The notes under the pieces: model-generated
Told to the model about the DNA's origin: nothing
What the model saw: only the letters and a program-made list of their open reading frames with translations
Database searches by the model: none
Source: Macrostomum lignano
Lineage: Eukaryota
NCBI GenBank assembly: GCA_002269645.1
Contig: NIVC01001130.1
Coordinates: forward strand, 186,001 to 250,000
Direction of reading: 5' to 3'
DNA length: 64,000 nucleotides
Made by a program: the position numbers and the translations under genes
Shown here: positions 1 to 64,000 of the stretch, in pieces
Layout of the letters: the number at the start of each line of letters is the position of its first letter
Position numbering within the stretch: the stretch's first letter is position 1

Positions 1-445
1 AATAAGTGCCGATCGATATTAATCGATACTGGAATAAGTGCTGATCGATATTAATCGATACTGGAATAAGTGCAAATCGATATTAATCGATACTGGAATA
101 AGTGCTGATCGATATCAGTCGATACTGGAATAAGTGCCGATTGATATTAATCGATACTGGAATAAGTGCCGATCGATATCAGTCGATACTGCAATAAGTG
201 AAAATCGATATTAATCGATACTGGAATAAGTGCCGATCGATATTAATCGATACTGGAATAAGTGCAAATCGATATTAATCGATACTGGAATAAGTGCAAA
301 TCGATATTAATCGATACTGGAATAAGTGCCGATCGATATTAATCGATACTGGAATAAGTGCTGATCGATATCAGTCGATACTGGAATAAGTGCCGATCGA
401 TATCAATCGATACTGGAATAAGTGCAAATCGATACTGGAATAAGC
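1..445. repeat. 32-bp minisatellite (AATAAGTGCCGATCGATATTAATCGATACTGG), ~14 copies, runs off window start; intronic to folate-receptor gene
   Basis: Direct 32-nt periodicity; each unit holds the imperfect palindrome ATCGAT-ATTA-ATCGAT. Confidence 0.95.
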
Positions 446-515
446 ACGCATTAGTATAAATAGCCCTAACTAAGCTAACTAATATCACTCGCTTGCAATC
501 AACCTTGACTCAAAG

Positions 516-1050
516 GTTCGAGCGCAGCCGCTGCCTGTACGAATGCTCGCCGAATCTCGGGCCCTGGCTGGTGAAAGTGTCCGGCTACAGCTGGCGCACA
601 GAGCGAGCCTACGGAGTGCCGCTGTGCCATTCCCAGTGCCAGGCCTGGTACGCCGCCTGCGCCGCCGATCTGAGCTGCGTGCCCAACTGGAGCAGCGGCT
701 TCCGCTGGATCCGCCAGGCCAACGGCAGCGGCTACGTGAACGTGTGCCCCGACGGCGGCCTGGCACAGTGCCGCAGTATTGCCCAGCTGCACAATCATAA
801 GGCGGAACAATTCTGCGAAACTGTCTGGGACGGCGAATTCAAAGTGGTGCCAGACGGGTCGCCCTGCTTCCAGCTGGACTGGTCCACGGCCACCCGCAAG
901 GCCAATCCGAACTTGGCTGTGACGCGGGCCGCCAGCCGGGAGAAGGTGGCCGCCTTCTATTATTCCCATGCGAGCGTTTTGAAGACGGCCAGCTCTGTGC
1001 TGTTTGGCTGCGCTCTGCTTGTGCTGCGTCTCTGTTTTGTTGCTTTCTAG
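516..1050 (+). CDS. FOLR: Terminal exon of folate receptor family protein (FOLR/Juno/riboflavin-binding protein fold), GPI-anchored; 5' exons outside window
   Basis: CLYECSPNLGPW, SWRTERAYGVPLC, TCxxNW-like SCVPNW, CETVW..FKV, C and NPN motifs align with vertebrate FOLR (CLYECSPNLGPWI..SWRKER.LNVPLC..CNEIW..YKV..NPN); hydrophobic C-terminal tail; acceptor TCAAAG at 514-515; stop TAG 1048-1050. Confidence 0.9.
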
Positions 1051-1064
1051 TTTTGAAAATTGCT

Positions 1065-1590
1065 GTGATCCCCAATATCAAAGGAATCCCAATCATTAAG
1101 ATCCCAAACATCAAAGAAATATTAAACTTAAACATTAAAATTCCCAATATCAAAGGAATCTCAATCATTAAAATCCACAATATCAAAGAAATCCCAATCA
1201 TTTATATCCCCAATATCAAAGAAATCCCAATCATTAAGATCCCCAATATCAAGGGAATCCCAATCATTAAAATCCACAATATCAAAGGAATCCCAATCAT
1301 TAAGATCCCCAATATCAAAGGAATCCCAATCATTAAAATCCCCAATATCAAAGGAATCCCAATCATTAAAATCCACAATATCAAAGGAATCCCAATCATT
1401 AAGATCCCCAATATCAAAGGAATCCCAATCATTAAAATCCACAATATCAAAGGAATCCCAATCATTAAAATCCACAATATCAAAGGAATCCCAATCATTA
1501 AAATCCCCAATATCAAAGGAATCCCAATCATTAAAATCCACAATATCAAAGGAATCCCAATCATTAAAATCAATATCAAAGGAATCTCCT
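1065..1590. repeat. 33-bp minisatellite (ATCCCAATCATTAAAATCCACAATATCAAAGGA), ~15 copies, immediately after FOLR stop
   Basis: Direct periodicity; source of the IPIIKIPNIKG pseudo-ORFs. Confidence 0.95.
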
Positions 1591-3105
1591 ATCACATCAG
1601 CGAATCTCAATGCCGAACAATCTCGCTCCAGGCTGCGTGCTACTACAGTTTGTTGTTAGCTTCAATTGTTTACAAACTACTACTAATAAGTAGCTTATAC
1701 TAATGTCAACGATATTTTTATAGCTCTTTGGCACTTTTCTTTCCTTGATTTATAAAAGCGTTAAGGAGTAAAAATCACCTGTAGCGTTGCCTCTCTGATA
1801 AAACAGTCTGCCAACTTTTTGAATTGTTTACAGTATATTTATAAAAGTTTAGTGTTAGTCTCTACTGTTATTAAATCATATATCTACTAGTTGTTGTATG
1901 CATACGGTATATTCTGAAACAGGTGCTGGCCATATGCTATACACTGCTGTCATTCGCTTCAAAATTAGCATTAACAAAGTTAGGAATTTTCCTGGCTACC
2001 ATTTATTATTCAGCACTCAATTGGCGATTTCATATTCCGAAGTTAAAAATGTTCATCTAGCCTTCTAGCTATGATATTGTCATGCCCGTTCAGTCTTGTT
2101 TTATTATAGGAAGGGGATCGTTAGGCATGTACACTTCACTATGCCTTGGGAGTTGGCCCTTAAGTGCCCCAAATAGTTATAATGCCTGTGTTCTTGTGTT
2201 ATGTGGAACTCCTATAAGGTAAGTGGGTTTTGGACATAGACAATTGCACGTTGGGTACTACCCACCCAATGCATGGGTATCAATGATGTCGTACCATAGA
2301 CTATTCCTGGTTTCTATGACCTAAATTTGCCCGAAATTTGCTGGTAGTTTATACAGTTTTGGCCATAGACAACTCGTTGCATCAACTGCTCATAGAGTAG
2401 AACCAATAGAATCAATGGAATAATAAAATCAATTGTCCATAGAACAACTCACGTGAGCTCGTACAATCCATAGAGAAATGCAGCCACAAGTCAGTGCTTA
2501 AAAAAAACAGCAAAATTCCGAACTCATGCATTTGCATGCCCATGTTTTTCAGTAAGCTAGTCTCGATGATTACGAGCGTAATAACGAATGTATTTTTCAA
2601 AATCTAATTCCAGCTTTAAAAAGGATCGAACTTCGATTGTTTCAACAGCGCCGCCTTTGATTTGTTTTCGATATATAAAAAACATATCGTAGTTGCTAGT
2701 TTATGGTAATCAGGTTAGAGTTAAATATACATTAATTTACGGTGATAATCTACTCTTGCCAATACAGTTTCAACGTTAAAATATCAAAATCATTTTTTTG
2801 TTTTTCTATTAATTTACTACTCTAGCAGGTACTACTAATGGCTGGAAGATGGGTTGATTTTGGAGGTGGGGTGGGTGTTCGTACATTGTCGATATCGGAG
2901 CGCTCCCATTGGCTGGCGCCCCGCCCCTGCACCTGGGCCCAGCGTGTCGATATCTCACCCTCTCCGCCTGCCTCGACCCCGCCTCTACTACTTAGTAGTA
3001 CAGATGCACAAATTGAAATGATAATTTACAATGCCAATACAAAATATACCGTTAATTCACTACTATAAATTAATTCTGTTGCAAGTATTATGACGATTGT
3101 TGAAT

Positions 3106-3239
3106 TTAGCAGTCGCTGGAGAAGGTGTGCCACTGTACAATAGGCTGCTCAGGATTGTCCAGCATCTCTTGCCAGTGCTCCAGTTCGCGTCCTTTGGTGA
3201 ACAGCTCATGTCCCAGCACCACCGAGCCTAGCGATCTGT
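3106..3239 (-). CDS. SYT15: Synaptotagmin-15-like, last exon (end of C2B): DRSLGSVVLGHELFTKGRELEHWQEMLDNPEQPIVQWHTFSSDC*
   Basis: Matches SYT15 C-terminus pattern (TRGRELEHWDEML..P...RWH); acceptor CTGCAG ending 3240; phase 1 fits upstream exon; TAA 3106-3108; not in ORF track. Confidence 0.88.
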
Positions 3240-3319
3240 CTGCAGTGTGTTTAGTGGCCTGTGTTAATGCTCGGTTTGCGACACACTGGGAACTTGGGTT
3301 CCCATACTCTAATCATTAC

Positions 3320-3870
3320 TTCAATCGGTGTCTGATTCCCCACTCTAATCCTGGCTTCAACCGGTGTCTGATTCCCCACTCTAATCCTGGCTTCACCGGT
3401 GTCTGATTCCCCACTCTAATCCTGGCTTCACCGGTGTCTGATTCCCCACTCTAATCCTGGCTTCACCGGTGTCTGATTCCCCACTCTAATCCTGGCTTCA
3501 CCGGTGTCTGATTCCCCACTCTAATCCTGGCTTCACCGGTGTCTGATTCCCCACTCTAATCCTGGCTTCACCGGTGTCTGATTCCCCACTCTAATCCTGG
3601 CTTCAACCGGTGTCTGATTCCCCACTCTAATCCTTGGCTTCAACTGGTCTGATTCCCCACTCTAATCCTGGCTTCACCGGTGTCTGATTCCCCACTCTAA
3701 TCCTTGGCTTCAACCGGTGTCTGATTCCCCACTCTAATCCTGGCTTCAACCGGTGTCTGATTCCCCACTCTAATCCTGGCTTCAACCGGTGTCTGATTCC
3801 CCACTCTAATCCTGGCTTCAACCGGTGTCTGATTCCCCACTCTAATCCTGGCTTCAACCGGTGTCTGATT
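3320..3870. repeat. 35/36-bp intronic minisatellite (GTCTGATTCCCCACTCTAATCCTGGCTTCACCGGT), ~16 copies
   Basis: Direct periodicity. Confidence 0.95.
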
Positions 3871-3922
3871 CGCCACAATGGCTGTCTACATGTAATTCCC
3901 TATCAGAACAGCATCGCCTCAC

Positions 3923-4108
3923 CAAACAGCGCCCCAATGCCCGAGCAACGCTGCATAAGCAGCAGTCTGATGGTGCTCTGCTTCGGGTCCGCGAATCGAT
4001 TGAAAATAAGCGACTCATTGAACACGCCAGTGCTGACCGCTTCGGTTCGCTTGCACTTGATCTCCCGGCCCTGCATGCCGGCGTGTAGCGACACGCGGAG
4101 GTACAGCT
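3923..4108 (-). CDS. SYT15: Synaptotagmin-15-like exon (C2B core): ELYLRVSLHAGMQGREIKCKRTEAVSTGVFNESLIF...
   Basis: C2 pattern Y.RVSL..IKCKRT..VFNES..F; TTAG acceptor, G|GTGAG donor; 186 nt, phase 1-1. Confidence 0.85.
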
Positions 4109-4194
4109 CTAATTGGTGCGGACGGACGGGGAGAAGTAGATTGGCGCGAGTGAACAGTTTTCCAGGGACTGTGTATAACTGTCATGGACTCAGA

Positions 4195-4500
4195 AGTGAA
4201 AACAAACCGGGAAAGCCAGGGACTCCTAGAATTCACCTGGACTGGATTGAAGCAACCTGACTTCTGAGAACTCACCTGGACTGGATCAAAGCAACCCGGA
4301 AAAGTCAGGAACTAAAACTCACCTGGACTGAATCACAGTACCCGGGAAAACCAGGGACTCCTAGAACTTACCTGAACTGGATCGAAGCAATCCGGGAAAG
4401 CCCGGGACTCCTAGAACTCACATAGACTGGAACGAAGCAACTCGCGCAAGTCAGGGACTTCTAGAGTTCACCTGAACTAAACCAAACAACCAAGAAAGCC
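4195..4500. repeat. Degenerate ~50-bp tandem repeat (GGGAAAGCCAGGGACTCCTAGAACTCACCTGGACTGGATCGAAGCAACC), ~6 copies
   Basis: Recurrent GGGACTCCTAGAA..CACCTG.ACT motifs with ~50-nt spacing. Confidence 0.75.
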
Positions 4501-5119
4501 AGAAAAGCCAAAAACGGAGACGATGAGGCTTAGGTCGTTGTGATCTGCATAGACTCGTGCTCAAGCGGGAGGCCACGCATACTTGAAATCGGGTTGCTAT
4601 GACTTACAGTTGTATAGGGATAAGAAGCGAAATTAATTCCCAGCATGCCCTGCACCAATTCAGTACGCTTTTTACATAGATATATAGACATCATTTGCAT
4701 AGCGGTGCTGCTGCGTGGGCCACCGGGGGGACGAAATCAAATAAAATAGTAAGTTATCTATCAATTTAGCAGAGCTGTCCTACTTCTGCTTGTTAGTGCT
4801 GCTGAGCCGATGTTAATTCTGAAACTTCCCGCGCGGAGGCTGGATTGAAGATCTCTAAGGCTTTTATAATGTTTGAGAACTCAATAAGGAACTGGCTGAA
4901 GCTGGAATTGGTTTTGGATAGAGAAAAAAAAATATGTCCGAACTTTCCTGTCTGAGGTCTCATCCGTGCAGTCTCTGTGTCTGCCGCAGTAATTCTGCGC
5001 TTTCACTGCCCTAATCCTGCCCCTTGAATGCACCTCTAATTTCTGTTGATGGAAACTGGCTATCTACTCTGGAAAGTTTTATGCTGCCAGCCTCCGTTCC
5101 ACTAGACTTTTCTGCTTTA

Positions 5120-7855
5120 CTGTCTCACTCACTGTCTCTCCCTCACTGTCTCCCTCACTGTCTCTCCCTCACTGTCTCCCTCACTGTCTCCCTCACTGTC
5201 TCTCCCTCACTGTCTCTCCCTCACTGTCTCTCCCTCACTGTCTCTCCCTCACTGTCTCTCCCTCACTGTCTCTCCCTCACTGTCTTTCCCTCACTGTCTC
5301 TCCCTCACTGTCTCTCCCTCACTGTCTTTCCCTCACTGTCTCTCCCTCACTGTCTCTCCCTCACTGTCTTTCCCTCACTGTCTCTCCCTCACTGTCTCTC
5401 CCTCACTGTCTCTCTCTCACTGTCTCCCTCACTGTCTCCCTCACTGTCTCTCCCTCACTGTCTCCCTCACTGTCTCTCCCTCACTCTCTCCCTCACTGTC
5501 TCCCTCACTCTCTCCCTCACTCTCTCCCTCACTGTCTCTCCCTCACTGTCTCCCTCACTGTCTCTCCCTCACTGTCTCCCTCACTGTCTCTCTCTCACTG
5601 TCTCTCACTCACTGTCTCTCTCTCACTGTCTCCCTCACTGTCTCTCCCTCACTGTCTCTCCCTCACTCTCTCCCTCACTGTCTCTCCCTCACTCTCTCCC
5701 TCACTGTCTCCCTCACTGTCTCCCTCACTGTCTCCCTCACTGTCTCTCCCTCACTGTCTCACTCACTGTCTCTCCCTCACTGTCTCCCTCACTGTCTCCC
5801 TCACTGTCTCCCTCACTGTCTCCCTCACTGTCTCTCCCTCACTGTCTCTCCCTCACTGTCTCCCTCACTGTCTCCCTCACTGTCTCTCTCACTGTCTCCC
5901 TCACTGTCTCTCTCACTGTCTCTCCCTCACTGTCTCACTCACTGTCTCTCTCACTGTCTCACTCACTGTCTCTCCCTCACTGTCTCCCTCACTGTCTCTC
6001 CCTCACTGTCTCACTCACTGTCTCTCCCTCACTGTCTCACTCACTGTCTCCCTCACTGTCTCCCTCACTGTCTCACTCACTGTCTCTCCCTCACTGTCTC
6101 TCCCTCACTGTCTCCCTCACTGTCTCCCTCACTGTCTCTCTCACTGTCTCCCTCACTGTCTCCCTCACTGTCTCTCCCTCACTGTCTCACTCACTGTCTC
6201 CCTCACTGTTTCTCTCACTGTCTCACTCACTGTCTCCCTCACTGTCTCTCCCTCACTGTCTCACTCACTGTCTCTCCCTCACTGTCTCCCTCACTGTCTC
6301 TCTCACTGTCTCACTCACTGTCTCCCTCACTGTCTCTCCCTCACTGTCTCACTCACTGTCTCTCCCTCACTATCTCCCTCACTGTCTCCCTCACTGTCTC
6401 CCTCACTGTCTCTCCCTCACTGTCTCTCCCTCACTGTCTCTCCCTCACTGTCTCTCCCTCACTGTCTCTCCCTCACTGTCTCTCCCTCACTGTCTCTCCC
6501 TCACTGTCTCTCCCTCACTGTCTCTCCCTCACTGTCTTTCCCTCACTGTCTCTCCCTCACTGTCTCTCCCTCACTGTCTCTCCCTCACTGTCTCTCTCTC
6601 ACTGTCTTTCCCTCACTGTCTCTCCCTCACTGTCTCTCCCTCACTGTCTCTCCCTCACTGTCTCTCTCTCACTGTCTCCCTCACTGTCTCCCTCACTGTC
6701 TCTCCCTCACTGTCTCCCTCACTGTCTCTCCCTCACTCTCTCCCTCACTGTCTCCCTCACTCTCTCCCTCACTCTCTCCCTCACTGTCTCTCCCTCACTG
6801 TCTCCCTCACTGTCTCTCCCTCACTGTCTCCCTCACTGTCTCTCTCTCACTGTCTCTCACTCACTGTCTCTCTCTCACTGTCTCCCTCACTGTCTCTCCC
6901 TCACTGTCTCTCCCTCACTCTCTCCCTCACTGTCTCTCCCTCACTCTCTCCCTCACTGTCTCCCTCACTGTCTCCCTCACTGTCTCCCTCACTGTCTCTC
7001 CCTCACTGTCTCACTCACTGTCTCTCCCTCACTGTCTCACTCACTGTCTCCCTCACTGTCTCCCTCACTGTCTCACTCACTGTCTCTCCCTCACTGTCTC
7101 TCCCTCACTGTCTCCCTCACTGTCTCCCTCACTGTCTCTCTCACTGTCTCCCTCACTGTCTCTCTCACTGTCTCTCCCTCACTGTCTCACTCACTGTCTC
7201 TCCCTCACTGTCTCTCCCTCACTCTCTCCCTCACTGTCTCTCCCTCACTCTCTCCCTCACTGTCTCACTCACTGTCTCTCCCTCACTGTCTCACTCACTG
7301 TCTCCCTCACTGTCTCCCTCACTGTCTCCCTCACTGTCTCTCCCTCACTGTCTCTCCCTCACTGTCTCTCCCTCACTGTCTCCCTCACTGTCTCCCTCAC
7401 TGTCTCTCTCACTGTCTCCCTCACTGTCTCCCTCACTGTCTCTCTCACTGTCTCACTCACTGTCTCCCTCACTGTCTCTCCCTCACTGTCTCACTCACTG
7501 TCTCTCCCTCACTGTCTCCCTCACTGTCTCCCTCACTGTCTCTCTCACTGTCTCTCCCTCACTGTCTCACTCACTGTCTCTCCCTCACTGTCTCCCTCAC
7601 TGTCTCCCTCACTGTCTCTCCCTCACTGTCTCCCTCACTGTCTCCCTCACTGTCTCTCCCTCACTGTCTCTCCCTCATTGTCTCTCCCTCACTCTCTCCC
7701 TCACTGTCTCCCTCACTGTCTCCCTCACTGTCTCCCTCACTGTCTCCCTCACTGTCTCCCTCACTGTCTCCCTCACTGTCTCCCTCACTCTCTCCCTCAC
7801 TGTCTCTCCCTCACTCTCTCCCTCACTGTCTCTCCTTCACTCTCTCCCTCACTGC
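5120..7855. repeat. 2.7-kb array of mixed 12/14-bp units (TCACTGTCTCCC / TCACTGTCTCTCCC)
   Basis: Direct periodicity; source of the 962-aa SLSLPHC pseudo-ORF. Confidence 0.97.
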
Positions 7856-8334
7856 ATCCCCTTCCCTCCAGCACATCACAAGCTGTACTCTGATCAAGTC
7901 GCACCAGCTTGATAAATTTAAAAAAATGGTGACAGATTTTGTGCAGCTTAATTAACCTTCACGCATTCAGCATTCCCACAGGCTAATCAAGCCTTCGATA
8001 ACCAAATTAGCCAACCGCCGTGGCCTGGCTGATAAACTTCCAAATTAAAGAAAAATTTGCACGGTTTCCAAGAATCACAGCGTAGAAACTGGAGAATTTC
8101 AAGTGGATTAAGTGAATGTGGATTAACTTTCAAGGAATTCGGGTCAGTGATATTGTTAATTAAGATTTTTTACACGAAGTCTTGCAATTCGGTTTGTTTT
8201 TGCCAGATTCAATCAGCAGAAGTTCAACATTTCTTCCATTTTTCTTATTTTGATTAAACAAAAATTATTTTGAGGTTATGAAGGCTTTTTGCGATTATTT
8301 ATTAATCACGGAAAGTTACGGCTTTTTATCAGCA

Positions 8335-8920
8335 GGGTTTCATGAGGGTCCATGGCAAACAAGTGCCAAGCCTTAGATAGCTACGGGCTTTTACCGTCTC
8401 GCTTCCAGTCCAGCAGAGTTTCATGAGGGGTCCATGGCAAACAAGTGCCAAGCCTCAGGTAGCTACGGGCTTTCTATTGTCTCGCTTCCAGTCCAGTAGG
8501 GTTTCATGAGGGATCCATGGCAAACAAGTGCCAAGCCTTAGGTAGCTACGGGCTTTTACCGTCTCGCTTCCAGTCCAGCAGAGTTTCATGAGGGGTCCAT
8601 GGCAAACAAGTGCCAAGCCTTAGGTAGCTACGGGCTTTTACCGTCTCGCTTCCAGTCCAGCAGAGTTTCATGAGGGGTCCATGGCAAACAAGTGCCAAGC
8701 CTTAGGTAGCTACGGGCTTTCTATTGTCTCGCTTCCAGTCCAGCAGAGTTGTATGAGGGGTCCATGGCAAACAAGTGCCAAGCCTCAGGTAGCTACGGGC
8801 TTTTACCGTCTCGCTTCCAGTCCAGCAGAGTTTCATGAGGGGTCCATGGCAAACAAGTGCCAAGCCTCAGGTAGCTACGGGCTTTCTATTGTCTCGCTTC
8901 CAGTCCAGTAGGGTTTCAGA
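8335..8920. repeat. ~82-bp minisatellite, ~7 copies
   Basis: CATGGCAAACAAGTGCC recurs at 8351, 8433, 8516, 8598, 8680, 8764, 8846. Confidence 0.93.
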
Positions 8921-9043
8921 CGACCATGGGAGAAATAGAAATTCAATCTATCTAACAGGGTTCCGTGTTCTATGACCCCAGATAGCCCTCCAGTCCAGAC
9001 GATGCAATTAGGGGTCTTCGGCAAGCGCACGCCCAAGCCTCAC

Positions 9044-9161
9044 CCATGGGCTGGTCATCCTGTCGAACTGGCAGATTTCGACAGTCGTGCAGGCCGACAG
9101 TGATTCGCTGCATCAGAGCGTGATGAGTCAGCGAGACTCGAACCTCGGTCCGATCTGCTGC
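9044..9161 (-). CDS. SYT15: Synaptotagmin-15-like exon (start of C2B): AADRTEVRVSLTHHALMQRITVGLHDCRNLPVRQDDQPM
   Basis: C2 beta1-beta2 pattern; TTAG acceptor, G|GTGAG donor; 118 nt, phase 0-1; not in ORF track. Confidence 0.83.
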
Positions 9162-9529
9162 CTAATAAATTATTTCAATTTAGAATCTGCTGTATTTTTC
9201 TTATATTAGACCAATAGGGAGTGAAAGTCCCTACTCGAATTTAGCCAAGGAGTTTTCTGTAGTGCTGAGAAGCTATGAGGATTAAACTGCTTGTTTTATT
9301 ATCGATCAATATTAGTCTTACGGTTTAATGCATTTGAACACTTTTTAAGGTCTAGCGGAATTCAGCCACCCATGTTCTTTGTTTATCTAAGCCTCTTCAA
9401 TGAGCTCTTCTTTGACAACACCAGCTAAGCCTTCGTCCATTAGTATTGATACATTTTTCCGTTCTGTTTTAAGCCAGGCTTTTAGCTTGAATTTCTTAAA
9501 TCATTGCCGAAAGAAATTTTCTCTGTGCA

Positions 9530-12500
9530 TTAATTATCTATCTCTATGGATTATCAATCTCTGCCTACGGATTATCAATCTCTGTCTATGGATTATCAAT
9601 CTATCTCTATGGATTATCCATCTCTGTCTATGGATTATCAATCTCTGCCTACGGATTATCAATCTCTGTCTATGGATTATCAATCTCTGTCTATGGATTA
9701 TCCATCTCTGTCTATGGATTATCAATCTCTGTCTATGGATTATCAATCTCTGTCTATGGATTATCAATCTCTGTCTATGGATTATCAATCTCTGTCTATG
9801 GATTATCAATCTCTGCCTATGGATTATCAATGTCTGTCTATGGATTATCAATCTCTGTCTATGGATTATCAATCTCTGTCTATGGATGATCAATCTCTGT
9901 CTACGGATTATCAATCTCTGTCTATGGATTATCAATCTCTGCCTACGGATTATCAATCTCTGCCTACGGATTATCAATCTCTGTCTATGGATGATCAATC
10001 TCTGCCTACGGATTATCAATCTCTGTCTATGGATTATCAATCTCTGTCTATGGATGATCAATCTCTGTCTATGGATGATCAATCTCTGTCTATGGATGAT
10101 CAATCTCTGCCTACGGATTATCAATCTCTGTCTATGGATTATCAATCTCTGCCTACGGATTATCAATCTCTGTCTATGGATGATCAATCTCTGCCTACGG
10201 ATTATCAATATCTGTCTATGGATTATCAATCTCTGTCTATGGATGATCAATCTCTGCCTACGGATTATCAATCTCTGTCTATGGATGATCAATCTCTGCC
10301 TACGGATTATCAATCTCTGTCTATGGATTATCAATCTCTGTCTATGGATTATCAATCTCTGTCTATGGATTATCAATCTCTGTCTATGGATTATCAATCT
10401 CTGTCTATGGATTATCAATCTCTGTCTATGGATTATCAATCTCTGTCTATGGATTATCCATCTCTGCCTATGAATTATCAATCTCTGTCTATGGATTATC
10501 AATCTCTGCATACGGATTATCAATCCCTATGGATTAGCACTCTGTCGAGGGATTATCAATCTCCATGGATTATCAATCTCTGCCTACGGATTATCAATCT
10601 CTGTCTATGGATTATCAATCTATCTCTATGGATTATCCATCTCTGTCTATGGATTATCAATCTCTGCCTACGGATTATCAATCTCTGTCTATGGATTATC
10701 AATCTATCTCTATGGATTATCCATCTCTGTCTATGGATTATCAATCTCTGCCTACGGATTATCAATCTCTGTCTATGGATTATCAATCTCTGTCTATGGA
10801 TTATCCATCTCTGTCTATGGATTATCAATCTCTGTCTATGGATTATCAATCTCTGTCTATGGATTATCAATCTCTGTCTATGGATTATCAATCTCTGTCT
10901 ATGGATTATCAATCTCTGCCTATGGATTATCAATGTCTGTCTATGGATTATCAATCTCTGTCTATGGATTATCAATCTCTGTCTATGGATGATCAATCTC
11001 TGTCTACGGATTATCAATCTCTGTCTATGGATTATCAATCTCTGCCTACGGATTATCAATCTCTGCCTACGGATTATCAATCTCTGTCTATGGATGATCA
11101 ATCTCTGCCTACGGATTATCAATCTCTGTCTATGGATTATCAATCTCTGTCTATGGATGATCAATCTCTGTCTATGGATGATCAATCTCTGTCTATGGAT
11201 GATCAATCTCTGCCTACGGATTATCAATCTCTGTCTATGGATTATCAATCTCTGCCTACGGATTATCAATCTCTGTCTATGGATGATCAATCTCTGCCTA
11301 CGGATTATCAATATCTGTCTATGGATTATCAATCTCTGTCTATGGATTATCAATCTCTGCCTACGGATTATCAATCTCTGTCTATGGATGATCAATCTCT
11401 GCCTACGGATTATCAATCTCTGTCTATGGATTATCAATCTCTGTCTATGGATTATCAATCTCTGTCTATGGATTATCAATCTCTGTCTATGGATTATCAA
11501 TCTCTGTCTATGGATTATCAATCTCTGTCTATGGATTATCAATCTCTGTCTATGGATTATCCATCTCTGCCTATGAATTATCAATCTCTGTCTATGGATT
11601 ATCAATCTCTGCATACGGATTATCAATCCCTATGGATTAGCACTCTGTCGAGGGATTATCAATCTCCATGGATTATCAATCTCTGCCTACGGATTATCAA
11701 TCTCTGTCTATGGATTATCAATCTCTGTCTATGGATGATCAATCTCTGTCTATGGATTATCAATCTCTGTCTATGGATTATCAATCTCTGTCTATGGATT
11801 ATCAATCTCTGTCTATGGATTATCCATCTCTGCCTATGAATTATCAATCTCTGTCTATGGATTATCAATCTCTGCATACGGATTATCAATCCCTATGGAT
11901 TAGCACTCTGTCGAGGGATTATCAATCTCTATGGATTATCAATCTCTGCCTAAGGATTATCAATCCCTATGGATTAGCACTCTGTCGAGGGATTATCAAT
12001 CTCCATGGATTATCAATCTCTGCCTACGGATTATCAATCTCTGTCTATGGATTATCAATCTCTGCCTACGGATTATCAATCCCTATGGATTAGCACTCTG
12101 TCGAGGGATTATCAATCTCTATGGATTATCAATCTCTGCCTAAGGATTATCAATCCCTATGGATTAGCACTCTGTCGAGGGATTATCAATCTCTATGGAT
12201 TATCAATCTCTGCCTACGGATTATCAATCTCTGTCTATGGATTATCAATCTCTGCCTACGGATTATCAATCCCTATGGATTAGCACTCTGTCGAGGGATT
12301 TTCAATCTCTATGGATTATCAATCTCTGCCTAAGGATTATCAATCCCTATGGATTAGCACTCTGTCGAGGGATTATCAATCTCCATGGATTATCAATCTC
12401 TGCCTACGGATTATCAATCTCTGTCTACGGATTATCAATCTCTGTCTATGGATTATCAATCTCTGTCTATGGATGATCAATCTCTGTCTACGGATTATCA

Positions 12501-12630
12501 ATCTCTGTCTATGGATGATCAATCTCTGTCTATGGATTATCAATCTCTGTCTATGGATTATCAATCTCTGTCTATGGATTATTAATCTCTATATGGATTA
12601 TCAATCTCTGTCTATGGATTATCAATCTTT
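9530..12630. repeat. 3.1-kb 21-bp minisatellite (GGATTATCAATCTCTGTCTAT) with higher-order duplications
   Basis: Direct periodicity; source of MDYQSLS / IINLCLW / IIHRQRL pseudo-ORFs. Confidence 0.97.
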
Positions 12631-12688
12631 ATATAACTGTCTCCGTTCTTTTCGTCCTTAGCCCTCTCCTTCCTTCTCTCCCGCTCAC

Positions 12689-12856
12689 ATCGAACTGCGC
12701 GGGCTCCAGATCGCGAAATATTCGGCAGTCTTTGCCGAACGACAGCAGGTCACCCAGCGCATAATCGGTGAACCCAACCGGCCGGTGCCGCCGCTGCCGG
12801 TCGATCTGGCAGACCGTCAACTGCAGCGAGTGGCTGTCGAGGCTGTCGTGCGGTAT
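12689..12856 (-). CDS. SYT15: Synaptotagmin-15-like exon (end of C2A): IPHDSLDSHSLQLTVCQIDRQRRHRPVG...RIFRDLEPAQFD
   Basis: DRQRRH..VG and IFRDLE resemble SYT15 DRQRKH.LLG and IWRDLE; CAG acceptor, GTGAG donor; 168 nt, phase 0-0. Confidence 0.88.
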
Positions 12857-12959
12857 CTGCCATGCCCGGTGTTCGGGTTCGGGGGGGGGGCAGCTCAACG
12901 GTCAACGCGTTCGACTCTCGGCATATTAACAGTTGATTGCACCTGCGGCCCTGCCCCAA

Positions 12960-13226
12960 TTAGGCCAGATGTGCAACCGACAGCTCAGCCGCAGCTATTG
13001 CGCGGCGCATCTGAAAGCTGCGTACGGCTGTTCAGTCCAAGGACTGGGGGGTCGCCACACATACCTTCAATTATCCCAGCTAATGCTGGCACCCATTTTA
13101 CAGCTGGGGTGAACTGAAGCATTGCAGAGTTAAGTGTCTTGCCCAATGAAACAGATTGTTCCGGTGGGAACAGGAATCGAAACCCCCACCCTCAAGTAGA
13201 GAGTCCGACGCTCTAAACTACTAGCT
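12960..13226 (-). mobile_element. tRNA-derived SINE with CORE-like central domain, in SYT15 intron; 3' end uncertain
   Basis: Minus strand: A-box-like TAGCTAGTAGTTTAGAGCG, B-box-like GGTTTCGATTCC, then TTGGGCAAGACACTTAACTCTGCAATGCTTCAGTTCACCCCAGCTGTAAAATGGG resembling the MIR/CORE consensus. Confidence 0.72.
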
Positions 13227-13268
13227 GTAGATAAAATTAAAATTAAGCAATATATTATTTAATTTTAC

Positions 13269-13362
13269 CCGAAAGTAGAACTTTTCGTCGAAATTCGGAC
13301 TGCTGGTCTTCCGTTTCACCGAAGTCGTGTGCACCCGGCGTTCGCCTCCCTCAACTGAGACG
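13269..13362 (-). CDS. SYT15: Synaptotagmin-15-like exon (C2A): VSVEGGERRVHTTSVKRKTSSPNFDEKFYFR
   Basis: KRKTS.P.FDE.F.F motif as in SYT15; CAG acceptor, GTAAAA donor; 94 nt, phase 2-0. Confidence 0.88.
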
Positions 13363-13484
13363 CTGAGTCCATGATGATGATGATGATGATGTGGGTTGAA
13401 GTGTCTTAGAATTATCCACAATGTGTGTCCTTGTATATCCAAATTCTATCCATCCATATTGTGTCTTTGATCTATGCACTGTCA

Positions 13485-15045
13485 ACACTCCTGTCCCTAT
13501 TGACTCGACACTCCTGTCCCTATTGACTCGACACTCCTGTCCCTATTGACTCGACACTCCTGTCCCTATTGACTCGACACTCCTGTCCCTATTGACTCGA
13601 CACTCCTGTCCCTATTGACTCGACACTCCTGTCCCTATTGACTCGACACTCCTGTCCCTATTGACTCGACACTCCTGTCCCTATTGACTCGACACTCCTG
13701 TCCCTATTGACTCGACACTCCTGTCCATATTGACTCGACACTCCTGTCCCTATTGACTCGACACTCCTGTCCCTATTGACTCGACACTCCTGTCCCTATT
13801 GACTCGACACTCCTGTCCCTATTGACTCGACACTCCTGTCCCTATTGACTCGACACTCCTGTCCATATTGACTCGACACTCCTGTCCCTATTGACTCGAC
13901 ACTCCTGTCCCTATTGACTCGACACTCCTGTCCCTACTGAGTCGACACTCCTGTCCCTATTGACTCGACACTCCTGTCCCTATTGACTCGACACTCCTGT
14001 CCATATTGACTCGACACTCCTGTCCCTATTGACTCGACACTCCTGTCCCTATTGACTCGACACTCCTGTCCCTATTGACTCGACACTCCTGTCCCTATTG
14101 ACTCGACACTCCTGTCCCTACTGACTCGACACTCCTGTCCCTATTGACTCGACACTCCTGTCCCTATTGACTCGACACTCCTGTCCCTATTGACTCGACA
14201 CTCCTGTCCCTACTGAGTCGACACTCCTGTCCCTATTGACTCGACACTTCTGTCCCTATTGACTCGACACTCCTGTCCCTACTGACTCGACACTCCTGTC
14301 CCTATTGACTCGACACTCCTGTCCCTATTGACTCGACACTCCTGTCCCTATTGACTCAACACTCCTGTCCCTATTGACTCGACACTCCTGTCCCTACTGA
14401 CTCGACACTCCTGTCCCTATTGACTCGACACTCCTGTCCCTATTGACTCGACACTCCTGTCCCTATTGACTCAACACTCCTGTCCCTATTGACTCGACAC
14501 TCCTGTCCCTATTGACTCGACACTCCTGTCCCTATTGACTCGACACTCCTGTCCCTATTGACTCGACACTCCTGTCCCTATTGACTCGACACTCCTATCC
14601 CTATTGACTCGACACTCCTGTCCATATTGACTCGACACTCCTGTCCCTATTGACTCGACACTCCTGTCCCTATTGACTCGACACTCCTGTCCCTATTGAC
14701 TCGACACTCCTGTCCCTACTGACTCGACACTCCTGTCCATATTGACTCGACACTCCTGTCCATATTGACTCGACACTCCTGTCCCTGTTGACTCGACACT
14801 CCTGTCCCTACTGACTCGACACTCCTGTCCATATTGACTCGACACTCCTGTCCATATTGACTCGACACTCCTGTCCCTATTGACTCGACACTCCTGTCCC
14901 TATTGACTCGACACTCCTGTCCATATTGACTCGACACTCCTGTCCCTGTTGACTCGACACTCCTGTCCATATTGACTCGACACTCCTGTCCATATTGACT
15001 CGACACTCCTGTCCCTGTTGACTCGACACTCCTGTCCCTACTGAG
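13485..15045. repeat. 23-bp minisatellite (GACTCGACACTCCTGTCCCTATT), ~68 copies
   Basis: Direct periodicity. Confidence 0.97.
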
Positions 15046-15060
15046 TCGCCACCCCCTCAC

Positions 15061-15295
15061 CGCACATAGCAGTCTGCCGCCTGCGTCGTTTCCCTGCCGC
15101 TGCCGCTGCCGCCGCCGTTGCTTGGTCGCAGGTTCCTGGCTTTGGCCACCGTGACAGTCAGCTGCTCGGCGTCCTTGGAGTAGTTGAGCACGAACCACAG
15201 ACGGCCGACGTGTCCTGGCGGCTGCTCGTACAGCTCGTCGGCTCCTTCGTTGAAATACAGGGTCGGGTCCAGCTGGCCTAGGGCGCGGCTTTTCA
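15061..15295 (-). CDS. SYT15: Synaptotagmin-15-like exon (linker + start of C2A): KSRALGQLDPTLY...GRLWFVLNYSKDAEQLTVTVAKARNL...DCYVR
   Basis: G.LDP.LY and GRLWF..Y motifs; CTGCAG acceptor, CG|GTGAG donor; 235 nt, phase 1-2. Confidence 0.9.
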
Positions 15296-15399
15296 CTGCA
15301 GGGTAGGACAGACTTCTCGTGCAGTTGATGGCTGAGACCTTTCCCATCGTAAATGTGTCCTTGACTCCTTTCCCATCATCGATGTGTGCTTCCCCATTT

Positions 15400-15735
15400 C
15401 TAATGTGTCTTTCCCCATCTCCAAAGTGTCCTTCCTCATCCCCAAAGTGTCCCTCCCCATCCCCAAAGTGTCCTTCCCCATCCCCAAAGTGTCCTTCCCC
15501 ATCCCCAAAGTGTCCTTCCCCATCCCCAAAGTGTCCTTCCCCATCCCAAAGTGTCCTTCCCCATCCCCAAAGTGTCCTTCCCCATCCCAAAGTGTCCTTC
15601 CTCATCCCCAAAGGTCTTTCCCCATCCCCAAAGTGTCCTTCCCCATCCCCAAAGTGTCCTTCCCCATCCCCAAAGTGTCCTTCCCCATCCCCAAAGTGTC
15701 CTTCCCCATCCCCAAAGTGTCCCTCCCCATCCCGA
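15400..15735. repeat. 21-bp minisatellite (CCCCATCCCCAAAGTGTCCTT), ~15 copies
   Basis: Direct periodicity. Confidence 0.93.
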
Positions 15736-16184
15736 TAATCTCCCCTTATTCTGCATCCCTTTGCAAATCTGGGAGCAAGCGCGGATTTTGTGAAAGTTAT
15801 TAGCAGAATGCGTTAGACAAAAGCTAGTCGCTCGGAGCATTATTTGTCCCCAATGCCACAATGGCTAGTTAGCAAGAGCAGGGAGATTGACTTCGGCTGC
15901 TCAACGCCCAGGCATTTGGAGTGTAATGAGCACAGGGAGTGCGAGAATACCCGCTCCCCTTTGTGTCCTATTCCCATATAGGAGTGAAAAATTGTGGAAA
16001 TTAACTGATTCACAAGGGGGCGCAGTGCCTCACACCCATTGTAGATGGAGACAATAATGAATTGCAGTGCTTTCAGCGCATTGCTCTACTGCTGGCGAAA
16101 AAAGTACTTAGCGATCTGCAAGTCTCCTTGTCCACCCTATCTAATATTATATCTCTATATGTCTATCTACCAATCTGCGCTACT

Positions 16185-16655
16185 GATCTGCCATCTACTC
16201 AACTACTAATCTGCCGTTCACTAATTATCTACTAATCTGCCATTCACTAATCTACTAATCTGCTATTCACTAATCTACTAATCTGACATTCACTAATCTA
16301 CTAATCTGCCATTCACTAATCTACTAATCTGCTATTCACTGATATACTAATCTGCTATTCACTAATCTACTAATCTGCCATTCACTAATCTACTAATCTG
16401 ACATTCACTAATCTACTAATCTGCCATTCACTAATTATCTAATCTGCTATTCACTAATCTACTAATCCGCCATTCACTAATCTACTAATCTGCCGTTCAC
16501 TAATCTACTAATCTTCCATTCACTAATCTACTAATCTGCCATTCACTGATCTAATTATCTGCCAGTCACTAATCTACTAATCTGACATTCACTAATCTAC
16601 TAATCTGCCGTTCACTAATCTACTAATCTGCCGTTCACTAATCTACTAATCTGTC
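16185..16655. repeat. 23-bp minisatellite (CTAATCTGCCATTCACTAATCTA), ~20 copies
   Basis: Direct periodicity. Confidence 0.92.
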
Positions 16656-16680
16656 AGTCAAAGTGCCTGGCGGCTCTCAC

Positions 16681-16938
16681 TGTGATCAGTCGGCGCGTAC
16701 TTCTTCGGCATTATCCAGCTGGCTCCGAACAAGCCGCCACCGCCGCCACCGCCGCCACCTCCAACATTGTCTCCGCCCTGAGCTGCCGACGCCGCCGCCG
16801 ACTCCGCTGCTGGCGTCGCATTCGCTGACATTCTCTGCGGCCGGTGCAGCTGCCGGACGGTGGATCCGATTGAGCGAAAGCCGGACATTGTATTGGACTT
16901 GGCCATCTGCAGCAGCTGGCTGGCATCGCCCCTGCCTG
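16681..16938 (-). CDS. Low-complexity linker exon of SYT15-like gene (AGRGDASQLLQMAKS...poly-Gly...KKYAPTDH)
   Basis: CCCCAG acceptor, A|GTGAG donor; 258 nt open, phase 1-1 matching both neighbours; no family motif. Confidence 0.7.
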
Positions 16939-16957
16939 CTGGGGCGGTTGAGGGTGT

Positions 16958-17514
<557 letters not shown>

Positions 17515-17525
17515 CCCCTCCGTAC

Positions 17526-17662
17526 CCGCCCTGCCGTCGCCGCCGCTAGAGCTGCCGTCGAAGTGCCAGCTGATGGACCGGCCAATCAGGGTCAGCAGGC
17601 CGACATCTTCCTGATCGTCGGTGGGCCCTCCGCTGCTAGCAGCGCCAGCCATGTCTGTTTGA
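17526..17662 (-). CDS. Linker exon of SYT15-like gene (QTDMAGAASSGGPTDDQEDVGLL...GGDGRA)
   Basis: CTCTCAG acceptor, G|GTACGG donor; 137 nt, phase 2-1. Confidence 0.65.
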
Positions 17663-17894
17663 CTGAGAGCTTCGCCAATTCAACGGTTAACCTCCAGGCT
17701 GAAGGGCCTTGGCAAGCCCAGCTGAGTGGCTATATACAGAAGAGCGACTGCGGTTGTCGGCTGTGATTGGCTGGCTCCTGGTAGGGTCGACAAACGGACG
17801 GGATGAGATTTCATGAATGAGAATCCTCCAATAAAGCTCATCGTTTTAAAGATCATAAAGGTTTTATAGATTAAGAGACAAGAATCTATGAGAC

Positions 17895-18958
17895 ATAGAA
17901 ATGTTATCAGCTAAGACTGTTAGTCAAGCACAGCTCTGTCACCCATAGACTACAGAAATGTTATCAGCTAAGACTGTTAGTCAAGCACAGCTCTGTCACC
18001 CATAGACTACAGAAATGTTATCAGCTAAGACTGTTAGTCAAGCACAGCTCTGTCACCCATAGACTATAGAAATGTTATCAGCTAAGACTGTTAGTCAAGC
18101 ACAGCTCTGTCACCCATAGACTACAGAAATGTTATCAGCTAAGACTGTTAGTCAAGCACAGCTCTGTCACCCATAGACTATAGAAATGTTATCAGCTAAG
18201 ACTGTTAGTCAAGCACAGCTCTGTCACCCATAGACTATAGAAATTTTATCAGCTAAGACTGTTAGTCAAGCACAGCTCTGTCACCCATAGACTACAGAAA
18301 TGTTATCAGCTAAGACTGTTAGTCAAGCACAGCTCTGTCACCCATAGACTATAGAAATGTTATCAGCTAAGACTGTTAGTCAAGCACAGCTCTGTCACCC
18401 ATAGACTATAGAAATGTTATCAGCTAAGACTGTTAGTCAAGCACAGCTCTGTCACCCATAGACTACAGAAATGTTATCAGCTAAGACTGTTAGTCAAGCA
18501 CAGCTCTGTCACCCATAGACTATAGAAATGTTATCAGCTAAGACTGTTAGTCAAGCACAGCTCTGTCACCCATAGACTACAGAAATGTTATCAGCTAAGA
18601 CTGTTAGTCAAGCACAGCTCTGTCACCCATAGACTATAGAAATTTTATCAGCTAAGACTGTTAGTCAAGCACAGCTCTGTCACCCATAGACTATAGAAAT
18701 TTTATCAGCTAAGACTGTTAGTCAAGCACAGCTCTGTCACCCATAGACTATAGAAATGTTATCAGCTAAGACTGTTAGTCAAGCACAGCTCTGTCACCCA
18801 TAGACTATAGAAATGTTATCAGCTAAGACTGTTAGTCAAGCACAGCTCTGTCACCCATAGACTACAGAAATGTTATCAGCTAAGACTGTTAGTCAAGCAC
18901 AGCTCTGTCACCCATAGACTATAGAAATGTTATCAGCTAAGACTGTTAGTCAAGCACA
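17895..18958. repeat. 57-bp minisatellite (GAAATGTTATCAGCTAAGACTGTTAGTCAAGCACAGCTCTGTCACCCATAGACTAYA), ~18.5 near-identical copies
   Basis: Direct periodicity. Confidence 0.97.
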
Positions 18959-19644
18959 TAGTCAATGTTATCTGCTGTCAGTTTAGTACTTTACTGTATG
19001 CGGAACAAAATTTTAGGCGAATTTACTCAATCTCGGGTCAAACTTGCAATAAAAAATCTAAAACTTTTTCACCCCGTCGGTCAGTTGAGCTGACGAGGCT
19101 CGACAGGAGAAGGGTAGAAAGCGAAGAATTAAGTAGGGAGGCTCGGGGGGGATGCACTGCGGGCCATCCTCGCTTGACCGCGTCACCCGAGCGCTAAATT
19201 GAAATTGCACACAATTAATATCAACCAAGGCACTCCTAACTTCGGTGAGCGAGTTGCAGCGACCGCTGATAGAAGAACCTGTCAAGGACTAGAAGGAGTC
19301 TTATTTGCTGTCCTAATTAATATCATCTGAAACTTTTTAGGAAGCATTTTTGAGAAAAAAGTTCTCCATTCTCAGAATATTGGTAGTCTGTTACATTGTC
19401 AGCCACCAGATTAACTACGGGAAAAATTAGGTTGGGCAGTACAAACCGCAGAAATTCTGTTGACCAAGTCTACCGTGAGCTAAAATTGGAAAAATATACG
19501 AGTAGTTATCTGGTTTGCTGAGCCTGGGGATATCGAAAATCCGGCTCATATTGACATTTTATTTAAGAACTGTTTGCTAACAGCAGGGCTGCAGTGTAAG
19601 TTTTTGTTCGTTTTCAGTGCTGATAGCGGCAGTCTGAAAGCCTG

Positions 19645-20387
19645 CCTGTCTTAGTGTCTGCCTTAGTGTCTGCCTTAGTGTCTGCCTTAGTGTCTGCCTT
19701 AGTGTCTGCCTTAGTGTCTGCCTTAGTGTCTGCCTTAGTGTCTGCCTTAGTGTCTGCCTTAGTGTCTGCCTTAGTGTCTGCCTTAGTGTCTGCCTTAGTG
19801 TCTGCCTTAGTGTCTGCCTTAGTGTCTGCCTTAGTGTCTGCCTTAGTGTCTGCCTTAGTGTCTGCCTTAGTGTCTGTCTTAGTGTCTGTCTTAGTGTCTG
19901 CCTTAGTATCTGCCTTAGTGTCTGTCTTAGTGTCTGTCTTAGTGTCTGCCTTAGTGTCTGCCTTAGTGTCTGCCTTAGTATCTGTCTTAGTGTCTGTCTT
20001 AGTGTCTGCCTTAGTGTCTGTCTTAGTGTCTGTCCTAGTGTCTGTCTTAGTGTCTGTCTTAGTGTCCGCCTTAGTGTCTGTCCTAGTGTCTGTCTTAGTG
20101 TCTGCCTAAGTGTCTGTCTTAGTGTCTGTCCTAGTGTCTGTCTTAGTGTCTGTCTTAGTGTCCGCCTTAGTGTCTGTCCTAGTGTCTGTCTTAGTGTCTG
20201 CCTAAGTGTCTGTCTTAGTGTCTGTCCTAGTGTCTGTCCTAGTGTCTGTCTTAGTGTCTGTCTTAGTGTCCGCCTTAGTGTCTGTCCTAGTGTCTATCTT
20301 AGTGTCTGCCTTAGTGTCTGTCCTACTGTCTGCCTTAGTGTCTGTCCTAGTGTCTGCCTTAGTGTCTGTCTTAGTGTCTGCCTTAGT
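19645..20387. repeat. 12-bp minisatellite (TTAGTGTCTGYC), ~60 copies
   Basis: Direct periodicity. Confidence 0.97.
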
Positions 20388-20603
20388 GCATGCTAACTAA
20401 TACATACACATACCTGCATTGCCCTATGCATTAGTTGAACCTTCAACACCCAACGTGAAATCATGAACAGAATCAGCATCTCCAGCCGGACAAGTTTATT
20501 TAAATTGGATTGTTTTGTTTCTCCGAGTTTCGAGTTTCAACATCAAGTTCAGAAGGTGGAGCATCGAGTCGGCATTCAACGGTTCCCGTAGCCCCGCGCT
20601 CAC

Positions 20604-20697
20604 ACCTGCATCGAGGCCTCCGAGCTCGTCGTGCGGCTGCTGTAGCCAACCAGAGCCCCGGCCACCAGCAGAGAGTCCTCGGACTCGTCCGTAACGA

Positions 20698-20758
<61 letters not shown>

Positions 20759-21136
20759 GCCGTCAACCGTAGTCAAATTTGTAGTCGACCGTTCGATTCT
20801 CCACCTAGACGCCGACGTCTCGGAGGCAGCGTCGGCTGCGGCAGCGGTGGCCTCGTTAATGGCTAAGAAGTCGGGCTTCAGGTCGGCCAGTTGGCTGTCA
20901 GAGGTGCTGCAGCTGCCCAGCCGGTGGAGGCGGTCCTGAATGCTGCCATCACCTGTACTGGAATCGTCGGGCCCAAGTGTGCGGCTGTCGGCGAATGAGG
21001 CGACCGTCTGCCTGCCCCGATTCAAGCAGATCCAGCGGGCCGACAGGGACGACGGGCAGGAGGAGGCGGCCGGCAGCCGGTAGCCGAAGTTGAGGAACGG
21101 CGCGTCGGTGAGATACGGCACCGGGTCCGTGATGCC
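20604..21136 (-). CDS. Ser/Gly-rich linker exon of SYT15-like gene (GITDPVPYL...~21 Gly...SSEASMQ)
   Basis: CCCTCAG acceptor, GT|GTGAG donor; 533 nt open, phase 0-2; GC-rich codon-like composition. Confidence 0.65.
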
Positions 21137-21153
21137 CTGAGGGTAGGGCGCGA

Positions 21154-21385
21154 CTCTGGCTGTGCTGTCCATCCCTTCTCTCCACTCTCTGGCTGTGCTG
21201 TCCATCCCTTCTCTCCACTCTCTGGCTGTGCTGTCCATCCCTTCTCTCCACTCTCTGGCTGTGCTGTCCATCCCTTCTCTCCACTCTCTAGCTGTGCTGT
21301 CCATCCCTTCTCTCCACTCTCTGACTGTGCTGTCCATCCCTTCTCTCCACTCTCTGGCTGTGCTGTCCATCCCTTCTCTCCACTC
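21154..21385. repeat. 33-bp minisatellite (CTCTCTGGCTGTGCTGTCCATCCCTTCTCTCCA), ~7 copies
   Basis: Direct periodicity. Confidence 0.93.
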
Positions 21386-21465
21386 TCTCTCTGGCTGGAC
21401 CGCCACCCCTTCATCTCGTCTCTTAGCTTAAGCCGCCTCCCTCTCAAACCCGAACTCCCCCTTAC

Positions 21466-21565
21466 CAAACGGGTCATCAGCATTCGCCTCTTCTCAACGC
21501 CAAAGATACCGGAAGTCTTCTGCGGCATAGGCAGCACTGTGCATCTGTTCAGCTCAAGCAGGTTC
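21466..21565 (-). CDS. Small internal exon (NLLELNRCTVLPMPQKTSGIFGVEKRRMLMTRL) bridging TMEM55-like and SYT15-like parts
   Basis: TACTGAC branch-point-like motif ~35 nt upstream, TCCAG acceptor, GTAAGG donor; 100 nt, phase 2-0; only one open frame. Confidence 0.6.
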
Positions 21566-22264
21566 CTGGATTGCAGCAGTTGAGCGGGTTTGGTGTCAGT
21601 AAGAAAATTTATTATAATACTACATTGAGTTCTGTATCTCAGGCCTTCGATATGAAGGCAGTGCGTGGGGATTAGGGGGGAGGAAAAAAATAAAGAACAG
21701 AGCAATCGACTGGAAGAGATGGATGCGTTTTTAGAGTAAGGGAATGGGAGGTTGAAGCCACAGAGAAGTTTTTTTCTAAGAGGGAGAATTCTCGTATTAA
21801 AGTCCGTCCATGGCAACTGTCTCATGTAGGTCAATACCGCCTGCCGGAGCCCTCGAGTCGCACGTGACTAAGTCTGGGGGTTCGATTTCCGATCCTTCAG
21901 CATATGATGCAAATCTAGATGGACAGCGAGCTCGACAAGAGGCCGCGGGAAGACCCGACAAGCAGCAGCCGGAGACCAGACCGGCTATTCGCTTCACTGC
22001 TGTTGGAGTTCTAACTGACTGGAGTTCAGACTTGAGCTCAGGAGGAGCCACTGGCCCATGGCAACCAGTATATTGATTTTCTGCGAGCAACCCTATCACC
22101 TCAAGGAATCTATCGAAGTGCATTGGAATGTTCGGGGGTTAAAAAATGCCTACAGGGCACGGCTTATGGTTGAAAAGTTTGCTCAGAGAATCTTTTAATT
22201 GACATTATCTGATCACGGAACTTTCCAGCACAGAGTCCGTCAGGCATCACCCGGGGAGTCAATT

Positions 22265-24017
22265 GAGTCCATCAAGCATCACCCAGGAACTCAACTGAGA
22301 GTCCATCAAGCATCACCCAGGAACTCAACTGAGAGTCCATCAAGCATCACCCAGGAACTCAACTGAGAGTCCATCAAGCATCACCCAGGGACTCAACTGA
22401 GAGTCCATCAAGCATCACCCAGGGACTCAACTGAGAGTCCATCAAGCATCACCCAGGAACTCAACTGAAAGTCCATCAAGCATCACCCAGGAACTCACTG
22501 AGAGTCCATCAAGCATCACCCAGGAACTCACTGAGAGTCCATCAAGCATCATCCAGCCACTCAACTGAGAGTCCATCAAGCATCACCCAGGGACTCAACT
22601 GAGAGTCCATCAAGCATCACCCAGGAACTCAACTGAGAGTCCATCAAGCATCACCCAGGAACTCAACTGAAAGTCCATCAAGCATCACCCAGGAACTCAA
22701 CTGAGAGTCCATCAAGCATCACCCAGGAACTCAACTGAAAGTCCATCAAGCATCACCCAGGAACTCACTGAGAGTCCATCAAGCATCACCCAGGGACTCA
22801 ACTGAAAGTCCATCAAGCATCACCCAGGAACTCAACTGAGAGTCCATCAAGCAACACCCAGGAACTCAACTGAGAGTCCATCAAGCAACACCCAGGAACT
22901 CACTGAGAGTCCATCAAGCATCACCCAGGGACTCAACTGAGAGTCCATCAAGCATCACCCAGGAACTCACTGAGAGTCCATCAAGCATCACCCAGGAACT
23001 CACTGAGAGTCCATCAAGCATCACCCAGGAACTCAACTGAGAGTCCATCAAGCATCACCCAGGAACTCACTGAGAGTCCATCAAGCATCACCCAGGAACT
23101 CAACTGAGAGTCCATCAAGCATCACCCAGGAACTCAACTGAGAGTCCATCAAGCAACACCCAGGAACTCACTGAGAGTCCATCAAGCATCACCCAGGAAC
23201 TCAACTGAGAGTCCATCAAGCATCACCCAGGGACTCAACTGAAAGTCCATCAAGCATCACCCAGGAACTCAACTGAGAGTCCATCAAGCAACACCCAGGA
23301 ACTCAACTGAGAGTCCATCAAGCATCACCCAGGAACTCACTGAGAGTCCATCAAGCATCACCCAGGAACTCAACTGAGAGTCCATCAAGCATCACCCAGG
23401 AACTCAACTGAGAGTCCATCAAACATCATCCAGCCACTCAACTGAGAGTCCATCAAGCATCACCCAGGAACTCACTGAGAGTCCATCAAGCATCACCCAG
23501 GAACTCACTGAGAGTCCATCAAGCATCACCCAGGGACTCAACTGAGAGTCCATCAAGCATCACCCAGGAACTCAACTGAAAGTCCATCAAGCATCACCCA
23601 GGGACTCAACTGAGAGTCCATCAAGCATCACCCAGGAACTCAACTGAGAGTCCATCAAGCATCACCCAGGAACTCAACTGAGAGTCCATCAAGCATCACC
23701 CAGGAACTCAACTGAGAGTCCATCAAGCATCACCCAGGAACTCAACTGAAAGTCCATCAAGCATCACCCAGGAACTCAACTGAAAGTCCATCAAGCATCA
23801 CCCAGGGACTCAACTGAGAGTCCATCAAGCATCACCCAGGAACTCAACTGAGAGTCCATCAAGCATCACCCAGGAACTCAACTGAGAGTCCATCAAGCAT
23901 CACCCAGGAACTCAACTGAAAGTCCATCAAGCATCACCCAGGAACTCAACTGAAAGTCCATCAAGCATCACCCAGCCACTCAACTGAGAGTCCATCAAGC
24001 ATCACCCAGGGACTCAA
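22265..24017. repeat. 34/33-bp minisatellite (CATCAAGCATCACCCAGGAACTCAACTGAGAGTC), ~52 copies
   Basis: Direct periodicity. Confidence 0.97.
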
Positions 24018-24036
24018 GCGAAGCAGATTTGCTCAC

Positions 24037-24423
24037 TGCAGCAGCCGAGACTTGTGCCGCTGATAATGCTTCCTGCTCCGCCTGGCAATGTAGGCCACAA
24101 AGGCGCACATGAACAGCATTAGGAACGGCATCGGCGAGATGTAAGAATCGCATGACGACCACTTGATGGCGATCAGGGTTATCTGGAGAACAGCCTCTAT
24201 GCCGATCAGGACAGCCAGAATTAGCAGCTCCACCCAGCGGGGCACAGTGACGCTGCCGCAAGGCAGTTGCAGCACATCGCCTTTCCATTGTGAACCACTG
24301 GACAGAATGTACTTGCTGAAGAAGCACCTTGGACAGCGGTGCGTGTACCGGTGCTTGTACAGGGTGACGTACCTGGTGGTATGAATCGATGATTTGATAA
24401 GGCTGGTGAGCTGGCACATTAGC
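24037..24423 (-). CDS. TMEM55: TMEM55/PIP4P-like exon 2: CPRC knuckle plus two TM helices; ends at CA|GTGAGC donor (or TGA at 24033-24035 if unspliced)
   Basis: CCAAG acceptor, phase 2 fits exon 1; HRCPRC; TM1 [26 protein letters not shown]2 [16 protein letters not shown] followed by RRSRK. Confidence 0.72.
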
Positions 24424-24454
24424 CTTGGCTCACGTTACTACTATCAACCCACCG

Positions 24455-24640
24455 GTGCACCCACCTCACTCAGCACTCACCTCACTCCGCACCCACCTCA
24501 CTCCGCACCCACCTCACTCCGCACCCACCTCAGTCTGCACCCACATCAGTCTGCACCCACCTCACTCAGCATCCACCTCAGTCTGCACCCACATCAGTCT
24601 GCACCCACCTCACTCAGCATCCACCTCAGTCTGCACCCAC
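24455..24640. repeat. Short C-rich composite tandem repeat (CACCCACCTCA.. / CAGTCTG..) in TMEM55-like intron 1
   Basis: Recurrent CACCCAC.TCA motifs. Confidence 0.8.
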
Positions 24641-24669
24641 TTCTCTAAAAAATCAACTTTAAAGCTCAC

Positions 24670-25037
24670 GTTTGTCCGCAGTGGCAGGTGAGCGGCAGAA
24701 TAGTCTCTACAGAGTACACAGCCTCCCGCAGCTGGAAGACCTCCAGACAGGCCGGGCAGAACACGGTCGAAGCAATTTTACGCACAACCAGCAGAGCCTG
24801 ACAGCGGCAGCGCACGTAGCGGGTGCTGGGTAGCGGCGCCTTGAGCGGAGTGACGTAGCGGCACTCGGTGCAGCGGTAGAACGGCTCGCTAGAGGAGTTC
24901 ACGAGGCCCGGCGAGCCGCAGCGCAGACAGACCACGTTGTCCCGTTTGTAATCGTAGAGATCTCTGAGAGCTTCCAGCAGCTGCTCTGTAGGCTGCTGCT
25001 TGGCTAGGTTGTCATAGTAACCCTTTATCAGGTCCAT
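24670..25037 (-). CDS. TMEM55: TMEM55/PIP4P-like exon 1: Cys-rich zinc-binding domain
   Basis: [40 protein letters not shown] aligns with TMEM55 CRVC..[34 protein letters not shown]; ATG 25037; AC|GTGAG donor. Confidence 0.8.
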
Positions 25038-25496
25038 TTGAGTGTCTGTCTCATTTGTTGTTCATTAGAATAAGTCACTCAGAAACAAAAGCCCGCCCTC
25101 GAAGCAGAAGCGTCTCGAGCGACTTTGTAACATAGACTAATTTATTCATTGGTGGTGAGCACTTGGTCTGGTATGAGATCGCCTGGGGTATGCAGCGCTA
25201 ATGACGTAATTATGTATATAATATTTGTCTGTTCTTTTGGTTCCTATGGCAGAGAAAGGCCGAGGACGCTGTAGGTTAATTATGGTGAAAATGGGTCACA
25301 AAGCACTTATTAAAAATTAGTTATTATGAGCCTTTAATTTAAGTTTATCCCATGTTCTGGAATCTCTCCGCTGTTATTATATACTAGCAATCTAGTGCCC
25401 CCCTTCAGGGCACCCAATAAGCAAGGAACAAAAATTATTCATGCAAAGCCATTAAAAAGCACATTTTCTTAGGAACCAATTCTTAAGAAAAACAAT

Positions 25497-26032
25497 TCCC
25501 CCAGATAGCAAGCATCCCCCCAGATAGCAAGCATCCCCCAGATAGCAAGCATCCCCCAGATAGAAAGCATCCCCCAGATAGAAAGCATCCCCCAGATAGA
25601 AAGCATCCCCCAGATAGAAAGCATCCCCCAGATAGAAAGCATCCCCCAGATAGAAAGCATCCCCCAGATAGAAAGCATCCCCCAGAGATAAAGCATCCCC
25701 CAGATAGAAAATCCCCCAGAGAGAAAGCATCCCCCAGATAGAAAATCCCCCAGAGAGAAAGCATCCCCCAGATAGAAAATCCCCCAGAGAGAAAGCATCC
25801 CCCAGATAGAAAATCCCCCAGAGATAAAGCATCCCCCAGATAGAAAATCCCCCAGAGAGAAAGCATCCCCCAGATAGAAAATCCCCCAGAGAGAAAGCAT
25901 CCCCAGATAGAAAATCCCCCAGAGAGAAAGCATCCCCAGATAGAAAATCCCCCAGAGAGAAAGCATCCCCCAGATAGAAAATCCCCCAGAGAGAAAGCAT
26001 CCCCCAGAGAGAAAGCATCCCCCAGAGAGAAA
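25497..26032. repeat. 18-bp minisatellite (ATCCCCCAGATAGAAAGC) grading into ~35-bp composite
   Basis: Direct periodicity. Confidence 0.93.
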
Positions 26033-26557
26033 GCCAAACCCCAGACACTCTGTGCCTTCGGGCTGGCCCTTATGGCTGTGAGTCGCACAACAATCCCCAA
26101 CCAATTTTCTTGCACAAGCCTAAAAGTCGGGCTAAAAATTCTACAAAAATATTCGCATATTTCTACTTCAAGTAGGCGTTCGCATAAAACTGTTTAATTT
26201 AAAAAAATCGGCTCTAAAAAAGTCGAGCCGTGCATGGAATGATCCCGCCTGCTTCTGACGTCTTTCAGGACAAGCTAATATGCAGAAAAAATTAATAACA
26301 ATAGAACCATTGCAGGCTGCCCGTCCGTGCCTTTCCAGCGCTTTCAAATTTAGCTTCTCTGTTTGTTTCCCATTTTCTGATTTCATCCACCACATCTGGG
26401 TAAAAATAATAATTGGGCTGGCTGAAAGGAAACTTAATGAAATGGGACTAAATAGGCATTGATGGGGAGCGGGTCTCCGTGCGGGGCTCTATTTTCCGTC
26501 ATGAGGATTCTCTTCTGTTTTTTCTGCCTAATAGAACAATAAACAGCAGCTCAACTC

Positions 26558-26950
26558 ATTATCTACCTCACTGACTCCATATCTACCTCACTGAATCAAT
26601 ATCTACCTCACTGAATCCATATCTACTTAACTGAATCCATATCTACCTCACGGAATCCATATCTACCTCACTGACTCCATACCTACCTCACTGAATCCAT
26701 ATCTACCTCACTGAATCCATATCTACCTCACTGACTCCATATCTACCTCACGGAATCCATATCTACCTCACTGACTCCATATCTACCTCACTGACTCCAT
26801 ATCTACCTCACTGACTCCATATCTACCTCACTGACTCCATATCTACCTCACTGACTACATACCTACCTCACTGAATCCATACCTACCTCACTGAATCCAT
26901 ATCTACCTCACTGAATCCATATCTACTTTATTGAATCCATATCTACCTTA
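26558..26950. repeat. 20-bp minisatellite (ATCTACCTCACTGAMTCCAT), ~19 copies
   Basis: Direct periodicity. Confidence 0.95.
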
Positions 26951-26959
26951 TCTACTTTA

Positions 26960-27950
26960 TCCTCACCTCACCCCGATCTACACTCTCCTCAATCCGCTCT
27001 ACACCCTCCCCAATCCGGTCTACACCCTCCCCAATCCTGTCCACACCCTCCCCAATCCGGTCTACACCCTCCCCGATCCGGTCTACACCCTCCCCGATCC
27101 GGTATACACCCTCCCCGATCCTGTCTACACCCTCGTCAATCCGGTCTACACCCTCCCCGATCCGGTCTACACCCTCCCCGATCCGGTCTACACCCTCCCC
27201 GATCCGGTCTACGCCCTCCCCGATCCGGTCTACACCCTCCCCGATCCGGTCTACACCCTCCCCGATCCGGTCTACACCCTCCCCAATGCGGTTTACACCC
27301 TCCCCGATCCGGTCTACACCCTCCCCAATCCGGTTTACACCCTCCCCAATCCTTTCCACACCCTCCCCAATCCGGTCTACACCCTCCCCAATCCGGTTTA
27401 CACCCTCCCCAATCCTGTCCACACCCTCCCCAATCCGGTATACACCCTCCCCGATCCTGTCTACACCCTCCCCGATCCGGTCTACACCCTCCCCAATCCG
27501 GTATACACCCTCCCCAATCCTGTCCACACCCTCCCCAATCCGGTCTACACCCTCCCCAATCCGGTCTACACCCTCCCCAATCCTGTCCACACCCTCCCCA
27601 ATCCGGTCTACACCCTCCCCGATCCGGTCTACACCCTCCCCGATCCGGTATACACCCTCCCCGATCCTGTCTACACCCTCGTCAATCCGGTCTACACCCT
27701 CCCCGATCCGGTCTACACCCTCCCCGATCCGGTCTACACCCTCCCCGATCCGGTCTACGCCCTCCCCGATCCGGTCTACACCCTCCCCGATCCGGTCTAC
27801 ACCCTCCCCGATCCGGTCTACACCCTCCCCGATCCGGTCTCCACCCTCCCCGATCCGCTCTACACTCTCCCCGATCCGGTCTACACCCTCCCCGATCCGG
27901 TCTACACCCTCCCCGATCCGGTCTACACCCTCCCCGATCCGGTCTACACT
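26960..27950. repeat. 21-bp minisatellite (CCGATCCGGTCTACACCCTCC), ~46 copies
   Basis: Direct periodicity; source of the LPDPVYT pseudo-ORF. Confidence 0.96.
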
Positions 27951-28404
27951 CGCCTCAATCCACTTTTACGAGCGTATCTACCTCGCAACTCGCATAGCAG
28001 TCCCCCGTCTGTAGCACCTGAGCCCATACCTGCGATTGGATTAATTAATATGCAACCAATTTTTTCTAGGGCAATTCAGAACTTGAACATACTTTAATAA
28101 ACACCTGCAAGCTTCTCATTAACTATTTCCGGTCTAAAACAACTTCATTTTCGTTTTCGACAACTAGCGCAGGAAAAATAACAACACATTCTTTTCAAAT
28201 TTGTTTAAGTTAGAAAAACTGTCAATGCAAAGTTATTTCGTGTCCTGAGAGACACAAAGATCCTGTTGTTGCTAACAATCCATGCAAACCGTTGACGCCA
28301 ATAAATTACTAAATGTCTTGGCGGACTACCTGGCTTGTAGTACATTTACATGTAGTTAAGTCGTAAATTAACTTCAGCAGCGGATCTTTGCTGAACGAAA
28401 TAGA

Positions 28405-28765
28405 TAAGATCTACAAGATCGATCAGATCTACTAGATAAGGTGTACAAGATCGATGAGATCTACGAAATGAGATATACAAGATTAATCAAATCTACTGGA
28501 TGAGATCTACAAGATCGATCAACTCTGCTAGATGAGATCTACAAGATTAATCAAATCTACTGGATGAGATCTGCAAGATCGATCAGACCTACTAGATGAG
28601 ATCTACAAGATCGATCAGATCTACTAGATGAGATCTACAAGATCGATCAGATCTACTAGATGAGATCTACAAGATCTATCAGATCTAATAGAAAAGATCT
28701 ACAAGATCGATCAGATCTACTAGATGAGGTCGACAAGATCGATAAAATCTACTAGATGAGATCTA
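28405..28765. repeat. Degenerate 32-bp GATC-rich minisatellite (GATGAGATCTACAAGATCGATCAGATCTACTA)
   Basis: Direct periodicity. Confidence 0.88.
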
Positions 28766-29374
28766 CAATATTTAAGCCAAAGTCTATCAGATTAGCAGCT
28801 GCGCTCAAACAGGCAATGAAAAAACTGGCCCCAGTCGTATCCATGCACAAAACCTTACTCTTAAACAGAGATCGGTGGGTAGACTGCACGCACCCGTACA
28901 GCGGCCTAAGAAGCGAAAAGAAGAGATGCGCCAGGCAAATGTAGGCGGCGGAGACAGAAGAAGCGAGTCAGGAAATGCAATTAGCGGTTCGGTCGCTTTG
29001 GTGTCTCTCGGGGCGTGTCATTCGCTTTGTGAAGTTTTTAGCACCTGCCGGAGACTCCAGCTATGAACTGCAGTTGCCGCGTATAATTCGTGTATGAATT
29101 ATAGACGAACATTGAAATTAAAACTTCGGGATCATTAGCCTCGGAGAGAGTTTGTGAAGTAGAGGATGAGGGTTTCGGTTGCAAAATTAGCCTTTAGCCA
29201 ATGGGCTACGGCCTAATATTCGTACCCTTAATTAAAATATGGGAATTTGCTTTTGAGAAGACTGAAGCGGCCGGGTTTAAAATAATAACACCTTCACTTG
29301 AGACTGGGGTGTCAGATTTGAGATTGGGATTTTTCGGAGACTGGGTGTTAGATATAAAATTAATTTGAAATAAG

Positions 29375-30350
29375 AACACCTGGTTTGAGATAAGGACACC
29401 TGGTTTGAGATAAGGACATCTGGTTTGAGATAAGGACACCTGGTTTGAGATAAGGACACCTGGTTTGAGATAAGGACACCTGGTTTGAGATAAGGACACC
29501 TGGTTTGAGATAAGGACACCTGGTTTGAGATAAGGACATCTGGTTTGAGATAAGGACACCTGATTTGAGATAAGGACACCTGGTTTGAGATAAGGACACC
29601 TGGTTTGAGATAAGGACACCTGGTTTGAGATAAGGACACCTGGTTTGAGATAAAGACACCTGGTTTGAGATAAAGACACCTGGTTTGAGATAAGGACACC
29701 TGGTTTGAGATAAGGACACCTGGTTTGAGATAAGGACACCTGGTTTAAGATAAGGACATCTGGTTTGAGATAAGGACACCTGGTTTGAGATAAGGACACC
29801 TGGTTTGAGATAAGGACACCTGGTTTGAGATAAGGACACCTGATTTGAGATAAGGACACCTGGTTTGAGATAAGGACACCTGGTTTGAGATAAGGACACC
29901 TGGTTTGAGATAAGGACACCTGGTTTGAGATAAGGACACCTGGTTTGAGATAAGGACACCTGGTTTGAGATAAGGACACCTGGTTTGAGATAAGGACACC
30001 TGGTTTGAGATAAGGACACCTGGTTTGAGATAAGGACACCTGGTTTGAGATAAGGACACCTGGTTTGAGATAAGGACACCTGGTTTGAGATAAGGACACC
30101 TGGTTTGAGATAAGGACACCTGGTTTGAGATAAGGACACCTGGTTTGAGATAAGGACACCTGGTTTGAGATAAGGACACCTGATTTGAGATAAGGACACC
30201 TGGTTTGAGATAAGGACACCTGGTTTGAGATAAGGACACCTGGTTTGAGATAAGGACACCTGGTTTGAGATAAGGACACCTGATTTGAGATAAGGACACC
30301 TGGTTTGAGATAAGGACACCTGGTTTGAGATAGCTGGTTTAAGGACACCT
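29375..30350. repeat. 20-bp minisatellite (TGGTTTGAGATAAGGACACC), ~47 copies
   Basis: Direct periodicity. Confidence 0.97.
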
Positions 30351-30799
30351 GGCGAATGATCAGAGAGCCTGTATTGGGACACAGATAAAGACAGGTTTTA
30401 GTTGGGCGGTGACACCCCAGGTCAGGCGGCTGTTTTGACTTCGCCAAAACACCGATTTCTGCCCCCCCCCCCAAAAGTTCGACGCAGCTGCAGCTGAAGA
30501 CTGAAACGAGGGGTTTGTCATACGAGCGTCAACCGCTTGATGGATGACATGTTAGCTGAATATTCAGGCAGCTGCACCTGGACAACACCTGATTTATGGT
30601 CTCTGCAAGCTGGGAATTCAGGCCCAATGTTGGCCAGCTGCTGACAGGGACGGAGAACTGATTGCGGCCCGACAGTTCATTGAAAAATAGCATCGTTAAA
30701 AGCTGAATCAGGCAGTGTGAACTTGAAAAGCGAAAGGGCAGCGTTTCATAAATAGGAGCAGGTGCTCCCGGTACTCCGAACGGTTGCCAAGGACAGTCA

Positions 30800-31438
<639 letters not shown>

Positions 31439-32067
31439 CATTTTAATTGACATTCGCGGCTGCCAGCTGAAATTCAAACCCGCCCGCCAGAATTATTGCT
31501 TCATTCCTTCCCAAGCGCGGCAGGAAAAGCAAACTTTGCTGCTGAGAGCGAGCTGTATAGATTTTTGCTTCTTATTTCACACTTGCGCTTGCCCGAGAGT
31601 TCTCTTTCGCTTCTCTCCTCTCTCTAAGCCGGTACTCCGAGCATGGGTGAAGGTTGAGTTGTGTAAACAAGCCGAATCTCCCAACTTCTTCCTGACGTGT
31701 GACCACGGGTGGCGCAGACCGTGAAGCATTGGGGGTGGGAGAGGAAGGAGAGGGGGCGAGTTTAATATTAACTGGCACGCGTGCTCGAGTCAGTCAGACA
31801 ACAAAGATTTCAAAAAGGCACACAGCCAACACGGCGCGACGGGGGCGGAGCAGGTTGAATGGAAATTAAGGTCACCTTGACGACGACAGAGAAGTCCCCG
31901 AGAAAGTCACGATTTTATAGGCGGTAGGAGCGCACAGGTGCGATGGGACATTATGGGAGAATCTCTGCTCTTATTTGGGGGGAGGGAATGGCCGGAAGCC
32001 TCTGGAAATGGCGCTGGCTGCAGAGCACTGAGCGCAGGTTACTGATTGACTGGTAGGTCACGGATTA

Positions 32068-33470
32068 CAGTGTTCTGGGGATTAGATAGCAGTGTTCTGG
32101 GGATTAGATAGCAGTGTTCTGGGGATTTGATAGCAGTGTTCTGGGGATTTGATAGCAGTGTACTGTGGATTTGATAGCAGTGTACTGGGGATTAGATAGC
32201 AGTGTTCTGGGGATTAGATAGCAGTGTTCTGGGGATTAGATAGCAGTGTTCTGGGGATTAGATAGCAGTGTTCTGGGGATTAGATAGCAGTGTTCTGGGA
32301 ATTAGATAGCAGTGTACTGTGGATTTGATAGCAGTGTTCTGGGGATTTGATAGCAGTGTACTGTGGATTTGATAGCAGTGTACTGTGGATTTGATAGCAG
32401 TGTACTGTGAATTTGATAGCAGTGTACTGTGGATTTGATAGCAGTGTTCTGGGGATTTGATAACAGTGTACTGTGGATTTGATGGGAGTGTACTGTGGAT
32501 TTGATAGCAGTGTACTGTGGATTTGATAGCAGTGTACTGGGGATTAGATAGCAGTGTTCTGGGGATTAGATAGCAGTGTTCTGAGGATTTGATAGCAGTG
32601 TACTGTGGATTTGATAGCAGTGTACTGTGGATTTGATAGCAGTGTACTGGGGATTTGATAGCAGTGTACTGGGGATTTGATAGCAGTGTACTGGGGATTT
32701 GATAGCAGTGTACTGTGGATTTGATAGCAGTGTACTGTGGATTTGATAGCAGTGTACTGTGGATTTGATAGCAGTGTACTGTGGATTTGATAGCAGTGTA
32801 CTGGGGATTTGATAGCAGTGTACTGAGGATTTGATAGCAGTGTACTGTGGATTTGATAGCAGTGTACTGTGGATTTGATAGCAGTGTACTGTGGATTTGA
32901 TAGCAGTGTACTGTGGATTTGATAGCAGTGTACTGTGGATTTGATAGCAGTGTACTGGGGATTTGATAGCAGTGTACTGGGGATTTGATAGCAGTGTACT
33001 GGGGATTTGATAGCAGTGTACTGTGGATTTGATAGCAGTGTACTGTGGATTTGATAGCAGTGTACTGTGGATTTGATAGCAGTGTACTGGGGATTTGATA
33101 GCAGTGTACTGAGGATTTGATAGCAGTGTACTGTGGATTTGATAGCAGTGTACTGAGGATTTGATAGCAGTGTACTGTGGATTTGATAGCAGTGTACTGT
33201 GGATTTGATAGCAGTGTACTGTGGATTTGATAGCAGTGTACTGTGGATTTGATAGCAGTGTACTGTGGATTTGATAGCAGTGTACTGAGGATTTGATAGC
33301 AGTGTACTGTGGATTTGATAGCAGTGTACTGTGGATTTGATAGCAGTGTACTGTGGATTTGATAGCAGTGTACTGTGGATTTGATAGCAGTGTACTGGGG
33401 ATTTGATAGCAGTGTACTGGGGATTTGATAGCAGTGTACTGTGGATCAGACCGCAGTGTACTGGGGATCA
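32068..33470. repeat. 22-bp minisatellite (GATTTGATAGCAGTGTACTGTG), ~63 copies
   Basis: Direct periodicity. Confidence 0.97.
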
Positions 33471-34214
33471 GACTGCTTCTATGTGCTAGAATGTGTCCAA
33501 AACTAGTCCCATATAGTCCCAAATGAAGTTGGTTTAGAAGGGTGAACGTTTATGAACATGGATTCGACAGCGATGCAAAATAATGGATTGGTCATGTGAC
33601 AGCCAATCAAAGCCGTACACTGGTGTATACGAGTATCTGCATATACCATGTATTATAGCCCCGTGTATCTACAAAATGACTAATGTCCAGCTTCCTCAGA
33701 GCATCTGGGAATAACAGATGAAACGGTTTATCACGCAGGGCAAGCCTGGCTGTCCAGATCGAGATAGCGGAATACGCGAATCGCCACGCCTCACTGACAC
33801 ACCTGAAAGCCGCACAGTAACAGATAATATATGCGGACTGCTCAAGCCGGTTCTATTGAGTCCACCCGAGCGCAACAAGAGTAGATGGCAGCTACTCAGG
33901 CTTCTGTTTTATCTCTTTAATCTTCTTCTTTTCTGCGCTTCTGTGCTCAGCTATACGCAACTCTTTTTGCTGTCCTACTCGTCCGTTTCTTCATCCTTTC
34001 ACTCATCTGACAGGCTAAGGAGAAGATCAGGAGAATCCCTGCGGAGAGGGGAGCTTAGTCGAAATCAGATCGGCTTTGTGTGGCCCGCCACCTTCTGCAG
34101 AGAGTGCGTCAGTTTGATAGGCTGAGACCTGCCCGCGTGACATAAGCTGACAGACAAAAGGACAAGCTGACAGGCATTCACTGAAACGTGCCTACAGACT
34201 TCAAGAAAGGCGCA

Positions 34215-36590
34215 TTCCAAGAAATACTGATTCCAAGAAAGACTCACTCTAAGAAATACCGATTCCAAGAAAGACTAACTCTAAGAAATACCGATTCCAA
34301 GAAAGACTCACTCTAAGAAATACTGATTCCAAGAAAGGCTCACTCTAAGAAATACCGATTCCAAGAAAGACTCACTCTAAGAAATACCGATTCCAAGAAA
34401 GACTCACTCTAAGAAATACTGATTCCAAGAAAGACTCACTCTAAGAAATACCGATTCCAAGAAAGACTCACTCTAAGAAATACCGATTCCAAGAAAGACT
34501 CACTCTAAGAAATACCGATTCCAAGAAAGACTCACTCTAAGAAATACCGATTCCAAGAAAGACTCACTCTAAGACATAAACATTTCAAGAAAGACTCACT
34601 CTAAGACATACAGATTCCAAGAAAGACTCACTCTAAGAAATACTGATTCCAAGAAAGACTCACTCTAAGAAATACTGATTCCAAGAAAGACTCACTCTAA
34701 GAAATACCGATTCCAAGAAAGACTCACTCTAAGAAATACCGATTCCAAGAAAGACTCACTCTAAGACATAAATATTCCAAGAAAGACTCACTCTAAGACA
34801 TACAGATTCCAAGAAAGACTAACTCTAAGAAATACCGATTCCAAGAAAGACTCACTCTAAGAAATACCGATTCCAAGAAAGACTAACTCTAAGAAATAAA
34901 TATTCCAAGAAAGACTCACTCTAAGAAATACCGATTCCAAGAAAGACTCACTCTAAGAAATACCGATTCCAAGAAAGACTCACTCTAAGAAATACCGATT
35001 CCAAGAAAGACTGACTCTAAGACATAAATATTCCAAGAAAGACTGACTCTAAGACATAAATATTCCAAGAAAGACTGACTCTAAGAAATACTGATTCCAA
35101 GAAAGACTCACTCTAAGAAATACTGATTCCAAGAAAGACTCACTCTAAGAAATACTGATTCCAAGAAAGACTCACTCTAAGAAATACCGATTCCAAGAAA
35201 GACTCACTCTAAGAAATACCGATTCCAAGAAAGACTCACTCTAAGAAATACCGATTCCAAGAAAGACTCACTCTAAGAAATACCGATTCCAAGAAAGACT
35301 AACTCTAAGAAATAAATATTCCAAGAAAGACTCACTCTAAGAAATACCGATTCCAAGAAAGACTCACTCTAAGAAATACCGATTCCAAGAAAGACTCACT
35401 CTAAGAAATACTGATTCCAAGAAAGACTCACTCTAAGAAATACCGATTCCAAGAAAGACTCACTCTAAGAAATACCGATTCCAAGAAAGACTCACTCTAA
35501 GAAATACCGATTCCAAGAAAGACTAACTCTAAGAAATACCGATTCCAAGAAAGACTCACTCTAAGAAATACCGATTCCAAGAAAGACTAACTCTAAGAAA
35601 TAAATATTCCAAGAAAGACTCACTCTAAGAAATACCGATTCCAAGAAAGACTCACTCTAAGAAATACCGATTCCAAGAAAGACTCACTCTAAGAAATACC
35701 GATTCCAAGAAAGACTCACTCTAAGAAATACCGATTCCAAGAAAGACTGACTCTAAGACATAAATATTCCAAGAAAGACTGACTCTAAGAAATACTGATT
35801 CCAAGAAAGACTCACTCTAAGAAATACTGATTCCAAGAAAGACTCACTCTAAGAAATACCGATTCCAAGAAAGACTCACTCTAAGAAATACCGATTCCAA
35901 GAAAGACTCACTCTAAGAAATACCGATTCCAAGAAAGACTAACTCTAAGAAATAAATATTCCAAGAAAGACTCACTCTAAGAAATACCGATTCCAAGAAA
36001 GACTCACTCTAAGAAATACCGATTCCAAGAAAGACTCACTCTAAGAAATACCGATTCCAAGAAAGACTAACTCTAAGAAATAAATATTCCAAGAAAGACT
36101 CACTCTAAGAAATACCGATTCCAAGAAAGACTCACTCTAAGAAATACCGATTCCAAGAAAGACTCACTCTAAGAAATACCGATTCCAAGAAAGACTCACT
36201 CTAAGAAATACCGATTCCAAGAAAGACTCACTCTAAGACATAAACATTTCAAGAAAGACTCACTCTAAGACATACAGATTCCAAGAAAGACTCACTCTAA
36301 GAAATACTGATTCCAAGAAAGACTCACTCTAAGAAATACTGATTCCAAGAAAGACTCACTCTAAGAAATACCGATTCCAAGAAAGACTCACTCTAAGAAA
36401 TACCGATTCCAAGAAAGACTCACTCTAAGACATAAATATTCCAAGAAAGACTCACTCTAAGACATACCGATTCCAAGAAAGACTCACTCTAAGAAATACT
36501 GATTCCAAGAAAGACTCACTCTAAGAAATACTGATTCCAAGAAAGACTCACTCTAAGAAATACTGATTCCAAGAAAGACTCACTCCAAGA
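34215..36590. repeat. 32-bp minisatellite (TTCCAAGAAAGACTCACTCTAAGAAATACCGA), ~74 copies
   Basis: Direct periodicity. Confidence 0.97.
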
Positions 36591-36637
36591 AAGATTCTAA
36601 AAAGACTTATATTTGGACAGGGTTGAAGCAAGAAGAC

Positions 36638-36782
36638 AAACTGACACTAAGACAGACTGACGAACTGACAAACTGACACTGAGACAAACTGATACTAAGA
36701 CAGACTGACAAACTGACAAACTGACAAACTGACACTGAGACGGACTGACACTGAGACAAACTGATACTAAGACAGACTGACA
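36638..36782. repeat. Degenerate GAC(T/A)-based repeat related to the TAAGACAGAC family
   Basis: ACTGACAA / ACTAAGACAGACTGAC reiterations. Confidence 0.7.
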
Positions 36783-38102
36783 CAAAGGCATGTTGAAACA
36801 TGCTGTTTTTAAAAGACTAAAATGAGGCGAACACAGAGACACTTTTTAGAAGGTGTTTTGAAAAAGTGTTAAAGATAAACAGGCCCAATTATCAGGACCC
36901 ATATAGGTCGTATTTATACTTCAACAGAAATGCGCCCCTAGACAAACTCGATCAAGCGGACAAACGCAATGCAATTCCTGTAATTCTACTGAACTGCCTA
37001 GAAAGCAACTCATCACTTCTCTTGACATCCTCCTGTTTAGAAAAAAACTTCCTTCATTCACCGTATTGTTACAGTCGAACCAGGGATCGGATTGAAGCTT
37101 TTTATTATTAACAACGGAAGTTCACCATCGGGTTTAACTATAGCTATTGGATTCTATTCAAAATATTTTCAGTCAATCATCTTCACCAAAAATTCATGAC
37201 GAGCTGCTCTATAGGCGGTACTGGAGGTTGTGCACTTTGAGAGAGTAAAAAATATCCAGGAGAAATGGCATTTCAACATTTCAGCGTCTAACATATAAAA
37301 CATTGATCGTTTGTTTTCATCAGAAGCGCGTGTACAAAAACTGAGGAAATCGACAATTAGGCACTGTTCACACATTGCAACAGTTATCCAGAAATCCCCC
37401 AGCTGCGTAGCTAAACTCGCTTTTTAACACAGCTGAGACTAAACACAGAAAAACCTCTGGCTCGGCGATGGGCGCGGCGGTTAGTTATTTATTGTCAGGA
37501 TATTGCACTGTTGATGGGGGAGAGATGCTGGAAGAGCTGCAAAAGGCAAAGGATATGCTGGTGAAAGAGACTAGACAAGGGGGGTACGTAGAATGGATTG
37601 AGTAATATGAGAGAACAGCAAGAGAAGAGTCGGATAGAGAGGGTAGAGAGGGAGAATAGAGAGCAGAGAGGAAGAGAAGAAAGATAAGAGGGGAAAAATC
37701 CACGATAGTTCAAAAACAGCCTGGGCCCTGCGGGCAAGGCGCATAAGATGAAGGTGGCGGGGAACAGGGAGACAAAGAGTCGATAAGAAATTAATCCGAT
37801 GTGTCTCAATAACTCGAAACAGAGCTTTCATCTCCAACCCCTTGGGGCAGGTTGAAGAGCTGGCCTGGAATTCCGAACTGGATTATTGAGCGAAAGGGCC
37901 GCCCGCGAATTTCCCTTCTAATTGTACAAGCAAACTCGCTCTCAGAGCGTTGCCGCCTCCAGCGCAGACTTTGTCCATCGATGCGTCTTGCTAATGGAAT
38001 AGAAATTTCCCAGCACCTGCGGCAGCTGCACCGTGGGACACCTGCTCCCGCTACTCAACTCTGAAGGCCTTTAGAGAGAGAAAGTCTCAGTAGACAGAAG
38101 TC

Positions 38103-38263
38103 TGACTGACTGACTGACTGACGACTGACTGACTGACTGACTGACTGACTGACTGACTGACTGACTGACTGACTGACTGACTGACTGACTGACTGACTGA
38201 CTGACTGACTGACTGACTGACTGACTGACTGACTGACTGACTGACTGACTGACTGACTGACTG
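38103..38263. repeat. (GACT)n microsatellite
   Basis: Direct periodicity. Confidence 0.97.
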
Positions 38264-38942
38264 CAGAGCAGTACTAACAGCTTGTGTTCGAAGTTCTGAG
38301 TCCCATAAGACGCAGCCTGTTTGCTTGAGGTCAGAAAGACGGAGGCAGAAGCAGTGGACAGAACAAACTCCGAGTGATTAAGATCCAATCTTTGAGGCGA
38401 GGCGCCTAAAGCTCTAAAGCTGCTGATAAAGAAAAGAAACGCGCCAGGAACCGGCCGGAGGCGAAATTAGATTTGCTTTTGGCCCGCCAAGTCGCAACTT
38501 TGGTCGGCTTCTTTTTCTTCTCGAAGACCGCTTTGGGCCCTGTTTGCCCATCCTGGATGTGCTTTTTTGCGCTCCCTTTCCTCTCTCCTCTCCCTCTCTC
38601 TCTCTCATCCATCCGTATCCCGCCGGGCGCTAAAAGAACAAGCAGAGCAAAGAGAAGAAGCGGCGTTAAATCAGGCGCCACTGAAAACTTTTATAATCGG
38701 GGCCGGGGACGATTGTGTTTTCCAAGGACAACTAAAAATTCTAAGGACGAGTCTGTCTCTCTCGCTCCTGATTATAGAGGCGCAAGCGCATTGGCTGGGC
38801 CGGTCAGGCAGAGAGCGGCAGGGGGAGTTCCAGGCCGCCTGTTTAAGCAGGATCCCGCCGAGCTTTGGGGGGCCGCTTATACCCTGGGGCCGTCACTCAC
38901 TAATAGACCTGTATCGCCTTTGAGAAGCCTCGAGAGCCTCTC

Positions 38943-40124
38943 ATGACCAACAACAGCACGGGCAACTGGACGGACGGGAAGCCGGATGGCGGCTTCGACA
39001 AAGAGGAGCACTTCCCCAACCCGGATGCCGAGTCGCGTGGCCTGTCAGTCAGCATCCAGGCCTTCAACTTGCTGGCTCTGGCGCTCAACGCCTTCCTGCT
39101 GGTGATCCTGACGCGCAAGCAGTCGCGCACAGGCGCCAAAGGCCTGATCCTGCTGGCCGGCGCCGAGATCGGCATCAACCTTTCCCTGCTGGTCATGCAC
39201 GCCGAGGTGTGGACGATGCACACCCACTCGCCCACCATGTTCGAGCATTTCAATTATAGTTTCGAAGCTTTCCACTTGCTGCGCAACGCCTGGCTCAGCG
39301 CCATGACCATCGCCAGGGCGCTGGCTGTCAGCCGGCCGTTCACCAGCTCCCGGCTGCTCACCAGGCGCCAGCAGGCCGTCATCTTCGGAATCGAGGCATT
39401 CGCCTGCGCGGCATGGAGCATCGCCGACCTGCTGCTTCAAAATGTCCAGTCGGACCATCGGGAGAGCGCGGTTCACAGAGTGCGCCGCGCGCTGGCTCTG
39501 CTGCGCCACGTTCTCAACACTGTGGTGGTGGGCACCATCATTGTGGTCACCAGCTCCGTCATTGTGCACCATGTGCGCCGCTCCTCCAGCCTCCAGCAGC
39601 CGGGCCAGCAGCATCAGCAGCACAGGAGGCGGGACAGGCAGGCCAGCAAGATTGTGGTCACCCTGGCCGTCGGCTTCTTTCTGCTGGAGGTGCCCAACGC
39701 TCTGGTGGTGTTCATCGTCATCACCGTCGCTATGGTCAAGGGCGATTTTGCCTTCATTCAAAGCATCGCCCAGGTTCTCCACATCATCTACAGGGTGAAC
39801 CACCTGCTGATTGTTGTCAACACCTGTCTGAATCCGTTCGTCCTGCTGGCCTTCAGCAGCGGATTTCGTCGGCAGGTTCGCGACGCCATCGCTTGCAAGA
39901 CGAGGCCTGTTGGAGGCGGTGGGGGCGGAGCCGGTGGAGGCGGCCGCGGCGGCTTGGGCGGCACCACCTCGGCCATCATTGACACGCCGAGGGGGGCTCG
40001 GCAGGCCGCCGAAGTGCGCAAGACGGCGGCTGCCAAGCTGGCCAATGGCCACGACCTGTCGGACGATGAGGACAACGACGCTGTCCGGATGAGTCCGCTG
40101 ATTTGGCCGAAAAATGATGAGTAG
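38943..40124 (+). CDS. Single-exon class A (rhodopsin-like) orphan GPCR, 393 aa
   Basis: Seven hydrophobic segments; N-terminal NxS/T sequons (NNS, NWT); TM2 LAGAE, TM3 WLSAMTIARALAVSRP, TM6 F.LLEVP, TM7 NTCLNPFV, helix 8 SSGFRR. Confidence 0.88.
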   Translation: MTNNSTGNWTDGKPDGGFDKEEHFPNPDAESRGLSVSIQAFNLLALALNAFLLVILTRKQSRTGAKGLILLAGAEIGINLSLLVMHAEVWTMHTHSPTMFEHFNYSFEAFHLLRNAWLSAMTIARALAVSRPFTSSRLLTRRQQAVIFGIEAFACAAWSIADLLLQNVQSDHRESAVHRVRRALALLRHVLNTVVVGTIIVVTSSVIVHHVRRSSSLQQPGQQHQQHRRRDRQASKIVVTLAVGFFLLEVPNALVVFIVITVAMVKGDFAFIQSIAQVLHIIYRVNHLLIVVNTCLNPFVLLAFSSGFRRQVRDAIACKTRPVGGGGGGAGGGGRGGLGGTTSAIIDTPRGARQAAEVRKTAAAKLANGHDLSDDEDNDAVRMSPLIWPKNDE

Positions 40125-40509
40125 TCATTTATGATCGGTGACAGCTCGCTTGTGCCGCGTCTGTTCCCGTCAGTGACCACCAGTGTAGGAGTAAGATGAA
40201 GTAACATTTGAAAATTATTCTAATTTATTAGAAGGCTCTTGTTGAAGTTCCGAATGATCTGAAGAAGCTTAGGTGAAGAAATGTATTAGGCTTTCGAATA
40301 GTGGTTCACTATATCAAGTGTTGTTGCTGCTCCCCGTCACTATCAGACCATGCTAATGCTATCGATATGGTCTTTGGTGACCGCCCTCTGTCTTTCTCTG
40401 CCGTTCCAAACTGAGAACCCACACACACAGTTCACTGACTAAAAATTGTTTCATTCTATTTAGATTTATGGAGTATAGAACCTGGCGTTTTTTAACATTC
40501 CAAATAATG

Positions 40510-41216
40510 CAGGGGTGTCGCCACCGGAGGGGCACAGGGGGACATGTCCCCCCAGTAAAAGCTATGGTACCTGTCCCAGTACATGCCAATGCTTTTTGTC
40601 CCTCACCCCCTTGTGACCCGTTATGGAAATCAAAAAATTTGCTTCAGGGCGCCAAAATATAGCGCCTGCGGAACTAAAATGAGTGCCGGCGGCGCCAAAA
40701 TGAGTGCCTGCGGCGCCAAAATGAGTGCCTGCGGCGCCAAAATGAGTGCCTGCGGCGCCAAAATGAGTGCCTGCGGCGCCAAAATGAGTGCCTGCGGCGC
40801 CAAAATGACTGCCTGCGGCGCCAAAATAACTGCCTGCGGCGCCAAAATGAGCGCCTGCGGCGCCAAAATGAGTGCCTGCGGCGCCAAAATGACTGCCTGT
40901 GGCGCCAAAATGACTGCCTGCGGCGCCAAAATAACTGCCTGCGGCGCCAAAATGAGCGCCTGCGGCGCCAAAATGAGTGCCTGCGGCGCCAAAATGACTG
41001 CCTGTGGCGCCAAAATGAGTGCCTGCGGCGCCAAAATGACTGCCTGCGGCGCCAAAATGACTGCCTGCGGCGCCAAAATGACTGCCTGCGGCGCCAAAAT
41101 GAGTGCCTGCGGCACTCATTCTGAAAATAATGTACATGTAGGAATTTAGTCATATACATGTCATATAGAATTCTTAGCTTTGTCCTCCCACCATAAAATC
41201 CATGGCGACGCCCCTG
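40510..41216. mobile_element. hAT-type MITE (707 bp) containing an internal 21-bp tandem array (GAGTGCCTGCGGCGCCAAAAT, ~40680-41112)
   Basis: TIRs CAGGGGTGTCGCCA / TGGCGACGCCCCTG (13/14); exact 8-bp TSD AAATAATG at 40502-40509 and 41217-41224. Confidence 0.9.
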
Positions 41217-41689
41217 AAATAATGTACTTGCATTGCACATGTACGAGTTACTTTGACTTATTTAATGTTGTTATTCTAGTAGCTAGGCTAAGTCGGCACT
41301 GGGTTAGAAGTACTTATCCAGCCAGTTTTTTTCTCACAAAAATTTTCCAAAGAGCTTCGAGAGTTTTATCGATTTAATTTTTTTACTTTTTGAAAGTATT
41401 TTTTGGAAAAATTGTTTTCCCTCTACTATTCTTTAATCTTTTTTTATTGAATTTTTAGTGTCTAAGAGCGCTAAAAATCTCCTGAATCTCCGTTAGTCGA
41501 AACTTCTCTCGGAAGTTCTACAGTTGATCCCAATCTATAAGCTGTAAACACTGCACGACCCCTTCATCCAGTCTGCTTGAGTCTGTCAGTGGCGGGTCAG
41601 GGGGATGCGGCTTTCAACGGCCTAAGGGGACAAGGGGTTTAAGCAACCCACCGAAACACAGGGGGCACCCACCAAAAGACAGGGACGCC

Positions 41690-42540
41690 AACCAAAAGAC
41701 AGGGGCACCAACCAAAAGACAGGAGCGCCAACCAAAAGACAGGGGCGCCAACCAAAAGACAGGGGCGCCAACCAAAAGACAGGGGCGCCAACCAAAAGAC
41801 AGGGGCGCCAACCAAAAGACAGGGGCGCCAACCAAAAGACAGGGGCGCCAACCAAAAGACAGGGGCGCCAACCAAAAGACAGGGGCGCCAACCAAAAGAC
41901 AGGGGCGCCAACCAAAAGACAGGAGCGCCAACCAAAAGACAGGGGCGCCAACCAAAAGACAGGGGCGCCAACCAAAAGACAGGGGCGCCAACCAAAAGAC
42001 AGGGACGCCAACCAAAAGACAGGGGCGCCAACCAAAAGACAGGGACGCCAACCAAAAGACAGGGGCGCCAACCAAAAGACAGGGACGCCAACCAAAAGAC
42101 AGGGGCGCCAACCAAAAGACAGGGACGCCAACCAAAAGACAGGGGCGCCAACCAAAAGACAGGGACGCCAACCAAAAGACAGGGGCGCCAACCAAAAGAC
42201 AGGGGCGCCAACCAAAATACAGGGACGCCAACCAAAAGACAGGGGCGCCAACCAAAAGACAGGGGCGCCAACCAAAAGACAGGGGCGCCAACCAAAAAAC
42301 AGGGACGCCAACCAAAAGACAGGGACGCCAACCAAAAGACAGGGGCGCCAACCAAAAGACAGGGGCGCCAACCAAAAAACAGGGGCGCCAACCAAAAGAC
42401 AGGGGCGCCAACCAAAAGACAGGGACGCCAACCAAAAGACAGGGACGCCAACCAAAAGACAGGGGCGCCAACCAAAAAACAGGGGCGCCAACCAAAAGAC
42501 AGGGGCGCCAACCAAAAGACAGGGGCGCCAACCAAAAGAC
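41690..42540. repeat. 20-bp minisatellite (AGGGGCGCCAACCAAAAGAC), ~42 copies, possibly inside a decayed MITE (41587-42603)
   Basis: Direct periodicity; flanks CAGTGGCG.. and ..CGGCACAG are TIR-like but no TSD. Confidence 0.95.
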
Positions 42541-43257
42541 ACCAACTATTGGCGCCCCTTAGGGTTGCGCTCCCCTCAATAAAAATTGTTGCTTACGGCA
42601 CAGATTTTCTTAATAGGCAGAGTGTTTTGTCTATTTATTTAATCATAACTTGCTGTATACGATTACACTAAGCAATGTAATCCTAGCTAAAATGCGGCCA
42701 GTTTTAAAGCATATAACTGTTGTGAAGTGAAACGTTAATTGCCTACACTGTATGTACAAATCGAGAGAGCAACTACTGTATGGCACTTGCGCATATTTAT
42801 ACAAATCGGTACAGCCCACAGTTTAAGGGTGAGAGTCCCTATATGCTCTAATTGTGACGGCATTCCGCACGCAACAGATACTCGTAGTCGCATGGTTGGA
42901 GCAATTAATTTGGCTCGAATACCGCTTCACTCTGCAACCCTCAGTTTGTTCATTTCCGCCCGTTAACTGCCCGCATCTATCTGCATGTTCTCCGAGCAGC
43001 ATTATATATAGAAAATATGCACTTGACTAAACAAATATACAAGTTTTTTTGTCAGAAAAATATTTTGACAAGAACTGTGAAACTTCTCGATCGAAAGTCT
43101 ACTGCTCTCGTAGAAGTTGCCGTTGTAGCAAGACGTAACACTCGCGCGTTCTGTGGACAATTTATTTGAAGGGTTAACTTTGCCTAAAATTCCCACATTT
43201 GCCTTAATTAAAACGGGTTGAGTGCAGGTAAGAAACGGAGGGGTGGAGTACCTGACT

Positions 43258-43480
43258 GAGGAAAGAGGAGGGAGATTGAAGAGCCAATCAGAAGGCAGCG
43301 AGGGAAAGAGATAAGAATATCAAGTCTGAACTTGAGAAAAGAGGGGAGATTTAAGAGCCAATCAGAAGGCAGCGAGGGAAAGAGATAAGAATATCAAGTC
43401 TGAACTTGAGGAAAGAGGGGAGATTGAAGAGCCAATCAGAAGGCAGCGAGGGAAAGAGATAAGAATATATCAAGTCTGAA
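43258..43480. repeat. 74-bp tandem repeat x3, each with AGCCAATCAG (CCAAT-box-like)
   Basis: AGCCAATCAG at 43282, 43356, 43430. Confidence 0.88.
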
Positions 43481-43634
43481 CTAGAGAGGGAGAGAAACAC
43501 AGCGTAGAGAGCCGGAGGAGGGTTCTTAAGGTCAAAATCTCACGTCGAAAACTCAATAAAACAAAAAACCATGCAGTAGTTTTCGGCATTGCGAAATTTC
43601 GACCTTATGAAAGTGACTGTTTTTGAGTTTTAAT

Positions 43635-44558
43635 TTGAGAAAGATGCTTCATCATATTCGAGAAAGATGCTCCATCATATTCGAGAAAGATGCTCCATCA
43701 TATTCGAGAACGATGCTCCATCATATTCGAGAAAGATGCTCCATCATATTTGAGAAAGATGCTCCATCATATTCGAGAACGATGCTCCATAATATTCGAG
43801 AACGATGCTCCATCATATTTGAGAAAGATGCTCCATCATATTCGAGAAAGATGCTCCATCATATTTGAGAAAGATGCTTCATCATATTCGAGAAAGATGC
43901 TCCATCATATTTGAGAAAGATGCTCCATCATATTCGAGAAAGATGCTCCATCATATTTGAGAAAGATGCTCCATCATATTCGAGAAAGATGCTCCATCAT
44001 ATTCGAGAAAGACGCTCCATCATATTCGAGAAAGATGCTCCATCATATTTGAGAAAGACGCTCCATCATATTCGAGAAAGATGCTCCATCATATTCGAGA
44101 AAGACGCTCCATCATATTCGAGAAAGACGCTCCATCATATTCGAGAAAGATGCTCCATCATATTCGAGAAAGATGCTCCATCATATTCGAGAAAGATGCT
44201 CCATCATATTCGAGAAAGACGCTCCATCATATTCGAGAAAGATGCTCCATCATATTTGAGAAAGATGCTCCATCATATTCGAGAAAGACGCTCCATCATA
44301 TTCGAGAAAGATGCTCCATCATATTCGAGAAAGATGCTCCATCATATTTGAAAAAGATGCTCCATCATATTCGAGAATGATGCTCCATCATATTCGAGAA
44401 AGATGCTCCATCATATTCGAGAAAGATGCTCCATCATATTCGAGAAAGATGCTCCATCATATTCGAGAAAGATGCTCCATCATATTCGAGAAAGATGCTC
44501 CATCATATTCGAGAAAGATGCTCCATCATATTCGAGAAAGATGCTCCATCATATTCGA
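43635..44558. repeat. 23-bp minisatellite (AGAAAGATGCTCCATCATATTCG), ~40 copies
   Basis: Direct periodicity. Confidence 0.96.
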
Positions 44559-45372
44559 GTCAAAGAGGAAGAAGCGTCACTGCCGATGAGCTCCGCGTAC
44601 ATGAGAGATTTTGCAATTTGCATGCTACAACCGGAATGAAACGGGCAAGGGGGCTGATGAATGCACGCGGCCTGAGCAAAAGTGCATGAGACCACAAACT
44701 TTTTAATGCTCCTCGTAAAATGTAGAGTAGACCATAAAGTGTGAGTTTTGTAGTATAACTTCAGCTGAATCGAGTCTAGGACTATCAGAACCAAATCGGA
44801 ACAAAAATTGATGCTTTTCAAAAACGGCTTTGAATCCAGACAAATTGATAAGATTGAGTCTTCTCGTCAGTGAGCAAATGTAAAAGTCCCACCCTCTGGC
44901 AGCTCTATTTAATAAAGTCTCATCACTGCTGAAGCGTGATTAAAGCCATGCAGGCTCAGAACCAGCCCACTCGTCCCAACCCCCCGCAGAGCAGAGCGCG
45001 TTTTTTTCGCCAGATGCGCTCAACTCAATCAAAAATTCTACAGGCCCCCAGAGTCTCGCATGATGAAGCTGAAAATTAAAACTGACAGGTAGGCCCCCAT
45101 CGCCTGAATAAAATTGCTAATGAAACACGGACAAACGGAAAGTAAATTGTCACATCAGACACGACAGAAATAATTGCGTGCCCACAGTTTCCTCAAGAGA
45201 ATTCTTAGCCACAGAAAAAACTATTCTGCAGGGTTATTGCTTTCTACTTTAGCGAAGTCTATTGTTTTGGCTAAAAATGGACCGCAGAATTTCATACAGA
45301 AGTTCTTTCAATTTGTTCACTCTTGTTGCTAAGGAAAACAACCATCCAGGTGCAAAGCGGCGGGAAAACCCA

Positions 45373-45880
45373 TGATCCTTCGTATGGCGCCATTCAGTTT
45401 AGCTACACCTCCCTGATCCTTCACATGGCGCCATTGAGTTTAGCTACACCTCCCTGATCCTTAGTATGGCGCCATTCAGTTTAGCTACACCTCCCTGATC
45501 CTTCACATGGCGCCATTCAGTTTAGCTACACCTCCCTGATCCTTCACATGGCGCCATTCAGTTTAGCTACACCTCCCTGATCCTTCACATGGCGCCATTC
45601 AGCTTAGCTACACCTCCCTGATCCTTAGTATGGCGCCATTCAGTTTAGCTACACCTCCCTGATCCTTCACATGGCGCCATTCAGTTTAGCTACACCTCCC
45701 TGATCCTTCACATGGCGCCATTCAGTTTAGCTACACCTCCCTGATCATTCACATGGCGCCATTCAGCTTAGCTACACCTCCCTGATCCTTCACATGGCGC
45801 CATTCAGTTTAGCTACACCTCCCTGATCCTTCACATGGCGCCATTCAGTTTAGCTACACCCCTCTGATTCTTCGTACGGC
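45373..45880. repeat. 41-bp minisatellite (ATGGCGCCATTCAGTTTAGCTACACCTCCCTGATCCTTCAC), ~12 copies
   Basis: Direct periodicity. Confidence 0.95.
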
Positions 45881-46484
45881 GCCCTGCCGCCAGTAAGATA
45901 GCAGTGTTAAAAAATAAGCAAACAGAGTTCTCAAAGTCGAAATTGAATTCTATCATTGAGAGAAACCAAAAGTAGAATTTATTTTTGCTGCTTTTTAGCA
46001 ATCAGAATTTAAGCGATATCAACTGACTACTGTGTCGGTATGCATTTGATAGCAAAGATGGATGATAAGCAACATTAATTAGAGGATAGAGGGATTTAGC
46101 TATACCTAATGAAATTATCTAAACAACAGTAAAGATTTATCTAAACTGAAAATACACAAAACGAAAAAGGCGAAGTGCAACTGTGACCGAAACCGTCACA
46201 GTGAAACTTTGAGTTAGGACCCCAATTCAGATAAATTATGAGAACTCAATCGAATAATCGTCTATGGTATTATAAAGTCATGATGATGATGACAGATTAT
46301 ATTAATGCAATGCACTTGCACACATATCTCTTTGTCTTATCATACTACTTACATTTAGAGCGTCTATTTATAGTTCTCGCGTGGTCGTGCGAAATTGGTT
46401 CCGAGCTTGATAATTTAGTCTATGGCCAAAACAGACTTCCAGGCGCAGAATCTGATCTTAATTCTCGCTAAATATGAGCAAATA

Positions 46485-46863
46485 CAGAATAAAGACCGGT
46501 TGGGCCAGAGACAACACGTCTTAAATAGCAAAATGTATAAGCTCGATAATCGTACGCAGTGAGATTGTCTTTAGTCAAAGCCAATGTAATTGAAGCGGAA
46601 GACTATCCCGAGATTGCGGTGGGTCGGGGCCATAGATATTTCGTAGATAAGCAATCCATGAAATTCATTCATCAATGTACAAGTCTGACAAGTGATGACT
46701 AAACGCCGTCTTCTGTGCTGCTGCAGTCAGCTGAAGGCTCCCTGCATCCGTGCAAAGCCATCACTCTCTTGAACTTTGCTGGCTCTCAGGTCTCTGACTA
46801 AACTCTGCGGCCATAAATTGCAAATTTGCGAGTTGTCTCTGGCCCAACCTGTCTTTTGTTCTG
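46485..46863. mobile_element. Candidate MITE with ~31-bp terminal inverted repeats
   Basis: CAGAATAAAGACCGGTTGGGCCAGAGACAAC (46485-46515) vs reverse complement of GTTGTCTCTGGCCCAACCTGTCTTTTGTTCTG (46832-46863); no clear TSD. Confidence 0.65.
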
Positions 46864-48241
46864 CTGACTTTCAACTTTGAATACCCGCTTTCTAACCTTT
46901 ATAACCTATGCTAAACGCATAGATAGCGAGTGGCAATCACAGATACTAGAATAACTATATAGACCAATCAGCACATTTGCGTGTAAGCTACTTTCAGTTC
47001 AGTAGTAAGTTAAACAAAAGCATTTTAATGTATTTTTAAAGCCGCTCATTTATTGGCTCTTACAACCCAGCTTAAACCCTCCAACTGCGCCTTTCCACAC
47101 TACCCCCTGCGCACCAATTTTTTATTGCCGTTCTCGGAATTCCAGCCTAAAGCTGCCATGTACATTTCAGTGGACTGGCTAATGTACATTATTGCTGAAC
47201 CAATTAGCAAGTTGTTTACGCCTGCAAGCTACATTTATTAAAACAGACAGACAGACGGACACACCTAGCAGGCAGATGGGATTGGGAAGTTGCAAAGAAT
47301 GGAAAAGTGAGACACACACCCAAAATATTATATTTTGAAAAAAGGAGAACAATTACAGTGCATAGAGAAATAGAATTCATACAGGATTACAATACTCGTA
47401 CGCCCGGAAACAAAAGGCGAATTATATCCATTAAATATGATGCTTATATATGCAGAGTTATCACACGCTATTTGCCTAATATAGCATTTTCCAAGCCAAT
47501 CAAGCCTTAGCAGGAGAATCCAGCTATTGGAGGCTTCCCTTGAATTGTCTATAGCCCAAAAGAGGGGCTATATGGGTCTTCTTTCTGCGGAAGTTTTCCG
47601 AAATTTCCACAACAGTGAAATGGATTAGGCTATTTTTGCCTTGGCTTAATGAGCGATAGATACTACTCAATAAATGAGAGATAGATAGATATAAACGAAC
47701 ACACAGGCGCCGCGAGACTCCCAAAAACCAAAAAAAAACGAAAGAATAATCAAAACGATTACAATTAATTGATAAGAGATCTGCAGTAGTTCATATATAC
47801 AATCAGATAAACAAACAATTTAAACAAATAAAACCGAAAAAATGATACGAATCACTCTTAAACCGCGTGGCTATATGTAACCAACATATATATTAACGCT
47901 GTCAAAAAAATTTAAAACTTCTGAACTTATGGACCAAAGCTCACACAAAATACATGTCACACACTAGGTACTTACAATAAAACTGGTGTTTTTAACCAAG
48001 CAAAAAACCATAAAATTTCGAAGACAATTAATAAACAGCCTTGCAATAAAAGAGCGGACCAAGCAGTACAGAAGGATAGTTATAAGACTAATTCACTAAG
48101 TTTACAAAGAGGGCTTGGTAGGAGTTCTCAAGCTTTTAACAAGTTTGCTGCAACATTAAAAGAAGAAATTGTCGTCACCCGATTAATCAGTGGCTAGTAG
48201 TAACTGGGGAAGAGTCTGGCTAGAAGGATTATGACTGCACT

Positions 48242-48435
48242 TTAGCGGCAGAAGCAGCCGAGTGGTGGTGCTGCTGCTGAAACGGACTCGGCTTCTTGCC
48301 ATTCCTTTGTCGAGGATTCTGGGCAACGCAGCTCGAATGCGGATGGGCAACTGTCACTGTGCCTGCGGGATTGCAGAGAGAATGCTGGAATAAGCTCTGC
48401 ATCTGCAGTATGGGGCTGCCCAAATATTGCAGAAC
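48242..48435 (-). CDS. GTPBP1: GTPBP1 probable last exon (non-conserved tail; exact acceptor/frame uncertain)
   Basis: GGTTCAG acceptor ending 48436; the phase-1 frame is open to TAA 48242-48244, but a second frame (VLQYLGS..., stop 48229) is also open. Confidence 0.5.
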
Positions 48436-49560
48436 CTGAACCCCAAACTATGTGAGTTCCAAGCTACGTGAACCCCAAACTACGTGAACCCCAAGCTACG
48501 TGAACCCCAAACTACGTGAGCCCAAAGCTACGTGAACCCCAAGCTACGTGAACCGAAAGCTACGTGAAACCCAAACTACGTGAACCCCGAGCCACGTGAG
48601 CCCAAAGCTACGTGAACCCCAAACTACGTGAACCCCGAGCTACGTGAGCCCCAAGCTACCTAAAACTATCTGAACCTTAAGCTACCTGAACCACAAGCTA
48701 CCTAAACCACAAGCTACCTGAACCACAAGCTACCTGAACCACAAGCTACCTGAACCACAAGCTACCTGAACCACAAGCTACCTGAACCACAAGCTACCTG
48801 AACCACAAGCTACCTGAACCACAAGCTACTTGAACCACAAGCCACCTGAACCACAAGCTACTTGAACCACAAGCTACCTGAACCACAAGCTACCTGAACC
48901 ACAAGCTACCTGAACCACAAGCTACCTGAACCAAAAGCTACCTAAAACTACCTGTAGCTCAAGCTACCTGAACCACAAGCTACCTGAACCACAAGCTACC
49001 TGAACCACAAGCTACCTGAACCACAAGCTACCTGAACCACAAGCTACTTGAACCACAAGCCACCTGAACCACAAGCTACTTGAACCACAAGCTACCTGAA
49101 CCACAAGCTACCTGAACCACAAGCTACCTGAACCACAAGCTACCTGAACCAAAAGCTACCTAAAACTACCTGTAGCTCAAGCTACCTGAACCACAAGCTA
49201 CCTGAACCCCAAGCTACCTAAAACTATCTGAACCACAAGCTACCTGAACCACAAGCTACCTGAACCACAAGCTACCTGAACCACAAGCTACCTGAACCAA
49301 AAGCTACCTAAAACTACCTGTAGCTCAAGCTACCTGAACCACAAGCTACCTGAACCAAAAGCTACCTGAACCACAAGCTACCTGAACCACAAGCTACCTG
49401 AACCACAAGCTACCTGAACCCCAAGCTACCTGAACCACAAGCTACCTGAACCAAAAGCTACCTAAAACTACCTGTAGCTCAAGCTACCTGAACCACAAGC
49501 TACCTGAACCAAAAGCTACCTAAAACTACCTGTAGCTCAAGCTACATGAACTGCAGGCTA
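48436..49560. repeat. 16-bp minisatellite (GCTACCTGAACCACAA), ~65 copies, abutting GTPBP1 last acceptor
   Basis: Direct periodicity. Confidence 0.95.
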
Positions 49561-49936
49561 CCTGACCCCTAGAGTACCTGACCCTTAAGCTCTGACTGAG
49601 CATAGAAGCACTATGCGGTGTGCATTTCTATGGCCAAGGGTATGCGAACAAATGCATGCTGCTTACAGCAGGAAGCACTTATAAAAATCGGACTTTCGTG
49701 GCATGAAAGCTAAAATAAGCCGCTAATTTTTAAGGCATATGATTTATTAAACACACATCTTCTGGGACACCCCTCGTACATGAACACCAATCTACCCTAA
49801 ACTACCTAAACCCAATCTACCAGAATACCAAACTACCTGAACCGCAAGCTACTTTAACCCGGAACGAAAGCGATTAGGCATTATACAGTTAGTACTCATG
49901 TTAAAAAAATAAGATGAAGACGCAGTCTCCGCTCAC

Positions 49937-50420
49937 CAACAGCCTTAGTTTTGCCCTCGCGAAACACCAGCCTGGTGCCAATTTTAATATACTCCGGATT
50001 CTTAATAAAACGAAACCTAACGCTGGCCTTATCGCCTGTGCGCAGGTGCTCCTTGCTCATCTGCACTATGGTGGCAGTCTGGCGAATCGGGCCAACGTGC
50101 ACCATGGCCTGGTAGCGCACACTGATAGTAGTGGGATGATGCAGGATTAATACGTCGGCCTCGAATTCCCAGCAGGCGGTCGGCTCGAGCAAGGGACTAA
50201 CTAGCACCATACCTTTACGTATCTGGCTGCGTTTGATCTTTTTTAATGAAAACGAAGCAGTCTGAGAGCCGACCACTTCCATTACGGGCAGTCGTTTCCG
50301 GTGTATAGATTTAATTGGTATACTCTGGAATTTGCCGAGCGGATCCGGTCCTAGCAGCAGCACATCGTTAACGCGGATGATGCCTTTGTTGCAGGTGCCC
50401 GACACCACCGTGCCCACGCC
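49937..50420 (-). CDS. GTPBP1: GTPBP1 exon 3 (beta-barrel domains II/III)
   Basis: [57 protein letters not shown]; CCTACAG acceptor, G|GTGAG donor. Confidence 0.95.
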
Positions 50421-51079
50421 CTGTAGGAGAAATGAAAAAAAATTCTAACTTAAAAAATTCTTACACTACGCACGTCGTCTACTCATAGCGGCAGTGCAAG
50501 TAAATTGTTAGATAAATTTGCTATTTGGCGAGAAAGTTGCAGTAGCTCTAATTAAGCCAATTGCCTAACTGTACAGTTTGAAGAGGGCAGAGCTGGCGAT
50601 GAACACAATACACGCCCCCAGAAAAATGTACACTGATTCGATGTACTTTACAATCCGCTAGCTCTCTTCCCCCAGTTTCCATAGAGCTCAATACAATTGC
50701 ACAATATTTCACAATAAGACATGTCTTTTGCTGATGAAATATTAGGCAATTTCATCTGCCAACGTTTCGATTGCTTCAGTTGCACGAGTTCTTTGGCAAC
50801 AAAAATTCACCTGCTATTAGAATTTTAAAACGAAAAATGAATAAGATTTTGTACATTTTAGATTCATTTACAATATAGCAGAGTGTATAAGATTACTAAA
50901 GTGTACAGAAACATGGAAATTTAAACTACAATTAAAAAACAGATTTCTTATTAGTTTTACAAATTTTCGACACTATCTTGTATTAGCGTACAATCTATTA
51001 TAAGATTATAATAGATTTATAGACTTACTACTGAAAATATCTTGACAACGATTTAGTAAAAACTGCAGACGGTGCGCAA

Positions 51080-52065
51080 TCTATAGACCGTATAAACTCT
51101 ATAGACTAGAATCTAAAGACAGTATAAAATCTATAGGCTAAAACTAAAAAACAGCAATCTATAGCCTACAATCTATAGCCTACAATCTATAGCCTACAAT
51201 CTATAGCCTACAATCTATAGCCTACAATCTATAGACTACAATCTATAGACTACAATCTATAGCCTACAATCTATAGCCTACAATCTATAGCCTACAATCT
51301 ATAGACTACAATCTATAGCCTACAATCTATAGACTACAATCTATAGACTACAATCTATAGCCTACAATCTATAGACTACAATCTAAAGACAGCATAAAAT
51401 CTATAGACTATAATATATAGCCTGCAATCTACAGACAGCATAAAGCCTACAGACTACAATCTACAGACAGCATAAAACCTACAGACTACAATCTACAGAC
51501 AGAATAGAACCTACAGCCTACAATCTACAGACAGAATAGAACCTACAGACTACAATCTACAGACAGAATAGAACCTACAGACTACAATCTACAGACAGAA
51601 TAGAACCTACAGCCTACAATCTACAGACAGCATAAAACCTACAGACTACAATCTACAGACAGCATAGAACCTACAGACTACAATCTACAGACAGCATAAA
51701 ACCTACAGACTACAATCTACAGACAGCATAGAACCTACAGACTACAATCTACAGACAGCATAGAACCTACAGACTACAATCTACAGACAGAATAGAACCT
51801 ACAGCCTACAATCTACAGACAGAATAGAACCTACAGACTACAATCTACAGACAGAATAGAACCTACAGACTACAATCTACAGACAGAATAGAACCTACAG
51901 CCTACAATCTACAGACAGCATAAAACCTACAGACTACAATCTACAGACAGCATAGAACCTACAGACTACAATCTACAGACAGCATAGAACCTACAGACTA
52001 CAATCTACAGACAGCATAGAACCTACAGACTACAATCTACAGACAGCATAGAACCTACAGACTAC
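51080..52065. repeat. 14-bp array (CTATAGCCTACAAT) grading into 32-bp array (CTACAGACTACAATCTACAGACAGCATAGAAC)
   Basis: Direct periodicity. Confidence 0.95.
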
Positions 52066-52078
52066 ACCTCGAACTCAC

Positions 52079-52776
52079 CGGCACAGAGAAGGTATCGTCT
52101 ATTTGAAACTCGGCAGGCTGTGTCAGACACGGGTCTGTCCGGCTAGTCAGCAAGTTCAGAAACTGTGTCAGCAAGCTCAAATTCTCTCCAGTCACATTGC
52201 TGACACGAAAAATCGGACACAGCCGCTCGGACGTGAAGTTGGTGGCCGAACAGACAACATCGTCTGGGGTATTAACCATAACTGGGATTTTTCTACAGCC
52301 GGAGCTGCGCAGGATTTTCTGCAACAATCGCAGCGTCTCGTCCAAGACGTTAGGCGGGCACATGTCGATCTTGGTGACAACAACAAAGACTGGCACGTTG
52401 AGCGCCAGAGCCAAGCCGAGGTGCTCCTTGGTCATGCCAATCACGCCGGCATTTGAGCCGATCATGAGCATAGCGAAATCCGGACTGTGGCCGGTCATGC
52501 CGAATACGGTGGTCTTCAAGTATCTCTCGTGGCCAGCCAGGTCAATAAAGGTCACCACCTTGGCCGACCGTTCGCAAACCCGCTGCCAATCCAGCTGGCC
52601 GTGAGTTGGCGCGTTCACCACCTCGCCTTTGGAGTTGAAGCCGAGAATGTCGTTGCCAACCGAGGAGGTTCTGCCCGACTCGGCCTCGTGCTTGTGCCTG
52701 AACAGCTTCTGGCGAGCGAACCCCCGACCATTGTCTAGCTCGCCGTGAGTCAGTACGCCGAGTAGAGTGCTCTTGC
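52079..52776 (-). CDS. GTPBP1: GTPBP1 exon 2 (G domain)
   Basis: [56 protein letters not shown] motifs diagnostic of GTPBP1; TTTAG acceptor, GTGAG donor. Confidence 0.96.
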
Positions 52777-52899
52777 CTAAATTAATAATGTATTGGACCT
52801 GGTAACAATATGCCAAGAAATAAATGATGAAGATTTATTTTGATCGAATTCATTTCAAGGTCAACAAAGGTCGCTCAATATTAAAGTTTCGGTTCAGGG

Positions 52900-53555
52900 G
52901 TTCAGTGTTGATTGGGTTCAGTGTTCAGTCGGGTTCAGTGTCGGGTTCGTGTTGTGGGGGTCAGGGTTCAGCGTCGGGTTCGTGTTGGGGGGGGTCAGGG
53001 CTCAGTGTCGGGTTTGTGTTGGGGGGTCAGGGTTCAGTGTCGGGTTGGTGTTGGAGGGTTAGGGTTCAGTGTCGGGTTGGTGTTGAAGGGTTAGGGTTCA
53101 GTGTCGGGTTGGTGTTGGGGGGGGGGGTCAGGGTTCAGTGTCGGGTTTGTGTTGAGGGGGGGTCAGGGTTCAGTGTCGGGTTGGTGTTGGGAGGGGGGGT
53201 AAGGGTTCAGTATCGGCATGCTTGGGCGCAACCTTCATCCGGATTCATCCGGCCGTTTCTATTGGCAAAACACACATGTAAGTCGCTATTGGACGGAATA
53301 GTAGTCACGTGACTGCTCTCAGCCAATAGCGACTTACATGTGTGTGTTGCCAATAGAAACGGCCGGGTGATTCCCAAGGTTGCGCATGTATGAGTGTCGG
53401 GTTTGTGTTGGGGGGGGGGGGGGTCAGGGTTCAGTGTCGGGTTGGTGTTGGGGGGGTCAGGGTTCAGTGTCGGGTTTGTGTTGGGGGGGGGGGGGGGGGT
53501 CAGGGTTCAGTGTCGGGTTTGTGTTGGGGGGGGTCAGGGTTCAGTGTCGGGTTGG
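52900..53555. repeat. G-rich ~33-40-bp array (GGGTCAGGGTTCAGTGTCGGGTTTGTGTTG+G-run) in GTPBP1 intron 1, interrupted by a palindrome
   Basis: Direct periodicity with variable G-run. Confidence 0.92.
53226..53385. other. ~160-bp palindromic insert (hairpin MITE-like)
   Basis: 44-bp arms 53249-53292 / 53323-53366 with one mismatch, outer GCGCAACCTT/AAGGTTGCGC, centre GTCACGTGAC. Confidence 0.85.
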
Positions 53556-53604
53556 AACTTAAAGAATTCAACAACTTCAGCAGTCATGCCTACTGCAACC
53601 TTAC

Positions 53605-54022
53605 CAGCATCAACATTTCCAACTACGGCCACCCGAACCTCCATGAAGTCGCCATTGGCTGGTTTTCGTCGAATGAGCAGCTTGGCGGTGTGCAGGCCGC
53701 TGGCGGGCAGCTGCTGCCGCTGCAACACGCTGCAGTCGGCGCCGAGCTGAACAGCCATGCTCTGCACGGTGGCCACGCTGGCGGACATTTCGTCGGCTGT
53801 GAGGCCGGGCTCTTCGGCCTCGCCAGAGCCGAGCTCAACGATGGCCTCTTGAACGCCTTGGCCCATCCGCTTAGACAGGTTGACGCAGAGCTGCTCGAAT
53901 TCGGTATGCGACGGGCTGACGTAGGCGAGTTTTCTGGATAAACTGACGCCATCAAACTGGCCAGACGATGCTGCAGATTGCGCATCGTTGGCTATCATTG
54001 GCTCGTCCACTAAGTGCGCCAT
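53605..54022 (-). CDS. GTPBP1: GTPBP1 exon 1
   Basis: ATG 54022; ends EVRVAVVGNVDA-G|GTAAGG, phase 1 joins GKST P-loop. Confidence 0.92.
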
Positions 54023-54805
54023 GCTCGCAGTGGTTGCGCTAAGCTATATAGTAGTAGTAGTAGTAAGCTCAGTAGTTATTATTGCTGTTCGCAATAGATC
54101 ATTGCCAGCGTTTGCTGGCCAAGCTGAAGTTGATATTAAAAATATTCGCTGCTGATTTGGTTGCATAATTTTGCTGATGCTTTGTGTAAAGCACTGCTTG
54201 TATATATATACACACTGCAGCTATGCATTGTATATCCATGTGGCCAGAAAATGACACGAATTGCAACTTTTAAACTGAACAAAACAAAAATGACTAGATA
54301 TGCACGCTGACTACTTAAAAAAGTAGCAAGTAGCGAAACAGAAGTGCATTAATGCATTATTCTAATAAACAGAGCTTTACTACTAATAGTAACAAAATTG
54401 TACTTTTATGTTCTATTAGAAAGCCTTCATAGGTCTTGAGCAGGCGAATAAGCCTATAAATATATAATTATACATATAAGCATACACTTATATAAGACTA
54501 TAAAATAGCACTAACTCTATATTAATTGTTAGGCACTTAACACATCATTGTGCCTTGGGAGGGTTGGCCCTCAAGGGTGATAAATGCATGAATAGACCCA
54601 AGCTAAAATTCTAATTTAGCCCTAAATTAATGACTATATTTGAACCTAGGTTGCTAGTATAAATATATTATACAAAACTATGCTAGATTACAAGAAGGCT
54701 ATGCCCCTCTTATAAAATTGCCAACCTGGTTAATCTAATATTTAGCTAGTATAAATAAAAGCAAACTAAAGGTAAATAGCTAAATTGATAAAGTTTGGTA
54801 TTAAA

Positions 54806-55587
54806 TAGTGTTGCCACCATGGTATTGGAAAAAAATTGCAGCTTTTAGAAAAAATTTGCTAGCACATTTATTGTCATTTATAGTCTAGTCATTGTTTGCT
54901 AAGCAATAGAAATAGGCAATTTTTGTTTAATTCTATGACAAATAGCTGCACAGTTTGAAATTCGCTTACTACTTCTTTTTTTGACTCAAAATCTACACTT
55001 TCCAGTCTTCATAAAATAAGCATAGCATACTATATAGCATAGGCGTATGCCTGGAACAATAAAAACAATGGTATACTATAATAATAAAATTGTCTTTATA
55101 ATATTCGGCTTCATAAAAACTTAGCAGCATTTACTTTGCTTCTTTCTTGGCACCTTGGGTAGGGCAGCTCAAGTAGCTAATTCTGTTTGTCTCTTGCCAA
55201 GCTGCATCTTTAGCAGTCTGTTTTACTGCTCATTCAATAGCAGTGTGCTGAATCTCCATTCATCTTGCTTCAAATCCAAAGGCTTGGACAGCAACATCTC
55301 TCTTTTTGTTGAGCTTGTTGCAGTTTGTCCAGGGCTCTTTGAACTTCTCACTCAGCTTGGATGCAACAAGCTTGAGCTTCCTTCTTCTATTAATCTTGCC
55401 TGCTAATCAACTCAAGCTATTATAGTTTAGAACCTTGAGTAGCATCCAAATCTTCTGCAAAGTCACAAATTTGAGTGACAGCATAGGCTTTTAAAAAAAA
55501 TTGCAGCTAATAGGCTAATTCAACAAAATTTTTATTTAGAAAAGAAAATTTGCTTAGTGAAAAAAATTCACAGGGGTGGCAACACTG
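54806..55587. mobile_element. hAT-type non-autonomous element (782 bp)
   Basis: TIRs TAGTGTTGCCACC / GGTGGCAACACTG; exact 8-bp TSD GTATTAAA at 54798-54805 and 55588-55595. Confidence 0.9.
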
Positions 55588-57104
55588 GTATTAAACACTA
55601 TTTCAAAATATATATTGTCAATTATCAATAGTATTAAAGTCAGGGCAAAAGATAAAGCTGCTAATATTATAAGCATCCTGAGATAAACATATACCATTTT
55701 TTAATAGTTAGTTACTAGTCACTTTGGCAATGAGACATTTTGATAATAGATATTTAATTGAAAAAATTAAGGACATGAACATTTTTATAATTGTAATTAT
55801 TATATTAGCAACAAAAAGACATTTTGATAAGAAGCCTATAATATTTATACTATAGTCCCAAATAGTCATACACATTATTTTTTTATTGTTTGACTATTTT
55901 TTGCTTTGCATACTATATATGGGATAGGAAGATTAGATCAAACCTATAATATATTCACTAGCAAACTAAGGGGGAGATATGATAGAAAATAAAAGATACT
56001 GCAAAGCTAAGAAAGTCCAATGAGATATTTAACTTAATTTTGAATAGATAATAGCATATAAACAAAGAACTATATATTTATCATGTTTATCAAAATGCTT
56101 ATAGCTTGTATTAGGGCCTATACTAGGCTTAACTATAATAATTTCTTTTTTAATAGTAATAAAAATACTATATGCATTTTAATATTATTATGAAAAAGGC
56201 CTACTCACTTCAAAACTAAAAAATATCATATCATATTTCAATGCAACTATGTGGCATACTACCAATGGTTCACATTGGATCATTTATTGGTATTGGTTAA
56301 TAGTAAAACATAAAAGTTTTCTATATAAATAGTAGGTCTACATAGTCCTCGTTTAAATCAATTCAGTTTGGCCAGTATAAAGAAGGCAATGAACTATTGT
56401 AACACTTCCCCTAATACTATCTTATCTATATTAGGCCTATTTTAATTAGAAAATGGTGGTTGTTAGAAGGAATATATTATAACCATATCATAAGCTGGGT
56501 TATGGATGACATGCTAACACTAAAATCGAGATATAGAAATAAGTAGGCCCTATTTATGGCATAAACCATAAGTATGGCTCTACATATATGTATAATATGA
56601 AATGAAGCATAAATCATAATCATATATATATAAACTTATTCGGCTTATCGATAAAAATGGGCTGTCTCGATTTCCCCAGGTGATTTTTTGTATCAGTATG
56701 CATCTGCATCATGAAAGCACAAAAACTTATTAGCATTTATGAATATCAGCATTGGCATTATCAGCAATTAATAAGCACATCATATTACCAGGAATACTTT
56801 TTCTTTTTAGTAGTAGTAGAATTAATAATTAGCTAAGGAAAGACAGCTTTGATAGGTTAATAAATACGAAAAACTGCATATTTTATTTACTGAATATTTG
56901 CAATTTATGTCACGTAAACGAATTTATTATCTATGAAATCATTAAATTTAAGTTTGCGCGAATTTAAACACTTGTGTATAAAAAATCAAGTGCAATGAAT
57001 GCAAAAAAGAATAAAGTTGAAGCGCGGGAATAAGATTTAGTAATGAGAAAAGAAGTTTAGTATAATTTAATTAGTCGATGTAAAATGCAATGTAAGAAGT
57101 AAGT

Positions 57105-57628
57105 GGGAGCACGAGAATTGTCCGCCGAGCTTTACCCGCCGAGATTTGCCCGCCGAGAATCACCCGCCAAGATTTGCCCGCAGTGCATTTTTCCCGCGAG
57201 TGAATTGCCCGCCGATTTTTTTTCCGCCGAGGTTTGCTGCAATGCTTTTTTACAGCAGCACATTTAGTCTGATTTTGTCTGATTTTGTCCCCCCCCCCCA
57301 ATGCTTAGTAAGTCTCAATAAAGAGACTTGAGGGACAAAGCTACACGGCATACACATGAATTAATAGATCGCCGATATACCCCTACATGTATATTGAACT
57401 GAATACCTACAAGAAAAAATGCATCTGATATGCTGAATTACTACCAAAACACTTTGATCGGGTAAATCTCTTTATTAAGACAATTACTAAGCGTTAATAG
57501 GGGAATAATGCAGACAAAATCTGCCGCGTGGCTAAATGCGATGCAGGAAAAAAACATTGCAGGCAAACCTCGGCGGGAAAAACTCGGCGCGCGAATCTCG
57601 ACGGGCGAATTTCGACGGGCATGGACCC
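57105..57628. mobile_element. Foldback-type non-autonomous DNA element with long imperfect TIRs and subterminal CCCGCCGAG repeats
   Basis: Arms 57105-57325 and 57468-57628 are reverse-complementary (CCGCCGAGGTTTGC..TGCAATG..CATTTAG..GATTTTGTCTG..GCTTAGTAA..AATAAAGAG); no TSD seen. Confidence 0.75.
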
Positions 57629-57923
57629 AAAAAGACGTGTAGCAACTGCATCGTTTGGAAATCTCTGCTTTGTATTTGTTGCGCAAATATTTGGAAATCC
57701 AGTCCAAGTTCAACGCATGTGTGCAAAGTTGCACAAAGAATACAATTTATATATGCATCAATATTATTTTGACGCAGTCATAAATAAATCGAACAGAAAC
57801 TACATCGTTGATAATTTTAACATTCATACATGTAGAATGAATCAACAACAGGTTAATGAAGAATCAAGTCTAAATTCATTAAATTTTGCCATAAAAAATC
57901 AAATATATGAGAGAGAATCGCCT

Positions 57924-59750
57924 CTAGTAGATACGGCCATCGATGTACATGACATCGGTTCTTCGCTCGAGATACTTGGACTCATCATCTGCTTCGTCGT
58001 CCTCTTCAAACTGCAGGGCTCGCCACCAGTTGGTGTCGGTACACTGCAAGCGCCGCATCTCCAGCCTGTGCCGACTCTGAGCGTGGATTTGCGCCGGTGT
58101 TGAATTGCTAGTGAACTTGTACACGTCGCTTTCCAATGCTTCCTCAAGCTTGGGCGCCGACATCAGCAGCTGCGCGTCGGTTTCCAAGCGGCTCAGCAGG
58201 GCTTCTCGCTCCAGATCTTCCTTCGGCGCCCGAAGAGAGTTCACAATGAATTCGTGCATCATGGCCTGGGAACTCCGATACTGACTGGTGAGCTCTTCCC
58301 TGTTTCTTTCCTTTGGCTTTGATATGTACTGCTGTCTCTGTATTGAATCCATGATCTCGGCTCTAGTCTCGTCCGAAATTGGCGCGATGCGTTTCAGCTT
58401 TTCCATCATTCTCTCGTACTGGATGGCCCGCAGCCAGCGCCTTACAGCCCGCTGGATTGTGACTGTAGCCCTGACAACTTTGGCCATGTTCTTTCTCTCT
58501 TCTAGTTTGCCACGCTCTCGCCAAGACTTGTACCGCGCCTGAATCCTAATGGCAGCCTCTTCTTGCTGCTTCTGCACATGGGTGCGCACCGTGCTGGCTG
58601 GCAGTGTGCTCATCAGCTTCACCTCCATCTCTCGCTTCTCTGCCAGCAGCTTCCGGCGACGGATGGCCACCTCATACTCCAGCTCCCGCCGCATCCGCGT
58701 CGTTTCACTCTGCTTTTTGCGCGCTTGCTGCCGCTGGCGAAACTTGCGCTGAAACTTGGCCAGCGATTTGTTGGCCTTCTTCAGCTCTCGCCTCACCTTG
58801 AAGCTGCGCCAATACGACTGGATCATCGTTGCCGCCCTGATCTTCAGCTCCATAGTGGCCCGGTCTCCAGATTTAGCGTCGAGCAGTCGAACGAAGTCCT
58901 GAAGCTCCCGACCGAATGTGACCTGCCCAGTCCACTTAGTGAGCAGCAGGCGGAGTCCGCTGTACTTCATTATCAAAGCTTCGAGCGAGTCGGGATAGTT
59001 GCGCACAATTGCCAGCAAGGTGCGGATTGTCTCACCAGCCAGCTCTGCCGAGTCTCCGGTTGCCAAATCGTAAATCATTTCTTCCATCAGCGAATCGAAC
59101 AGCGCCTTGTCCATTGTCCGGCACAAGTCCGCTTGATAGGAGATGCAGGAACGCAGCAGCTTCAGCGTGCTAACTGGTGTCTCCGGGTCGTCTGTTACGA
59201 AAATCTGCAGAAACCAGGGCGAATGAATAGTGTGACTAATCATCGTCCGCTTTTGGCGCAGGTAGTTGACCAAGAAACTTATCACCCTGTCGTAGCACTG
59301 AAGTAGTTTGTCCGAGCTCATTTCGGAGTAAAGTTTCTTCTCTACTGCTTCACAATAGCAGTTTTGAAGGCGCTTTGCAAGTACAAGCATATTTTCGCAG
59401 AACTGAGGCACTAGTTTTTTCTCAAACGTCTCTTCCGGGTCCTCAGCTTTAGTGACGTAAATATTCACCATCAGTCTGTAAGCCAACTCGGCAAGCTTTA
59501 CACCTGTCTCCCATGTACCGACGACATTCGAGAAATCTCTCCGCATGGCCATGAGCAGCAGCGGTAGAAGATCAAAGCTCCAGATGTCTTGCTTCACGGC
59601 AGCAGCCGCAGCGGTGCCAGCAGTGGCGTTATTCAAAATGTTCTCCATTCTCAGCAGTAGCTTTGGAATCCGCCGCTCATCTTTGGTGTTCCCAATGTCC
59701 ATAGCCAGCTTCTCGATTTCCGAAACTTTCGAAGTCATGGCTGATGCCAT
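57924..59750 (-). CDS. IQCB1: IQ calmodulin-binding motif protein 1 (nephrocystin-5), 608 aa, intronless CDS
   Basis: KQDIWSFDLL, ENMLVLAKRLQ.C, Y.GLR.LL, IQ motifs (IQSYWRSFKVRR, IQARYKSWRER, IQRAVRRW), AP.LEEA and C-terminal WW match NPHP5 architecture; first ATG 59750. Confidence 0.9.
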   Translation of the reverse strand: MASAMTSKVSEIEKLAMDIGNTKDERRIPKLLLRMENILNNATAGTAAAAAVKQDIWSFDLLPLLLMAMRRDFSNVVGTWETGVKLAELAYRLMVNIYVTKAEDPEETFEKKLVPQFCENMLVLAKRLQNCYCEAVEKKLYSEMSSDKLLQCYDRVISFLVNYLRQKRTMISHTIHSPWFLQIFVTDDPETPVSTLKLLRSCISYQADLCRTMDKALFDSLMEEMIYDLATGDSAELAGETIRTLLAIVRNYPDSLEALIMKYSGLRLLLTKWTGQVTFGRELQDFVRLLDAKSGDRATMELKIRAATMIQSYWRSFKVRRELKKANKSLAKFQRKFRQRQQARKKQSETTRMRRELEYEVAIRRRKLLAEKREMEVKLMSTLPASTVRTHVQKQQEEAAIRIQARYKSWRERGKLEERKNMAKVVRATVTIQRAVRRWLRAIQYERMMEKLKRIAPISDETRAEIMDSIQRQQYISKPKERNREELTSQYRSSQAMMHEFIVNSLRAPKEDLEREALLSRLETDAQLLMSAPKLEEALESDVYKFTSNSTPAQIHAQSRHRLEMRRLQCTDTNWWRALQFEEDDEADDESKYLERRTDVMYIDGRIY

Positions 59751-60085
59751 GCTTGACAGTGAGCGTAGATTTGCTGACAGCGGCAAAAGTCTTCGGAAAG
59801 ATCAAGTGTAAGTGTGTTGGATGCCTGACTAAGAGAAGGAAGGGTTTAGTCAGAGCAGTCCTCTTTTTAGCCCTCTCTTTACCTTGCGGGGCGGGTGAAT
59901 GAATGCACATGAGCGACTTCCACTTGCGTACAGTCGTGGCTCACCTCTCTTCTCTTACACTGGCGCGTATCTTTCTCTCCGCGCTGTCCTGTTCACTGGC
60001 TCATTCTCTTTTCCTGTGCGGCTCTTTCCCTTACCCGCAAGTACACTTAAGTCTTCTCAAACTGTCGCCCCTCTTCTCTCGTCTC

Positions 60086-60099
60086 GTTACCAAGGCAAC
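60086..60099. promoter_or_regulatory. RFX X-box GTTACCAAGGCAAC in the IQCB1/DRC7 bidirectional spacer (weaker second copy GCTTCAATGGCAAC at 60104-60117)
   Basis: Fits GTYNCY-N2-RGNAAC consensus; both flanking genes are ciliary. Confidence 0.75.
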
Positions 60100-60215
60100 C
60101 GCAGCTTCAATGGCAACACTGCATATAGAGCAAAGCAATCTGCTCTGGCGGCAAGTTCAAATTCAAATTTTGTGGCGAATTTTGTGCCAACGGAAAAAAC
60201 GCGCTAAAGAAGAAA

Positions 60216-63125
60216 ATGACAAAAGAGTCCGGCTCTCCGATAGACGAAGAGAAGCCAAGGACGCCGGGCTCCAGACAGGGGTCGGCTAAATCTGGAAGGA
60301 GCGCCCGAAGCGAAGGTGCTCGCAGCGACAAGTCCGCAGCGAAGAGCGACCGATCTGCTGGGGCAAAAAGCGACAAGTCTGCGGCCGCAAAGAGCGACAA
60401 GTCCGCGCCCAGGTCAACTAGGTCCGCCAAGTCGCCCAAGGAATCAGCTGAAGGTCAGCGCGAAGAAGAGGCTCGCTCTCCGGGCGCTCCAGCAGCTGAG
60501 GACGAGACCAAGGAGCTACATGAGCCACCAGAAGATGAAGATGCAGGAGCTGAGAGGGCTGAAGGATCTGAGGACAGGCATCAGCATGAAGCGGAAGGAG
60601 GCCTGGAGGCTATCGCCGAGGAGGCCATTCGCGATGAAGTCGAAGCTCTGAACAAAGAGTTGGACAACATTCAGATCAGTGTGCCTACCTTCAATGAGTT
60701 TGTTCAGCACGAAACAGAGTTTCGGTTCAAAGAGTTTCCAGTAAGTTATCACGAGAACACTGTCACTGAGGACATTGTTCTGTCGTATGCCGCCAATTTC
60801 CGCCGTCAGTACTCTCACCTCGAGAAAGATCGTAAGCCGCTATTTCTAAACCCCCTAAATGAATGCAACGTTGAGAAGTTCGTCTGCACAACGCTGAATC
60901 CCACAAAGTTGCCGTATAGAGAACTGTACGATTGGCACGGAGCGGCGAGCTTCGTAGCAGACTATCTCAACTACGTACTGCTAGACCCACCGACTGAACT
61001 GCCGGAGCGAATGTTTTCTCCGGCCACAACGCTGGAGATTCAAAAAGGGCACTGCTTTGAGTACTCGCAGTTGCTCTGCTCTCTGCTTCTCGGCTGCGGC
61101 TACGATGCCTACGTGGTTAGTGGCTACGCTACCAGAGAGATCTGCATGATGGACGAATCGCGCGACACTTGCCCAGAGCTGCAGAAGAAGGAGGAAGCTA
61201 AGCGCGAAGACACGGCAGTTGAGCAGAAAAAGTACACAGTGAAACCGCCGAAGGACTTGCGTAGTCAGTTTATACTCAACATGGAGGCTCGCAAAGTGAG
61301 GGAAGAGCAGGAGCGCGAAGAGGAGCGGAGAAAGGAAGCGGTTCGTCGTGAGCTTGAAGCGGAGCGGCCAGCCAATGACCCACTGTACGGTCTGCGAGTT
61401 CATTCTTGGGTTCTCGTGCTTGCTGGAAAGCGCGAAGTACCCGAGGGCTTCTTCATCGAGCCACTCACTGGCGTGGCCAGGCCACTGGTCAACGATGACT
61501 ACTGCGGCATCGAGAGCCTCTGGAATCACAAGAACTACTACGTCAATATGCAAAGCTGCCGTGAAGGAGTGCGGAAGCTTAGCTACGACCTTGGCGACTG
61601 TACACTGTGGGAGTTCATGTTTCCCAGCAACGAAAAGCCGCTTTACCTGCTGCCTGAGGTCAAGGAGAATCGCGACGATGAGGAAGGCGACGAAGACAAT
61701 GAAAGGGCTGAAGACATTGAGAGGCACTTGGACATGCCAAAGACTTGGACAAAGCCAATCGTCCTGTCGCGGCGAGATTTCGAGACCCGATGCCCGCATG
61801 GAAAGAAAACTAAACTCTACAAGAAGGCAAAGCTGGAGAAGTTCGCACCGTACTTACTTCGAGACGGCATGGTGCTGCGGCTATCAATTTACACGGACAG
61901 AACGCTTTCTGACCTAGTTGAGGTCCGGGAGCACTTTGAGAACCGGGTGGATAAGCTGACCTTGCGCGTCAGGGATGTGGCCAGCGGCAAGGTAACTGAA
62001 CACTTTGCCAAAGGACGAATGGAAAGGCTGCATGAGCACCAGTACTTCGAGGCCATGCCAGGTCCGGAAACCGAGCGGGTCATGTTTTTCTACAATGAGG
62101 CTCGCGTGGACTGCCTGGCTCGCAGAGAGGAATGGCCTCTGGAGATGAAGGAGTACTTCGTCAATCGTCCTGATCGGCTGTACTTTCGACACACGGTATT
62201 TTCGAAACGCGTGAAAAAGTTTGCTCCCCAAAGCGCCCCCGGTGAACACGAGGTGCGTCCGATCAGCAGAATCGAGGAGAAGTTCGCTCGCAATCCGAAT
62301 GTTCCGGCCAACGAGGATGTTGCTGAGCGAATATTCGTACTGACAGAGGACCGCATTCAGCTGGTGTACCATACCGACTCCAGCAAGATCGCGGCCAGCA
62401 CTCGCGAGTATATAAAGCCACCAAATGCTGACGAGAAAGGCACCGTGATTCTTCTACCGCCAGATAATCACAGCACCTTTCAGGTGGACCCGAATAGGTC
62501 AAGCAAAAAGGAAGTCGAAGTCTACCAGCTCATGCTGGACCTTATCGCGATCGAGGAGAAAACCAAGGAGCGCGTGCGGGCCTCGGAGAAAGAGTCTCTC
62601 GATATTCTCAATGCCCGATCGCGGGAGGAGGCCGACGCGGAGATGGAAATCAGCCTGTACGACACGGAGAGGAACGAGAAGGCGAAGAAGCACCGCGAAG
62701 AGCTGGAGCGCCAGCGCCAGGAGGAACTGATGCGCAACCGCGAGCTGGAACTGGACTACTTGGCGCCGTTCCTTGCTCAGCTGGGCGAGCCAACCAAGAT
62801 CACCAAAGAGATCGCGTTCGAGCTGCGCAAGGTCTGTCTGGAGGACTTCAAGCACCGCCTTATTGACATAGCCAATCTCATCCAGAGCCGCTTCGAGAGG
62901 CAGAGCGCGGACCTGCAGAAGAAGCAGAGCTGGTACCAGCAGAATCAAGTTAACATGTCGAAGAACGATGAAGAGGAGTACCTGAAGTACTGCAGCGAGG
63001 CCATGTTCAAAATTCAGATCCTTGAGGAGATGCTGCAGCGACACAAGAATATGGCGCCGCACAAATTCCAAGCGCTGGAACTGAAGCTGCGGACCGATCC
63101 CAGGCTGCAGGAGTTCTTGAATTAG
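60216..63125 (+). CDS. DRC7: Dynein regulatory complex subunit 7 (CCDC135), 969 aa, intronless
   Basis: Transglutaminase-like KGHCFEYSQLLCSLLLGCGYDAYVVSGY, HSWVLVLAGKREVPE.FFIEP, GIESLWNHKNY, FETRCP.GKK..YKKAKLEKFAPYL; C-terminal coiled coil. Confidence 0.95.
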   Translation: MTKESGSPIDEEKPRTPGSRQGSAKSGRSARSEGARSDKSAAKSDRSAGAKSDKSAAAKSDKSAPRSTRSAKSPKESAEGQREEEARSPGAPAAEDETKELHEPPEDEDAGAERAEGSEDRHQHEAEGGLEAIAEEAIRDEVEALNKELDNIQISVPTFNEFVQHETEFRFKEFPVSYHENTVTEDIVLSYAANFRRQYSHLEKDRKPLFLNPLNECNVEKFVCTTLNPTKLPYRELYDWHGAASFVADYLNYVLLDPPTELPERMFSPATTLEIQKGHCFEYSQLLCSLLLGCGYDAYVVSGYATREICMMDESRDTCPELQKKEEAKREDTAVEQKKYTVKPPKDLRSQFILNMEARKVREEQEREEERRKEAVRRELEAERPANDPLYGLRVHSWVLVLAGKREVPEGFFIEPLTGVARPLVNDDYCGIESLWNHKNYYVNMQSCREGVRKLSYDLGDCTLWEFMFPSNEKPLYLLPEVKENRDDEEGDEDNERAEDIERHLDMPKTWTKPIVLSRRDFETRCPHGKKTKLYKKAKLEKFAPYLLRDGMVLRLSIYTDRTLSDLVEVREHFENRVDKLTLRVRDVASGKVTEHFAKGRMERLHEHQYFEAMPGPETERVMFFYNEARVDCLARREEWPLEMKEYFVNRPDRLYFRHTVFSKRVKKFAPQSAPGEHEVRPISRIEEKFARNPNVPANEDVAERIFVLTEDRIQLVYHTDSSKIAASTREYIKPPNADEKGTVILLPPDNHSTFQVDPNRSSKKEVEVYQLMLDLIAIEEKTKERVRASEKESLDILNARSREEADAEMEISLYDTERNEKAKKHREELERQRQEELMRNRELELDYLAPFLAQLGEPTKITKEIAFELRKVCLEDFKHRLIDIANLIQSRFERQSADLQKKQSWYQQNQVNMSKNDEEEYLKYCSEAMFKIQILEEMLQRHKNMAPHKFQALELKLRTDPRLQEFLN

Positions 63126-63771
63126 ACACAAACTGGCTTAACTCTTGATGTTGCTGATGGAACTTTCTGGGACACACTGTCTTTTTTAATTATTTCGTGT
63201 CATCAATTTCTCTAGCATATGTGCCCTTTGCTACTTATAAAAGTAGCTAGTGTACTTCGTATTTTTTACAGTTTCCGTCTAAAATTTTCATATATTTTAA
63301 ATAAGGAATGTAAGAATTGATGCTCGGAAGTGAACTGATCGACTATTATTAAATTTTTGTTTTCATAACTATTCTGTCAAAATATTTAAATAAAAATACT
63401 GAAAAAAATCGACTGTTTTACAAGCGTCCGCTTTAATTAAGAATTAAATCTTGCAGTCTTTCAACTTGCAGATAAATGCAGATCTTAGCTAGAGAAAAAG
63501 ATCGCAACACTTGTTGTAAAGATACTGCAGGACTGCATGTACTTTTAAATTTTCGCTGATAGAAAATGAAATGCAACACTACAGTGGAGTTAAAGTGCTT
63601 TGAACAAACCACTTCTTCAATTAGATATCAAATTTACAAATTTACTACAGCACGATTGTAAAATTCGTTTTTATTAAATGCTCAAAAAGTGTTACTATAA
63701 AATTAGGGCATAAAAGAGACTAACTGCTGGGCTTTTAACGGAATTAGCTTGGACCACGGGACTCTGGTAAA

Positions 63772-64000
<229 letters not shown>

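Follow-up and report, generated by a model that had tools for sequence, protein, structure and literature searches.

A TMEM55-like hairpin and a synaptotagmin-type C2 tandem in one open reading frame of Macrostomum lignano: a possible gene fusion

The locus and its joined reading frame

The window, a 64,000-nucleotide stretch of the Macrostomum lignano genome (assembly GCA_002269645.1, contig NIVC01001130.1, positions 186,001 to 250,000), carries on its minus strand a series of exons that encode a TMEM55-like module, a long low-complexity linker and a synaptotagmin-type pair of C2 domains (Table 1). An original prediction, made from the sequence alone, had joined twelve exons totalling 2718 nt into a single frame of 905 aa, and its arithmetic was correct: the joined exons translate with no internal stop, and every intron runs from GT to AG. 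Its start for exon 2, at 24423 (AAG), fared less well. The acceptor is most likely 24372 (CAG): the 17 aa that 24423 would add have no counterpart in any TMEM55 relative, and with them the Pfam PF09788 score falls to 17.6 bits, against 23.8 bits with 24372. Every public model uses 24372, and with it the fused product would be 888 aa. The acceptor of exon 6 is a NAGNAG site (16938 or 16935).

A second genomic copy, on contig C87, has lost none of the 12 exons or GT/AG sites, and its frame is open. Between the two copies there are 10 synonymous and 10 non-synonymous changes; exon divergence is 0.75%, versus 1.72% for unique intron sequence. The 256 codons of linker exons 3-5 are free of stops in the proposed frame, versus nine stops in each other frame, which, together with the lower divergence of exons than of introns, indicates that the joined open frame is more than chance.

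Table 1. Features of the locus, in positions of the window
Feature	Positions	Strand	Remarks
Exon 1, TMEM55-like	24670-25037	-	N-terminal helices and first RING-like/zinc-ribbon units
Exon 2, TMEM55-like	24037-24372	-	last zinc unit, TM1, TM2, 16-aa basic tail
GTGAG pentamer over TGA stop (24035-24033)	24032-24036	-	235-aa protein end or phase-2 donor
Minisatellite, 34-nt unit, ~53 copies	22232-24017		starts 15 nt past TGA
ATTAAA, candidate poly(A) signal of a stand-alone TMEM55-like mRNA	22194-22199	-	conserved in C87
Alternative terminal coding piece, TAG acceptor at 22149	22111-22149	-	would append HFLTPEHSNALR and a stop to the TMEM55-like protein
AATAAA within TATTATAATAAAT	21608-21613	-	48 nt before acceptor 21565
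TACTGAC, branch-point-like motif	21595-21601	-	CACTGAC in C87
Exon 3	21466-21565	-	acceptor CAG/G, phase 2; 12 open codons (NLLELNRCTVLP), then ATG
Exon 4	20604-21136	-	low-complexity linker including poly-Gly tract
Exon 5	17526-17662	-	linker
Exon 6	16681-16938	-	linker end; homology to TM-less paralogue starts here at MSGFR
Exon 7	15061-15295	-	C2A start
Exon 8	13269-13362	-	C2A
Exon 9	12689-12856	-	C2A end
Exon 10	9044-9161	-	C2B start
Exon 11	3923-4108	-	C2B
Exon 12	3106-3239	-	C2B end and synaptotagmin-type tail (NPEQPIVQWHTF); stop TAA 3108-3106

A divergent TMEM55B-like module

The N-terminal module is a divergent, lineage-specific TMEM55B-like protein, and the TMEM55 assignment first made from sequence is borne out by fold, by the sole PDB sequence match (PIP4P1, E = 1.1e-5) and by reciprocal family hits. 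At 235 aa it has the length typical of the family, and it shares with TMEM55B/PIP4P1 (PF09788; 8oqh, 9qm9) a series of CxxC/CxC zinc-binding pairs, a predicted tandem RING-like fold, two C-terminal transmembrane (TM) helices and, after them, a short basic tail. No cysteine of the zinc domain varies in alignment A1. The AF2 model of the protein (mean pLDDT 63; 70-82 over residues 40-100) is predicted to adopt the tandem RING-like zinc domain fold, its top three Foldseek matches being TMEM55B structures (9qm9 and 8oqh; probability 1.00, target TM-score 0.66-0.68) and all later ones having E > 0.1. A phmmer search of 1.84 billion representatives with this module returned 18 hits in all. Among the eight not identifiable as models of this locus, seven are PF09788 proteins (91-2108 bits) and the eighth, P0014, has HYR-like repeats and no PF09788 call; the six weakest hits (P0015-P0021) have E = 3e-5 to 3e-4.

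The module departs from its family in scoring below the PF09788 gathering cut-off of 30 bits (E = 2.8e-5 with acceptor 24372) and in its possible continuation into a C2 protein. Nor was a CX5R motif found in it: in alignment A1 the C-SETAS-R of P0017, which we take to be the catalytic phosphatase motif, aligns with V-RKIAS-T, so that Val and Thr stand in place of Cys and Arg. It is a lineage-specific extra copy, the canonical orthologue lying on contigs C508, C509 and C655. A hydropathy scan of the joined product detected two TM-grade segments only, at residues ~166-195 and 200-219 (helices 168-195 and 204-234 in the AF2 model), and none in the linker or the C2 part, as had been claimed. The tail after TM2 is as long as in relatives and the stop of this frame sits at the canonical C-terminus of the family, which speaks against a fusion and would suit a protein that ends here.

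A coding linker and a tandem C2 module

The C-terminal module belongs, on domain matches and alignment, to the synaptotagmin family, as originally proposed, and is a genuine C2A-C2B with a WHT tail: Pfam C2 matches it twice (86.5 bits), and of the 311 aa searched, residues 30-308 align collinearly with Syt1 C2AB (E = 7e-26) through the tail, which reads NPRRPIAQWHTL in Syt1. The narrower name first given to it, synaptotagmin-15, is a candidate assignment; homology searches retrieved no named relative from outside the flatworms. With synaptotagmins (Syt1 C2AB, 5w5c and 5kj7; Ca2+-independent members such as SYT15) it has in common the tandem domains, the C-terminal NP..PI.QWHT motif and a long linker before C2A. 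Only two of the five Syt1 loop positions that supply Asp ligands for Ca2+ in C2A keep Asp in the alignment, in which SDPY is matched by ADCY and YDFDRFSKHD by CQIDRQRRHR. Unlike synaptotagmins, the module and its linker are without an N-terminal single-pass TM anchor in the hydropathy scan, no hydrophobic segment being found between MPQKT in exon 3 and C2A, and the linker is ~340 aa of low-complexity, disordered sequence. The C2 domains would acquire an anchor only through splicing to the TMEM55-like hairpin, an arrangement that would recall the TM-linker-C2A-C2B order of the family, with two TM segments directly before the junction and a cytosolic tail. This fit of the topology counts in favour of a fusion. 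The original prediction had gone further and argued, from the lack of any other TM segment, that the hairpin would be the anchor. That step is weakened by the C2 paralogues, the nearest of which are annotated, from transcripts, as TM-less proteins of 369 aa, and these count against a fusion and in favour of a separate C2 gene.

The closest of these paralogues, BOX15_Mlig005944 of M. lignano (PAA47720/PAA52451/PAA58803), is 53% identical to the module and collinear with it from MSGFR to the C-terminus, and its alignment supports the junctions of exons 6-12. It differs in having neither the linker nor anything TMEM55-like within 10 kb upstream. The TMEM55-like paralogue and the linker exons are each confined to this locus and its C87 twin, the paralogous C2 genes having neither, and this shared restriction favours a fusion.

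The annotated start of that paralogue aligns with MSGFR of exon 6 and lies in a perfect GCCACCATG context, which raises the possibility that translation of the C2 protein begins in exon 6 (MAKSNT or MSGFR) and that exons 3-5 are untranslated or spurious. This is very improbable. Besides the absence of stops, the GC3 of the linker (0.79) equals that of the flanking coding parts, and exons 3-5 differ between copies at 4 of 770 nt versus ~13 expected at the intron rate, their sole indel being a multiple of three; the poly-Gly tract of exon 4 is 27 nt shorter in C87. By these measures the linker is clearly coding in the proposed frame, a point in favour of a fusion.

A stop codon inside a consensus donor

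The TGA that would end a 235-aa protein lies within a GTGAG pentamer, an overlap noticed from the outset and identical in C87. GT[G/A]AG is the donor motif of M. lignano (PMC8629364). It is carried by 9 of the 11 donors of the model, and elsewhere inside 2667 nt of exons GTRAG does not occur, versus 4.6 occurrences expected (4 of 1000 shuffles were as low), so the site at the stop is unlikely to be an unused one. The false TGA stops that phase-2 NN/GTGAG donors create are present at exons 1 (AC/GTGAG) and 7, as predicted, and also at exon 4. By inference, ~1% of unrelated neighbour pairs would combine a GTGAG-embedded stop with a matching phase and an open run of 12 codons before the first ATG, which supports a fusion. 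So does the exactness of the in-frame join, kept with all its sites in C87, where A replaces G as the first base of exon 3 without altering the fused product (CAG to CAA, synonymous). The TACTGAC motif of the original prediction places a branch A 31 nt before acceptor 21565. The translation starts also favour the longer protein: the exon 1 ATG (25037-25035, MDLIK) has a strong context, with A at -3 and G at +4, versus a weak one for the exon 3 ATG (21528-21526, MPQKT), with C at both positions and an out-of-frame ATG 17 nt upstream.

The sequence between stop and acceptor is less favourable. It spans 2471 nt, of which the minisatellite, an array longer still in C87, takes up 1786 nt and leaves 685 nt. 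An alternative partner for the donor is the TAG acceptor at 22149, which is present with the short tail already described for it. If that is the true pairing, the coincidence left over, of phase plus an open run of 12 codons, has a probability of only ~0.19. AATAAA at 21613, conserved in C87, could serve an upstream cistron as poly(A) signal, could be a TATA-like box, or could have arisen by chance; such hexamers are rare here, with 8 in 19.3 kb of intron and no other within 130 nt of an acceptor, and its position near acceptor 21565 looks like that of an operon junction or a TATA box. Together with an ATG only 12 codons into exon 3, as in a first coding exon, it weighs against a fusion.

One gene or two

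Trans-splicing gives these features a second meaning. About 30% of M. lignano genes are trans-spliced to a spliced leader (SL) and ~15% lie in operons, often with repeat-rich spacers (PMC8629364), and ~7% of assembled transcripts are multi-gene precursors (PMC5730564), a background that also counts against a fusion. Operons have been defined by a spacer of less than 1 kb, repeats discounted, between neighbouring genes on one strand (PMC8629364), and this locus, with its two same-strand frames and 685 nt left after removal of the minisatellite, falls within that definition. It may therefore be an operon-like unit of two genes, in which the TMEM55-like mRNA is polyadenylated past AATAAA 21613 and encodes 235 aa if unspliced, or 247 aa if the minisatellite is spliced out from 24037 to 22149, and the C2 mRNA is SL-capped at 21565 and encodes a soluble, TM-less tandem-C2 protein of ~641 aa from MPQKT or MLMTRL. 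The fused frame would then be a coincidence of phase, followed by ab initio gene finders and by the original prediction alike. Falsely merged neighbours and operon partners in SL genomes show the same signs, namely same-strand frames, a poly(A)-like hexamer before an acceptor that lies just ahead of the second frame's first ATG, a repeat-rich spacer and merging by automated models (PMC8629364, PMC5730564). What sets this locus apart is that the merge uses a species-consensus donor placed exactly on the stop, rather than an arbitrary GT, in exons otherwise free of the pentamer. Across block 22143-21602 the two copies show just 3 mismatches and 1 indel over ~540 nt (baseline 1.72%), which would fit a terminal exon or 3'UTR.

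Against an operon, a rule quoted in PMC8629364 assigns trans-splicing to acceptors that lack a complementing cis donor, and unless 22149 is used the free consensus donor upstream should capture 21565. The acceptor itself, ATCCAG here and ATGCAG in C87, mismatches the [T/C]TNCAG motif present at 44% of SL sites (PMC8629364); a 4-codon uORF would begin at the ATG that the SL itself carries, with a second out-of-frame ATG following before MPQKT; a 3'UTR of ~2.4 kb or use of the TAG acceptor would be required; and an open, in-frame, disordered N-terminal extension of 340 aa would be left unexplained. We regard an operon as a serious candidate, though a doubtful one.

The same spacer might instead hold a promoter, the TMEM55-like mRNA being polyadenylated after ATTAAA 22199, which directly follows the minisatellite, and the C2 gene being transcribed independently from the 685 nt of unique sequence. 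TATTATAATAAAT at 21620-21608, a TATA-like AT block ~45-55 nt upstream of exon 3, would then be a TATA box with a start site near 21585, and the AG at 21566 would go unused; conservation of the spacer block between copies would fit. A start site further upstream would place at least five spacer ATGs ahead of MPQKT, and no coding extension reaches upstream of 21565, since a 100-codon open frame there is broken in C87 by a 2-nt indel with no ATG after it. A good branch point and CAG acceptor would also stay idle and the GTGAG on the stop would be a ~1% coincidence, so that full independence of the two genes is unlikely.

Relatives and public models bear on the same choice. The junction peptide RLLQ/NLLELNRC occurs in six UniProt models, which are automated, ORF-maximising products of error-ridden contigs, with splice sites shifted so that frames stay open (in P0013 exon 3 is skipped, in P0009 it begins at an internal acceptor). 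A search with the peptide returned automated models only and no transcript-derived protein, a collection of 15 billion proteins contains no exact match to the 235-, 641- or 888-aa product, and no retrocopy was found in the genome. The original prediction had suggested looking for relatives with both TMEM55 and C2 modules; among the phmmer hits from 1.84 billion representatives, none outside Macrostomum has C2 domains. Its belief that the architecture was undescribed needs qualifying, since the automated models of this species contain the same junction. The lack of exact products, the purely automated origin of the junction and the C2-free relatives all weigh against a fusion. Read tracks for SL and for poly(A) sites (T-fill) have been made on this assembly (PMC5730564, PMC8629364).

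A hairpin-anchored C2 protein?

A single transcription unit in which the TMEM55-like hairpin is fused to C2A-C2B, giving 888 aa, is the single most likely reading, at a probability of roughly 0.4, and the odds remain somewhat against it; that the locus holds two separate genes has about an even chance. The in-frame join is real on paper and conserved in C87, as first claimed, and a separate C2 gene from 21565 is about equally supported.

If the fusion is correct, exons 1 and 2 would encode a divergent, catalytically dead TMEM55B-like module of tandem RING-like zinc domains and a two-helix hairpin, and the donor on the apparent stop would be spliced to the phase-2 acceptor at 21565, joining the hairpin through the ~340-aa disordered linker to a synaptotagmin-type C2A-C2B poor in Ca2+ ligands. 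Left unspliced, or spliced to 22149, the same unit would yield a TMEM55-like protein of 235 to 247 aa alone. Extended synaptotagmins use a membrane hairpin, its two ends in the cytosol, to anchor C2 domains that extend to a second membrane. Those proteins differ in carrying an SMP lipid-transfer domain, and their ER hairpin is unrelated to the module described here, with no known homology to it. The fused product would nevertheless work alike: with both ends cytosolic and anchored as TMEM55B is, presumably on endolysosomes, it would be a protein of hairpin-anchored C2 domains.

Nature of the two modules

The N-terminal 235 residues of the predicted protein (exons 1-2), which the original prediction assigned to the TMEM55/PIP4P family, are only weakly similar to any protein: a HMMER pass over 1.84 billion representatives returned 18 matches, 10 of which are Macrostomum lignano models of this same locus, while seven of the remaining eight are Tmemb_55A proteins, six of these at E = 3e-5 to 3e-4. 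For each half of the model, the nearest proteins all come from M. lignano. Although the Pfam score of the module lies below the gathering cut-off, its PDB match, predicted fold and relatives place it in the family. The sole PDB sequence match is PIP4P1/TMEM55B, and the AlphaFold model (overall pLDDT 63, rising to 70-82 across the zinc region and both long C-terminal helices) has as its top three structural matches the tandem RING-like domain of TMEM55B, at probability 1.0, with no other match at E < 0.1. In all six sequences of our TMEM55 alignment, nine cysteines, arranged as CxxC/CxC pairs, are invariant. Val and Thr stand at the CX5R positions of this module, and its open reading frame ends 16 residues past the second transmembrane (TM) helix, in the same place as in canonical members. 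A canonical TMEM55 orthologue, which keeps a CX5R-type stretch (CKATGRR), is encoded elsewhere in the genome (Table), and the N-terminal module is therefore a divergent, lineage-specific extra copy, found in the M. lignano genome at this locus and its twin on contig C87 only.

The tandem C2 assignment of the C-terminal module holds: Pfam finds two C2 domains, and Syt1 C2AB structures align across both (E = 7e-26), taking in the C-terminal …NP..PI.QWHT tail. The first domain, C2A, keeps an aspartate at two of the five Syt1 Ca2+-ligand positions. Exons 6-12 are collinear with the NCBI protein BOX15_Mlig005944 (53% identity), which comes from a transcript-based annotation. Neither this protein nor a second paralogue group has homology to residues 1-500 or anything TMEM55-like within 10 kb upstream, and the same span upstream of the C2 paralogues on contigs C3240, C684 and C90 holds no sequence homologous to residues 1-500. 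That the nearest C2 relatives lack a TM segment weakens the case for the hairpin as the necessary, otherwise missing synaptotagmin anchor. The start of the paralogue, MSGFR, which aligns within exon 6, is preceded by a perfect GCCACCATG. Upstream of that start (L024, 8800-8900), the translation …QKIAKSAT-MSGFR resembles the in-frame …LQMAKSNT-MSGFR at 16875-16938; from this likeness, an ancestral 5'UTR seems to have become coding upon addition of the linker exons.

Gene model and second copy

As predicted, the 12 minus-strand exons sum to 2718 nt and encode 905 aa in one open frame, with all introns GT..AG. The TGA stop at 24035-24033 is overlapped by a GTGAG pentamer. Also confirmed in the sequence were the TACTGAC motif, the 22149 alternative acceptor and, at further phase-2 donors, the false stops reading TGA. 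The proposed start of exon 2 at 24423 (…CCAAG/G) is less likely than 24372 (…CACCAG/GTACGTC) and was dropped: its 17 added residues form a pure insertion when set against each TMEM55 relative of the alignment, and with them the Pfam score is 17.6 bits, against 23.8 bits with 24372. All public models use 24372, and CAG is the acceptor motif of M. lignano (PMC8629364). The joined product with this acceptor is 888 aa. The acceptor of exon 6 is a NAGNAG, of which public models take the downstream one, 3 nt further.

A complete second copy lies at C87:446007-468047, in which none of the 12 exons and no splice dinucleotide is lost and the joined frame stays open. Between the copies there are 20 exonic differences, half of them synonymous and half non-synonymous, and one 27-nt poly-Gly length change, the exon 4 tract, (GGN)n at 20736-20762, being 27 nt longer in the window's copy than on C87. 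Divergence is 0.75% in exons compared with 1.72% in unique intron and flank, where there are also 17 indel events. Because the copies are so close, the agreement of C87 says little on the junction itself. A 240-nt probe of spliced exons 2-3-4, used as a retrocopy test, matches the two native loci only, exon by exon. Ten of the 11 introns (3240-24669) hold minisatellites, each different, with periods of 4-82 nt and up to ~150 copies; array lengths are unequal between the two copies, and similar arrays fill the flanks (Table). Coding features noted elsewhere in the window are given in the Table; of these, the IQ-motif and DRC7-like frames form a divergently oriented pair.

Features in and around the locus (window positions unless a contig is named)
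Feature	Position	Strand	Remarks
Canonical TMEM55 orthologue, copy 1	C508:173945-177249		PF09788, 134 + 71 bits, two exons
Canonical TMEM55 orthologue, copy 2	C509:126556-131140		as copy 1
Canonical TMEM55 orthologue, copy 3	C655:172174-175018		as copy 1
Minisatellite	5119-7854		26-nt unit x106
Minisatellite	9536-12628		21-nt unit x151
Similar arrays filling flanks	25497-26034, 26560-26948, 26.9-33.5 kb
Rhodopsin-family GPCR	38946-40121	+	intron-less ORF; 7tm_1, 49.8 bits
EF-Tu-type GTPase exons	49899-54043	-	GTP_EFTU, GTP_EFTU_D2; probably GTPBP1/2-like gene
IQ-motif protein	57927-59801	-	long single-exon ORF
Dynein regulatory complex subunit 7 homologue	60219-63122	+	long single-exon ORF; MORN_DRC7 365 bits, DRC7_C 144 bits

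One transcript or two

Whether the two modules form one protein depends on the splice from 24037 to 21565, across which the linker of exons 3-5 would be joined to the TMEM55-like hairpin. The linker itself is coding, judging by its composition and divergence: its 770 nt contain no stop in the proposed frame as opposed to nine in each of the other frames, GC3 is 0.79, like that of the flanking modules, and the copies differ at four positions, where the intron rate predicts ~13. Against these figures, a non-coding linker is highly improbable. With the linker coding, the C2 protein therefore bears a low-complexity N-terminal extension of ~340 aa, which is unique to this locus.

We put at roughly 40% the probability that this splice is used, at least as a substantial isoform, yielding the 888-aa TMEM55B-like/C2 chimera, with the junction-spanning peptide …SRLLQNLLELNR…. 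GTGAG is the consensus donor of M. lignano (PMC8629364), and here it sits exactly on the stop codon of the TMEM55-like frame. GTRAG is carried by nine of the 11 donors of the model and is absent from the 2667 nt of exon, where 4.6 would be expected; as few were seen in four of 1000 shuffles. From a TGA with G on both sides (~1/16), agreement in phase (1/3) and a run of 12 open codons (~0.56), we infer that such an arrangement would arise in ~1% of unrelated neighbour pairs. Furthermore, the predicted topology, with two TM helices directly before the junction and a cytosolic tail, fits a fusion, and the TMEM55-like copy and the linker, both lineage-specific, co-occur here and nowhere else. At the start of the TMEM55-like module (MDLIK), positions -3 and +4 are A and G; at the exon 3 ATG (MPQKT) both are C, and an out-of-frame ATG precedes it.

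The chief competing explanation, somewhat less probable than the fusion, is a two-gene unit resolved by a spliced leader, with or without a terminal exon at 22149. Multi-gene precursor transcripts are common in M. lignano (PMC5730564); a 35-nt spliced leader ending in ATG is trans-spliced onto ~30% of its genes, and ~15% belong to operons, in which repeat-rich spacers are frequent (PMC8629364). The TMEM55-like module is complete and stops at the stop position of its family, an AATAAA sits 48 nt ahead of the acceptor at 21565, an in-frame ATG follows 12 codons past it, and the repeat-adjusted spacer of 685 nt falls under the published operon threshold. Hexamers of the poly(A) type are scarce at the locus (eight in 19.3 kb of intron), with no other within 130 nt of any acceptor. 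Such a unit must, however, account for a consensus donor placed exactly on the stop codon, in matching phase and with no like motif in the exons. That donor could instead serve the TAG acceptor at 22149, removing a minisatellite and leaving a 12-codon tail, in which case the coincidence left to explain is ~0.19. Between these acceptors, the block at 21602-22143 shows three substitutions and one 2-nt indel between copies in ~540 nt, relative to the 1.72% non-exon baseline; it may represent a promoter, or else a 3'UTR or terminal exon belonging to the TMEM55-like gene, and its signal is marginal because other intron segments are as conserved. Two genes of which the second has an independent promoter are improbable under the same objection of a phase-matched donor on the stop codon; the AT block upstream of exon 3, which holds the AATAAA, might act as a TATA box. 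We rejected an unspliced coding extension reaching upstream from 21565 (100 open codons, 21566-21867), since it has a 2-nt indel in C87 and no ATG after it, and we argue from this that the open frame is due to chance.

Taken together, the coincidences that favour fusion and the operon-like signals roughly cancel; fusion is the most likely single reading, and the two-gene readings combined are somewhat likelier.

Public models and searches

The join is already predicted in public UniProt models; in the literature, no title or abstract found for TMEM55, synaptotagmin and C2 domain reports such a fusion. The junction peptide …HKSRLLQ/NLLELNRCTVLPMPQKTSG occurs in at least six UniProt M. lignano entries, and in nine of the 10 locus models among the 18 HMMER matches, the tenth (P0013) being frameshifted. 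These models, which we take to be MAKER models, derive from older, error-prone ML2 contigs and abound in frameshifted stretches, and on indel-bearing contigs they alter splice sites to stay open (P0013 is without exon 3; P0009 uses an acceptor within it). They reflect an ORF-maximising logic like that of the original prediction and are not independent transcript evidence. At least nine public models (P0001-P0005, P0007-P0009, P0013) come from this locus and its twin, all frameshift-corrupted, and they bear misleading automatic names, for example 'Protein UL49', 'YcxB domain-containing', 'Protein kinase domain-containing' and 'LITAF domain-containing'.

This locus is without an annotated protein in the GenBank release of Mlig_3_7, as expected, because repeat-overlapping transcripts were removed before submission and nearly every intron here holds minisatellites. 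None of the 235-, 641- and 888-aa products has an exact match in the protein collections, which include no RNA-assembly-derived M. lignano proteins, and a 157-aa junction-spanning peptide retrieved two automated UniProt models only. TMEM55, PIP4P and SYT15 had no match in the supplements of four M. lignano papers. No relative of the N-terminal module outside M. lignano carries a C2 domain among the 1.84 billion representatives; the architecture, if real, would thus be confined to one lineage, being absent from relatives outside the genus.

Implications

Should the splice be used, a catalytically dead TMEM55B-like zinc domain and membrane hairpin would take the place of the usual synaptotagmin N-terminal anchor, holding a Ca2+-insensitive C2A-C2B pair by a long tether on the cytosolic face of, presumably, endolysosomes. 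The chimera would be a newly assembled, lineage-specific membrane tether or adaptor, and the donor over the stop codon would let one gene also make a short TMEM55-like protein. Extended synaptotagmins are hairpin-anchored C2 tethers, and by analogy the fused product, if real, would work in a similar manner; it would be a member of the synaptotagmin family bearing a borrowed TMEM55B-type anchor.

If the fusion is false, what lies here is an ordinary pair of genes, at least six M. lignano entries in UniProt are chimeric artefacts, and the case serves as a warning that in genomes rich in operons and spliced leaders a phase-2 NN/GTGAG on a stop codon merges neighbours for gene finders and readers alike. 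If it is true, a synaptotagmin-type protein acquired a membrane anchor when it captured the adjacent duplicate of a lysosomal adaptor, through a donor that evolved over a stop codon and a newly exonised linker. This would be a datable innovation in domain architecture, in a neopolyploid flatworm amenable to transgenesis, and a natural experiment on TMEM55B scaffold function without the CX5R motif.
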